Assembly: GCA_907165135.1 (NCBI GenBank)
Contig: OU015566.1
Span: 7,750,001 to 7,814,000 of the forward strand
Direction of reading: 5' to 3'
From: Oikopleura dioica
Taxonomy: Eukaryota > Animalia > Chordata
DNA length: 64,000 bases
Position numbers and translations under genes: made by a program. Under the pieces are notes generated by a model. It was not told the origin of the DNA. It searched no databases and saw nothing but the letters and a program-made list of their open reading frames with translations. Positions 1 through 64,000 of the stretch are shown in pieces. Every line of letters starts with the position of its first letter. Positions within the stretch are counted from its first letter, which is position 1.

Positions 1-810
1 AACGCGGCGAGGGGGCGAAGTTTTCGTGTAAAAATACGCGATACAGGTTCACGAAAAATTTTCTTGAAATACCGAGTGATTAAACTTATGTATTATTCAG
101 CAGATTTTTTCATTACGGTCAGTGGTCGTTTTTCACCGAAAATTACGATTTTCACTTTGACAATAATCCAAGATAAGGACAACGGGTTAATCTCCTGACC
201 AAACTAGTGCTCCTCTTTGAAAAAATTCTTTTTCGCTGAGCAAATTTTTCCTCTTCGCATTTTTTGTTACACATTTTGGCGGAATAAAAAGCGGCGATTA
301 ATCTGATTTGCGGCTTTTGCTGTTGCATTTAACCGCGCTTGCCAAAATCCATCGGGAAAAAACGAATTTCGCCACGGATTTGCGGCCGCCCGGAAATCAT
401 TTTCAGTAATTTTTCTTTATTGTTTATCACTGCTGATTTAGAAAGCTTGCAAACTGCGCTTCTGTATTCGGTAGAATGGATCAAGTTCAAAGAAGTGAAC
501 TTCCGACAGTGAAGAGAAGATGCACGGCATAATCTTTGTCCGGGCGGGGTTTCGTCCCTTAGAATTCACCGAATTGTTATCGCTGAATTCTATAAGTGGC
601 TTTTCTTTCAAATGAAAGGGATGATGAGATGTTTCGGTGGCAGCGCGGGCAGTTGTTGATATAACACTGCCCTAGAATCCAATTTTACTGGGCTGCGCTT
701 TTTCGTACAAAAATTGTTTTTTATATCTTTCCCTTTTTATTGTTCTCAAATAAGAATGAGTCAGAAATGAAGAAATTACATTTTTACAGTTTGAAATTGA
801 GAAATGAGAG

Positions 811-1290
811 TCAGTAAAGTTTCAAAATTTGGCTCTTTTGATAAGGCTGTCTGCAGATTGGGCATACTCTCGGATTTAATTTGTTCAAACAGGGATAGCA
901 AAACATATGCCCACATATTGTGATGCACGATCTGTGTTGAATATTTTTGTTATATTTTGTATAACAGACCTTACAGGAAAAATCATCCTCTTGTGCTTTA
1001 TCGCAGTGTTGATAATGCTCAAAGAACTCTTCAAATGTAAGAGAAGCATTGCATGCAGCGTAGAAACATCTAAATCTCGCGGAGCGTAGGACCCAATCAT
1101 TCAGTGTCCAAGGCTCACAAGTGCACCAATCTTTGCGATGTTCAATAAACTTTGCACAATGTCTGCAAAAATAGTCGTATGATATTGAGTCGTGGCAACT
1201 GGGGCACACTTTATACGTTTCTTTCGTTATCACTCTTAAAAAGCCTGTCAATGATATAAGTGGCTCTTTACCTACAAGCAGCTTGGACAC
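811..1290 (-). CDS. RING-finger (C3HC4) protein with an upstream Sina/TRAF-like Zn finger; 5' end uncertain (ORF begins at GTG after a TTAG acceptor-like site)
   Basis: ORF has C-terminal CKVC..CITICGHMFCYPCL..CPICRQ (C3HC4 RING) and CFYAAC..FEHYQHC; no ATG start, so probably an internal exon. Confidence 0.6.
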   Translation of the reverse strand: MSKLLVGKEPLISLTGFLRVITKETYKVCPSCHDSISYDYFCRHCAKFIEHRKDWCTCEPWTLNDWVLRSARFRCFYAACNASLTFEEFFEHYQHCDKAQEDDFSCKVCYTKYNKNIQHRSCITICGHMFCYPCLNKLNPRVCPICRQPYQKSQILKLY

Positions 1291-4200
1291 GCTAATTTTT
1301 GATTAATCCCCATCAAATGTTTATTGGTTTCCGATTCAAAAAGATAGCTCACTGGAATCTCTCGTTTTTCAAAATCTACAACACCCTTTTTTCGTGACAT
1401 ATTCTAAGAGGAAATTCAATAAGAATTTTTCGAGCGAAAAATGGCCCCTCTTTTTATGAGCTCATCTGAAAGAGCATAAAAAAAGATAACTGTCATAGAA
1501 ACAGTTATTTGCGTGTTGATCCTACAGTAGGATTTCAAACTTCCATCGGACAACTATTTCTTCTTCTAAAAGGGTCCAACTCGCCGAAAATTTGCAAATT
1601 CAAAACGAGTCCTGTAAGAAAGCGTCGCGAGTTGTGTTCAGAATGTCGTGCATGCGCTTTTTAGATAGCATTAGTACTTTGCGCACCAAAAGGTGTGAAA
1701 ATGAGCAGTCGAAAAATGTTTCTAAATCCATTGAAAAATGCTACAATTGTTTTGACAAAAGACAATAGAATGAATGAGAATTTGACGTTTGCAGATTTTC
1801 GAATTTTTCGAAATCCAGTCGGGGTTGAGACAGTAATGATCCGTTGCGGTGCTTTTTGAATCCTTGTCTAAATAACAGTATTCACTCAAATTAGGGTTCT
1901 AGCTTTGGCGAGCCGTAGATTTGCGATTTATAGAGTTGCTGATTCAGAGATTCAGATCAATTTCAAATCAGAGCTACAGGGAAGTACTTTCGAGGAAATT
2001 ACAGTATTCAGCCAGAAAATTGATGATTCATCAGTCAGGATGGTCAAATTCAAGCTGTATTTCAAAGCGAAAAATAATTATTATGACTTGTCAAAGAAGC
2101 TCAAAGAAAAATGTCTTCAAAGAAATGACATCAACAAAAAAACTTACGGTATTATATAACAAGCGTTTTTCACCATTCCTCGTTCGTTGGAATGCTCCAG
2201 CTAATTTTCTTTTCTCTCTGCTTTTGTTTTTATCTGATCAGAAATTCAGCGATTATCTATTTTTCGTAACCTGGAAATTCCGAAGCGTCCACCAAAATCA
2301 GCTGCTTGAATTTTTTCCTAATGCGCTTTTCAGTTTCCTCCAGATTGCAAAAATCCCTTTTTTCCATATTCAATGAATTTTTAATCATTATCAAGGCTTT
2401 TTGGTCCGTTAAAATGGTCCTAATCTGCTGAGAAATCTTGGCAGTCTGCAGTAAACGGTAAAAAGAAGCTCAAATCAAATTCGTTTTTTTTTGCACTTTT
2501 CCAAATTCGCTATCAGATGGAAAAGTTCCGAGTGTCTATTTTGAACTGCGATTTGGGAGATTGTGCACTGAGTTTATAAAACAAGTTATCTCCTAAGAAT
2601 ACTGTTTTTATAAAAGCTTCTCACATTACAAAAAGTCCAGATTTAGAGCCTAGAAATGCTTAATTCAAAAAATAGCATCGGAGCTTTGAATTTTCAATCA
2701 AGCAATGATTTAGTTCCAAAAAATGGATTTTTATACAAGACCGAAAATAGCGGAGATTATACAATCGAAAACTGTTAATTCTTAATTAAACTTAGCCGAT
2801 TGAAATTTTCTAGAAGGGGCTACAATTAGAGCTACCCCTTGAAACCCTTTGAAACTAACCCCGGGGCTGTGGCCTGGGACCCCCCTCCTCCCCCTCCTGA
2901 CACAAAACCAATATCAAGGGGATTCACTCTTCCCAATCAAGGGTTTTCAATCCCTAACCCTAACTTGTTTAGCTCGAAAAAAACTATGGTTTAAAAAAGA
3001 CAGACTTCATCCATTTTCTTCTACCACCCGTATCCGTTTTGATCTTCTTGTTCCTTTTCTGCATCTCCGAGTACGTCACCTGATAGATGACCAGATTAGT
3101 ACTTGGCACGAGTCTGTCAGAGTTTGCGTCTTTCGCCCGTGACGATCGGGCGCGCGCGCTCTCGTCCAGACTCAGATGGCGCTCGTGAGCTAGCAGCGCG
3201 CGCACGACCGCTGCTCAGCGCTGGCGACCGATTTTTTCGTGAAATTTTGTTTTTGCTCATCGACCGAAATTTGTACTCAGCACTTTCATAAAACACACGC
3301 TTTTAACGCTTTTTATACTTTTAGCTTTTTTGCATAGACATTTTCATCCATAGAGATCAACAGAGAAACATTGTCGAAATCAGTACTTTTTAACTAAAGT
3401 AGAAAAACCGTAGTTATGCTTTGCCACTCGCGGGGACCGAAATTCCCGCGATTCCGGAAAAAGAACAAACCGGAATCGACGGAAAAGTCCATTTCATCGG
3501 ACCATTCCGCCAGGTATAAAAAATATGCGCGAAATAGCGCGAAGAGAGGCTGACGAAGACGGGTTAAATCTTACGTGAAGAATTTTTGAGATGTTTCAGG
3601 ACAGATTTTAAAAGGATATTAGAGGAAGAGAATGTTATTTTGTTAATTTTTATGGGATGGTCTCTGGAACCGACAAAAAAATTTCGACAAATTTTGCGTA
3701 GGCGGCTACTCGGCAGCTGATTGTCCAGTTTGCCGAATCCAGGCTTCTGATTGGTTGAAAATTTCCACGCAAAATTTGTCGAATTTTTTTTGTCGGTTCC
3801 AGACACCTCCCCATTTTTATTTCATAAAAATTTTTATTTTCAAATATTGGATCTTTTTGTTTAAATTTTCTATACTTTTTGCCATTTTGAGAAACCATTT
3901 AACTCATTCCTTTTTGCTTATTTTATTATTTTTACTGGTTTTATTTATCTTGAACCTCAGGAAAAAATTTTTGCATACTCTGGGTGAATTTTTGCTCAAA
4001 ATCATTCAAAAAACAAGTCGCTCCAATTTTTCCTCCAGGAAACCGTATCTCCTAGACCGGAAATTGAGTTAACCCTGATTTGCTCACCCTGTCTACCACC
4101 ACTCGTTCCTTCCCCAAAACACTAGCCAAAACATAAATCAACACCCGAAGGTTGAATTCGCAGATTTCAAAAACAAACACTTTTACACCGCGAGAAAGGG

Positions 4201-4517
4201 GTTTTCCCATGCGCGGAGGGGTTAAATTAGCGGGCAAAGCGACGCGTCCCGTGAGTTGGAGCTTCTTTGTTGACTGTTATTCAGATATTTTGGGAACAAA
4301 ATTTTTCTTGAACTTGATTTGAAAACCGTAAAATGCTATTTTCTATTTAAAATTTGTATTTAAAATATTCCTTTATGATCGACTCCATCAACAAATTGCA
4401 ATTCTAAGCGCAAAATATGCAACCTCGGAAAATTAAATGAATAAAAAAACTGTTCTTATAAAAAAATATATTTGGATTCCAGGTTAAATCATAAATCCAA
4501 CTAAGTGCTCCTCAAGT

Positions 4518-4544
4518 TTAACCCCTTAGCGTCGCTTGGGTCAC
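4518..4544 (+). mobile_element. piggyBac-like transposon terminus (TTAA + CCCCTTAGCGTCG)
   Basis: TTAA 4518-4521 followed by CCCCTTAGCGTCG; the exact reverse complement plus TTAA is at 18889-18905, with a shared GGTCAC subterminal motif. Confidence 0.45.
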
Positions 4545-6858
4545 GACTCCAGCTCGTAATGAGACTCTCGCATTGAGTGAGCTCCCCCTCTTCCCTTAAT
4601 CTATTCCTCAGTAAAAGTCCAAAACGTAAATTTGCCTTTGAGTTAATTACCGGTTCGTTTTTCAAATTTCAAAGTTATCCCTTTTTCAACCGGAAATTTA
4701 CGTGAGCCGGAATTTCGAGACATTTTTTCTTTCGTTTCCATATTCACGAAAAGGGGATATACACAAAACGGGACTTCGCCCGGCGTCGTTTCCGGTGAAG
4801 AATGAGCTTAACCCAACTCCAACTCAGCAGGTTTCAATTCTGGGCCTGGGTCCGAGCTGCGGTGGAGTCTTGACGCGCGCTAGAACCGCCGGACACATCT
4901 CAGGAACGTATAACTTGGGCTTATTAGCACTATCGACGAGCTTTAAAACAGCGCTGTGATGTAATTACAGACACGAAAATGTGGCCAAAGTGGTGCGTTT
5001 TTCAAAAGTCCAAGATGAGTACTGAATTTCAGCAGTAGTCATCGTTAAAATGAAAAACCAAAGTAGTGATACCCAAATTTAATTCGCGATAATAATGATA
5101 AAATCATTTATGTATTTGCGAGAATTAATTCTTACTTATCTTTATATACAGTTATTCCAGAAAAGTTGAAAAAGGACACATCAATCGCTTCCCCCAGCGC
5201 TAGTTTATTTTACCTTCGTGGTGCGACTTTTTTATTTCTTGGAGATTCCCGGCTGTCGGCCCGAGCGTCTTTTATGTTTTCCCGTTTTTTCGCCCAGACG
5301 GGTTAAGTTTCTCAGGGCCAAATTGTCTGAAAATGATTCTGTTTTCGACTCTTTTTTCAATTGACGAATCAATCGACTTTTCTTCGATTTTTAAGGTCGC
5401 TAGCGTTTTGACTCAAAAAGATACTGTAACTGTAAGTCTAGTACAAATATGATTTCATCAAATTCTAGCCCAGCGATGATGCTCTAAAATATGACGCATA
5501 GAACCAGATTAGTTTTAAAGTTTCGCTAGTTCCTTTAAAAATTACTCGAAAGCCCTAGAAAATATTTTTTAAAGCTGGGATTAAGGTTTACACGTTCGTT
5601 CGAGCTGATTAGATCACGTGCTGGATCTGGCGGCGACTTCTAAGGGGAAATACAAGTTCCGCCAAAAACAGCTCTAGCACGGCGCGAAAAACGGGATTTG
5701 CTGACACTTTGGGGCTTAAACGAACCTCGTAAATATAAATCCAGCGAGTTATAAACACATCTGTTTTCGCTAAAAACGAATCATCCGAAGACTCCGCATT
5801 TTTCAGCTACAGTTTTTTCTTTGATCAAAAAATAGTCTTCTTAAGGGGGTCCCCCATGAAAAAAAACAATGGGGACCCCCTAGAAGTCTTCTTTTTTAAA
5901 ATCAGATTTGCAATTTATGCAAAAACCTGAGTCAGCATCCTGAAAAAGCTTTGATGAAAAGAAGCAAAATTAAGGGTATCAACTACCAAAAAGGACTCTA
6001 TCAAGAGAAGACACAGAAGAATGAATATTGCTTGTTTTATGATTGTTGGATTATCCAGCTCTTAACCCTATTTAGAAAGAATTATAAGTAGTAAAAGGTT
6101 GGTTTCGTAAATCCTGTCTAAGAGAATAATTATCTCTAGTAAGGGAGTCAACTATTCTCACGTTATCTTGGGCACGTTTGTCAAAAAAAATATTCTAGAG
6201 GCAAGTGTGTAAGCCGATCAATTCAAAAGTTATCAGCGCCTGAATTTTGCGCTCGAGTGTTGCCCAAACATCCCCCAAAAAATGCTCGAAATTGCATAAA
6301 AAACAGGATTTAGACTAAATGGCAGATAAACTTTTATAGAGTGCCGCGCAAGAATTGGTCAAGTACCGAATATTGCTTCTCTAATAGCTCGAATTTTTCA
6401 ATAAAAATTGCCGCTTGCGGCTTCGAGAAAGTGAAAATAAAAAAAAGCCGCGCTATGTTTTTAAACTTTCGATTTTAGAAAGATGAATTTTTGAGTTCAT
6501 TTCTTTAATATAACTTTCACATCGTTGAGAAATCAATCAAGTGATTTGACGTTCACATTCTAGTGCTTTCTAAAGTTTGTTTACCATTACTGCTACATTT
6601 TCGCGTAATTTGGGAAACTCGGGAAAGGGAAAGAGAATGTAATTTCATAAGCGTCTGATCTGAACATTGATGCCCGTCTCGATAAGACTTGAGACGTATT
6701 CTAACGGACGTGCGGCAGACGTGGCCGGAGTTTCGTGAATTCTCAGCGCGACCGACTGGACCGCTAAATTCACCACTTCTCCGCTGCCCAGACGATTTCA
6801 TAAAGTGAGTGACCTTTTTTAAAGTCAGTTCCGGCGCATTTAAATGTTCCAATAAGAA

Positions 6859-7097
6859 AAAATCGAGAAGCCGCTTGCGGCTTCGAGTCAAAAAAAAGAC
6901 AAAGACGCGCGAAGCGCGGCTTTTTCAATATTTTTTCTCGAAGCTGCAAGCGACTTCTCGACTTTTCCCATCGAATTATTTTAAAACGCCAGTAGAATGG
7001 AAAAGGCGCTTGCGGGTTCGAGTCAAAAACAGAAAGTCACGGGAATCGCGGCTTTTTCCAAATTGAAACTCGAAACCGCAAGCGGCTTCTCGATTTT
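6859..7097. mobile_element. MITE-like inverted-repeat element built from the palindrome AAGCCGCTTGCGGCTT (two ~105-bp units in tandem)
   Basis: Left AAAATCGAGAAGCCGCTTGCGGCTTCGAGT (6859-6888) matches the reverse complement of right ACTCGAAACCGCAAGCGGCTTCTCGATTTT (7068-7097) at 29/30; related motifs at 6410-6424 and 8222-8240. Confidence 0.7.
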
Positions 7098-10000
7098 GTC
7101 AGTGATAGTCAACTGTTCAAATTTTTTGAAAATAACAAGAGATGACGTTTTCTTTCTGTCTCCCCCGCCAGCAGGTGATTGTTTCAGTGATTCTGATGCA
7201 AGGGCGGGGTCGTACATCAGTTCCATCAACCAGTTTTCTTGGAGGCAGCTGTTTTCAGCTGCGCGCGTGACAAACATTTCGCGTTTTACTCTTTCTTTTC
7301 TCACCTCGTGTTTGACAAGCAATTTTTATTCACTCGTTTCGCCGGGTATTCAATTTGAAAGTTGTGGTCAGTTCCGAGTTGATTCGACTACGACGCATGT
7401 TCTTCATGTTCATCTTAGTAGTGAACTAGTCCCGTAATCAACCGATTAATTTATTTTGTGTTTGAGCTGTTTTCTTGTTCTGAGGATCTAATTTGTCTCA
7501 GATTCTGCCAGAGTACCAGAACTGGGCTTTGTTTATTGCTACGTTCTATTCAATAAAGCGTTCTGTGGCGTGAATTCGAAATTAATCGAGTTCTACAGAA
7601 GCCTCAGCAGGAATTTATGAACCTCAAGAAATGATTGTCAAAACAATCAGGCTTGATTGAATTTCCCACAGTCGGAATAATGGGATTTCATAGTGCAGTA
7701 AAATAAGGGTGTCACTCAACAAATTCTCTGAGAAGAAAAAACGAGATTAATGATGTCTACCCCCTTAAAATACCCCCTAGAATTAGAATTATACCATCAA
7801 TGGCTTACTTTCTTCACGTTTTTTTCTATCCCTTGATTAGTAATCAACTGCTCTTGACAATAATCCCCTCTCTTCTAATTGATCCACGTGACTACTCGTT
7901 TTATAACGAGCAAGTCCGAATCAAATTCAAATCTCAATCCGGAAATGCGCCGCACTGAGCTGTATTTCCGCCCACCGCGTCACTCCTCGATCCTCCATTT
8001 TTGCTCGATCAAGAGCCGGTGAATACATAACCGCCAAAAATCTCGTACAAAATCCATCATAGAAGATAGTCAAAGTGCTCTTTTTCAAAAAAACAGGTGC
8101 AGGTTTTAGTAAGAGCATCAGCTAGACTGGCAATTTTCTTGACACAACTAGTCATGAAGGAATCTTTTAGCTGAACTTTTACCGATGGTAACATGTGAAG
8201 AAAACCTGAGTCAGCATCCTGAAAGCCGCGTTGCGGCTTTTTAAAGAACGAAGCTGCAAAGCGGCTTCGCCAAAGATTGGAATAGCGGCTTTAAATTCAA
8301 CCTTTTTTAGGAACTTTTTAGTGAATCAAAATTTTTTTTCTTTGATTTTCAAAAAGGTAAAATAAGTGTCATTGCATCAAATCTCCTCTTTCCAAATAGG
8401 TATCAAAACCACTAAAAATACCGTAAGCCGTCTATGAGCGAATAATGGAACCTCAAATCGTAAGGTCGTCTCTCCGCAGCGAAAAATAGTAGCTCGATTT
8501 TTGTTTCGCCACAGCTGTCAATCGCGTAGAAAGAAAACGTGGGCCCCCTTGTCTAAGTGTTACAGTAAAACCCCTTTGATGAAATAATATCAATTAGTGT
8601 CAAGCTTATCAGTGCGGCTCGAGCGAGCGCTCACCCGCCGAGCGACTAAAAGCTTCCGCCAGGTGCAGCAAACTTTCTTTTTCTCGGAGATCTTTCTTGC
8701 ACAATTTTTTTCTTTCATAAGAGTAGGAAAGGGTTCGGAAGAAAACGTGATTGTTTTTATCGCTTACGCTCCGTATCTTAGGACTTTCCAGTGTATGGTA
8801 TTATGACGTAGAATATAAAGAAGGGAATAAGCTTAGATAATAAGGGGGTGAATTGAGAAAGTCAGCAGATTAGAATTTTAAGATGTGGATTCTCCGATTT
8901 CTAATCCTGGATTTTATTATTGGCCATACAAATCATGAGAGAGATTAAAGGACTTTTTGAAGTGCTGGATTTTTTGTTATTCCATAATTTTCCCTGATTT
9001 TTTGTCGAAAAAGTCGGTTTCTTTTTCGACCAAAAATCTTGTCCAAAGAAGTATTGAACTCCCGATGACTCAGTATTAAGGATCCACATAGCTTTGGAAC
9101 CTGTAGTTGGGTATGTTGCTCTGAACTGTAAGTGTCATCAGGCTTATTTTCTCGCCAAGTCGTCAGTGCCACTCATAAGTGCATCTTCGCGCACTTTTCC
9201 AATCATCTTCCCTAGCCACTTTCAGTCGCTAAATAAACTCCTTTCGCTTGTTTACTCATAAACCGTAATGTTTCCTTCAAAAGACGAACGGTTTTATGTA
9301 ACCGGCTAGGAATAGACGCTGTTTAAATTTAACGCGATTGTGAATCCAAAAATGGAACGGTCTTTTTTGAACAGGATTTTGATTGAAAAATACGCTTTTA
9401 GAAAGGGGCCGGATTACAGCGAAAATAACCGAAAAGGTCGGGAAAAGAAAATAAATACCAAAAGGAACCACACTCGCAAAATTATATTACGTCAGGGATT
9501 GCTTTGAATCCTGGTGTAGAGCAGACGTTCCTCCTTATTTAAGCATGAAGAATCCGTAGTTTCTTGTGATTTTTGACAAAATAACTTCGAATCTTCTTTT
9601 TGTAAAATTATTTTTTTGAAAAAGTTTGAAAAAAGGTGTTTGTCAAGATAGTTTTTAGTGGACTTGGCAACAATTTCCAAAACCAATTATAAAAATAGAA
9701 CGAGTTTATCAATGAACGAGCGGTTCTCAAAAACAACCAGCCTTATTTTCTTGAAAACGCGTTTCATGGTTCTTTATCATTCTCTTTTCTATTGAATTTG
9801 AGCCACTTTTAGTCCTCAAATTGATGCTTTTTTAGAAAAAATGTTTTCATAAACTTTTTTTCTTTTATTGCTTTTAAATTTCAAAAGGCGGATAGTGCGG
9901 TGAGCACCCTTAAAATCCTCCGTTTTATAATATATTTTCCCCTGGAGACGATTTTGGTGGATAAGGAGCTATTTAAACAAAATGTCTAAAAAGTGCGATT

Positions 10001-10692
10001 ACATGAAAATTTGCTCAGCCCCTCCCTTAACCCACCGCATGTGTCGTAGAGACACTTGGCCTGACAGTCACGTGGATCTCCTTAAGTCGAGCAAGCGGCT
10101 TTCAATAAATCGAAATCCGCGCTAACTGCGAATTCTCTTACTCGCTAAACTTTCAACCTTTTTTAGCAGCGACTGAGTTTTAGAGCAGTGGCTCATTTGT
10201 TGAATCGGATTATCGGACTTGTCTTAGCAAGAATTACTACTACGACTGCTAAGTAATGGATTTCTACCTTTTTTGGATACTTTTCTGTACACGTACTTAT
10301 CCGTCAATCAATCTTGAAGAGCATTTTTTGGGGATCAAGTTCTTTTTCAAAGTTTTTTTTTAATAAAAAAATGTTATTTTTCTTCCCGAAAAATGTGGAT
10401 ACGTAGCGCATATCTTGAACCTGTCCCTCTTTTAAAAATATCCTTTCTAAATATTTTATCTGTCCTGATCCCTTTCCTGTTTATTTTGCCCCGGATGAGC
10501 TTACTGTTATTTTCAACACGCGCCGCCATATCTGAAATGAAAACGTTCCAACAGGAAAACGAAAGCAGCTAATTTCAATTTAAAAAAAAGATCGAAAGTT
10601 GCACTTCACGATTTAGCCCGTCCTTGTCGAGCTGCTCAAATGCGGCGAAATAATCGTAATTTTTGGGAGAGGGATTAACGTTGGTTTTTTAG

Positions 10693-13600
10693 GGATTCTG
10701 GAATAAGTTACGATGAAATGTCACCAACAAGCAATGATGTTTCCGAAAAGGTAAATTTGAGACTTTTCAAAACATAAAAAGAAGTCTTATATCAACCCCG
10801 ATCTAGGGAGTTTTTTACGAAATAATCTGGTATTCGTATAAACCATTTGCGACCTTTGAGACAGTAATTTGACAGTCGATCTTGTCCAAATTCAAACTTA
10901 TCTCTCCTGAGCCCACTTCTGAGCACATGTAATTTAGAAGATGGGTTACACTCCTTTTTACAATTCGGTTGAACTTATCCCTTCCTCGCCCACCTGCGGC
11001 TGGAAATATCCTCTCTCAAGGAAACCGGAGATCCAAAATCGGGACATTAAGTTATTCTGATAAGGCCAAGGCTCTAAGAGGCAAACCAAAGTAGGAAACG
11101 AAGCCAAGAGGATAATGATTTCAGTTTCACGAAAGAAGAAGCAATCAAGAATGTCCCAAGAATATTTTTATCTCGAAACTTGTCACTTGTGTTAATGTCT
11201 TTTTAGATTTCCGAACCCGAGAAGCCATTATTGGCGACAAAGTATACTCAACGTGACAAGTCTCTGCGACTCAATCACGGCGGATGGGACAGAAACGAAA
11301 AAGCAGAAAAGGTAAAGAAGCCATCAAAAATTAAGGATATACGTTTGCTAATTTGAGTGAGTATTTAAGACTAATCGTGACGTTAGACGTCCAGGTCTCA
11401 CACAAGGTGCACCTGCGGTTGCGCAAAAAACGTCAAGATAGCTGGCCTCTAGCTTTCAGTCAGATTGCTCGACTGATAGTTTTTGCATGAAAAGTTAAGG
11501 GGGAGGTCGACGAGAATCGGGATTTCTGTGACCAAAAATGCGGAGAAACCCGATTAGATATGAAAATTCTGACTTTTCAGATTGAAAGAAAAGGGTTTGA
11601 AAAATTAACCGGCGAAAAGCAGAAAAAAAAATTTTTTTGAAAAATTTTTCAAAATCAGGGTTGAAGTGGGGGCGTCTCGTGACCAAAAAATCTCGAAAAC
11701 CGAGTTTTTTTTTCGTCATCAAATATAATTAATAAATAGTTTAGACCCTTAAAAATTAACCGGCGATCAAAAAATTAAGGGTTACTATCATAAAAAAAAT
11801 TTTCTTATTGATTAAAAATATTCGATTTTCGTCAAAATCGACATTTTTACCCATTTTTTCATGGAAATTTCTGCAAAAATCACAAAAACTGGTATTTTTT
11901 TAAATTATTAGTCAGAAATCATTTTAAAACAATGCCTAGTCCATAATAATCAGTTTCAGATAGTTTTTGGACGAAATCACCAAATAATAATTTTCAAAAA
12001 ATTTCAAGTTCGAGACTCAAAATCGAAAATTTTACATTTAAAAGTTTACAAATTGAGAAAAAGCTAGGAACCAAATTTACTCCTTTTTTATCGAGGAATC
12101 CAAAAATATAATCAAAATTTTGAAAAAGCGAAAAAAAATTTCTCGACGACCTCCCCCTTAAGGGTTATCTACGTAGGCTAAAGAACAGTTCCGAATAATT
12201 AAATAAAGATAGAAGCTTATAGAAAGTCTAAAGAAATGACCAGGTGCTCTTTTGGGTTAAGAATATAAACAGAGCTTTTTTATAGAAAATTCTAATTTTT
12301 GAAAATTCTAGGCAGGTAAGGGATGATTCTAAAATTGAATAATTAATCCCCAAATAATCTTCATAGAAGGCGTGAGAATCCGATATCCAATGGATTAAAA
12401 CCCCTCTTACGATCGTTTGATCCCGTATTTGTGAGAGCTCGGGATCTTGTCGAAAGTTTCTTGAGAATCTCAGCAAATTTTTGCTTGTGTACAAGGACCC
12501 ACAGTTTATCCTGTTAGACATAAACATCGCCGAATCTTTAGACGAGCCGTCTATGAGAAGAAATTCTTGCTTGAAAGAGCCATTTTTTAATACTTGTGTT
12601 GCTCACGTAACAAGTACATTCCACTCGAGAGGTGGGTATTTGGGAACACTTATTTGGCAATTTTGGTAGTCCAATTTTGATGATGGATCGCGCTGAGCTA
12701 AACCGGTCGCGGTTGAAAGGGTCTACTTCCAGAAGGTTAGACGCTGCCAATTATGCAGTTTCACCTTGCAGAAGCTCTTTGCATGATTCTCTAGCGCCTG
12801 GTTCTCAAGAAATCTTGACAGACTGAATGACCTAAAGTTCTTGTACTGAAGATAGCTACCCTATTTTAGAGCTTCCTTCTGTTACCGCGGTTTCAGTTTC
12901 AGAATTTACTCTAGTGACACCCTTATTTTGTAAGAAATCCTAAAAGAAGCATGTAACGAGGGATGATTTCTGACTAGAAATGTGTCAAGAAACATCTGAG
13001 GAAAGATTTGGCCGACCTTTTCAAGTCGAATGAATCCTATCACACAGCTTGCGAAAGAATGTCAATTCTTCGTCAATTTTACTTGGATTTTGTTCAATGT
13101 TTGCAAATCTTGTTATGTTTCACGTGACTTAGACTAGTTTTTAAATAAAAATCATTTACACATCGAAATAGAACAATGTCTTACCAGGAATTTGACTCTA
13201 AAAGTGCTAATAAGTTAATCAACTTGATTACCGGAAGAATTACTAGTTTACTTTACTTCTGACCGGATAGAAAAACAGTCTATCTGTCAAAGAATTATCA
13301 AAAACAAATAATGTAACAACAACAATATATAATACTCGGATGAGAATATCAATAACAGCGCTAGATGATCTTAGGCGCATTAAAATTGAGCCGGCCGGAC
13401 TTTCTAAAACTGCAACTGACTACTGAATACGTAGAAAAACATTGCCACAGCGGCTTGGCCTATTTGATCTTAAACTTGAACGAAGAGTTTTTTACTCAAT
13501 TTATTGCATAAGAGTACTTAGTTAGCAAACTTAATTTTTGAATGATACTAGGGAAAGAAATAGTCTATATTTTCATATAATAAAATAAGGGTGTCGCTAT

Positions 13601-16600
13601 GTTAGTTCATAGAGAAAAACACGCTTGAAAAATGGCCAGTTCTTTCCAAAAAAGACGTTTCTAATGGCCTTTTCTTGTTTTAAGGACAGTTCTCAAATGA
13701 ACTTATGTTCCTATTTATCTCTCCTTCCTCTTTTTAACGCACCCTCCATTTCATTCTACCGTTATTTTCTGCCGATTAGAACATCGGGCATATCGGACGC
13801 CGCAGCCTTAAGCTTCCACTAAGCCTCATGATTTTTGCAGCCTCTTCGTTTTATCGCCCTCGTCCGGTAATCTCACCGCGCATTTCCTGAATTCTCCCAA
13901 CGTGATTTTCCTCATCCTCAAAATTTTTGAACAAGAGAAGGAGCCAAACGGAATGATAGAGAGCTTCGTAACAATGTTCGATCTCGGGCCGCACCTGGAA
14001 GTTTATTATCTGGTACTCGTTCTTTTTACGCACTATCTTTTGCTCGTAAGAGTTAACGAAAGAAGTTATGTTTGTTAAAAAACGTGATGTAGAATTTAAC
14101 GAAACGTTCTCGTAAGCAGATGCAAGATGATACAGATAGCCGCAGCGGCAATTAGATAACGAGGAGGCTAAACGAAAAGCCACGGGTCAATAGACTATTG
14201 ACAATAGTCTGTTGATTCAGTCCTTCTTATGGCTTTATTCATGTTTTTCATATCTTCCTTTGATTGGTAGCTTTTCAGTGATTGGGATATGCATTGTTTT
14301 TCATGAATTTGAAGCGTTTTCAAATATTTTATGCCACGTAACGCGACAAAAATGACCCGTCGACTTGAGAGTCTTTCTCGCGTCTGAGATATTTTGCCAG
14401 GGCTTGATTGTTTTCTCAGCCCACTAGACGAGCCTTCAAACCTGATCAAACAAATCATCCATTGCTGTCCTTATTAGTTATTACCGCATCTGCAATTTTC
14501 AATTGAGTCTGTCATATTATTACCGATTGGCCGCTCAACTAACCATCGAAATTATAGACTCAAACGCTTAGGGTATCTGTTTCTTGTTCAGCCGCATGAA
14601 AAAAAGTAGCGAAATCGTAACGGAAATTATTGACTTTTGAGCTTTTCCCGATTTTTGGTTCTATCTCTTTCAAATTTGACCTAATGACCCTTTGAAATTC
14701 TTAAATTGAAAATTGGCAATTTCATTGGCTCGTGGGAAAAAAAAAGACTTTTGATTGGCGGAAAATATTTAATAAAGCGATTATACCGGTATAAAGCACT
14801 ATTATACAGCCTAGAATTTTCAGTGTCATTATCGACTTTTTATCAGTTCATTAATTATAGTTTATGAAAGTAAGGCTTTGATAATTTACTGGAGCTCGGA
14901 CAGTATCTCGCCCCCGAAAGTCACAATTTCGATAACCACGGCATTGGACTCTAAATATAGTTTTGGGTTGATTGAGCGCGTTTACCGAAATAGCAATAGT
15001 TATGAGCAAATTAGAATCTATCGACTTCCGCGGTGAATAGACCGCGAATGGACCGGTCGGTACTCTTGCGCACCGCAAATCCTCTCAGACTGAAGGACAA
15101 ACGTGCCGCACAATTTCACTCTCTCGAGACCACGCTTGTTAGCGCAAACATTTATATATACAGCAAAAACGCTAAATAACCATTTTTCAGGAATTCTCCG
15201 AACCAGTCTACCCAAGCATCAACGAAGTCCTCCGACTAGGAGGCCCGTACCCACAGACGATCAGATCAAGCTTCAACGACTTCTGGTTTCGCGGATTTCA
15301 TGATCAAAGCCCCTTCTCTTGGGTTGGAGATAAACTCCTAGAAGCTGTTTCGAACCAAGAACCGCCAAAATTGGATGAAGAATGTGAAGAAATTACTTAC
15401 AGAAAACACTTTATTGGAAAGGTAAAAAGACTTTTTCTTTTCTTTTTTTTTCAATTTTAAGTTTCGCGCCAAATTTAATTTTTTGAAAATTGTGCGTAAA
15501 TTTGATTGGATACCACCTCCATTATAGGCTTTAATTTATAGCCTATCATAGGTTAATTCAATCTCAATTTTCGATAAGAAAATGGAGTTTGGAAGTCCCA
15601 CATTCTGTTTTTCCTATCACAAGAGCTTCCCCTCTACTCGGAAAAGTGGCACAAGTTCCAGCAAGCCTTATCCACATTCTGACAGGCTATTAACTTCCTC
15701 TTTCACAGATTTTGGGCCTCTCTTACTGCTTGTCAAAGAGTCGAGTGCATTTTTTAGGTTCTAAATCACACGACTCTAAACTGCCTTAAAAATGTAGTTA
15801 ACTAGGCAAAAACATCTCTACGCGTTATTTTCGGCTGCGTTCACGTTATCGCTTGGCCGATTTTTAAATATTGCCCGGGTGTCTCTTATCGGAGCGAGTT
15901 GCTTTTCGTGACATTCCAGCTAAAATGTTCCATTCCATCGTTTACGCAAGCTAAGTAGACACTTAATTCTAGCTGCTCATTTTATCGGTAGTTTAGAACT
16001 ATTTTACATTTCGCAAGAGTCAAGAATTATTTCAAGAAAAATAATTTTTTCCGATTTCGTGCAAAAATATAATTTTTAAAATTTGCGCCTAGCCTTTCCT
16101 AACTCATTGTTTAATCGAAAATGTTTATATGAGAAGGTTTTTTGTGAAGAAAATTTGAAATTTTTATGGATATTTATTTGAATTTTGAATTCCGCGCCAT
16201 ATCGGCCTATTCAAATAGCGCGCCTTCATTTGATTGGATTTTATCGCTAATATCCTCGCCATGATTCCATGGCAAGATGGCCGAGTGGTCTAAGGCGCTG
16301 CGTTCAGGTCGCAGTCCTCTTTGAGGGCGTGGGTTCGAATCCCACTCTTGTCATACTTTTTTCATTTTACTGTCAGATCTTACTGTAAAAACGATATGTT
16401 TGGCCTCTTTTAGAGAGCTCATCCCTCCTCTCAACTTTTCCTTTAGGAGCATTTGAACTTCTACGGCCGCGACGAAGAATACGGCCCCATCATCCTTTCC
16501 GTAAAAGTCGAAGAAGAAGAGTACCGAGTTATCATCAGATGCCGAGATGGAAACTTTGAACGAAAATTCAAGCTGCAAAACGATGCAAGTGGACCGCTAG

Positions 16601-19600
16601 AATGGGCAAAGAGTGTAGTTCCTCAATTGACTGCGAAAGGATGCAGATTCAATCCTGTTCTATGCATTAACGCCTGGCAACGAATCGGTAAGATTTCATT
16701 TATTGAAGAAGAAGTCAAAATGTCTACTAATAGTTTTGGTGCATTTCATAATTTATCGTCAATTATATAATTCAATGAATAATTCTACAATGAGGATCTT
16801 CTTTTCATAAATCATTTTATTTTGATCCTGAGTCAGGATTCGTGATTGATTTAACACAGTTATTTTATGCCCAGGAACAGCTGTTTCCAATTCTTATCAG
16901 ATCTGGAACATGCCAAGTCCTTGCCAGATTAATAGTTCGATTTTCATGGTGTTGATTTTTACTAACTAATTGATAGTTATTAACTTGATTTTTAAATATT
17001 TTCTTGAGCTTATTAAAACATTTACTTTTAGTGACTTTCGACGAGCACGCGAACACGAAGAAAAATCACAAATTCGCGGTCTTCCTTCAGAAGTTTGGGC
17101 AAACAACTGAAGATGAGCTGCTCTCCAACTCTTCCGGAAACGCGTCGTTCCAAGAGTTCCTCTCTTTCCTTGGCGAGGAGACTTCGCTCAAAGATCATTC
17201 TGGGTAAGAAAAAAGCGTGACCCGAATTTGCCATCTTCTAAACCGGAAATATGCTTTCATAAGAGTTCAAAACGAAGAAACAGTGTATTCTAAATTAGGC
17301 TTTCAATTTCACGCTGACCTTAGGAGCTTCGTTTAACGGTTAAGGGACGCCCGAGCAGACTTATTCTCGCCGCAAAGATCAGACCAAAGACTAGAAATTA
17401 CAGTGCGTGGAAAATTGCCGCCCTAGTTGGTGCATGCGCTTCCCAAGCTATTGATCCAACAATTGAACTAGGCAGGCTCTTCCCACGTGGCGTAATAAGG
17501 ATATCGTTATCCAGTTCGGAAAGTGGTCGTTTTCGAGTGAATTTTATTTTTTATGAATAACAAGAAGAAATCCTTAGATATTCCGGTAACCACCAAAAAA
17601 CGCTAGATGTGGCACCGGCAAAATACCTCGCGTATTTAATGATTAATTTTATCAGAAGATTTCGTTTTGACGAAAATCAGTTCTCTCTTTCTTAGAAAAC
17701 TTTTATGGTCTTTGTGAATAGTTAGTTACTCACAGCAGAATCTGATTAATGGTGGCAAGATACTTCATAAGCTTGACTTAGGATATCATTCTTATACAAG
17801 TAATTGATTTATTAAAGATTTTAGATGCTAAAAATGAATTAAACTGCGTTGTTAGCAAATTTCTATCGAAAGATTAAAATTATACACTTCCGATTCTAGC
17901 CACGATCCTATTTCTTGGTTTCACCAAGCCATAATCTTTATCAGATCGACTAGTTATTCACGAAAAACATCTTTGTTGAACCTTTATTTTTGCCAACTCA
18001 GAAAAGCATTTCGAGAAAGCAATCTGGATTTCTTTTCATAAGTCTTAACCCGTTGAGAACATAAGTCTGGCTTCGGCTTAAAAATTTAACATGTGTCGTA
18101 ATATTCGCGTGATTGTGTACGAGTACTCGTATTTTTCCTCCTTGCGTGTCCCAGCAGCCGGGTTAAACCCAGAATTAGCCCACTCAGAATGCTCTGAACC
18201 TTTCTAATGTTTAATTGCGGGGCCTTAACCCGTCCACGCAGCGGTGCCCCGCTAGAATTTCTTAACTCAGCTGTCGTTATTTTCGCTGAACTCGCTGCGC
18301 ACTGTAATTTTTCGCCCATTACTCCACGTCAGGAGTTAAAATTAGAAGATTTTCAAGCGATTCTTATGCAACTTTTGAACTTAAATCTTAACTTAACTTG
18401 TTATATTCAGATTCCGCGGCGGACTTACTCCAGTTACTGATGGCGACAAGACTGTATACACAAAGTTTGACAACAGGAAAAGGGTTGAAAAGACCATGAA
18501 AAAGATAACAATATCCATAGACTTTTTGACGCAAAATGAGTTTTCATGAAAAAATATATCGATGTTAAATAAATTTTAGGCAGAAAAAATTAATTTTAGA
18601 CAAATTTTACGATGAAAAAGAAATTTTTAGGTGATTAATGAAATCTTGATGTTTCCATAAAATATTTTTTCGTCGAATCAGCAAATATTAAATCAGAAAT
18701 ATTAATTTAACACCAATATATCATGTTCTGATTTCTAACTGATTTTTTGTTTTTGGACACGAGTTTTTACAGAAATTAAGCGTGGCAAGTTCTCACGCTT
18801 AGGGTCATTCGTAAAAATGTATCCATCGAAATTTATTTTTGGCACCCCTTAACGAAAAATTCTTGTAGTGCTAAGTGACCTAATCTGCCGACGCTAAGGG
18901 GTTAAACCTTTACTGACATTTTCAAAAATAGTCAACACGCCATTTGTCAGTAACAAATTTCGCGCGTCAAATTTTCTGTCTTCTTACAGTAGCTTACTCA
19001 AAGTTAGAAGGCTCAATTCAAGCGATTAAGCGCGCATCGGGGGATGTTTTTCAATTTTGAGATGATCCGTAGGTTTTAAATTTGTTAGTTTTTAAAGTGA
19101 GTTTTCGCAAGTTTGGAGTTTGTTTGGGTGCGACCTCCGCAAATAGACAAGTCCAAAAACGTGTTGAAATCGGATCAGCTAAATGAGTGTGGGATGACTA
19201 AGTTCGTGGGGACTAGGTTCGTGGGACTAGGTTCGTGGGTGGCTGGCTGGAAAACGTGGTTCGTGGGACTAGGTTCGTGAGTTTTTGATTTTATATGTAA
19301 ATTTTTATTTATAATAATTAAGTGTTATTTATATGTATATATTTATTCATATATATTTATATATATGTATTGTAATTATATGATCATATAATATAATATT
19401 GCTATCTAAATATAGGTTCGGGGTTTTTGATTGGTTAGAATTTTTATTCTATAAGGAAAAATATGTGCGACTAGGTTCGTGGGACTAGGTTCGTGGGTTT
19501 TTAATTGGTAATTATTTTTATTCTATAAGGAGAAATTATGTGCGACTAGGTTCGTGGGACTAGGTTCGTGGGTTTTGAAATTTTTCTTATAAGGAAAAAG

Positions 19601-22600
19601 AGGGTGCGACTAGGTTCGTGGGACTAGGTTCGTGAAGACTAGGTTCGTGAAGACAAGGTTCGTGAAGACTAGGTTCGTGAAGACAAGGTTCGTGGGACTA
19701 GGTTCGTGAAGATTAGGTTCGTGAAGACTAGGTTCGTGAGACTAGGTTCGTGAGACTAGGTTCGTGAGACTAGGTTCGTGGAATTTGGATTTTTATATGT
19801 ATTTTTTTATTTTTTTGTTTGTTATGGTTAGGTTTTAAATAATACAATGGGAGAGCTATACTCTCACCATTTTTTTAAGCATGAAGTAAGGCAACCATTG
19901 TTATTCAGCGCTAACATAGAAATTAAGTTAAAGAGCCTAGCGGCTTATTTGGGGGTGGGGGGTGGGAAAGTCATTTTTTACCATTCAACTTTACCCAATT
20001 TTAAAACTTACGAACCTTGTCCCACGAACCTAGTCGCACCCCATTTTCCCTATATAATAAAAATTTTAAAACCCACGAACCTAGTCCCACGAACCTAGTC
20101 GCACTTCATTGTTCCTTATAAAAAAAAATTTCAAAACCCACGAACCTAGTCCCACGAACCTAGTCGCACTTCATTGTTCCTTATAAAAAAATTTAAAAAC
20201 CCACGAACCTAGTCCCACGAACCTAGTCGCACTCAATTGTTCCCTATAAAAAATTTATAATTTTTATAATACTTATAGAAAAATCTCTAATTTCAAAACC
20301 CACGAACCTAGCACCCCTACGAACCTAGTCCCACGAACCTAGTCGCACCACATTGTTCCTTATAGAAAGGAAACCATACCCCATCTTGCATACTTTGGCA
20401 TAACCACCTACGAACCTAGTCCCACGAACCTAGTCCTTACGAACTTAGTCATCAATCCCCTAAATGAAGTGGCGAGCTTCTACCTGGTACCTACTCCTAC
20501 CAACTCGAGTCTTTGTTTTTGCATAATGCAGAAAGCAGGAATTCTTTTGGGCGTTCCCAGTTTTTATTCCAATCTTTTTGCGTCCGTTTTTTTATTTTTT
20601 CATTTTTCCTTTCTTTTGGCTCTTAGATGTTTTTGTTGTAATGAGATTTGAAGCAAAGCAATTTGAAAATGAATGAATTGAATTTCAACCCTTTTGAAAG
20701 GGAAATTATGTTCCACGTCTCAACTCTTCTCCCTACTGATCCTGACGATAAGCAACAGGTATGATATACAGCAATTTACATAGACAGGCATTACGGGTTA
20801 ATTTTCAAGCCCTAACCCTAACCCCGGAGGTGATCGTAAAATTGGCATAGAAACTAGAATTTCTGGTTGTTGACTCAGAGTCACATTAGTGCACTCAAGA
20901 ATGGACGGTAAAATGGGCTCAGAGTGAGCTGTCCCAGGGTTTTCGTTTCATCCCTTTTCTAATCCGCACATGTTCCGATTGCACAACACGCTCTTCTTGG
21001 AAACTCCCCATTTTACCCTTTCTGAGTTTTTCGATTTATCGAGCAACGGTCAAAAGACAGCCAGTTTTTTATCTTCTAAACTCGCCATTTGGGCCTTAAT
21101 TTCTTAATTGCCAAATGGAGAATTTTCTATTTTAGATCAGATGTTGAATATCTGGACGATGCGTGGCAAAATTCAAAAACTAACCATCGATTATTTCATT
21201 TAACATATTTCCGCGCATCTCTCCCGCCAAATTGATCATAACTCTTCTTTTCCGTACTTTCATGAGAAACAACATTCATGCTTTAGGTGGCCAAAAAGCG
21301 GCATTTGGGAAATGATGTCGTCGCCGTGGTTTTCCAGGAGCGTAATACACCCTTCTGCCCAAGTTTGATGCAGACCAAGGTCACCCACTGCTATGTTGTC
21401 GTTCAGCCCATGGATGTGGATGGACCTACTCAGTACAAGGTAAAAATGAAAACCGTAATCTAATGAAAAGCAATTTGAGACTTGATTTTTTTTCAATTTT
21501 ATGAATTGAAGATAAAATAAAATTTTTCAAAAAAGACCAATTTTCATTAAAAAAACCACATTTGGTTCTGAAATTTGCCCATTCTTGCATTGATAAATTC
21601 TGCGCGCTTAGAGTTTCAGCATTGATCCTCTATTAGGGCTGCTTAATCCGGCTCATCTGCTCTTTTCCGATAACTAGCTAGCCACATTAGACCCCAATCA
21701 CGTTTTCATATTTGCTTTTTTTCTCGCAATCAAGCACTTCTTAAAAAAAAAAACTCCAAAAGTCAAATTCTTTAACGACCTTAAAATTACAAGGTCATTT
21801 TTTATCTTTCTTTTTGGGCCTCAATTTGTCAAGCAGACAGTCCAGTATATGTAATTTCTAATTTGCAATTTCGGTTAGTACAGTTACACAATCTCTTCCT
21901 CCCCTAGAAGCCAAATCACGTGCGGTTAGACGGACGTGTGAACTTCTATTTACAAAGGTGTGTCCATTCTTATCTGCTAGCATTACAGGAGGGAAGCACT
22001 TGCGCCTCCCCACCAACTCTTTAGTTACATAATCAACTCGATCCCAACACCTGCCCAAGAGAGAAGATGATACTGTCGTTTAGTCAACGTTCTATTATTA
22101 AGGACCTTCCTCTCGATATCTTTTAGGCAGTCTTTCAACCCTTCTCTTGGCGTGTGACCGCTTCTTTTCGACCCCTTTTTTGACTCGAAAGCTGGACTTC
22201 AGTTTTGGGAAAATCCTCTTATTAAATTTCTTCCCATAGTCGATAGTATTATTCATTTTTCCGAAAAAATTCAAATCGTAAGAAAATCGTGACTCCTTCT
22301 TTTTCTCATCCCCTCTGAAGAATTCTGTAAATCCATTTTTTCAATGGGAAAAGTTAGGTCTTTGGCGATGAAATAATGGCCGTGTTCTGAAGTGGAAAGT
22401 AACCACGTGCGGACATTCCGACTTCTAATTTCGATTAAATATCGGTCCAAGCAAAGTCGGCAAAAAATGTGTTCAACACGCCGCTAAGATTTTTCGACCT
22501 GATAATCTCATTCGCAGATTAACTTAATTCCAACACATAATCTTAATTTTAAAAAGTCATTTCAGCAAATTTCATTTTTTTTTTCTTCTATTGTAAGCGT

Positions 22601-25367
22601 AACAGTTACAGTAACAGTTGAAAATAAAGGAAGGAAGGGAGTTTTGTAAGATCAAATCAAAAAACTAGAGCAACAAATCGAAACACGTCTTCAGGAAATT
22701 TTTGAACAAGGATGGGCTATTTCCGAAGGTGGAGATTTATTTCCGACCCTTTTTCTGGGTTTCCGATCGTTCACTTCAGCACGCACTTAGTAATTTGACG
22801 AGCGCCAAAATTGACGAAAGTGGCTACGTTGACTTTTTCAGAATTACTCGAAAAAAAAATGAATTTATATTTTCCGGAACGAGTACTCTCTAAGCATCGA
22901 TTGATTTTGCTCTATCTTGACAATGCCATAATAGAATTATTAAGATTTCCGTTTGCTGCCGAAAAGATGTTCCCGATTTTGGCCCGAAGCTGCCCGAGCC
23001 GCCCGTGTTCAAATCCGGCGCTTGCTTCAGAAAATATCTCTTGTGCAAGTTGATCAACGCGGAGAACGCGTGCTACTCAAGCTGCGAGTTTAACATGCTC
23101 AGGCGTAGAAACAGGTTTGTTCACATTTTCGACAAATTTACATTTCAAGCACTCTTCTTTTGTGGTTCTAATTTATTAGAATAGAATGACCAAAGGTTGC
23201 CAAAAGAGGTGATAACTTTTTATTCAAAAATTTTTTCTTCTTCATTTGAGAGTCATTTTCTCCCAAATATTTGATTGGGGCTCAATCAATTATCAAAGAA
23301 TATTTTGCCCCTCAATTTAGCTCAATCGTCATCTTTAGATCTGATCTAATCGAGACTCTTTACAACGAGCTTTCTGCTGCCTCCGATGGTATGTCGACGA
23401 AACGCTCTCATATCCAACGACCACTCCATACCAACAAGTCATTCTTTGATGCGATTCAACAGAACAACAAGGTAATTACAAAATAATTGGCTCTGTAATG
23501 GAATAGGAGCAGTTGGAGGGACAAGCTTCCACTCACACTTGAGAAGAACGGGTACTTTAGATGGAGCGATCTATTTTCCAAGTGTGATGGACACGTCTAA
23601 TCCTAAATCAGATGATTAATGATCGCCCCATCGCTCTAGAATTTCATCAATCAGGGTTGCTCCCATACAAATCATCTGATTGAGCCTTGTTTACAATGAC
23701 AGGGATACCCTTAACAGAAAAGATCTAAAGATATTATTTTTAAGATGCGCCGATTGTCCTCCCATTCGTCTGAGAATTCCTCAGAATCGACGCTCGTTCG
23801 GGAACAAAACAGAAAAATAATCCGGCGCTCGGGCATTCGCCGAGAACTCGTGCAGAAATATAACTTGCAGAAGATGCAAAACGACTCAGGAATTTCATCG
23901 AAGGATTCGAGCTCAGAAAACGAGTCGCCAGCTGAGGAGATTTCCGATGCTATTACTGACAGGTACAATGAGATATTTTTATGAAAAACCATAATTATAG
24001 AAAAATAAATTTAAATTTATATCTTTTATTCTAAGACGGTTTCGGCAAATATAAAAAAGCATGTGTTCTAAGTAGGAATGACTCGAATTTCGAACCGAAA
24101 TTCAAAGGGATAAAAAACTTAATTTTAAGGGACATGGACAGCATCAAATCAGAAATCCTGTCTTTTGATTTCAACCACGAAAAAACCAGCCTCAAGAGCT
24201 TCTCCCCCTCTTTGGGCACCTTGTCGATGCAAATCAACAGCATCAAGATCGGCGGATCCAGGAAAGAGTTCGAAACAAAACGGTTCAATTCACAATTGCC
24301 CACTTTTGACGAGGTTTCCTTAGACGTTCCAGGGACGACCACAAGGGATTATCGTTTTGCATAAATTAAAACAAGGCTGATTCAGTGGCCTTTTCTTCGC
24401 GGCTTATTTTCGGGAAGGAATTATCAACGGCCTTCATAAGTAATCATCTTCATTAGCGATCCTCGATTTCCCTAAATCCAAAAATCTCAAACTTTTGAAA
24501 AGTGACAGCTTGGGCGAAGAAATTTTCATCGATGACCTGGTGACCTCTGTAACGAATGCGACGACTTTAACTACTTTCTCTTCCGCAGATTTGAAGCCAA
24601 ATCGCGCCCCATTACCACTTCCAAAATCAGAGTCATCTGCTTTAACTACAGTTTCATCAGTAACGCCTGTATCTTTCCCATCTGTTCCGAAAACGCTCGC
24701 GCCTCTTAAAACTACAGCTACAGCTACAGTCGCAACTGTGCCAACCAGCTCCGCTAAACCGCAAATTTCAACCACCGCTTCCGCAAGTATAAAAAGCACA
24801 ACAGGTCAAGTACAAACAGCATCAACAACTGTCAAGCCCGCACCAATCACGCAGTCCTCCAAATCGCCCTCCACAGTCACTGTCATCCCGAAAAAGGAGC
24901 AAATTACAGAAGCATCGATGAAAGAAATCAAAACAACAACAAGCACACCCGGTAAGTTATTTCTTTTTTTCAAGCCGCAAAAAACTGTTCGTTTTTAAAT
25001 TTCAACCTTTTTTCCGTGTTGTTATTTTCTAGCAAGGTGCATGAAGTTCTATTTAGTAAACTACGATTATGGGTATGAACCGAGTTACTACTACGAAAAT
25101 GAAGTGAGTGTCGTCTCAGAAGTATCGTCTGTTGCATCTCTGCCAGCACAAACAAGGTAAATATTTTTCAATATAAAAACCATAAAAAGCTTTTCCGAAA
25201 ATTCTTTATGAAATTTTTTAAGTCTCGATAGTTGACTAAGCGTGTAAACTTTTGGCTTACATGTGGCCGCTACTAGGGCTTAATAATTCGTGATTATTAA
25301 TTACCAAATCTATTTCAGAAAACTTCCACCAGGAGCAGTGCCAATGCCACACATGCAGGCGTGGTAA
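10693..25367 (+). CDS. RAP1GAP: Rap1 GTPase-activating protein, multi-exon (5' end may lie further upstream)
   Basis: Exons 10693-10750, 11207-11311, 15191-15421 (YPSINEVLRLGGPYP..YRKHFIGK), 16447-16687, 17032-17203 (VTFDEH..QKFGQTTEDEL), 18411-18476 (FRGGL), 20701-20758 (EIMFHVSTLLP), 21287-21439 (KRHLGNDVVAVVFQ, catalytic Asn present), 22945-23114 (KLINAENACY), 23339-23471, 23745-23962, ~24073-24364 (in-frame stop), then probably 24457-24951, 25033-25156, 25319-25367. Splice phases are consistent through the core; the link to the 3' exons is less certain. Confidence 0.92.
11499..12157. mobile_element. Non-autonomous TTAA-target DNA transposon (Kolobok-like MITE) in a Rap1GAP intron
   Basis: TTAA at 11495-11498 and 12158-12161; TIR GGGGGAGGTCGACGAGAA vs TTCTCGACGACCTCCCCC (17/18); AT-rich non-coding interior; purine-initial TIR with TTAA TSD is typical of Kolobok. 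Confidence 0.75.
12400..12750 (-). pseudogene. Possible degenerate GIY-YIG endonuclease fragment (Penelope-like retroelement relic)
   Basis: Minus-strand translation KCSQIPTSRVECTCYVSNTS..FQARISSHRR loosely resembles the Penelope GIY-YIG motif (VY.IPC.C...Y(I/V)G.T...L..RI.EH); frameshifted and with stops. Confidence 0.3.
16271..16353 (+). tRNA. trnL-CAG: tRNA-Leu (anticodon CAG), intronic in Rap1GAP
   Basis: GGCAAGATGGCCGAGTGGTCTAAGGCGCTGCGTTCAGGTCGCAG..GGTTCGAATCCCACTCTTGTCA: acceptor stem GGCAAGA/TCTTGTC, A box, anticodon loop TTCAGGT, long variable arm, B box GGTTCGAATCC. Confidence 0.97.
16357..16362 (+). terminator. RNA polymerase III terminator (T6) of tRNA-Leu
   Basis: Run of six T 3 nt downstream of the tRNA 3' end. 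Confidence 0.75.
18875..18905 (-). mobile_element. piggyBac-like terminus (CGACGCTAAGGGG + TTAA), inverted counterpart of 4518-4544
   Basis: 13-bp exact reverse complement of 4522-4534 plus TTAA. Confidence 0.45.
19193..20453. mobile_element. Foldback-like element with TIR arms made of tandem ~14-bp repeats (GACTAGGTTCGTGG / CCACGAACCTAGTC)
   Basis: ~50-bp terminal inverted repeats (GATGACTAAGTTCGTGGGGACTAGG... / ...CCTAGTCCTTACGAACTTAGTCATC); many copies of the unit on + in 19195-19780 and of its reverse complement in 20010-20450; AT-rich spacers. Confidence 0.85.
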
Positions 25368-28300
25368 TATCACCGCGAATAATTATTTATTATAAAAATA
25401 TTTTATTTATACATAATTATCCGTCTTCTTTAATACATAAAATAATCCCTGTAAATAATTATCCGCCGATATTTTACGAGCTGCTGTGTATAGGCCCAAC
25501 GGTAAAACAATTAAAAATATAAAAAAAAAGCGTGCGGAAAAATTGCACGCGAAATCCGACGTAGCACAAAACTGTGCAATGATGAAAACACAAAGAATTC
25601 CAGAAGCAAATCCAGTCCAATACAAATGTACAATGACCTCCAGAACTTTCCACTATGCAGAAAAAAACTGAAACTGAAAGAAAACGACTTTTCGCCTTCT
25701 CATGAATACTCACGAAGATCGACTCTCTATCGCCATCCCCAGACCAGTTTTTTGTTTTCTAAAGCAAAAAAACAAAAGCTCTTTCTAATACATTTCCGTC
25801 CATAAAGAAAGAGAAATCATCCCTTCTCTCTCACACGCTTTCGTGCATTTTAACCCGCCGCCGCGCGCAGGTAAGCGCATTCAGTTGCGCGAGCTGTCAA
25901 CACACGTTTTTTTCGCGAGAAAACTCTGGGAAGGGGATGAGTCGATAATTACACACTGTACATTTCGCTAATCACTGTAAATAAACTACTTGCCCATGTT
26001 ACAGAGACCTGAGCGCGGAGGGGTTCTTAACTCCCGCACGACATGGATCTCAAACAAGTAAATGTGCGCGCAAGAAATTTTAAACGCCAAAAGATGCTGG
26101 TATATTCTTCACTTGCTCATTTGTTCATTTCGTTGAGGTTTGTAGAAAGAATTTTGCTTGTCTTCTTTATCTTTATGTAAAATCAATCCAGTGGTTCAGC
26201 AAAGTCGCTTATCAGATATACAACGCCACGGAAAACACAGAGTCGGTGAATAAAAACAGCACACGTGGCCATAAAACTCATTCTATCTTGCCATACCGTC
26301 GTTTATTGACAGAAAAGGGCACGAGTTTGGTCTTCAAGGTCTTCAAAAGTCGAGATTTTCCGATCTTCAAGAACGGAAGATTCTGAGAAAATTCGCTGAA
26401 AACAGTACAGTATTTCCTTTCTCAAGTAAATAATTTCATCTTTGCGTGGAACGTGTTTGAGTACTACCCGCTTGTGTTAGAGTAATTCTAGCAAAACAAC
26501 AAACTTGAGCGCAGGTGGCTCAGTTCGGATAAGAAATTGTAACGAGCAGGAAGATTGAGAGAGCAGGGGTGCTGAAGTTCTTAACGAACTTTAGAATATC
26601 ATCTCTTTCTTGTTCTTCTTTGAAGCGAATTCTTTGAGACGCGTTGTTGGGTTTAAAGCCGTGTAGTATTGCGCGAGGTGCGGAAATCGGCGAATCCGCA
26701 AAGGTGAAAGCCTTTCTCCTGAACGTGTTAAGTTTGCCACCGCCGAGCTTGAGGAGTTAATCCCTTTTGGCTAGTCAATTTCCTGCTTGGATCATTGCGG
26801 TGCGCACAGCATTTGATTAGATTCGCCCTAAGCCAATTAATTTATTAAAGCTACGAGCCCCTTAGGTAAACCCTTGTAAACACGATCAACACTCATTACA
26901 GTCGATTTCCGGCCCTTACGCTTGAGCTGTTATACCATCAGTTGCGATAATTGCATGACGTAATAGAATATCTGTACGACAACCATCGCAAAACAAAAAT
27001 CTATCATAATTACGGGTTTCCGAATGACGATTCTTATGGTCAATGCTAGTCATAAAGAATATCATGACTTCTATACAATATGAATTCATCATAATAACGG
27101 TTAAAACGCTATTATGACAAATTCACAACACAAAGCAAATTATGAAATGATTTGTGATGATATACTCTATGACTACTTAGAAAACTACTTTCTTAAAAAT
27201 CGATCATAAATTCGATTTTTTGATACCCTTGTCATTCAGTTTTGTAAGTAATCAACGCATCCGGATTTTTAAAACATAATTCCATCTTCTAAAATAGGCT
27301 ATTTTCAGAATAGATATATCTTTATGCTCCGTAAAATGCAGCTCCCCGTGCTATTATTATTATTCAAATTAGCCAGGTAGACAAAAGCCGTTGTAAGGGG
27401 GTTGAGGTCCAGGCACTTTCCGGCGCTGGAAAGACGAATTCCGATCCAGCGAGTTAAAAGTTTATTTCCTCCGCGCTGATTTAGACTCTCTTCGCTTTCA
27501 ATTTAATACTGCGTTATTATTTACATCGCGAGCTGGAATTATTTCTTGCTTTCGGTGCTTGCTTTTTTGATCGATCTAAACGTGTATACTTTTGACTTTC
27601 CTAAATAAACATATTTAATGTACTAAAATGAAACGAACAAAAATAAATACGAGCAAGTTTATTGAAATCTGTCAAATTCATCATTTTTGGTCACCAGTCA
27701 GTTATCAACAATATTTTCTCATGTAAGTACTCAATCAACGGCCATTCAAACTGTCAGTTACAATTACCGAGTGAACGCGTAAAAAGCTGCCCCGTTCAGC
27801 CATTCTTCTAGGGCAACCTATCATCTAGGGCTACCCATCGAAGTTGAAAAATTATCAAATCTAACAGTGTTCTCCACGTATACCTAAGAAGACTCGTAAC
27901 TAGGAGACTTTTCAACCACATAAACTAAAATCCCCTTGTGTTATCTTTCTTGTCTGAGACGAAAAAGCACGGCATCAACCCTTCTCTGAGAGACAATTCT
28001 AGCTCTAAGTACAATAAGATAGCCAGGTCGTGACAAAAACATCCGGATCTAATCGTCCACAATTGCGTAATCATCGTCGATTACATTGTTTACGCTTTGA
28101 CGAGCAGTCCGGGCAGCCCGCGCAGTCATCTGCTGTTTTGCCAAGTACTTTAAAATGATGCTTTGAGGCTTCCGTTAAAACGTTTGCTTCCGCAGAAGAA
28201 TATACGTCTCGCTCAGTTTAGCTATCTCAGTTACAACTAATCATATGATTTCAAACAGTGCACATGTTTCTTTTTTAAAACTAGGTCATTTAGATCGTTC

Positions 28301-28652
28301 TATTATCTTAGAAGGACTTTTATAGCGAAAATAGAGACTGAAACATGCCAAATTTCGACATTTCGAAAAAAGAAAAACTAAACTTGATGAAGAGAATAGC
28401 GTTTTTATGCAAGTGCATTTTTGCGGCTCCCTTCAGGATCATGATAACCCCACCGCAATTCGTCATTCTTCGTTTTGCCTCGCTCTGTTATTTCCTAATG
28501 AACATTTCTGTCTTCTATACAGTAGTTTTCTCTTCGGCAGTACTTTTTCAATATTTATCCATCAATCAGGAATGCGATAGAAGCGTTTTATTTGCACGGG
28601 CGCAAAACACCGTCTTAGACTCTTTGCTGGTCAAATTTCAGATATTTGTGAA

Positions 28653-31037
28653 ATGTCCACAGAAGAGAAGCGAGGTTTCGACTTAGTATGGGACCACTTG
28701 CCTCATATTTCTGGCTACCAGCTGAGAATCACTGGTATGGCCGGTTATGCTGCGATTGTAGGCGGTTTAATGGCGATTTATCCGGTTTTCGCTCAGGAAA
28801 TGATTTTAATTTCTTATTTTTTGTCTAAAGTTCATGCTGCACTGAAGCAAATGGCTACTGAATCTTGTCCAAGAAGCTCATGAACAAGTTGACTACTCCC
28901 TTACGACCCCAATCCCTTCAAAACAAGATTTTTTTAATCATTAAAAAGTATAAACCTCCTTATCGTTGTGAAACCTACTTCGACACTGAGCCAAAATTCT
29001 CAAGCCTAACCTGGGACCAAATCAATAACCTAACAGGCCCTTCCGCTGAAAGTTGCCAAGGATGGTCTTCAGATGAAAAAGGCTGTTACTACTGCAAGTT
29101 TGACGAATCTACTGTCGACTCTTGCTGGGAAAAGTTCTATGATTACTTTGATGGCTTGAAGAAATGCCTTGGAGAAGATGCTCAAAAAGAGGGGACATGG
29201 ATGTCGTGCGAGGATGAATTTGCTTTCGACAGGTCGATAAGGAATGTGACAAATTTGGTGTTCGACAAAGGCGATCCTTGGGAATCAGCAGTCACTCAAT
29301 TCAAACTCATTTGCGGAATGGAATGGTTTGACTCTCTTTCTACTGCGATGGGACTGGTTGGTTTGATGATTGGAGCCTTTGTTGCTGGATTGTATACTGA
29401 TAAGTTCGGAAGAAAGAATGCTATTCTGGTTTGGAACTTTATTACGATGGTGTTTTTGATTATTCATGCTTTTATGGAAAGGGTCAATCGCTAAAAATAT
29501 TTCTAATCCTTGTCAGCCAATAATTATTTGTTTGTTTTTTGACCGAATTTCAGCCTGATAAATATGGCTTCCTCGCCCTTCGAGTTCTTGGCAATGGAGC
29601 TCAGCATGTCTCATGGCTCGCGCAAATGACTTATTCGATGGAAGTCCTCGGCCCGACCCGCCGCTCGATTTCTGGAGCAATGACCCACGTTTACTTCTCA
29701 ATTGGGTACATGGCCACTTCTGGTGTGGCTTATTTTCTGCCTGATTGGAGAGGCTTTACTCTCTGCTACGCCGGTATCTGTGCCTTGGCAGTATTGACCA
29801 TTCCGTTTTATCCTGAAAGCCCTTCGTTTTTGTACTCAAGAAATAAGAGCCAAGAAGCTAGGGAGATTCTCAAAGGAATGGCGGATTCGACGAAAGCGGA
29901 ACTACCCGATTCTGTGCTCGACCAAATCGAAGACCAAATGAAGAATTCTGAGAATGAAAATGATTCTGAAGCGGCTGTTGAGTCCTACACAATGCTAGAT
30001 CTGTTCAAGTACCGTAGCACCGCCCTGATAAGCCTAAATATCGGATTGGCATTCACCGCGAACACATTGGTTTATTATGGCCTTTCTTTCAACGTCGACT
30101 CATTGTCGGGAAGTGTTTACGTGAACAACGTGGTGAATGGATTTGTAGAGCTTTTGGCCTATATTGTGGTGATGGGAACTCTCGATAAACTTGGTAAGAT
30201 CTCTGTTTTACGGAGCTCTCTTGATTATTGCCAAATCTTTGGCAGAAAATGATGACCTTCTTATTTTTGGTTGCAATACAAATGATCATTTTTAATTGGA
30301 TGTTAATCAGTGTAAATATTTTTCATTTAATTTTGAATAATCATCGTCTAAAATAGGCTCTCGTCTGTTCAGATAATTTGATTTTTTTTTATAATTTTAA
30401 GAATTTTCTTTTAAAAAAAGCTTATTTTTCAGGTCGAAAAATGGTCTGCGGTGGTCTGATGATTTTTGGCGGAGCTGTCTGCCTCGGTTGTATGGCGCTA
30501 GAAGCCGCAGCTGATTCTGCTGATGACAAAACCGCACTTTTAGAGGCTCAAAGATGGATGGCCTTTGTCGGTAAATTCGCCATCTCTGGATCTTTTTGTG
30601 CTGTTTATGTTTTTGCTGCTGAAGTTTTTCCGACCGTTTTGAGATCTACAGGTTATAAGAAAATAAAGAGAATGATTTTGAACTTGATTTTAGGAATTGG
30701 CTTCGGATCGATGTTTGGTCGAATTGGTGGATTTCTCAGCCCCTTTATTATCCAGATTCCCGCCACCTGGATAATCTACCTCGTGAGTTGTATTTTTCTC
30801 ATTTTTATTGAATGCTTCTTTCAGATTTTTGGAGCATTTGGAATAGTGAGCGGCGCATTGGTATTTTTCCTCCCAGAAACAAACGGAAAACCGACATTGC
30901 AAACGCTCGAGGAAGCTCTAGAATTTTACAAAAATCCAACGGCGAGCAAAACGTATCAAGTGTCCCCTACAAATTCGCAAAGAAATTCAAAGAATGAGAA
31001 AATCTCTGGAGAAGAAGAGGATGAAGCTGATTTTTAG
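28653..31037 (+). CDS. SLC22-family organic cation/anion transporter (MFS)
   Basis: Exons 28653-28796, 28949-29476 (or 29482), 29554-30193, 30433-30651, 30694-30782, 30825-31037. Motifs: large Cys-rich loop, TDKFGRK, MEVLGPTRR, YPESP, LVYYGL, AEVFPTVLRSTG, LPETNGK. Confidence 0.93.
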
Positions 31038-31804
31038 ACTTTCAAAAACAAACTATTTTGTTAAAAAAATATGAAAACAATCCATCTAAAAGGGAAAAGC
31101 TCCATTTACGTCTTGTCCAAGGCGCTCTAACAAAATTCTAGCAGGGCAATTTTGAGATAATGGAGCAGCGTGATCCTCTTACATCCACCTTGCAATAGTT
31201 TGTTATTCCGCTAAGCAAAATTATGGCTACTTTTCTTGCTTATAGTTTGTCTTTTTCACTGTCAGTCGTTTTAGAAATGAGCTATGTAAATCACTAGAAA
31301 GGCGGGGCGGATGCTTCTTTGAATTTGTTAATTTTAATGGAACTCGTCTTTTAAAACTTACGTAAATAATGAGTAAATTGCGAATACTGAAATTGTGAAT
31401 TTACGCGAAAATGATAAATGCATCAATTTTACGACAATACCACGACATTTTACGAAGAAAACAAATGGCTTTGATGAACTTGTCAGATGTCCATCACAAA
31501 CTTTCAGGGGTCTAAATACTTTCCACGCTAGGGATAAGCGGCGATAAGCGCTGCTTCAAGATTTGGAGCAACAAAGGCATTTCTAGCGATATCGGATACA
31601 CGAAGGTGTTTATGTTCACGGGGATTACTCCTCCCAGCCACTTGCATCTTTCTTGAACTTTTTCTGCATAATAAAGAGGTTTTTTAATTGCTTCTTCTTT
31701 GCGACGATAAATGATAAGAATGAACTCGTTCTCGCAAGAAAACGCTGAGAAACAAGGTTGCCCCTTTTTTTATCTCAGTATTCATCATCTATTAACAGTA
31801 AAGC

Positions 31805-32809
31805 TCAAAATATCGACACAGGTTTTGGCTCCTTCTCCACCTGTTTCTCAGGCGCCTTGCAAATTTCCGGACTTGCTTTTCCGCAGTTTGAAAAATCGCT
31901 GTTTCCAGTTTGGTCTTCGTTGATTTTTTCTTTCGCTTTTTCGAGCGCTTTCATATCGTTTTCGAATTTTTTCAATGTCTCCGCATCTATATCTGCGTTC
32001 TATCAAAAAAGGTAGGTTTGGTAGAATATTGAATAATTTACCTTGTGTCGATAAGAATTTAAATGCTGCATCAACTGGGCTTCTGAATTGAGCACGATGT
32101 CGCATTTTTTGCATCTATACTGGCCCTAATTATGATTTTAGATGATTTATCCTTCATTTCTTTTGACTAACGACTTTCGGAATCGCCGAGGGGATATTCA
32201 CAGGAGTCAAGCCTCTACTCAGACTGTACTGGACCATCTTGTGCCTGGTGGATCCCAAGTGCTGGGTCAACTGCTGCCTCGAGTTCACCGTCAAATCGCA
32301 GATCTCGCAGTGCAGATCAGGCATGCCTACAAATCTCTCGGTCAATCAAGATCGAATTTGGCTCTTTACTACTTTTTATTTTCTCGACGCAATCAGGCAG
32401 AGGATCAGGCAGCTGAATCGAAGTCGAAGCCTTGGGCTTGTCTTTTCGGGAGTTAACTTGCCCTAGAATCGAGATAGTTAAATCGAGGAAAATTTCAAAT
32501 GGGAAATTTTCAAGTACCAGGTCTGATAAACGAAGGACATCCGATTATCTGCGTCATTTCAGAGCCCTAAAAAGCAAAAGAGTCAAACAACAAAGTAGAC
32601 CGGGGAAAAATCACACAATTTTTCGTCGCTTCCGTTTTGCTTTTCCAGGCGCCTAAAATAGAAATGAATTTATGAAAATTTGGACGAGTGGTTTTTCTTG
32701 CTTTTGATACCTTGTTTTGGTGAAATTGAGGAACACCCGCTTGAGGGAGGCTTTGGAGGAGATTCGGCATGATCATTTGACTGAAGTTTTGGAGCTGGTT
32801 TGGGTCCAT
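31805..32809 (-). CDS. Matrin/U1-type C2H2 zinc-finger protein (ZNF385/ZMAT-like), multi-exon
   Basis: Exons encode CEICDLTVNSRQQLTQHLGSTRHK and CKKCDIVLNSEAQLMQHLNSYRHK; Q/P-rich N-terminus MDPNQLQNF; stop at 31805-31807. Confidence 0.8.
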
Positions 32810-33966
32810 TTGTCCGCCCGGAACGACGACGAAAATCGGCTGAACAAAGCGTTATTTCATGTTCGAAAAGACATTTTCCGGGCTTATATTTTAAATGAAG
32901 AAATGCAGAATAAAAATATAGTGTGAAAAAAAAAGTTTCTTGAGATAAGCAAAAACCACTGTGTGGCTTTTCCACCTTCTTATACAAACAAACATGCGGC
33001 TTTAGATTCTATCCCCATAATTAGCAGCGAAAGTTCCCCCTTCGATAAGAACCTGAAAATTTTGTTGCCCTCCGAGGCTTCTGTTATTTCTGGCGGCGCC
33101 TCCTTTCATCCTCTTTTTTTCTCTTTTGGATACTGGCTTTTTGGTGCTTTCAGTTCGTGATTTTGTCGATTTCGTCGAGTAAAATTAAATATAAACGTGG
33201 CACTCTGCTGTATAAATCGCTGAATAATAAATGCGGAGATTTTTTTTTATTTCTGTTCCTTTTTTCTCCTGCGAGGACGCGTGTGTGTGCCTAAATTTTT
33301 ATCAGAAAGTGTAGTGTTGACGGCGGATCGGCTTATTGATGGCCAAGGATTTATAAGTAAAAGAGACGGCCAAGGACCGCTTAGCGCAGGGTAAAAACGA
33401 GGCGACGACAGGCTTCACGGTCGATATATGAACAGTCAAAAATAACGCAGTAAACTATCTAGCAAAAAGAAAAAGACGCAGGGTCGAGTCAGAGGTGCTG
33501 ACGAGGTCGATTTACTGGGTTGTTTTTTAATAAGACCTTTTTGCCTTGAAAATTCAGAATTATGTGAACTTAGAAAAAAAATTTGATTTCTGACGGAATG
33601 GCGAGTCGGAAACTGGCATCCTGTATTGCCGGAATCAAGAATCCGGTGTTAATTGATCGATTGTTTGATTGCCGTCTTAGAATTATTTTTCGGGTGCCAG
33701 TTAAATAATTCACCGATGCAGTACTAACCCTTCACTTTTTCGATGAAAAGAATACCGCGTTAGAATGACTGTAGGCTTGTCTGCTAGTAGCACTGTATCT
33801 GACAAGCACAAATTCTGTTAAAAGAACAGCGTTATTAATTTTTAAATTGATTTTCTTTGATGAAGTGGAAACCCTTCTTATCCCCTCACGTCAGCCCCTT
33901 TCTATTCTATTGATTTGAATCAAACACTAACGGACAAACAGAGTTAAAAAAAGCTGGTAGAAAGGT

Positions 33967-36771
33967 TTATTTAGTAGTTGTTTTCTGTCTTTGTCGATCA
34001 GAATGGGTTGATGTCCCGGAGGAAACAGATTTCTTTGCATTTTGAGTTTGAGCTTTTCTTGCTTCTTTTTCCGAGTACGTAAGAGGTGGAGGGTTGGACG
34101 CTCTAGGCTTGCCATTGTTGAGCCGTTTGCCTTCATTTTCAATCTTCTTTATTGCCGCCTCAATATTTTCGTCATCTCTAGGCTCTGATTCTCCCTCTAC
34201 CTCGACCAGAGAATCCACCATCTGTTCTAGAGCTGGATCGACTTTTATCACGGTCTTTTCTGGCACTTCTTCTGCGATTGTTTGAGTTGCGGCTGCTTTT
34301 TCTCTGATGATTGTTTTCTTTCTTTCCTGTGACTTAACCCAGTCGTCAAATGCTTAATTAACTGTAACTGGATTTGATAGAATGCTTGCTTACATGTTGT
34401 GCTGGTCTGCCTGTCAGCCATAAGATTGAAATCACTCGAAGAAGTCACTAAAATATATGTTTATTGGATAAATAAAAAAGATGTGGACAGAGAAATCATT
34501 TTTCTGCATTTTGAGCTTCAGGTTTTTGAGATGGCGGATCAACTTTTGGCTTGTCGATGGTCTTAGATCTTTCAAGCTTTTCATTTTCCGAGTTATCAAT
34601 AGAAATTATAGGTTCCTTTTTTATGGGAGCTCCTTTCGGTGATTCTTTTGGTGTATGTGTGGGGGATTTTTTAGGTGCTTCTTTAGAAGATTCTTCTGGA
34701 GGACTTTTAGGGGATTCTTTAGGGAGAGTTTGGGGAGATTCTTTAGCAGAATGTTTAGGAGACTCTTTAGCGGTTTCTTTGGGACTTTCTATTGGAGCTT
34801 GTTTAGGAGCTTCCTCAGAATTTCCAGTGGAAGCCTTCGGCTCATCAGCATTCGCCTTACCCGGTGGCACCGGCGGGGTAGGAACTGGGGTTGATTCGAC
34901 AGTTGTTTCTTCTTCCTCTTCAGATGGATAGTAGTCCTCTTTTAACGGCTTCTCCTCTCGCTTTTTCTTTTCCTTCGCAACTTGTTTTCTAGCTTTCTCA
35001 CTCGCGATTGCAGCTAAAGGGTCGTATTTACTTCTTCGAAGAGCTTCCATCTTTCTTTGTCGCTCGAAGTGATCGTAGATGTAGTCTTAGAAATAATAAA
35101 AAGCCGGAGTATCTAACCATATAAATTATATGATATAATTTACCAGTTCCTTCCAAGGCTTTGCTATGAACGGGTTCCATTTCGCCATCGATTTTGCTTT
35201 GTGAGCAAATTATGTAAGAAACCTCCTTTTGAAATTCACTGGGATGTTCGACAGTATCAACAGTTGGCTTTTTACCTGAAAAATTGTTTAATATAATAAT
35301 TAATAAATCTCAGCTAACCATTTGCATTTGAAATGATTTTGTAGATCTTCTTCGGTCCTTGATTGTACATGTATTTGATTCCATTAGGATGATTTACTTT
35401 GAGAACTTCTTTGTTTAAAGTCTTGAAGAATTTTTCCATGAGAATATTTATTTTTATCGTTTTTTCTTCGAGGTAAGCATCAACAATTTTTTTATCTCTA
35501 GTTTGGTCGCACCATTGGTAGTAATTCTTTGAATCCTCTGGGTACATTTCAAGTGTAACCTTGTAGACGTTCACAGGATCACTTAAAATTTGATAATCTT
35601 TGTTGATTTCAAAATGATACTTGTTTAAATAGACTGGAAGCAAGATGCTATTTGTCCTTCTTTTGAATTTCCTCGGGTATGAGCCCTGTGGATTCAGTCT
35701 TTTGGTCGTAAACTGCTCAACTTCATCCCTCTTTGCTTTTTCTGCTGCTTCAGCTTTTTCTAATTCTCGGCGTCTTTCTGCATCTTTCTTTTCTTGCAGG
35801 TCTTTTGCATTTGTAAGCTAAAAACAATTTATCTTTATTATAAAAACAATAATCACCTTGATATCTTCTGGCATATCGTAATCAACACACACAACATCAA
35901 GATATGGGGTCACCAATTTTTCTTCTTCCGGGGTAAATTTCATAAATTGGGCTCTGTTTTGAGACTTCAAGCTTGAGAAGTCCCTACTCATTTTTAGCCA
36001 TTTTCGGTGCTTCTTTTTGAACATTTCTTTTCTTTTTTCATGAGCCCAGTGGTGGTATGGCTAAATAATTTCATAGAAAAAGTTTCGGTGAATATCTTAC
36101 AATAAATTCTTCACAAAGCTGCTCGAAACTTGTTACTTCTGTTGGAGGGTCAGTAAGAAGATAAATTGCTGAAAATGTTTTACTGACGACCAACCGTATT
36201 GCTTACTATTGAAATATGGAAGCTCTTTCACAATTTCCTTCAAAATAATTCTCTTGACAGCATCGAGGCCAGTATCTTTTACAATTTCTCCATCAGAGTT
36301 TCGGTATTTCTCCATGGTCAAATATCGTTTCGTATTGTTTATCGCAATAACCTTTCCGTCTCGAATGTCCGCATTATTCAGATAAACTCTTAGACGGATC
36401 TTGTCTTCAGGAACTTTAAGAACTTTGCCAAGCCCACGAGAATGATAAACTAAGACATCGTTGATTTTAGCTAAGAATTTTTCATAAACCTGAAGTATGT
36501 TCATCTTCTTGCAATGGTTCCGGTGTCTTGTTTTTATATTTTTTCAGCGCTTTGTCCCAGGGAGCAATACTTATTTAGGTCTTTTTAATTATACTTATAC
36601 TTGTTTTAAATTATATCAACCTTTCCTTTCAGAAAACGACTCTGAGTTTTCGTAATCTTGGCTGTTCAAGACGCCATAATTGTTGGCAGAGTAGCCACTA
36701 CTCTGGCGACGACCATCTTGGATGGATAAAACCGAGCTCATGTACGAAGAATCGTCTCTACCTGAATGCAT
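33967..36771 (-). CDS. Uncharacterised multi-exon protein with charged coiled-coil segments and ESPK/EAPK repeats
   Basis: Successive minus-strand ORFs (36133-36504, 35818-36024, 35314-35800, 34496-35050, 33967-34330) join via small introns in consistent phase; no recognisable domain. Confidence 0.65.
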
Positions 36772-37902
36772 TTTTGCTAAGTTCCTTGAGCTCTAGACTT
36801 AATCTCTTCTGGGTCTGTATAAACAGACGGAGATTGAGTGCTGGAACTATGGTCAGGCTTTAGTTCTGACAAGTCTGACTGGCGTACTACCCGTTGTCAA
36901 GGAGTTGACGAAGTCCGTTTACCGAGCTAAAAACTATCAGTACACAGATGAATTCTTATCAATGTCACCACAGTACCGGTATCTACTCCGTCTCTAACTG
37001 ATAGCGTATATTTCCACGCATACAAACAGATTCTGTAGGAGCCTAACGATCACAACAACTATCACAAAAACACACATTGACCTGTCAATACAAATTGGAA
37101 TTTTTTTAAACGAATAAGTTCTGAAATCATGGAAGACTAAGCCTGAGTTTTAGAGGAGAGACCTCAGTCATTTATTTAGTTTGAATCTTTTTCAAGGAGA
37201 CTCTTCTCCCAAATTGTGATTTTTATTTATTAAATTGAGTTCTAATTGTATTTATATTTCTATATTATTGGCCACAGCAATTAATTTTTAAAATCTCATT
37301 ATAGTAATGATATTATAACGCGTCAAGAAAACCAAAAGATTTTTCAAAAATATATTACCTGAAAATTAAGATTTTCTCGAAGTTCTCCTTCTGATCTTTT
37401 CTACTGAAAGTTCTGCATGCAACTCAAAGTCGATTAGGCCCAGTATCAATATTTGAAAGTACGCGATAACTTTTATCAGCGTAGAAAGAGCTTTATTGGC
37501 AATAAATTATTGCTTACTTTTCGGTGACAGCTTCAAAATATCGTGAAGGAAATTCGCAGCATAAGTTCGTTTTCTCAAGTTTTTACTAAATCAAATTGGA
37601 AGTAAAGTCATTCACTCAAGTACTGTATGGAATGCTTAGATGTTTGAGCAATCTGCTGATATTCACTTATCTCAGATACTTATTTCCGGAATTTGACATG
37701 ATCTGGAAATTATTAAATCATTCATCAATCGTACAATATTTTTGAAATTTATTTTGCCATTTAATAAAAAAAAACATGGTTGTCTATACAGAAATAAGGG
37801 TGTACAAAAGTGTTATTCTTATCATTCAGAAAATCTTTTCCTCGGACGGAAAAAGCGTCAAAAGCGATATCAAATCTTCATGTTGCGTCGTAGGGATCGT
37901 AC

Positions 37903-39419
37903 TCAGCACTGGCCAAGGGCGCTGAGACTTCCATCGGCGCAACAGTCGATCATGAATGGGTTGTACGTTTTCACCGAGCAGCATTGTTTCGAAGGTCCGG
38001 AGACGAATGGTCGTCTAAATTTGCATTTAAAAAATGATGAAAAAAGTTCGCGCGACCTTTTTCCGGGTAGGCCGCAGCATTGGTCGGGCTCTCCTCCTTC
38101 TTCGTTGGAAATTCGTCTCATCGACAATTTTGGTTTTCCATTGCCTTTTTCATCTTGTCTGTATCTCATAGGACATTCAGCTTCTCTGTCGAAACCAGCC
38201 ATTCGCTTCGAATAAATCGATGAAAAGTCGGCGAGTTGAACTTTCTTTTTTAGGTTCTCTCACTTTTCGCAATATTTTTTTTCAAAAATAATCGAAAATC
38301 TCTACGAGGAAAATTTTCATTTAGGACCCTAGCTTGATAAATTCTCTATCGCATTCGCATGTCGATCGTTGGCAGCTATTTTCTGCATCTCGACAGATCA
38401 TGTCCTGAAATTTAAAATTGAAATCAACGAAGAGAACTTTTGTTGTATTCTTACGTTGTATTCGTCTCCAGGAGCAGAGGTAAATTTGTAGCCATTGTAA
38501 GGATGACATCGTTTAGACTGCTCATGATCGATGTTAATGCATTTCAGGCACTCCTGAAGAGCATGGCATGCCGAGTCTGAATGAAAAATGTTGTTTAGAA
38601 ACACGTGATCGAGGACTAGTCACTCTTGTGGGATCTTGATGGTTTGTTGTTGCCGCAAACCGGATCTGCCCGTAAACAACCGCGGTCACAGATCGTGATT
38701 CAAACAGATGTAAACAAACTGCCCAATAGATGGAAATTGGATCAATCAGCAGCGTTTATTTGTTAATTAAGAGATTTTTGCGTCTAATGCGTTTTTCTGC
38801 TGCCAACAACTTTTTGTCGAATTTGAAAACAAAAGGCTTACCAAGAGGGTCAATTGGTCGTCCAATTCCCGGAGTGAGAATATCTTCCTTGATGTTCAAG
38901 AAGCAATAGCATCCGTACTCGAGCCAGTCACGTGAGCTTCGCTCTGGTTCAGCGTATTTTAAAAGTCGAAGGAGCTGTTTTCCTTTCTTTTTCTTCTGCT
39001 TGTTCATGCGCTAGAAATGTGGATACATGACTTTGATGGGGAATTAAGCTAACCTTTTCTGAGTTTTTGCCGCCGCCTCGACCCCTAACTATGTCAGCTA
39101 GAATCATGTCGATTTCAAGATCCTCTGCGTCGTCAAATTCCAAATCTCCCCTAAAAAGATGCATTTATATTGATTTTTTTCTTAACAAGCCATTTTTATT
39201 ATTAAAATTTATATTTTTGAATCCCTTTCAAATTATTAGAGACAAATTTCTGATTCTTTTTTGAATAATTTTCACTGCTAAAGTTGTTACTTACTCAAAT
39301 TCTGTTTCCTCAATCTCAAAATTTTCTTCCTGAATCTCGTTGATAGATGATCCACTTTCAATCGAAGAAAGTTGCGCGGTAACTGCGGTAGAGGCGAGTA
39401 AAATTGCTGGGAGTCGCAT
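37903..39419 (-). CDS. Secreted phospholipase A2-like protein, probably catalytically inactive
   Basis: Signal peptide MRLPAILLASTAVTA; YGCYC loop; D-S-A-C-H-A-L-Q-E-C in place of D-x-C-C-x-x-H-D-x-C; TCECD; Cys-rich C-terminus. Confidence 0.8.
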
Positions 39420-39700
39420 TTTGGAAGTGTTGTTTCTATCGCTTACGTCCTTTTATCAAGAACGCTAAAAAAGAAGAATCGGGCGTCGGTTGTTTAGCGG
39501 CTGGAGTCTCTTGCTATTTGAGAGTTGCGCGGCGGCGGTGGAGCTTTCTTCAAACAGCGGCGGTAAGGAGCGAGCGCCATTCTGATTAGGAGCAGCTCGG
39601 GGATAAAGTGAAAACGTAATTATGTTCTTTTTTCTAGAAAGGTCGAGGATGAACACCAACTTTTGTTATCCTTCAGTAGTTTTGATCGTCTTCTTCCAAC

Positions 39701-40817
39701 ATGGTGCTCCGGAAGGAATATCGAATTCCGCTGCCTATTTCTCTGGGTACACCCTTAATCCTAGTTGGAAACATATTTTCTTTATAATCAGAAAAGTTTC
39801 TATTTTCTTCTTTGTGATAAATTTTGATCATCTTCTTTTCAGACGAATACAACCGCGCCCAATATTACACCACAATCATCTCCGAAAAAGATTTCGCCAA
39901 GAACGGAGAAGGAATCGAGCGACTTGAAAAGCGCCAAGAAGGCGACAAGGAATATCAAAAGCGCCATTACCACGTGCACTCGCTCATGCCCTCGCCTATT
40001 CAAAAAGTCATCAAGAAGGAACAAAGCATTCTTATAGAAGAAGGTACTGCTAATTAGTAATTACCGTCAAAGTGCCCTGAGAGTACTTAACCTTGTGATT
40101 TGTAAAATAGAAAATCGCTGACGAGTTACGAGTTCCGGTTCCTGTTTAGACAGATAGTTGTCCGCGATCCTAAGGGTATCCCTCTAAAAAGACCTTCTTT
40201 TTTAGGCTGGCTCGAGTGGCCAAACTACGAGACCAAATTCACCAACACTTACATGGGCGAAAACTTCCTGATTGAAATCAAAAGCGTTCACAAAGCTGAT
40301 TTGGGAGAAAGCGAAAATGTTCATGAACTATCTGAAAAAGATTGGAAGGACACGGAAGTTGTGAATATCGATATTGCTGATGCTGACGCGAAGGAATGGG
40401 ATCCAAAGTTGGTCGATATGAAGAAGTTTGGGAGAGTGAATGTCGAAAGGGGATGGATTGGGAAGCTGAAAAATGATTCTCATATGGAAGTTTGGGTTTA
40501 TTTCTAAGTAGGGTTCGAGCTCTACTAGATTCAATAAAAGCAGCTAAATAAACCCAGCAGAAGGATACCCGTATATGACTTGCTACAAATTGGTGACGGT
40601 CAAATTCAAATGGTGGGGACTTGAAACGCTCGTCACGAAATTCGCGCATTACTGGGAGAAAAAGGCGTTTATCACCTTCCACTGTCAGATGATCTGCTGC
40701 ATGGACAAGCACGATAAGTTCCCTGGATGGTTGAATTCCGACATGGAGCAAATTGAGAAGATGGAGGAAGACGAACTCAAAGAAATTACACAAAGGTTGT
40801 CTGCGATTCAAATGTAA
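39701..40817 (+). CDS. Phosphatidylinositol transfer protein (class I PITP-like), divergent
   Basis: Exons 39701-39746 (MVLRKEYRIPLPISL), 39843-40043, 40206-~40490, ~40560-40817 (PYMTCYKLVTVKFKWWGL..FHCQMICCMDK); matches PITP alpha/beta motifs. Confidence 0.9.
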
Positions 40818-41306
40818 TGGTTTGATCTGGAAGATATTATTTAATAAACTTGTTTTATAATAAAACAGACATCTGTCAAATTGCTTGCAACTAAAAAGTG
40901 TTGAACTCTGATAATTAAATTCTAATAGATTGCTACCTCTAAAGAAAGAAATCTGTCGAGCCGGTGCCTCAAATCTCTCCGGGAATCTGCCTTTTTAGAC
41001 CTTTCGTTGAGCCCAAATAAACAATTCAACCACCGAGCTATCGTGAGGCGAAAATTCTACTTGAAGCGTTTTGTCACGCCAAAATCTAATGAATACACCG
41101 CCACTTCCACTTGCAAAGTTCATGATTGTCATTTTAAATTTCGGTGTTCTTTCCTAGGAGAAGTTAACAAGGTTGAGATAAGGTCGACAGCGATGAAATG
41201 AACGCTATGTCGGACTGAAAAAAGCCCGTTCTTGCAGAAAAAATATATTTTGAAGCAAACATTAACATTTGTATTTAATAAATTAAAAAATCAATGTTTG
41301 AAAATT

Positions 41307-43158
41307 TTAGAGGCTACAGTAATCGACAGGACTAACAAAAATTAATGGAAAGTAGTTTTCATATCCTTGTTCATCTGCAATAATGCTCGTAAAGTTTACT
41401 TCTTCATTTCCATCTTCACCCAGTTTTATGAGTTGAATAGGCGATACTTTTTTCATTCTAATTAAATGAGAAATTCCGGGAGAAACAAAAATAGAGCTCT
41501 CCAATTGAATCGCTGATGAATAAGCAATTGCCTTAAAGTAACGAGAAAAGCGAGCGGAAAAAGTTAAAAGCAATTTACTTTTAAAAGGACTCCTTCAGAC
41601 GACCAATTGTTATTCCACAATTTCCAAATTTCGTTGCATATTTCAAATATAAAACCATCCTCTGAGAACGATCCTCCAATCGTCAAAAGACTCCCTGAAG
41701 GCAAACCAATTGTAGAAAAACTGTAGATCCATCTGAAATTGTTGCAATATAACAAGAGTTTTTTTTCGCACCTCGGATGGGGTTTCAAGTATATCCAGCC
41801 TTTTTCTGTCAATGTTTCCACTGCACGATCTCCAGATGATAAGGCTCCTCCGACGGCAGTTGGACGACCTTTATAGAGGCCTAACTCGCCGTATTCGTGT
41901 CCTGCTCTCGTGGAAGATGTTTTCTTTGAACTCAATCCATCAAAAGACTCGCATTTTGAGTTTTTCTCTACGTCGAAACAAATAATTGCTAAACACAGAT
42001 TTTCGATTAAGATTTTAACAAAAACACAAAAAAAAAATTATTTAGATAAACCTATACTACCGCCGGTAAGTGTTAAAGTTGAATGACTGTGCCCATAAAT
42101 AGGGCTCACCATTTGCTTTATATTTCTTCTCCTAAGAGGTACTTTATTTATATTAATGTTGACCCGGCAGCTGCGTGGCGAGCCCTAGGACCATAACTAT
42201 GAAACAATCGTGCTGATAATTCCGTGAATCGGCACCCATCTAACCGTGCTATCTAAAAATTAAATTTATAAAAAAATCTTTATGTTATCTTAACTTTGTA
42301 TTTATCTTCGTCTCCTCCAAATATATGGACCTGACCATTAACAAGTGCGTGTCTTGTTGAGTAAAGATATTTGGAAAGGTAATTGTCGTATTCAAAGGGA
42401 GGTGAAAAGAACGCTTCTTTACTGACGATTCTGCCGTCGAGTAATGCATAATTCTCGCGGGGCAAGGACATTTCAGAACGTAAAACATTGATTTTAAAGC
42501 TTGAAGATGTTGAGTAGATGAAGTTTTTGATTTTCGAGGCGTGATCGAATTTAAAAATACGGATCTTTTTGTTTTTCATTGTCTTGATCAAGTCTTTGCT
42601 CATCTGAATTTCCGATTTCGTTTCGCTATGTTTCTTTTCATTCTTAAATTTTTTGAAAACCAGAGTCAGAAATAAAATCATGAGAATAATTCTAAAAGCG
42701 TGAATCTCAAAAAATTCCTCAACAACTTCAAGAGTAACCGATCCGATCGATTGATTCGACTTCAAATAAAGTACACATTGCTTTAGTTGAGAAGCATCTG
42801 AATTGAAAACGAATGTTTCATCAAAATAAGCAGAGTCCATCCAAATCGAGCTATTTTCGAAAATCCCGAAGTTCATCAAACTTTTCTCATCGTAAAATCT
42901 CAAATCAAGAATTTTCGTTGATTTTGAAGCGCGCAACTGCTCCTCAAAATCGATCTCAAATTGAAATTTTTCTGTCCCATTCAATCTCAGCTCGATAGTT
43001 GAAATATGCTTTAGCTCTTCAAGCGCAGAAAAGTAATTATCCGGAATGATGGTATTGTGATAAAAGCTTGGACGAGGAAATCTCGGCTGTGAGGCTGCAT
43101 TTTTGGCAAAAGCTGGGAAGACATCGTCGTGGAACGCGAAAAAAGGGTTGCTGGTCAC
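41307..43158 (-). CDS. Kelch-like beta-propeller protein of an appendicularian-type expanded family (upstream part of the ORF has a TM segment)
   Basis: HALVNGQVHIFGG, IARLDGCRF, IICFD..KCESFDG, LGLYKGRPTAVGG, LLTIGG, C-terminal PLIFVSPVDYC; exons phase-consistent if 42087-42184 is spliced. Confidence 0.6.
42099..42188. mobile_element. 90-bp hAT-like MITE inside a coding exon
   Basis: TIR TAGGGCTCACCA / TGGCGAGCCCTA (11/12); flanking 8-bp TSD GCCCATAA (42091-42098) / GACCATAA (42189-42196), 7/8. Confidence 0.75.
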
Positions 43159-43207
43159 GTGAATTTTCGTATCTGCCGTTTGCTGAGTAAAAGATAACTC
43201 AGTCCGT

Positions 43208-43612
43208 TCATTTTGTAGGATTCAAAAAATTGATTCTTTCATTAAAAATGTTAAATAATATGTTTGAATCTTTTCCGAAATCAAAGTCAATTTTGAAAAA
43301 CGAATCGAAGACGTAGTTTTGAATGAAGATCTTTTCGTCGCTAACAATCACATTTGCAAAGTACTCACACTCGTCGTTTATAAGTCCACCAATATTTGTG
43401 AAGAAGGGATCATCCATAGCGAATAATTTCGAAATACAAGGTGTTTTTTCTTCGTATCTGACAAGAGACCCGATCCACTCACTACAAAGCGTTATAAATT
43501 TCCCTTCTTTTTCCAGTAACACCGAGTAGAGTGTGTTTGAGAGCAGGATACTTCTCGTCACTAGAATCAACACAAGCATTCCCGAGTCAGTCTTCTTTGA
43601 GTTATCAATCAA
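43208..43612 (-). CDS. Hypothetical protein exon with hydrophobic N-terminus; may be the first exon of the 42280-43158 ORF
   Basis: 134-aa ORF with MLVLILVTRSILL signal-like segment, lying ~50 bp upstream of the next co-oriented ORF. Confidence 0.4.
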   Translation of the reverse strand: MIDNSKKTDSGMLVLILVTRSILLSNTLYSVLLEKEGKFITLCSEWIGSLVRYEEKTPCISKLFAMDDPFFTNIGGLINDECEYFANVIVSDEKIFIQNYVFDSFFKIDFDFGKDSNILFNIFNERINFLNPTK

Positions 43613-43633
43613 TTACTCTGCTTTTCTCAATTC

Positions 43634-45905
43634 TTAACCAAAATTATGAACTCTTATCAAAGGAACAACATGCACGGGATCCAAGTCTCTGAACTCAGCC
43701 GACAATCCGATCTCATTCTTTCGCCACCCTTTTTCCAACTCTTCGCTTCTTCGAATCCTGTTCAAGGCAACAGTCGTGGAGAGCTTGATATAATGATCGC
43801 CCATCTTCACGCTCATCAGATGAAAAACCCCGTTAAAGCTAATTGATGACACTTTGGCGTTGAAATGGTTGCTTGCGATGAATCCTTGGCCTTCCTCGAA
43901 GCGGTCCAAGTTATAATCAGGAGCGAAGTAGAAGCACTTCTCATTTCTCTCTGTCGGTGAGCTTTGAGTGGTCAAAAACATAAATGAAAATAATATAATA
44001 TAATATATCCTTATTTGACCCTGAACAGATGACGACAACTGGAAACACCTTTTTGCCTTTCTCTTTTTGACGAATTTCAATGTGATGAGTTCCAATGGAC
44101 GAGCCAAAATGAAAGACAAAAAATTTTCTGAAAAAAAAAATATTTCTTTTATTAGTTTATTCTCTATATTATAAGGACTATATGTAGGGTTTTTCACGGA
44201 ACGGCGCGGCCCGCTCTGGGGTCCATCCACGAATATTAAAAGTCGTCTATTGAAGCGAAATTGATAATTCAAAAAATGAAACCGACTTATTCAAGGGAAT
44301 AGATTCATAATATCGCATTAGTTTTTCTTTCTTATGCAAGAATTCGCTGCAAGACGGTTTTTCTTACTAAATTTCGATTTTTTAATCTGAGTACATCAAA
44401 ATACACTCTCTATTTTCAAATATGTAGGAAATAAGATGTTTAATTTTCAGCTCTCAAAATTTGGGATTTCGGAAACTTTCGGAAGGTGTTCGAATCGACA
44501 GATAAGTGAGTGAAAGTGACTGCGCGCTAGTGCTTTACGCCGCTGCGCGGGACGCCCAAAAAGCATTAGCGCGCGCCATAATCCCAGCGGGTGGTTTCTA
44601 TGACCTAGTATCGGAAATCTGATGCGAATTACACCGGGTGATTTGCACAAACAGTTTCCCGGAAGTGTCAAGCTTCGTATTTGAGATGAATTAGTCGGAT
44701 TTATATCACTCGGGACAACAAAACTGATGAGATCCTATTTTATCTTCCTTATCATTATTGCACCACCACCAAGTCAGAATTTGATAATAATTTTCACATA
44801 TTTGAACTCAGCGGCTCAAGAAACACTTATTTAGAAATTATCAGGCCCATTGAATGATATACTATTTTCCGTGAAAAACCCTAACTATATGGTTATAATT
44901 TGGGAAGCCCCTAACTCTAACGGTTAGAGTCTAACCTTGCAGCTAAGCCCCGAGACTCCTCCCTAACGTTTAACCAAGAGGACTTCGCCCCCAACCGGGA
45001 CCCCAGAGCTTTCAGTCCTCTAACCCGAAACCCAAAACGAGATAATGAGTTTTCCTACTAACATATTTTTGTTCCGATTAACAGTTATCATCGGCGCAGT
45101 GCCATCCTCTTTCACTCTCATCAAATTGCCAATAGCATCGACCAAATAGTGCTCGTCATTCAGAAAAGTAGCGCCTGTTGACTTGAAATGCGTTTTTAAT
45201 AAAAAGAATCTACGTTTGTTGGTTTGCTACTGGTAGTAATCTACTGAAGAAGTAAAAACGTTCATAAGGCAAGAAAGAGTCCGTATCATTTACACGAATT
45301 TTCTTTTTGTGATCATCCAAAGAAGAAAGGACAATCGGAAATGTCATTTTTTCTGCTTTCCGATCATGCCAGCGACCAGTTATCACTGAATCTGATATCC
45401 AAATGCGGTCGGTTTTATATGGTTTTGGTTTCTGCAAGTCAAAAACAGGCGCCAATTTCTGATATGAATCCAATTTCTCGCACTCATAAAAAGGACATGG
45501 ACAGCCATAGGGACAATACTTTTCAGTTGGGCAAACTTCTCCGGCGGATTCAGAAGATCTTGTCAGTTCAAAACACATCGACTCACAAGGGGAGATCGAC
45601 TTCGTTCTTGTTGATGTCAAAAGAAGCGTTTTTGAACAAAGATGGCGACAGACTTTTTGATCGTAGAACTTTTTCTTCTTGCAGCGAATGAGATTGACTT
45701 GATTTTCCTCATTATCAAAACGAATGGGTTCCCTCTCAGGAAGCTTAATTTTGGAAGCAGGTTCCGGGAGAATGAATTCTTTTGTTTCATAACATTCTTT
45801 CATTAGATGTCCACAATAGTGAAGTTCGGCGATTTTTATACATTTCTTGTAATTTCGGTGACAAGTTGAAGTAAGAAAAGTTGCCACGCCTCGAGATTTC
45901 TCCAA
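43634..45905 (-). CDS. Cys-rich, appendicularian-type secreted/kelch-associated protein, fragmentary model
   Basis: 45210-45905 contains SPCESMC and CPTEKYCPYGCPCPFYEC; 43634-44000 is a plausible terminal exon; intermediate exons not resolved. Confidence 0.45.
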
Positions 45906-46503
45906 AGATACGAAATTTGCTAAAAATATTCACAATTACTTGACGAACCTGATTCGTAAATAATATTTCGAGCCTACAGTCAGCAAATAACGGTTGTTAA
46001 GTTACCTATGAGCATGATTGTGATCCAAAAAATAGAACCTAAAATCAAATAAGTTTGAGTTCGAATACTTCTGATTGTCAAGACTTCTTCCGGAAATAAA
46101 AATACCTCTTTCTTCTTTTGTCTCAAAACGCCGATACAGTCGCAATCAAGACACTTTTAATTCAATGAGTCAAGGTTAAAAAAGCGAAATTGGAAGTACC
46201 CTGACTTTAGTTTGTAAAAATACATTTTTTGTCCATTCATTTTTGTCACTGATAACCATAGCAAGCAATCTCTGGAAAATAAGTAAAGTATTTCTTAGGG
46301 TAAAATCTGAATGAATTGTTTTATGAGGGTTCCACCTGCCCTTGCGGTTCGACAGTTTTGTGTCATCTTTAAATGTTACTGCTAACATTTCAGAATAACC
46401 GATTTTTTCGTCCCATTCAACAAATTTTTCTAGGTCGAAATGAACGAAATTTATTATTTACATTTAAACTTGCATTAGTATAAAAAGGTTTTATGATAAG
46501 AAG

Positions 46504-47611
46504 TCACTTTTCTTCTGTCGAACCATTTCCATTAATTCTCATTATACTGGCAGATAAAGCATTTCCTAAAAATAAGTGAACAAAAAGCACATGAAGGCGA
46601 GAACCTTGAGTATAAATAACCAACTCTTCTGGAAAGCGCCGGACGACCTCGGGAATATCAGCGATTTTGTTGAACTCAACGTCGAGGATTTTCAGCTTTC
46701 TCATCTCCAAAAGTTTTTTCGGCACCTCTTTGAGATGATTGTAGCCTATCCAAAGGCCGCTGATCTCCGAGCAGAGACAGAGATTTAGGGGAATAGCAGA
46801 TATTCGATTGTGGTCAATGTGGAGGTATCGCAATGAGTTGAGGATGCAGATTGAGTTGTCTAGATATCGAATCTTGTTGTAGGAGAGCCACAAGGCCTCC
46901 ACGCTTGTCATTCGATTTTTATAGACGCGGAAGATTTTGATTTTGTTGTTGTTCAGGTAAATATTCTTCAATGAGTCCAAACTAGTAATCTACGAAACAT
47001 CAAATTCGTCTCTCTTACTTGTACAGAAAATTCGGAACTTGGCCAAGTCGATTGTTTGCAAAAGAAGCCACTTCTAAGTTCGGAAGAGAGCCAGATTCTA
47101 TGTCGAATTTAGCAAGTCCTTGATTCTCTATATACATGCTCGTCAGTCCAACCATGGAATATTTGAGGATATCTTGGCATGGAGCAACGACGATGTTTTT
47201 GATGCATTTTGAGTTTTGCGCTGACATTTGGCGGATATAACTTTCAATACGATTAAAAGAACTGTCTCTTATAACATATACTCGGAATTTTTTTGTGCGT
47301 TTCCTGATTTTCCTCCCATTCACATGCGTATGCTCCAAAATAAACTCGTCGTTGTTCGATGTCTCAAGAAGGCAAGTCTGCTCTGTCGTTTGAAAAACCC
47401 TTCTCTGACACTTTCGTAACATATTGTTTAAACAATGTTCATGCCTTTTGAAGAGAATGGCCGTACTATTGGCGGATAAATAATTCAGCGAGGACCTGAC
47501 GAGTCTTCTGCGCTGCCGGAGATCCTCTTCGTTGATGGATGCCGAGTGTATTGATAATGTGAATAATGAATAGCCCCCGCAAACCCATTCAGGAGACTTA
47601 CCACCGTCCAC
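46504..47611 (-). CDS. Leucine-rich repeat protein (5' end uncertain)
   Basis: Repeated LxxLxLxxNxI motifs (LEVASFANNRL, LKNIYLNNNKI, VEALWLSYNKI, LRYLHIDHNRI, LKILDVEFNKI) across two ORFs joined by a ~35-bp intron. Confidence 0.85.
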
Positions 47612-48148
47612 TAGAGTAAATATGACCTATTCATATAAGACTTCATTGAATATAAAAATATCTTAGATCTGAGTTGGCAACTTTCAATCCTCTTCAAGGA
47701 AGTTCCTTGATATGAAGAAGAGTATCCTGCGGCAGGATTCCTGCCTGCATGAACGAATCCTTATTGTGTATTCGTTCTTATATGAAATACGCGGAAATTC
47801 ATATAAGAAGCAATATATGTGAAATTTAAGAGTTGAAAAGTTTATTGCAATCGTGTGTGTTTGGTAAAGGTTTTTTGTTGACTAGACATGTTTCAGGAGC
47901 AGTCTTGGCAAAGGTTATCAGATAATATAGTACAATGCTAGAGTAAGTTATAGGAGATCATTGAGCTGAACTGAATGATCATTATTCGACTTTAATTCTA
48001 ATGCTTGTAAGTAACAGAAATTGGGTCGCCATTGAACTTGAAAAAATAGTAAATAAGGTACATTATTGAATAAAAAACGACGAAAATGAATAGTTTGTTA
48101 TCAAGGAATAGTGAATACAAGAAAGATTGGAAACTGTGAATAGGGAGT

Positions 48149-48764
48149 TTATGTAAGGCCGAATTCTTCTAAGATCGAACGAGTCACTTCTTGCTCTTGG
48201 TCTTCTTCTTGCATTTGATCTGCTGCTTCTATCGCGTGCAGGACCTTAGGGGGAGAAATATTTCATAACGAAGGGATCGGAGAGTCTACCTTCTTTTTGC
48301 TGGATTCCTGAAGTTGTCCAGCTAGTAAATACTCGTCAATAACAAAGTACGCTTTTTCGAAATTGAAGATGATATCCAACTCGCACACAGATCCAAAATA
48401 CTTGTCCAAAATTTCAACATATCGATGGATTACTTCCAACACCTAAAAATATGTTTCAGAGTTTTTTCTCTTTGGAAACCGACCTCGAGTTCATTTTCGT
48501 CCTGATCGACTCCGCAGCAAAAGTACAGGGATGCATATCTTTTGTACACCACTTTCATGCCCATAAAATCAACGAAATTCGACATTTTTGGCTTTCTTTG
48601 GAGGACTGTGTTCACAATGTCTCTTGATATCTTCTTTCTCTCCTTATCTGAAGAAAAATCTGAAGCTGGAATAAAATCGACGAAGGCGAACCTGGAACGG
48701 AATGAAACCACTTCGTCAGTCGGATCTTCCCCTGCCGGGAGAATAAAATCATAAAATTATACAT
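48149..48764 (-). CDS. AP1S: AP-1 adaptor complex sigma subunit
   Basis: [67 protein letters not shown]; four exons with GT-AG introns. Confidence 0.95.
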
Positions 48765-48922
48765 CTCTAAAAATAAAAAAGAAGATAAATAGAAATTTAA
48801 AAAGAAAGGAGATTGAAAATCGCTGAAGAAAGTTGAATGAAGGAAGACAGGTAAAACATGGATTTTTGAAGAACATCGATGGAAAAAAGACGTTGGAAGC
48901 GGATAAGTGTATGAAAAGAGGA

Positions 48923-49484
48923 TTAAATCATGCCGAGTTCTTTCAAATGCTCGAGCACAGCTCGTTCCTCATCCCAGAGATCGCTTTCATGAAGCTCTCT
49001 GGCGATCTAAATTGCTTGATAATAATCAGTCGGCTGGGTAAATCTTACCTCTTTTTTACTTGATTCTTGTAAATGCCCGGCAAGAATGATTTCGTCGAGA
49101 ATTTGGTAACTTCTTTCAAACTCAAAGATCATGTCTACTTCACAGACTGATCCGAACTGGGAGTCGAGCATTTCGACAAAGAGTCGAATGATATTCAAAG
49201 CATCGAACTCGTTGTCGTCCATGTCGATGCAAAGGGCGAAAAAGAGGGATGCGAACTTTTTGTAGACGATTTTGTATCCTAAATTAGAGTTTCAGTTTTA
49301 CACCAGATTCGGGGCCGACGAAAAAGTTACCGAAAAACTCGACGATGGAGGAATAGCTCTTATCCCTGTTGCAAACTAAATCGACTATCGATTTCGTGAA
49401 TCGCTCCCGATCCACCTCGCAGGAATACCATTTCTGCAGGCGCATTTTCGATTGCTTGTTGAACACCAAAACGGCGTGGAACAT
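48923..49484 (-). CDS. Divergent AP sigma subunit paralogue (sigma1-like), tandem to AP1S
   Basis: MFHAVLVFNKQSKMRLQKWY..GYKIVYKKFASLFF..DDNEFDALNIIRLFVEMLDSQFGSVCEVDMIFEFERSY; three exons. Confidence 0.9.
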
Positions 49485-49565
49485 TCTAGAATAGAGAAAC
49501 CCTTTAGAGGTTGATTTTGCATTGAGAAACAGTTTCAAAGAGCTCCAACAGAGATTCAAAATAGG

Positions 49566-50097
49566 ATGGAAAGCGAAGCGCTTGCAAGAAAATTGGTGCG
49601 AAGAGCGAGGGAAGCTATGGTTCTTGTTGAAAATTTACAGTATGACATTGAAAACAATGACAAACCGGCGAAATTGGAAATGCTCGAAAGTGTAAGTTTC
49701 AATTCTCTTTGCCAATGAAGAAAGTAATTTAGCTTCTCTCTAATAATCTTCAAGCTCAAGCATCAATAAGAAAACAGGAATGAAACAAAATCTATTAAAA
49801 TAAAATCAGCAGAAAATGCGATTCGGTTCCTTCGAAAAGCTAGAAACTTGCGACGACGAACAAAACGCAGATATGGACATCAGCTTCGAGCACCCTCAAC
49901 CTGCAAATTACACATCGATCGGCTCAATTCAACTGGAAAAGGTTCTAGCAAAGAAGCCGAGTTTATCTCTCCAAACCGAGGAGGAACTATCCGCAATGAC
50001 CGAGATCGCGAAAAGTGTTGCTACAAAACTCGGCCATTTCGATGAGTTCGACGAGAGCGAGTCCTCAGATGAGGCACGGGCTTCAATAATCAAATAA
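49566..50097 (+). CDS. Small uncharacterised two-exon protein
   Basis: Exon 49566-49691 (MESEALARKLVRRAREAMVLVENLQYDIE..) GT/AG-joined in phase 0 to 49813-50097. Confidence 0.6.
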
Positions 50098-50644
50098 ACA
50101 AGTATTTTAAACTAGTCTCAGAAGCCCGAAAAAGTCATTGATCACTGGGACAGATACGTACTCCAAAATCCAGAGCTTGGATCAGAGCTCGAAACAGTCA
50201 AAAGGATCAAAAGAAACTCGTCAAAAATAAAAAATGTTTGTCATTAAATTGTCTAAAGCATTTATTAATAATATTACATGTATGGTATCATTTTCAGACT
50301 CTCAAACAGAAACAAATAAAAAAAAACACATATTTTTTAAAATCGTGATAAAATCTCATAAATGGACAATTCACAAGTTGTTTCGTGAGACCAGAAGGTG
50401 GCGATTGAGTTTAAAAAATAAATATTTAAAATAATTAATAAATGAAATAATAATTGAAGAATTCACTTTTTTTAAGTGTGAGTCAGGCAGATTGGAGAAG
50501 TAGAAAAAATAGTACTAGGTGCCTGGTGAAAGTACTGTAAATTGAGTGTACCGGTCTTCTTTCTTTTTTTGGTTGAGTGACAGTTGTGCTGGGTGAGGTT
50601 TTCAAAAAGATTGGCGCAAAGAAAAAGATCCATTGAGAATGAAG

Positions 50645-53071
50645 TTAAATAAGGCCGGCCATTCGCATCATCGGATTGGCGTACATCATCGGTTGACATG
50701 GCGGGTGCTCGACGGCTTTGAACTCGTTGGGAATCGGGACCAGATTGTTGTCGGGTCGAATGGTAAGATAGGCTCCGTCGTTGCCTCTTTGATCGCAGTA
50801 ATTGGGCGCTTGGAATAAATTATAAACAATTCTATCAAGCGATTTCCTACCTGAGAAGATAGTCCAGCACTTTCCATTGTGCGCAGACTCCCAACCCTTT
50901 TCCTTCACTTCGTGCGATCTGATGATGTAGTCTAGTCCGTTCTGTTTGCAAAACTCGGCAGTGATATCGGGACCGAACTGTGCAGAAGTGCCTCGTTTCG
51001 AGGTTCCACGACCAGGCGCATCTTGAGGATCGGCCCACAGAAGATCTGTCAATGTTCCTGGAAAGAAGAATTCAAATGACTTTTGAAAGGAGGGATTTTA
51101 CCGGCTTCGCCTGGCTCGCAGAATCTATCGAGCTTTCTGATGTCGTCGAGTTCGATATTGTCAACCATTGGAAGACCGCCATGCATTACCAGGACTCGTT
51201 TATTGATAAGATACGCGACGGGGAGCGACTGGAAGAGCGTCTGGAATGTTCGGAAAGCATTTGGACCGACTAGGACCAAAATAAAATAACAACAAAATCT
51301 GATTGAGTACCTTTATGCTTGACTTCTCCTTCAAAGCCATAAAGCTCGTTCATGTTCTTTGTTTCGTGATTTCCACGAGTCAAATACATGCACTTGGGAT
51401 CGTGCAGCCACCATCCGAGGAGAGTCATGAACACTTCAAGACCCCATGATCCACGGTCGACGAAATCACCGTTGAACAAATACGGATTCTCGGGAGAAGG
51501 AGGACCATTCAACTTGAAAATATTGCAAAGATCGTAGTACTGTCCGTGCGTGTCTCCGCAAACTGTCAGTTTACTGCAAAAAGCCGTTTTAAGAAAAATA
51601 AATAGTATGAAAATGTTTAACTTCTCAATACACGGGCGCGCGACTAAGCGCTCAAAACACGGGGTCGGGTGAGGGGACCACAATTCATTATTCAGCCCCG
51701 CGCGGCGCGCAAAATTAGGAGTGTGATAAAGAGCGCTCAAGACTTTCAGCTCTTACTTGCGTTTCCGGCAAGCAAAAAAGTTACAATACATATCGCTGGA
51801 AAGCTTGAACACTCAGCTATCAAGATTAACAATTACTTTTGAAAAACACTTTTTGGATTTTCAGCTGCAGAGTCAAAGATAAATCCGGTGCAAAACGCCA
51901 GCACTTTTGAGAAAACTTCCGAAATTTCACAAAGTGGTTCGTTTTAGTCATCTTAGCTCACATTACAAAAATCATGTCAAATGGATTATCACCAGAGAAA
52001 TTACGGTGGCTCAAAGTCGCCGTGGTCGGTTCAACCGACCACGTGTATTGAGAAGTTAAGCTCTTACCCATCGTCTGGAACAGAAATATCAATCATCGTC
52101 GGCAGCTTTCGGAACTTTTCCAGCGCAATAGTGAGCATGTGGAAGATATATCTCTTGTGAAGCTCTTTCTGCGCTTTGAAGGTGGTTTCCAGCTGTTCCA
52201 TAAACTCAACTGTTGGCTGGCAGTTTTCGTTGAGTCGAGGGCCTTTGTATGAGTCAGAAACCTACCAAAAAAGGATGAAGCAAAGCCGAGATAATTGATA
52301 TTTACCGTGATGTTCTCATAATTTGTCAGTGGGGCTTCCTCCTTCTCTTCCGATGCGATTGCTCTTTCGAAAGCTCTCTGTTTTACAATCTGAAAACTCC
52401 CATAAATCCCCGTTTCTCACAACAAACATTTAAATAAATTGATCACCAGTAGGTCAACTCTAATTTGAGACGGATCTCTCAGAGAGTCTCTCTTCGGCTT
52501 TTTTTCGGTCGAAAATTTGAATTTTTTCATTATAAAAGAGCACCTTTCTACACTCTGTCACTTTCTTGCGCACATCGGGATCCTTTGGCTTCACTTTGAA
52601 GACGCTCTCGTAATCCTTTAGCGCCTTGGAGAACTGACCCATTGCCATGTTCGCTGAGGCACGTCGGTAATAGCCCTTGATGTACTTTGGATCGCACTCG
52701 ATTGCTGAAAGCAAGGATCAATGGAAGAGGAGAATTTCTCCGAATTTACCTCGGCCGGCATCTTCCAAAGCAGCGCCGAATGACTCTGTTTTTAAATAGG
52801 CGAAACTTCTGTTCGAATACAAAACAGCTTCAATAGAGGTTTTCAACCTATATTTTCTCTCCTTCACACTAGGCTCAGCAACCTGTCAAGAAAACCTGAG
52901 TCAGGTGTGTGAAAGATGTGCCCGGTTTTTAAAGTCGTATGATAAAAGACCTTTTCCTGATGTTCCATCAACTTCAATAGCTTTCGAGTACAATTCTAGC
53001 GCTCTTTCGTAATCTTTATTTTTGAACACTTCATTTGCTTGATTTTTCAGCTCTTCCGCGGCGGGATCCAT
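50645..53071 (-). CDS. PPP5C: Serine/threonine protein phosphatase 5 (TPR domain + PPP catalytic domain)
   Basis: TPR ([33 protein letters not shown]), [43 protein letters not shown]; about 9 exons traced. Confidence 0.97.
51621..52055. mobile_element. TTAA-target MITE filling most of a PP5 intron
   Basis: TTAA 51617-51620 and 52056-52059; perfect 14-bp TIR CTTCTCAATACACG; subterminal 11-bp hairpin CGTGGTCGGTT-C-AACCGACCACG (52021-52043). Confidence 0.8.
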
Positions 53072-53395
53072 TCTTCAAAATTGACAGTTTTTAGTCAAAA
53101 AACAATATTGAAAATTGAAACATGGACTGTATTACAGAAGAACATTTAGTAGTCGGGAAAAAAGGTGAGAAAAAAGAGGCGTGTTGAGTAAGGGCCTGAA
53201 CTGATGATTTTTAAGCAGAGCCGAGTAAATAATTTGATTTCAAATTGAAGATAAAAATGAATATGAATTTTGAACTTCGTTAATAAAAGAGAAAGAGAGG
53301 GAGAGGTTCAGGTGAAGAGGTTTTTCAGGAAGAAGAAGTTCCGGAATCGTTCAAGCTCTGAATCGATCAATTATAAAATCTTGAAATAATGGAAA

Positions 53396-54565
53396 TTAGC
53401 ATACATCGATCAGTTCCCAGAAGCCGTCGGACTTTCGCTTGTATTTTCTGACTTTGTTCTGGAAAATCGTCTCTAATGGCTCAGGATGCTGCATGATCAC
53501 TTTTATGGCTTCTTTGGTGCAGTGCGCGAAATCGGGCTTTTCAACGTTAGGAGATGTAGAGAGGTATTGACGGATGAGCGCATCTTTTCGAAATTATTCA
53601 TGAAAAATGATGATTTTGGAAGATTTACCGGGAAGAAGATAATATTTTTCAGCGTTAGGCCAGGCTTGGTAATCGAAGGGACCAATTTGAAGCTCGTGAT
53701 TTTGGTAGTCGTAGATGTTGAGACAGTCGCCCGTTCCACGGAAAAGTCTGGCAGTGCGGATTGGAATATCTGGGCCTTTGTACATGAACTTGGCTGGAAA
53801 GCTAAATTTAGTGTTTGCGTTGGTGCGCTAGAAAAGCAGAACGAACCAGTAGCCTCCGTGAACTTCTATGGCGACTCCATACAAAATCGGGCGCGGTCGA
53901 TTTGCGAAATATTCAGTGTTCTGGGAGAGGACGCACAAGCTGTTCAAATATATCTGAATTTCGGTTCTTCATTAATTCAATCTTTCAAACTACTTTTTCT
54001 GGTCGTTTTGTGCACGCGCGGAGGATACCTTCGGTAACTTCTAGTGAGCAATCTTCCTCGTCTGCGTACCCTCCGATCACATGAATTTCCAGGCGGCCGA
54101 GGGAGTCGTCTTTTGGATTCGTCAACGCCTGTCAAAGAAATTAAAGTCCAATTTTTCTCAGTATAAGGGTACCTGCGTTGACATGATCATAGATGCAATG
54201 GCTTCATCTGTATTTGACCCGTCTAAATGGCTGAGGCAGACTGCTCGGCTGCCCGTATGCCGCACACAAACGATATTGCAGGTTGTGGCGTTGTCTGTGC
54301 CGATGTACTAAAGGGAATTTTCAATATTTTGATAGACAAAGTATCTCTTTACTTTAGTCATTTCATCTTCCGGCACAGTGGCGGCAAACTCCCGCTGATT
54401 GACATAAAGAACTCCTGGCGCTCCGAGTCGCGTTTCTGGCAGTTTTACAAGCTGCTGCGAGTCTTTGACATATTCAGGGAAGTTTTCGTAAATAAGCTCT
54501 GGATCGACGATTTCTTTTTCTTCAATAAAGCGACATTTCGCTCCTTTTCCCACGCACAAAACCAT
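53396..54565 (-). CDS. NTAN1: Protein N-terminal asparagine amidohydrolase
   Basis: GVLYVNQREFAAT, IGTDNATTCNIV (catalytic Cys), CLSHLDG, GRLEIHVIGG, PILYGVA, GPDIPIRTAR, YLSTSPNVEKPDF. Confidence 0.93.
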
Positions 54566-55242
54566 TAATCTAGAAACAACGAAATCTTTAGTTGCGTGGG
54601 CTTAAAATTTGACAAATCTTATTGGCTGCCTGCTCCGATGTCTCAAGCTTACTGAAGCCTAACTCATCGGATCTAACGGTTTCTTGATAATCTAATAATA
54701 TTAAATGATGCCGAAATTTCCTGCAGGTAGGCGCTTGATGAAAGAATTTTTGAACACTGATTTTGGTTTATTACTTCATATCAATTCATTTTGAAAGTTT
54801 TAAATTTGTGAAAGTCTAATGAAAACAAAGAAGAAAGGGTGAGAAATGCAGAGGAAAATAAATAAATTGCAATAATACTATCGAGCAGTAAATTTTTGAA
54901 CATATAAATTCTAGAGCGAGGATACAAGCATTCTTTGAGGCTGTGACGGTTGACTCAACATTCCATTGTGGCAGTCTTTTTCGGGATTCATTAAATTTAT
55001 GAATATAAATTTAGAATTTCAAATTTTGTTAGTGACCGTTCCACTAGAACGATCCAAATGAAACTAACAGCGGAGCATCACCGAAGATCACAACAGGAAA
55101 AGCTCCCCGCCGAGTGTTTTCTGGTGCCACCAGTTTAAAAGCGGTATTATTTAGGGATCTGCGATGCGCGTTTCCCAAGCACAGATTAACTCTCATTCAA
55201 ATGTATCGAAATCATTTAGAACATTGTACCAAGAAAACCGTA

Positions 55243-57483
55243 TCAATAAAAATAAAGCTTTATCATGAATAGCTCTGGAGATTTTCTGCTCGTAAATGAT
55301 AAATAAAACAGTTGTCTATATTTTGAGATCCTTTCCTTGACATCGTTGAGCAGGGTTTGCCTACTTTTCGTCCAGTCGCATTCTTTTATTCTCCTAATTA
55401 CGATCGGTAGGGAAACTCGATGAAAAATGAGCTTTTTTTAGGGCTTAGTAGGGAGGAAGTATAATACAGTTTTAGAAAGCCCAGGAGCTGGGGATCATTT
55501 TGACTATTGATAGTAAGGGGTTTGACTCATGCCCTGGGGCACTTTTGGCCTTCCAAAGGGCCAAATTTCTGGTACTCTTCGGATAAGGGACCGTAACTTC
55601 TAGTATCCCGGGTCTATGGAAATAAAACTTATACTCGGTTGTAGAGGAGGCTCTGACGGTTCCGAATATGTATAGAAAACCACCGGGACCCCCACCTCTA
55701 GAAGGTGCTAGAGGCTCTAGAAGTTGAGGAAGTCAACCAAAAATCGGTACTTTTTGTCAAAAAAGTGCTGGAAATGCTGTATTTTCATTCGAAATCGATT
55801 AAAATAACATTTTTGATGATTCTGTTAGATTAAAAATAAGTTTTGGGGTAATTTTGGGCTTTTTTAGGTCATCAAAAGCGAAAACTAGAATTTGCTGAAA
55901 ATTCACCTCAAATGACCTCAACTGAAATTTTTGAATATCACAAAATCGCTAGAAATTATTTTTAATCGATTTCGAATGAAAATACAACAATTCCAGCCTT
56001 TTTTAGGCAAAAAGTACCGATTTTTGGTTGACTTCCTCAACTTCTAGAGCCTCTAGCACCTTCTAGAGGTGGGGGTCCCGGTGGTTTTCTATACATATTC
56101 GGAACCGTCAGAGCCTCCTCTACAACCGAGTATAAGTTTTATTTCCATAGACCCGGGATACTAGAAGTTACGGTCCCTTATCCGAAGAGTACCAGAAATT
56201 TGGCCCTTTGGAAGGCCAAAAGTGCCCCAGGGCATGAGTCAAACCCCTTACTATCAATAGTCAAAATGATCCCCAGCTCCTGGGCTTTCTAAAACTGTAT
56301 TATACTTCCTCCCTACTAAGCCCTAAAAAAAGCTCATTTTTCATCGAGTTTCCCTAACGATCGGCATTACTTTTCCGACGGATTTCGCGTTGATCAGCAT
56401 TTGTTTCGTAACATTCGCCACGTTCACTTCTTCATTTTCTTTCCAACTTTTTCCGTGGTCCAAATTTTTATCAGCAATGGAAAGTTACGGTTAGTAAATA
56501 ACTATTCTCCGGCTACATTTCAAAAAAATAATTCAATTTTCATTTCTCAAAAGACAATCTGACTGGTTCGATCGCGCGGGCGCCCAATTAGCGCAAGCAT
56601 CGATTTCGCCATATGAAAATTCTCTTTCTAAGCCATTATGGTCTTTTTCGCGAGAAAGTAAAAACTAACGATAAACTGTAATTTGAACCCTGTCAATCAT
56701 AATCGGTCACCATTGCCATCGATGCATACTGCATTCCCATTTCTCGAGCAATTGACGCTAGAATTGCCCTTTTTATAACAGTTTTTCACGAAAACTACCT
56801 TCAGGACACGTTGTCATATTGACAATTTCTGCGTTGTAAACATTTCTAAAAACGCAAGATTCCGCAAAAGTCGAGAATCTGGGTCCTTCGATGCAAACTG
56901 TCGTTCCTCTCGTTTTGTGTTCAACCCCACTTTCGCGAAGAGACTCTATCAGAATCTCTCGTAAATCTTCATCGAATGCTGGTTTTGACGGCAGATGAAT
57001 AATTCTAAAAAACTTATAATACTCTAATATTTATCGTCTCTTTCTTACCCTCTGGGTCCTCCATTTTCGATGGCAGTTCCAACATGCGTATTCAACCTGT
57101 AACCCTTGGTCATGTCAATATAGTCTGATAAGACTACCAAATCGCCCGGCCTGTACTCCTCCTTCAAGCTTCCACAAGCTGTAGTCGCTACAATGTGCGT
57201 CACCCCGAGCCGCTTCAGTGCCCACAAGTTCGCACAATAATTCACTAAAATAGAACTTGATAAAATCCCACAAAACTATCTTACCTTGGCTGGGAGACTT
57301 GTTGTGCAATCTGCCATGTCTGGAGAGAATGAAGACCGTCTCTCCATTGACTTCTCCTTTAAAAATGGTCGAAGGGTGTCCCCAAGGCGTATTCTCTATG
57401 TTTTCTAGCTCTTCTCTGTTCGCCACGATCGTAGGGTCATCTAACCCTGTTCCGCCAATAATCGCTATCACTACTGTACTCAT
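55243..57483 (-). CDS. MTAP: 5'-methylthioadenosine phosphorylase, with a MITE inserted in a 3' coding exon (3' end approximate)
   Basis: [54 protein letters not shown](C)WKE; the C-terminal helix ([12 protein letters not shown]) lies on the far side of the 55408-56356 insertion. Confidence 0.92.
55408..56356. mobile_element. 949-bp hAT-like MITE with ~349-bp perfect TIRs and 8-bp TSD
   Basis: TSD ACGATCGG at 55400-55407 and 56357-56364; termini TAGGGAAACTCG / CGAGTTTCCCTA; arms 55408-55756 and 56008-56356 appear to be exact reverse complements, extending ~50 bp further with mismatches; no ORF. Confidence 0.95.
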
Positions 57484-58432
57484 TCTGAAATCTTTGAAAT
57501 TCAAATTGAAGTCTGTGTAATTTGAAGTTTTTAATTTATTTTGAATAAGAAATATCAATAAATTTTCATAATATTCTTAAAGGCCAGCTTAATGGGCCTA
57601 ACGGTTTCGCTATCCACATGGATACTTGGCGATTTGTCTGTTTCATTTTATTTTCTTAAAATTTTTTCTATATCATATTTTTCCGAATTATGCTCTCTCC
57701 TCAAAGGTCGTTTCTGTCGTCTCTTCAGGGGCCCAGACTGCTCTCTATCATCATCGGCAGCCTTTAAAAATTATCGTTTCATTTATCCTTCCCGTTTTCT
57801 CGGTGCATCGGCGAATCTGGCCATATATAGTGAAACCAATGTCGCTTAGCCGGGACCGACCGAGTCGTGAGTCAAACTCACTGAAAAATTACATCATTAG
57901 CTTAGTTCTAAGCTCTGCTCAGAGTTGAGTCAGTAGCCTAAGGAATCGGACGGGCCGGGGGCAAAACCTCTTGTTTCTATTTTAAGTTTTTAAATAATAG
58001 ATGGAGTAGTATGACCTTGTAACCTCGGATCATCGTGTGCCTCTTTGACTTTTCCTTGCCTATTTGATTGTAATTTATTTAGAATGCAAACATGTTTGTA
58101 CAGTCAGAGAATCAGTCGCCTGATGAAATCTGCAGAGATGAAGAGTGTGACTCTTACCAAACTATTGATCGCTTCTGAATTCGTTTTTCAATTCCAATGA
58201 GATCAAGAATCAAGAGCGATGATCGTGAACTTGAGCTGCTGGAGGCGATTGTTGCGCTCGTTAAAACCTCCAAGAGCGCGCGGCAAAGCTCAAAAAGGCT
58301 CTCTCCCCACAGCTGATGAGTACTACCGAACCAAATAACAACAGTCAAGTGTGAAGAAAACCCACGCGAGCCCGGTGCTTTTGTCCCTTTTCAACCCCCT
58401 TTTTGTTTTATGAAATCGAGATTTGAACAAAA

Positions 58433-60957
58433 ATGAGAGGATCGAAATGTCTGGTAACGATAATTTCCGCGACTTCTGCCGGAGATTACTCGCCCTACGA
58501 TACCCATTATGCCCAGGGAATTCATGCGTATGAGAATGTAAGGCTTCTACCCTCGTATTGTTATAAAAAGTTATTTACAGGAAAACTGGACCGAGGCAAT
58601 AACCGAATTCGAACGAGCAATAGAAGAGAGAAACCGTTATTTAGAAGCAAAGGTGCATTGCTCAATCGATAGCTGTGGAAACATCACCGGCGATTCCCTA
58701 AAGTCCCTTTCCATCGGATCCGGCTTTAGTCAATACGTCATCGCTCGCGGGCTCTGTCTTTACAAATGTATGTCTGAGGCGATTGGGAAGAAATACGTCG
58801 ATTGGAGGATTTTACCTTCGGTGGATGAAGAATTTCAAGCTCGCCTGCCGTACCAGTATCTCAATGTCGCCTATTTCAAAAGTGGAAACATCAGAAAAGC
58901 GTTGGAAACTGCCTTTACTTTCTTCAACGCTGATCCTTCCGATCCAGGTGATTTTCACCCCTCTTTCTTCTTTCATATCATCTTTTTAGAGATGCAGGAT
59001 ACCCTGGCTTTTTACCAAGAAATGGAAGAAGTTGACGACTCCATGTTTGTCGATATAGAAAATCCAGAGCATCTAAAGCACTACGAAATCGCCCAGTCAG
59101 TTTATCAGCTCGAAGATTATCCTCAAGCGATTTCCGAATTCGAGCAAAGCCTTCATTGGTACTGGGACAGTATGGACGAATGCAGAGCGCTCTGCGATGC
59201 TCCGTTTGATTTCGGCGACGATTATCCAGACGAGCTGCCAAATTATCATCTTTTCCAGACAAAAATGGTTGCACAGCTACTCGAATGCCGGCTCAAGTGC
59301 GTCAAACAAATGGAACTGCCATGCGGCCGGTACCATCGTCGGTCGAACAGCGATCTTCTGCCGATTCATTACCATTATTTGATGTTTGCTTATCACGAAA
59401 TCGGGGATGATCCAAAGGCGGCTTCGATGGCAAAGACATATCTGACATTTCATCCTGACAATGAGCCTATGCAGATAAATATACAGTTCTTCGATCAGGA
59501 AGTTTACGAAGCTGCACAGCCAGAAGAAAAAGCCGTCAAGTTTCACAAAAAACTCATGCGAGAAGTAAAAATGCTCGAATACCTTGAACATCACTTTGGC
59601 CCGACATATGGGTTCAAATACGACTATGCCTTGCTCACGCCCTTTCCCGACGAAATGTTTTTCGAAGCGGAAGATGAGCGGCTTATGAATGAAGATATCG
59701 GAGATATTGACGAGAACTCGCAAACTCCCTGGGATCCTGAGAACGAGGTCAAAGATCCGCCGACTTTTGGACCATCTTATGATACTCCCTTCCCTACTGG
59801 TGCTGAAATGTAAGTTACTTTGATATTAAAATGCGCTGATAATACCTCTTCTTAGAGGTTACGAATCGGTGGCGGAGAAAATCGATGATCTTCTTTTCGA
59901 CCCCCTTGCGGAACCTGACAAAGTGAAACAGGTCGATACCGTTCACGGAAAACTGCCGTATTACTCTGCTGGTGATGAGAAATTCGGATATGTCGTGCGA
60001 GATTCGCCGAAATATAGCGTTTTTGACGATGGGCCAGCTGTGAATGCAGAAGGACCAGTCGCTGATGGAGCTGTTTTGAAGCAAAACTCGACACGTATTT
60101 GTTCTTCTATTTTTTGCATTTTCAATTGTTCTTTTAGATCTTGCGGGACCGACGAGATTTGTCATGGACGGTCTTTTATCAGATGAGCAGTGCGAGTCCT
60201 TGTATAAACTCGCTTCTTACGGTATTGTTGGAGACGGCTACGAAGGGGACAAGAAACCTCACTCAAAAGGAGAAGAGTTTGCTGGAATCAGCCTTCTCAC
60301 TGCAGCTAGATTGGCAGATATTGGAGCGGTAGAGACAGCAGCGGTTCAGCTCTATCACGACATCAATTCTAAGTTAGCAAAGATCGTCAAAGAGTATTTC
60401 AAGCTGGAGACTGATCTTTATATCGGTAAGCCTAGTCCTGATTCAGTTTTGGAGTTGACTTTCTTCATCTAGATTTCATTCATCTGGTTTGTCGAGATCC
60501 GAAGGATGAAAAAACGACCGACGAAGATGGGAACATCATTCTTTCGCACCCAGTCCACCCCGACAACTGTCTCTACCTCCCCGACGGAACTTGCCCCCGT
60601 CGGCCGCCAGCATACGTCTGGCGAGAATACTCGGCCGTGCTCTATTTGAACGAAGACATTGAAGGAGGCGAGATCTTCTTCGCGGATCCAAGCGGCAAAT
60701 ACGCACTCGCAGGGGTCAAGCCGAAGTGCGGCCGTCTTGTTGGCTTCTGCGCCGGGACAGACTGTCTTCACGGTGTCAAAAAGCTCACCGGAGGCAAACG
60801 TTGCGCCTTGCCTATTTGGTACACGACGAGAAAAGAGAAAGAAGATTTCACGCTCGAAGATGCTCGTGCGATTCTCAAAAGACTCAATTCTAGCTCTGCA
60901 TCAAACACAGATTCTGACAGTTCTGAAAAAATGCCCTCTGAAAAAACTGAACTCTAA
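58433..60957 (+). CDS. P3H1: Prolyl 3-hydroxylase (leprecan family), ER-resident
   Basis: Signal peptide, CRTAP-like N-terminus (YQYLNVAYFK), FVMDGLLSDEQC, GDGYEG, HPVHPDNC (HxD), YSAVLYLN, KPKCGRLVGF, HGVK, C-terminal KTEL. Confidence 0.92.
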
Positions 60958-61147
60958 GTAAAAAAAATGAAAAAAAGACTAGAAATATTGAAAAGCAAAT
61001 AAATTAAAAACGTCTGTACAAAATGCTGAAAGAAATGAGAGATCTTCTGTTATGAATCATTATAATCGACCGATCAATTTGAATTGCCTTCGGTAAATGA
61101 GAGTCAGTAAAGTGGCAGGCTGTGAACACTTTTTTTCAGAAAATGGG

Positions 61148-64000
61148 ATGGTTTCAATAAGTCAACTTGTTCATTATACTCATGATGTCGCGAAGCAGGT
61201 GCTTCTTGAGGCGAGAGAAAGGTCCAGGAAAACTGCGAATATAAAGGCTTTCATAGGTATGAAAATTCAATCAAAAAATCTACCACAATCATTCTTTAGC
61301 GGACAATGCTCTCACCCATCTGGCTTCGTACATCATGCAGCCGCCTCCCCCAGAGCTACTCAACCTATCCCTTTCCGTCTTTGCCAATTTACTGAGCGAC
61401 GAAGATGCCAAACGCCAAATCAACCGCGAACAAATTCAAGGACTCATCCGTCTCCTCGACGAAACAACTGCAGATGAAGACTTCGACGGCACACAAGAAG
61501 TTCAAATTGAAATGAAAGGGCGATTGATTCGAGCGCTGACGAATGTTGCCCAAGGAAGCGCCGCCAATCGCGATATTTTGGTCGAAAACGGCGCGTTCAA
61601 GAGCATCGGCGCAGCGACTCTTTCCGAAGAGAATCCCGACCTGTACGAGGTCGCCTGCCGAGCACTGAGAATCATTCCATCAGACGCAGTCCAGCGAAAA
61701 CTCGCAGCAACAACATGTGCGGAAATCCCGGCGAAGGCGCTACTCATGGATCGCAAAATCGCCAGGTCCGCCGTCAGAGCAGTTTCTAATCTGTCAAAAG
61801 CTATCAATCCGCATTTGACGTCATCCCTTCTCCATTACGATGGAAAGCCAATCAAGGTTCTTCTCAGAGCGATCACCTCTAGGTAAAGTTAAAACATGGG
61901 CATCATCGTAATTTTTTTTATTTTAGCCACTCAGATTGGTAATTTTTTATCTTTCATTTATCGATTTTACAAGATTTTCACTTTGCTTGAGCGTTTTCTA
62001 TTAATATTTTTCATTTAACGAACTTCATTTATTGACAATTACGATTTTTGATAATAACAATAATGCAATAAAAACTGACTCAAATCACGAGTTATCAAGT
62101 TCAATTGCGTGCGTTTATCAATTTATCAGAAAACAGTGCGAGACATCAGTCTCTTGAGTGAAGGGAAACAAAACAAGAGACGATGGGATCAGAATAAAAG
62201 TCATTGAAATCAAATTCAGGACAATTTCGACGCGCCAGGATGCACTCAGTGCAGTTTTACGGCTGACCCAGAGAGTCGGAGCGCTACGACCGAAGATTTG
62301 CTCCTACGGCGGTCTGCAGCTCTTCAAAGCTAACTTAGAGAAAACGGGAGGCGGGTACACTCGTTTCGGGATCCCCTTCCTCCGCTCAATTTGCTGCTGC
62401 ATTAGAGAAGCAATAAATCGAAAGAAAGTGCGAGAAATTGGCTGCCTGAGAAACTTTTCGAAAATTCTTGAAAAGCCAATTACTTCGGAAACAAAACCGC
62501 TGGCGGAAGGAGATGAGTGGATTCTGATGGCAAAAGCGATTGTTCTGACTTCGCTCACGAACTTTTATTATGACGATGAAGGGATAACGGAAATGATATC
62601 GTTGGATTTTGCTTCGTCGATTGCTACTCTCGTAAGTTCTGAAGCCATTATCTCAGTTTACTTTTCCAAATATATATGAAATAATAAAATAAAAAATATA
62701 ATTTCAAATAAAATTTGATTACAATCGACTTTAACAGTTGCACAATAATAAGCAAAAATACATTTATTTCAAATATTCTTGTGCTGCATAACGATGTCGG
62801 TTAATAACTGCTCCTTCCTAAAGGCTTGAGTTTCATTTTAATTTTTCGTCAGTGAAGAATCGTTATATTCATTTTCATGTCATTCTTCGAAAATTTTCGA
62901 ATTGTCTCGTAAATTATGATCTTCTATTTATGTAAAAAATTCCAAATGTAATCTTGTCTCCCTCTTTATGGCGTGAGCAAGCATTATCCAATTTCACGCA
63001 AATTTATGAAACCAAGTGATGCTAGAACCAATTTCAAAGAAATCAATGAATTTTCAGCTTCCTGAAACACTGATCGACATCGCCGAAAGCCCAGATGCAC
63101 CGACCGACTACGACCATCAAATTGCTGCTAGCTCCGATTTGCCCACCGCTTTCAACAAAGTAGACCTCGTTGCTCCTCTAACCGCGCCGCAGAATTCCGT
63201 CCAGAAGATGAAAAGACTTCAAAGTAGCTCTTCGTCTGATGAGTCTTTTGAATCAGGTCTTAGCCCTCCCAGCTCGCCTGTCAGAAGAGCATTCAAAAGA
63301 AGAAAACGCAGTCATAGAACTTGGAGCAGTAGCTCTGACGAAAGTCTCGGAACTCCTGGATTGCCCGCTTCTCGCGATCGCTTATCAGCAATTGAAGCTT
63401 CGCCCGACCGAAGCAGATCTGCAAGCCCCTTGTCAATTTTACCTACTCCACCTCCAACACCTAATCATGAGCCAACCCAAACTCCCCCTGTGCAAGAAAA
63501 AGTCTCGAATAAACTGACTCAGGAAGAAGCCGCGATTACAATTCTCAACAGATTCATGATGGTCAAACCAAACGAAACAATCGAGCAATTATCAAAGCCA
63601 GAAGTCATCATTGCGATATTTTCGTACATCAGCAAAGGCGGCCAGCTGAATTGGATAATTCAGAAGATCATGGAAAGCATCATCTCAAAGGGAAAATTTA
63701 GCAATCTTCTGATCGCAAATTTCATGACCGTCTTGGCAAAGACAATCGAAGACCGATACACTCTTGATCTCCCGGAAGACAAAAAGGACGATCTTCTTTG
63801 CAACATCACTGCGAAATGGATAGAAGAATTTGTTGTTGCTTCAAGAGAACATATTTTCACAATAGACGCTTGGCTAGAAGCCGGAGAGGATGATCAACAA
63901 CTGGCGGTGGCGCGAACGATTCCATTTTTGCTCAGTGACGAGTCTAACTGGCTTCATTTGCCGGCTTCTTTCGATATTTTAAAAGTGAGTGTAAAAGGGA
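61148..64000 (+). CDS. ARMC5: Armadillo repeat-containing protein 5-like (partial, continues beyond the window)
   Basis: ARM repeats (RALTNVA, RAVSNLS); SICCCIREAINRKKVRE and SLTNFYYDDEG match the ARMC5 segment CREAINRARLR..VGFLYD; open exon 63059-63985. Confidence 0.75.

Follow-up and report, generated by a model that had tools for sequence, protein, structure and literature searches.

Introns with borders other than GT-AG are frequent in Oikopleura dioica, in which the GA-, GG- and GC-AG types make up 11-12% of all introns and are enriched among new gains (Denoeud et al., 2010, as reviewed in PMC4122922; PMC7072748; PMC8008620). Reverse splicing and a permissive spliceosome have been proposed as their origins, and within the portions of the literature searched on this intron class, complementarity between one intron end and the other is not described. 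A second larvacean, Fritillaria borealis, carries non-canonical "introners" derived from transposons (Henriet et al., 2019, summarised in PMC11282704; bioRxiv 10.1101/2025.08.15.670264); in these, splicing takes place exactly where the terminal inverted repeats end (AG-AC, AG-AT), a TAC duplication can be seen, and the introners form multi-copy MITE families. Euglenid nonconventional introns have variable non-GT-AG borders, a helix joining positions +4 to +6 with -8 to -6, and duplication-like border repeats, with a suspected MITE origin (PMC11282704; PMC12501133). They are removed after conventional introns, excised as circles, and probably independent of the spliceosome (PMC11282704; PMC12501133). 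Finally, there are introners that co-opt the target-site duplication, such that the element gives one splice site, the duplication gives the other, and removal is exact (Huff et al., 2016, cited in PMC13326754; Gozashti et al., 2022, cited in PMC11282704).

The introns examined here lie in a 64,000-nucleotide stretch of O. dioica DNA (the window). They belong to the known non-GT class of this species, and four of the five carry all or part of the AG|GA+A flank published for it. The resemblance to the Fritillaria introners includes the same animal class, an equally lost minor spliceosome, lineage-specific non-GT introns with inverted repeats at their ends, and a proposed logic in which splicing neutralises gene-disrupting insertions. 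Unlike Fritillaria, the window has G*-AG borders (one intron being GA..AA or AC..AG), repeats inset by 0-2 nt at the 5' end and 2-7 nt at the 3' end, no duplication that could be seen, and arms with compensatory change. As in euglenids, a short helix just inside both ends would bring variable non-GT borders together, but the registers are different and the stems are longer (6-14 bp).

Non-GT introns and their terminal repeats

Homology or a cDNA-like contig served as the basis of the gene models, and the non-GT set consisted of one intron each in Rap1GAP, MTAP and PITP and two in SLC22/OCT-like (SLC22a and SLC22b). The introns and their arms are listed below, with overhangs given as unpaired nucleotides at the 5' plus the 3' end.

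18477..20700, plus strand: Rap1GAP GA-AG intron, 2224 nt, with nested repeat elements inside; junction from homology (DNR|EIMFHVS) and contig L058
18478..18490, plus strand: Rap1GAP 5' arm, AAAAGGGTTGAAA, 13/13 complementary to 20683-20695
20683..20695, plus strand: Rap1GAP 3' arm, TTTCAACCCTTTT, pairing with the 5' arm and followed by GAAAG and the splice site
28797..28948, plus strand: SLC22a intron 1, GA-AG; arms AATGATT (28799-28805) and AATCATT (28936-28942)
29477..29553, plus strand: SLC22b intron 2, GA-AG; arms GGTCAA (29482-29487) and TTGACC (29539-29544); junction supported by paralogue P0004
36570..36625, minus strand: candidate "orphan" GA-AG intron with only 4-5 contiguous pairs
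40494..40557, plus strand: PITP GG-AG intron, 64 nt, absent from the preliminary description; 10-bp terminal repeat, overhangs 0+2
56447..56694, minus strand: MTAP intron 4, lineage-specific, GA..AA or AC..AG; arms CAGGGTTCAAAT (56692-56681) and ATTTGGACCACG (56465-56454)

The Rap1GAP intron, whose interior contains inverted arrays of GACTAGGTTCGTG, has a perfect 13-bp inverted repeat that joins +2 to +14 with -6 to -18, and a terminal duplex of -17.7 kcal/mol that was reached by no shuffle. The preliminary description was right about the GA-AG borders and the repeat, and its 12/12 match in a 2+6 register became 13 bp with overhangs of 1+5. In an intron-less contig from a relative (L058), the sequence across this junction is GACAACAG|GGAAATT. 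The exons of L058 are 97-100% identical to those of contig L122, whose introns are missing from it, and the GA-AG intron is the only non-GT one among the 11 junctions resolved in this way, with a twelfth being ambiguous. In the relative, the Rap1GAP intron has a perfect 14-bp stem and is spliced out at GA-AG.

Both SLC22 pairings were as previously claimed, at 7/7 in a 2+6 register for SLC22a and six contiguous pairs for SLC22b, the latter lying on the same diagonal as the former. In SLC22a the stem is AT-rich and weak, at -5.4 kcal/mol (shuffle p=0.04), and the junction preserves the F-x4-P-x3-C spacing of OCT proteins when judged against what we take to be the human OCT1 sequence. The SLC22b paralogue P0004 reads AFMPNQYGF uninterrupted, without the intron, and an in-frame GT-AG alternative begins 6 nt downstream of the SLC22b donor, at 29483.

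In relatives P0094 and P0096 (locus L005), the corresponding stretch of MTAP is one continuous ORF without an intron. Because these proteins are uninterrupted there, the MTAP mRNA must read DYD|CWKENEE, which leaves GA..AA or AC..AG as the intron borders, since their placement is ambiguous by 1 nt. End pairing was present as claimed, with 9/12 rather than 10/13 positions paired (-12.0 kcal/mol, reached by no shuffle), while the G*-AG borders assigned earlier to 56448-56694 did not hold, since those coordinates end in AA. The lack of the MTAP intron in a related species and of the SLC22b intron in a paralogue both fit recent gain.

The PITP intron has a perfect 10-bp repeat, GGGTTTATTT (40494-40503) and AAATAAACCC (40546-40555), with a duplex energy of -13.3 kcal/mol and a fold z-score of -5.1, and there is no in-frame GT-AG solution for this intron. 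Its relatives are ambiguous, L010 having no G*-AG solution and L011 having a GT-AG alternative. The orphan intron, described previously as a paired GA-AG intron with 10/15 matches, joins no continuous reading frame and is kept here only as a candidate. It may lie 5' of an ATG at 36504, and the 4-nt indel within it in a relative's DNA contig (run X29) fits non-coding sequence. Four of the five non-GT junctions rest on homology, because the RNA reads that aligned (only 77, 22 and 14, mostly 90-95% alike) come from another lineage than that of the window.

Pairing in non-GT and GT-AG introns

Among the modelled genes of the window, strong near-terminal inverted repeats were present in 5/5 non-GT introns and in 1/37 GT-AG introns, the single exception being a poly-A/T run. 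Fisher's test gave p=7e-6 for this contrast, and a Mann-Whitney comparison of the duplex energies gave p=5.5e-4. Pairing was counted as strong if at least 6 contiguous bases paired or the terminal duplex reached -10 kcal/mol, a cut-off chosen after the data were seen. The sample is small, with five non-GT introns, of which three or four came from the preliminary description, which had been looking for pairing. The earlier claim that GT-AG introns are without such pairing agrees with the remaining 36/37. The denominator was independent of pairing, and took in all resolvable junctions of Rap1GAP, MTAP, SLC22, two AP-sigma genes and P4H, as well as the resolved parts of PP5 and PITP. Median terminal duplex energy was -10.0 kcal/mol for seven non-GT candidates versus -3.2 kcal/mol for 22 GT-AG introns, and the G+C content of the intron ends was comparable in both groups (0.29 and 0.32). 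The terminal stem closed the minimum-energy fold in every non-GT intron or orthologue that was folded; for introns below ~60 nt, folding of the whole intron cannot separate the classes, because the ends of a 40-nt intron become paired in whatever hairpin it forms.

Purine-rich donors and AT-rich 3' ends are numerous, raising the possibility that introns or boundaries were selected from among them because they happened to pair. Several of the individual cases would suit this explanation: the orphan is weak and was only claimed to be an intron, the SLC22a match is AT-rich and 7 bp long, another boundary is available for SLC22b, and the AG/AA ambiguity had shifted the MTAP coordinates. However, the best diagonal in all five introns of the preliminary description had a 3' overhang exceeding the 5' overhang by 4, and on that diagonal random GA...AG segments of the window had runs of at least 6 in 0.3% of cases, and of at least 5 in 0.9%. 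PITP, with its perfect terminal repeat, was outside the original list, every modelled non-GT intron pairs when nearly all GT-AG introns do not, and independent contigs from relatives show the pairing again. Selection of chance matches was already unlikely, and we give it very little credence. The end pairing is genuine, above chance, and specific to the non-GT introns in this region of O. dioica.

Retention and change of the arms in relatives

In diverged relatives the arms were retained and the intron interiors could not be aligned. The SLC22a arms persist in three lineages (L001-L003) despite diverged interiors, and this stem is the closing helix of the minimum-energy fold in each of them. 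At the SLC22b intron (alignment of L001-L003, with L004 outside), all 10 bp of the stem are paired in L002 and L003, as AAAGGGTCAA/TTGACCCTTT with TGAAG after it; L001 has 10/12 pairs, including a double change of A:T to T:A; and the window's own stem has decayed to 6 bp. In Rap1GAP, the 5' arm of L122 is AAAAGGTTGAAAAT, and it forms a perfect 14-bp stem with overhangs of 1+6. Relative to this stem, the window has lost a G in the 5' arm and a C in the 3' arm (GGG:CCC to GG:CC). With gaps allowed, the ends of this intron are identical at 14/16 and 17/18 positions between the window and L122, compared with 9-10/16 and 10-14/18 for the two flanking GT-AG introns. Both arms have changed in concert in two introns, Rap1GAP and SLC22b.

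We consider it probable, with moderate confidence, that the terminal inverted repeat of the non-GT introns, set in by 0-2 nt from the 5' end and by 2-7 nt from the 3' end, forms a helix that juxtaposes weak splice sites. Pairing of the arms in the pre-mRNA would close the intron and place the weak GA or GG donor beside a weak, purine-rich acceptor, and the helix would thereby assist in defining the splice sites or bringing them side by side; it may also mask a cryptic GT inside the 5' arm. The conservation and compensatory changes in relatives agree with a side remark in the preliminary description, that weak splice sites may be defined with the help of end pairing. Counting against the terminal stem, the compensatory events are few (two, one of them an indel in a homopolymer run), the decayed SLC22b stem comes with a GT-AG alternative, the SLC22a stem is weak, and the PITP relatives are ambiguous. 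A helix over +2 to +14 would also compete with U1 and U6 at the 5' splice site, and the stem could hinder splicing.

The complementarity could instead be a by-product of splicing signals, without a pairing function, if a U1-type site (AGG|GT) in the 5' arm, a few bases past the donor in use, and a branch-point-like 3' motif (TCAAC, TTGAC, TGGAC) at a near-fixed distance from the AG were complementary by happenstance. In Rap1GAP, SLC22b, MTAP, the orphan and PITP, a cryptic GT does occur 2-7 nt into the 5' arm. The 3' arms look like the yUnAy branch-point consensus and lie at a similar distance from the AG, partial complementarity of the 5' splice-site and branch-site consensus is known, and the arm sequence itself is conserved beyond pairing alone. 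The arms of different introns are nonetheless unlike each other (AATGATT, GGGTTTATTT, AAAGGGTCAA), each matching its own partner, and those of SLC22a lack both a cryptic GT and a branch-like motif. Perfect matches of 13-14 bp far exceed any 5-6 nt consensus, the two-sided changes in SLC22b and Rap1GAP were simultaneous, and GT-AG introns lack such complementarity. This explanation appears unlikely.

Mobile elements and target-site duplications

The preliminary description had attributed these introns to hAT MITEs inserted at NNNNNN|GN, with splicing taking out the element together with 2 nt from the end of the left 8-bp duplication and 6 nt from the start of the right copy, in a fixed 2+6 register. 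True hAT-type MITEs with 8-bp duplications do occupy coding exons of the window:

42099..42188, minus strand: TAGGG-ended MITE, 90 bp, in a conserved kelch-like coding exon; duplication TTATGG(T/G)C
55408..56356, no strand assigned: young hAT-type MITE of 949 bp in the final MTAP coding exon, between duplications at 55400-55407 and 56357-56364

The element in MTAP has a perfect 8-bp duplication, ACGATCGG, TAGGGAAAC termini (TAGGG ends), and arms of 410 nt that are 98% complementary. Taking it out together with one duplication restores a C-terminal reading frame that resembles what we take to be the C-terminus of human MTAP. The kelch element is common to relatives (L007 and L009, 92.6% identity; X29, with a longer interior), and it could be removed in frame in several ways, GG-AG (42184-42087) and GT-AG (42163-42087) among them. 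Both had been put forward as fresh precursors of the introns; they are genuine MITEs with duplications, but neither fits 2+6, as the MTAP duplication would yield an intron ending in TC and the predicted kelch intron would have overhangs of 0+16.

Arms reading AAGGG or CAGGG also resemble hAT termini, and the Rap1GAP repeat in L122 is flanked by CAACAGG and GAACAGG. This last match is ambiguous, since it is 6/7, extends over 7 bp rather than 8, and has four bases in the splice consensus. The register is not fixed, with overhangs varying among 0+2 (PITP), 1+5 (Rap1GAP in the window), 1+6 (Rap1GAP in L122) and 2+6. For an 8-bp duplication that restores the exon, the last 6 exon bases should equal the last 6 of the intron, and the first 2 of the intron the first 2 of the next exon; ungapped comparison gave 4/8, 2/8, 3/8, 4/8 and 4/8 in the five introns, nearly all of it AG|G consensus, and comparison of the flanks by hand found no remnants beyond AG|G. 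At the MTAP insertion point, no duplicated bases were found when the protein of the intron-less relative was set against the window flanks. The downstream exons of SLC22a, SLC22b and the orphan start with TA, CC and TA, and therefore the inserted copy would not begin with G, contrary to the idea of instant splicing upon insertion. Moreover, decaying transposon ends are not expected to change in concert on both arms. Judged by the sequences, the hAT model is mostly unsupported, and we doubt that it is correct; it is equivalent to the duplication-co-opting introners, and the duplication required is missing in four of the five introns and ambiguous in the fifth.

By analogy with the introners of the sister larvacean Fritillaria, it is plausible that these introns arose from mobile elements, and the repeats may derive from the terminal inverted repeats of small elements turned introns. 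Terminal pairing is a testable clue to the recognition or the origin of the many odd introns of O. dioica.

Terminal pairing among the modelled introns

The 64-kb window has a G+C content of 39%, is gene-dense and carries very short introns, and it is matched at 77-93% by marine metagenome contigs from wild relatives. The following genes were placed in it, together with secreted-phospholipase-like, kelch-like, LRR, PP5 and prolyl-hydroxylase-like genes.

Genes of the window with their coordinates
3273-26084, plus strand: Rap1GAP
28654-31035, plus strand: SLC22/OCT-like transporter
~39842-40816, plus strand: PITP
48150-49480, minus strand: two AP-complex sigma-subunit paralogues in tandem
57482-55250, minus strand: MTAP

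Because antisense ORFs score as well, the automatic ORF-chain gene finder was noisy, and it served for candidate proposals only, each of which was then inspected by eye. The "non-canonical" introns that it called in the AP-sigma, sPLA2 and PP5 genes were rejected, since they proved to be GT-AG. All introns of the tandem AP-sigma paralogues are GT-AG, and one is just 32 nt long.

The introns for comparison were taken without regard to pairing, and comprised all resolvable junctions of the Rap1GAP, MTAP, SLC22, both AP-sigma and P4H genes, those parts of PP5 and PITP that could be resolved, and isolated unambiguous introns elsewhere. This gave 37 GT-AG introns and the five non-GT introns listed here.

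Non-GT introns modelled in the window
18477-20700, plus strand: Rap1GAP intron
28797-28948, plus strand: SLC22/OCT-like intron 1
29477-29553, plus strand: SLC22/OCT-like intron 2
40494-40557, plus strand: PITP intron
56447-56694, minus strand: MTAP intron 4

Strong terminal pairing, defined by a cut-off chosen post hoc (a run of at least 6 pairs, or a terminal-duplex energy at or below -10 kcal/mol), was found in 5/5 non-GT introns and in 1/37 GT-AG introns (Fisher p=7e-6), the sole GT-AG case being an A7:T7 run. Duplex energies also differed between the two groups (Mann-Whitney p=5.5e-4), and the G+C content of the intron ends was similar. The terminal repeats of the five non-GT introns are inset by 0-2 nt at the 5' end and 2-7 nt at the 3' end. 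All five introns of the preliminary description, which included a minus-strand orphan-gene intron (36570-36625) and not PITP, pair best on the diagonal where the 3' overhang equals the 5' overhang plus 4; on this one diagonal, 0.3% of random GA...AG segments from the window have a run of at least 6. Since the cut-off was post hoc and the sample small (five introns), the association between non-GT borders and pairing is a strong lead, not proof.

Whole-intron folding placed the terminal stem as the closing element in all folded non-GT introns and orthologues, a result that does not discriminate below ~60 nt and says little for 40-nt introns, because any hairpin pairs their ends. Within the 5' arm of four of the five (Rap1GAP, SLC22 intron 2, MTAP and PITP; SLC22 intron 1 has none), a cryptic GT lies 2-7 nt past the 5' end that is used (at 18484, 29483, 56688 and 40496, respectively). 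At the other end, four of the five are A-rich or purine-rich (GAAAG, AAAAAG), with no pyrimidine tract beside the AG.

Junctions were supported by an intron-less contig from a relative for Rap1GAP and by homology for the other four. As G*-AG introns of U2 type, both SLC22 introns and the PITP intron fit by homology, RNA-level support being confined to Rap1GAP. Three bulk RNA-seq runs labelled with the species name (X5-X7, 2026) gave 77, 22 and 14 reads on 36460-42450, mostly partial and 90-95% alike; their source is a different, cryptic lineage, divergent from the window. With so few, mostly partial reads from a divergent lineage, their junction evidence was nil. Where RNA runs fail in this way, pairs of intron-less and genomic metagenome contigs from one lineage can supply evidence of splicing.

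Intron ends in the window and in relatives

Near its ends the Rap1GAP intron carries a perfect 13-bp inverted repeat, AAAAGGGTTGAAA / TTTCAACCCTTTT, with 5' and 3' overhangs of 1 and 5 nt, respectively. Homology places its junction at ...KFDNR|EIMFHVS..., for which there is no in-frame GT-AG solution. In a metagenome scan we found a cDNA-like contig (L058, Ga0314683_10009527) in which the Rap1GAP exons of a relative are joined without introns, and a genomic contig (L122) that has the introns and whose exons are 97-100% identical to those of L058. The L058 junction reads GACAACAG|GGAAATTATG, which makes the intron GA-AG. Eleven junctions of the window were resolved in this way, ten of them GT-AG and this one GA-AG, and a twelfth was ambiguous. 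The canonical GT donor inside the 5' arm is rejected, because it is out of frame and L058 shows that it is not the cleavage site. A reading of GAAAAGGG and GAAAGGG as a direct repeat left by duplication was likewise rejected, because the implied empty site shifts the reading frame.

The intron is 685 nt long in L122 and 2224 nt in the window. Its middle is 55-63% identical between the two, no better than in neighbouring GT-AG introns, whereas its ends agree at 14/16 and 17/18 positions, compared with 9-10/16 and 10-14/18 for two neighbouring GT-AG introns. The ends in L122, G|AAAAGGTTGAAAAT...ATTTTCAACCTTTT|GAACAG, form a perfect 14-bp stem. Each arm in L122 lacks one base of the window copy, a G on the 5' side and a C on the 3' side, so that pairing has been maintained. 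The repeat in L122 is flanked by CAACAGG and GAACAGG, which match at 6/7 positions over 7 bp, four of the bases being splice consensus. Positions 19167-20454 of the window intron hold an element in which a 13-15-nt unit (GACTAGGTTCGTG) forms inverted arrays, a candidate for a non-autonomous transposon whose repeats are subterminal; the 685-nt intron of the relative lacks it. The first intron of Rap1GAP, 7.2 kb long, contains two further elements of hairpin type (3652-3814 and 6856-7100), one with 48-nt arms that are 92% complementary and the other with 54-nt arms at 80%.

The arms of SLC22 intron 1, AATGATT and AATCATT, have overhangs of 2+6 nt. Its junction is supported by conserved spacing, F-x4-P-x3-C, as in the human OCT1 sequence. 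Relatives of three lineages retain AATGAT(T)/(A)ATCATT around interiors that vary in length and sequence. In SLC22 intron 2 the arms are GGTCAA and TTGACC, which pair on the diagonal common to the introns of the preliminary description, and a paralogue (P0004) supports its junction by reading AFMPNQYGF without an intron. It is the sole non-GT intron that allows use of the GT in its arm, which is an alternative in-frame donor 6 nt downstream. In two relatives (L002 and L003) the stem of this intron, AAAGGGTCAA/TTGACCCTTT, is 10 bp long and perfect, with TGAAG after it; the more distant L001 pairs at 10/12 positions, A:T having become T:A at position +10. When 29539-29553 is set against L002 and L003, the window copy shows five changes within its last 12 nt, which disrupt the stem and give rise to an acceptor, TTTCAG, that looks canonical. 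As a GT also lies in frame 6 nt past the donor, the intron could be switching to GT-AG splicing.

The PITP intron, which had been missed in the preliminary description, is GG-AG, and no GT-AG alternative is in frame. Its terminal repeat, GGGTTTATTT...AAATAAACCC, is perfect over 10 bp and is followed by AG, so that the overhangs are 0+2. Relatives of PITP are ambiguous; in one (L010) CC stands in place of the acceptor AG, and there is no G*-AG solution in frame.

The MTAP mRNA is required to read DYD|CWKENEE. Two related proteins (P0094 and P0096, locus L005) have ...ITDYDCWKENEEV..., an uninterrupted ORF across the position of the intron, which is therefore lineage-specific. A shared G leaves two choices of predicted borders, GA..AA and AC..AG, and under neither can this be a G*-AG intron. 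A GT donor inside the 5' arm was rejected, as it leads into a stop. The intron contains a perfect TACTAAC ~45 nt upstream of its 3' end.

The pairings listed in the preliminary description are present in the sequence, but the Rap1GAP repeat is 13 bp with overhangs of 1+5 rather than 12/12 in a 2+6 register, MTAP has 9/12 pairs rather than 10/13, and the orphan has just 4-5 contiguous pairs where 10/15 had been counted. The orphan is a putative intron whose flanks give no continuous frame, and it may precede the start codon at 36504.

Insertion elements and the proposed origin of the repeats

The preliminary description had proposed that the introns arose from hAT-type MITEs inserted in a fixed 2+6 register. 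That register does not hold, since overhangs are variously 1+5, 1+6, 2+6 and 0+2. The model also predicts an identical 8-mer at each border, made up at the 5' border of 6 exon bases and the 2 intron bases that follow, and at the 3' border of 6 intron bases and the 2 exon bases that follow. When these 8-mers were compared by hand without gaps in the five introns, 4/8, 2/8, 3/8, 4/8 and 4/8 positions matched, almost entirely at the AG|G common to all exon and intron ends. Duplications of 8 bp and of other lengths (2, 3, 6, 7 and 9 bp) were sought in the flanks, and none was found beyond splice consensus except in the L122 Rap1GAP intron. Comparison of the window's MTAP flanks with the intron-less relative showed no duplicated bases at the insertion point. 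The next exon begins with TA after SLC22 intron 1, CC after SLC22 intron 2 and TA after the orphan, so that under the hAT model the copy within the intron would not start with G.

Two elements had been named as fresh precursors of such introns.

MITEs located in exons
55408-56356: hAT-type MITE of 949 bp in the last MTAP exon, with an 8-bp duplication, TAGGG termini and inverted repeats
42099-42188: MITE of 90 bp in a kelch-like exon, with the duplication TTATGG(T/G)C around TAGGGCTC termini

Both are genuine hAT MITEs, with an 8-bp duplication, TAGGG termini and inverted-repeat structure, but neither fits the 2+6 model. In the first, the two copies of the duplication, ACGATCGG, match perfectly, and 98% complementarity links the 410-nt arms; under the model it would yield an intron ending in TC. 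The second is common to relatives L007, L009 and X29 (the last a DNA contig from a sequencing run), and its divergence is ~11%, that of the flanking exons 0-5%; X29 has 38 internal nt swapped for 138 nt. Being common to relatives and faster-evolving than the flanking exons, it is very probably spliced out. Its exact removal as GG-AG is not tenable as a claim, as many in-frame removals are available, including canonical GT-AG; at the predicted GG-AG donor there is a substitution, CCT to CCC, which would be synonymous. A search with the kelch-like protein returned fragments only.

The arms of the introns resemble hAT termini, (T/C)A(A/G)NG, only loosely (AAAAGGG, CAGGG, AAGGG and AAGG, with AATGATT in SLC22 intron 1 and GGGTTT in PITP), and where the terminus is taken to start is arbitrary. 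Within the window there is no second copy of the putative intron elements. With up to 3 mismatches, the 5' arm motif is in mild excess (63 observed, 42 expected), and the 3' arm motif is not enriched in the window (35 observed, 42 expected). Rap1GAP and SLC22 intron 2 (in L002) do have end motifs in common, GAAA(A)GGGT and ACCCTTTTGAA(A)G, which hint at relatedness and make an origin of the repeats from mobile elements plausible. Since these introns lack the duplication signature, a terminal repeat need not be read as a recent hAT insertion.

Proposed end helices and the definition of non-GT introns

The most likely and best reading is that a conserved terminal helix joins a weak donor to a weak acceptor; pairing of the two intron ends would place one next to the other. 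Conservation of the arms, their concerted change and decay of a stem beside a new canonical alternative are each consistent with selection on pairing.

In O. dioica, introns of the GA-AG type are frequent and over-represented among new ones; in their published flank, an A comes after AG|GA (PMC4122922, PMC7072748, PMC8008620). No mention of end complementarity in O. dioica introns was found in the literature searched. The proposed helix resembles that of the nonconventional introns of euglenids, which pair at positions +4 to +6 and -8 to -6 (PMC11282704). Those introns combine a short helix inside both ends with variable borders; here the stems are 6-14 bp, and the borders vary between GA-AG and GG-AG, with a single case of GA..AA or AC..AG. 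As in introners of the Fritillaria type, an inverted repeat lies at or beside both splice sites (5/5 non-GT introns against 1/37 GT-AG), and positions can be lineage-specific, the MTAP intron being missing in L005/P0096 and SLC22 intron 2 in the paralogue P0004; the Rap1GAP and SLC22 introns are common to the close relatives examined. Fritillaria-type introners belong to multi-copy MITE families and show a visible duplication; in the introns described here none was found beyond splice consensus, apart from the 7-bp repeat in L122, and the end motifs common to Rap1GAP and SLC22 intron 2 hint at relatedness.

A bolder proposal, which we consider rather unlikely at present, is that O. dioica possesses a class of structure-defined introns in which a conserved end helix, not GT/AG and a pyrimidine tract, marks what is excised, the helices being domesticated transposon ends under selection and the class an animal counterpart of euglenid nonconventional introns. 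Such a rule, if true, would tolerate borders like those of MTAP and would account for the free variation of the second donor base. End pairing also offers a concrete mutational design, in which a stem is disrupted and then restored. About 1/9 of O. dioica introns have no GT, and how one spliceosome recognizes them and why they are frequent among new introns have been open questions since 2010. If end pairing holds genome-wide, it would provide a sequence rule that can be checked with existing annotations and RNA-seq, and would tie the G*-AG introns of Oikopleura to the transposon-derived introns of Fritillaria.

Follow-up and report, generated by a model that had tools for sequence, protein, structure and literature searches.

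A Young hAT-like Foldback Insertion in the Last Coding Exon of Oikopleura dioica MTAP, a Probable Truncating Allele

The MTAP Locus

The window (the whole 64-kb stretch of O. dioica DNA that was analysed) contains a single MTAP gene on the minus strand, and the fifth exon of this gene is interrupted by a transposable element (Table 1). Pfam family PF01048 (PNP_UDP_1) matched exons 1–3, and exon 3 matched solved MTAP chains (e.g., 1cb0 residues 136–201, E 9e-13). The family and structure matches agree with a first-pass annotation, made from the sequence alone, which had placed the insertion in an MTAP coding exon; the exon is the last coding one. When the C-terminal piece was aligned with solved MTAP structures, the matches were at chance level only, and a literature search on the function of the C-terminal MTAP residues gave no result. 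Counted from the exon 3 match and the human sequence, the insertion point is ~30 residues before the end of human MTAP.

Table 1. Coordinates of MTAP and of the inserted element within the window. A slash marks a splice junction.
Feature	Position	Strand	Basis or remark
MTAP exons 1–4	57483–57285, 57244–57049, 57004–56799, 56757–56694	-	Borders placed by motif
MTAP introns 1–3	Between exons 1–4	-	GT-AG, 40–44 nt
MTAP intron 4, 247 nt	56447–56693	-	Borders by motif
MTAP exon 5, part upstream of insertion	56365–56446	-	WKENEE...GKVM, then PIV of the duplication
MTAP exon 5, part downstream of insertion	55243–55399	-	IRRIKECDW... to stop TGA 55245–55243
949-bp non-autonomous foldback element, termini TAGGG...CCCTA	55408–56356	.	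ORF list: longest ORF at most 42 aa, mirrored in the arms
Left copy of 8-bp target-site duplication ACGATCGG	55400–55407	.	
Right copy of 8-bp target-site duplication ACGATCGG	56357–56364	.	
Left inverted-repeat arm	55408–55804	.	Perfect to 55756, then 6 mismatches
Right inverted-repeat arm	55960–56356	.	Perfect from 56008
Central loop, 155 nt, partly paired	55805–55959	.	Repeat search and RNA fold
Candidate GG donor (TAG/GG), route (a)	56352–56353	-	Read from sequence
Candidate AG acceptor (AATTAG/), route (a)	55394–55395	-	Read from sequence
Premature in-frame TGA inside element arm	56341–56343	-	252 aa + RETR
AATAAA in gene sense, possible early poly(A) signal	56138–56143	-	200 nt past the premature stop; use inferred

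A search for a full-length Oikopleura MTAP protein record returned genomic ORF fragments only. The readable contig L001 of a TARA metagenome ended at exon 2, and a protein-guided scan of JGI metagenomes with the C-terminal piece of MTAP gave 0 confirmed loci. After the residues NDVKERIS, the MTAP tail of this genome (55243–55300, minus strand, ...FY) was wholly unlike that of the metagenome ORF P0001 (NFYYFGFIEMG...), so either there is no constraint on the last ~25 residues or the true end undergoes different processing. The neighbour of MTAP at 58653–59813 (plus strand) is a single ORF of 386 aa, prolyl 3-hydroxylase-like (PF23557). It is 28–32% identical to proteins of insects and mammals, whereas identities of 98% and 84% were found with proteins from Logan, ENA, and JGI.

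Structure and Classification of the Element

The inverted repeats of the element were assessed via self-comparison and a repeat search. When the element was compared, ungapped, with its own reverse complement, there were 0 mismatches over bases 1–349 of each arm and then six up to base 397. The inverted-repeat search delimited arms of 410 nt with 98% complementarity (55395–55804 and 55960–56369), 155 nt apart, and the same 8-bp direct repeat, ACGATCGG, stands in exact form on both borders of the element. A perfect inverted repeat of 349 bp together with an exact 8-bp duplication cannot be due to chance. The first-pass annotation had described a 949-bp element with apparently perfect 349-bp terminal inverted repeats (TIRs) and an exact 8-bp target-site duplication, and this description was borne out by the self-comparison.

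Terminal inverted repeats of hAT transposons are usually 10–25 bp long, and MITEs are small (under ~800 bp), non-coding, and present in high copy number. The terminus of the element at MTAP, TAGGG...CCCTA, fits the hAT end motif YARNG, which, with the 8-bp duplication, agrees with the earlier description of the element as hAT-like. It shares with non-autonomous hAT elements the 8-bp duplication, the YARNG-type end, the absence of coding capacity, and the high copy number, but its inverted ends, perfect over 349 bp and ~397 bp in all, are foldback-like. With regard to MITEs, the element is non-coding and its depth is high in both of the DNA runs described below, but with 949 bp it exceeds the usual size. 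The weak hAT target preference nTnnnnAn does not fit the duplication observed here. Neither a second copy of the element nor a transposase or autonomous partner with matching ends was seen within the 64-kb window.

To place the element and its insertion site among other samples, we aligned contigs to positions 55050–57550 from two DNA runs (X25 and X29), which belong to different studies but bear the same species label. The summed contig depth on the outer arms was 3560–4641 in X25, against 37.6 on the flank, and up to 32668 in X29, against 62.8. The family depth was thus ~100–500 times the flank depth, a ratio of summed contig depths that does not equal copy number. Pieces at least 99% alike to the element numbered 75 in X25 and 318 in X29. 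The element family is clearly abundant and high-copy, with near-identical members.

A 25-mer of the element end had 0 matches in JGI metagenomes. The sole Rfam match of the element was to the precursor of the plant microRNA MIR8562 (RF04128) over the inner hairpin (55697–56067), and it was rejected as sub-threshold (67 bits versus a gathering threshold of 211). As nearly all pairs in this alignment are compensated and a long hairpin is matched to a long hairpin, we regard the match as a structural look-alike.

Empty Site, Polymorphism, and Age

The state of the insertion site in other samples was determined from the same contigs. A 787-nt contig from X25 consisted of 55050–55399 joined to 56357–56591, with two mismatches on each side. 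At the joint, 957 bases are skipped and eight bases are common to both sides, which is the exact empty site. Two contigs from X29, with depths of ~62 and ~65, had the same 957-base skip. The filled junction was found in none of the listed contigs of X25 and X29, which show presence, not absence. The insertion haplotype is marked in its flank by 55101 A and 55322 T, and none of the aligned X25 contigs carries the flank variants of the window.

Since the empty site occurs in two independent DNA runs, with flanks almost identical to those of the window, the insertion is polymorphic for presence and absence. The site was empty in all three contigs, and the view of the insertion as very recent has held up, given the perfect ends and duplication and the empty-site DNA in two other runs. 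Two results are new here: that other DNA samples carry the empty allele, and that the element family is present in many copies.

The insertion might also be foreign to the germ line, either because the assembly is wrong or because the element inserted in the soma or in culture and is found in only some of the sequenced molecules. The lack of the filled site among the contigs listed for X25 and X29 is compatible with this, as is the difficulty that long palindromes pose for assemblers; however, those contigs do not show absence, and a complete member of a high-depth family that is bordered by an exact 8-bp duplication bears the signature of true transposition and not of misassembly. Plain assembly error is ruled out by this signature, and we consider an origin outside the germ line very improbable overall.

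We also aligned RNA from two oligo-dT runs with the same species label (10 and 16 reads). All reads were 90–95% alike to the window, and the runs therefore represent a divergent lineage without the insertion and are silent on the filled allele. On exon 5, this RNA runs past 56360 as a loose end that translates as PIIIRKIKEQDW, that is, the exon is uninterrupted. The marine metagenome ORF P0001 (69 aa) likewise spans the insertion site without interruption. As both the divergent-lineage RNA and P0001 read through the site, the empty state is ancestral.

Predicted Product of the Filled Allele

When the element and one copy of the repeat are removed, the MTAP coding sequence is 912 nt long and encodes 303 aa, with an open stretch of 94 aa across the joint of the emptied exon. 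The filled allele, if unspliced, encodes 256 aa (252 plus RETR), and the last 51 residues are lost. The in-frame TGA that had been reported inside the TIR was confirmed. No database record was found for the 40-aa truncated ORF of the filled allele.

These features are in line with an ordinary young and probably damaging insertion allele, in which a high-copy, non-coding, hAT-like foldback transposon truncates MTAP; we consider this the probable reading of the locus. The default transcript would either terminate within the element, at a poly(A) signal there, or carry the whole hairpin. It would encode the 256-aa protein without the last 51 residues, which include a conserved C-terminal segment, and the filled allele would be a loss-of-function or weakened one. 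Such an allele may persist as new, rare, or heterozygous and would not be built for splicing. Where genes are densely packed, chance hits on exons would be expected from an active family with many copies, and the damaging alleles that result would be short-lived.

With ordinary polymorphic truncating insertion alleles, the filled MTAP allele shares its presence in one haplotype and absence in others. Its last exon also gains, as in such alleles, a premature stop along with a possible early poly(A) signal. The allele differed from them in nothing tested here.

Candidate Splice Routes

Two in-frame routes for the removal of the element had been proposed in the first-pass annotation, and the arithmetic of both was correct when recomputed from the sequence. 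Route (a) would use a GG..AG intron (56353–55394, 960 nt) and give PIV-RRIKE with the loss of one Ile. Route (b) would use a GT..TC intron of 957 nt and restore the exon exactly. Because of the 8-bp duplication, there are nine exact-excision windows of 957 nt, with the ends CC..TA, CG..AC, GA..CC, AT..CG, TC..GA, CG..AT, GT..TC, TT..CG, and TA..GT. None of the nine has G-N..AG ends, and none ends in AG. The canonical GT at the border of duplication and element falls in phase 0, and the AG dinucleotides nearby all fall in phase 1 or phase 2. The GG..AG of route (a), which is inexact, is the sole G-N..AG pair that keeps the frame.

The RNA of the element was predicted to fold into one continuous stem of ~400 bp that starts from within the duplication (-807 kcal/mol). 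The stem begins right at the exon ends, as predicted by the earlier suggestion that a hairpin would juxtapose them. In this fold, the perfect duplex takes in the GG donor as well as the segment from 14 to 40 nt upstream of the acceptor, the expected place of a branch point and a pyrimidine tract. Being buried in this way, they argue against easy spliceosomal removal, for all that the hairpin brings the exon ends together. Judged by its sequence and predicted fold, the element is poorly suited to removal by the spliceosome. The proposal that the locus represents the starting state of intron gain was not supported, given that 0 of 9 exact windows have G-N..AG ends and that the hairpin buries both the donor and the segment that precedes the acceptor. 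Of the two outcomes that had been offered, a null allele or a nascent intron, the first is the better supported and the second the weaker.

A nascent intron would mean that the spliceosome removes the element as the GG..AG intron of route (a), yielding a functional MTAP of 302 aa from an allele that could spread. Besides the in-frame junction and the exon ends set side by side by the hairpin, this possibility draws on the general features of introns in the species. Non-GT/AG introns make up 11–12% of the introns in O. dioica assemblies, where the median intron is 49 bp (PMC8008620), and transposon insertion is listed, on indirect evidence, among the sources of Oikopleura introns in Table 1 of PMC3443670, which cites Denoeud 2010. 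The share of non-GT/AG introns and the in-frame route at a cost of one Ile were both counted against the truncating reading. The candidate intron is, however, more than 20 times longer than the other GT-AG introns of MTAP (40–44 nt), its donor context (TAG/GGGAAA) is weak and located at the foot of the perfect duplex, the sequence leading up to the AG is likewise paired, and the site was empty in each of the three contigs from the two other DNA runs. We regard splicing by this route as possible but unlikely.

A further point on either side of this question comes from intron 4 of MTAP, which is itself transposon-like and non-canonical, and older than the insertion. A CAGGGTTCAAATT terminus follows one base after its start, and the frame is kept only if its ends are AC..AG or GA..AA. 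That MTAP already has such an intron was counted in favour of a nascent intron. In the divergent-lineage RNA, however, the 3' edge of intron 4 was crossed unspliced by 5 reads of run X5 and 12 reads of run X6, and the loose end of these reads was homologous to intron 4 of the window. Intron 2 was spliced in a few reads of the same RNA. Small in number and from another lineage, the reads do not suggest efficient removal of transposon-like sequence in MTAP. One DNA haplotype of X29 lacked, or had a replacement of, 85 bases in intron 4 (56452–56536).

Comparison with Transposon-Derived Introns

In the related larvacean Fritillaria borealis, transposon-derived introns are spliced on a genomic scale, most introns are non-canonical, with inverted ends and target duplications, and a modified U2 spliceosome carries out their removal (PMC11282704; PMC13326754). 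This precedent was counted against the truncating reading of the MTAP allele. Non-canonical 3' ends in F. borealis accompany lineage-specific duplicates of U2AF (PMC13326754).

A further possibility is an exact, structure-guided removal, in which the hairpin-paired ends would be cut and joined at borders other than G-N..AG (e.g., GT..TC, 957 nt), so that the exon would be restored. Such a process would resemble that of the Fritillaria transposon-derived introns or of the nonconventional introns of Euglena. The nine exact windows would suit it, as would the start of the pairing in the duplication, at a CGATCG palindrome, and the requirement of intron 4 for AC..AG or GA..AA ends. However, splicing of this kind was not reported for Oikopleura in the literature examined, the non-canonical 3' ends of F. 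borealis go with U2AF duplicates specific to that lineage, and the F. borealis signature (YAY before an AG start, YAY at the end) yields no frame-restoring intron here. Fritillaria-type removals with AG..AC or AG..AT ends were also tried and rejected, as the frame was not restored at the MTAP site. We assign exact removal only a very small probability.

The element can further be compared with introners and the F. borealis introns as a class (Henriet et al. 2019 via PMC11282704; PMC13326754). Shared with these is an inverted-end DNA transposon with a target duplication in a larvacean coding sequence, as well as a splice route, here a candidate one, via the element's own end. The MTAP element differs from the introns described there in having no exact G-N..AG solution and in its ends, which are unlike YAY/AG...YAY. 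Typical introners are also much shorter and less strongly paired. A broader proposal is that the TAGGG-ended transposons with 8-bp duplications in this Oikopleura genome act as introners, an active system of this kind in a chordate, and that the MTAP copy is a polymorphic intron at birth, which would be removed with the aid of the hairpin as GG..AG at the loss of one residue. We find this proposal doubtful, somewhat more so than the splicing of the MTAP copy by itself.

If carriers were to splice the element out, the locus would represent a rare dated intron birth in an animal, and its empty and filled alleles would open the spliceability of transposons to direct experiments. Otherwise, the insertion is a routine damaging one. 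Even then, it would show that the transposon family is active at present in a genome of great compactness, and would point to private gene-breaking alleles being carried by reference assemblies made from single individuals.

Other Elements in the Window

A second element with TAGGG...CCCTA termini was located at 44185–44883. It is 699 bp long and has inverted ends of 19 bp (TAGGGTTTTTCACG...); the 8 bp duplicated on either side (ACTATATG) match exactly. Its empty site is crossed by no long ORF and so looks non-coding in context. In addition, an 88-bp element with TAGGGCTCGCC ends was located at 42100–42187 (minus strand) between two short open stretches. The ORFs that flank it are short (16–29 aa), and GG..AG removals of 59, 80, and 98 nt all keep the frame open.
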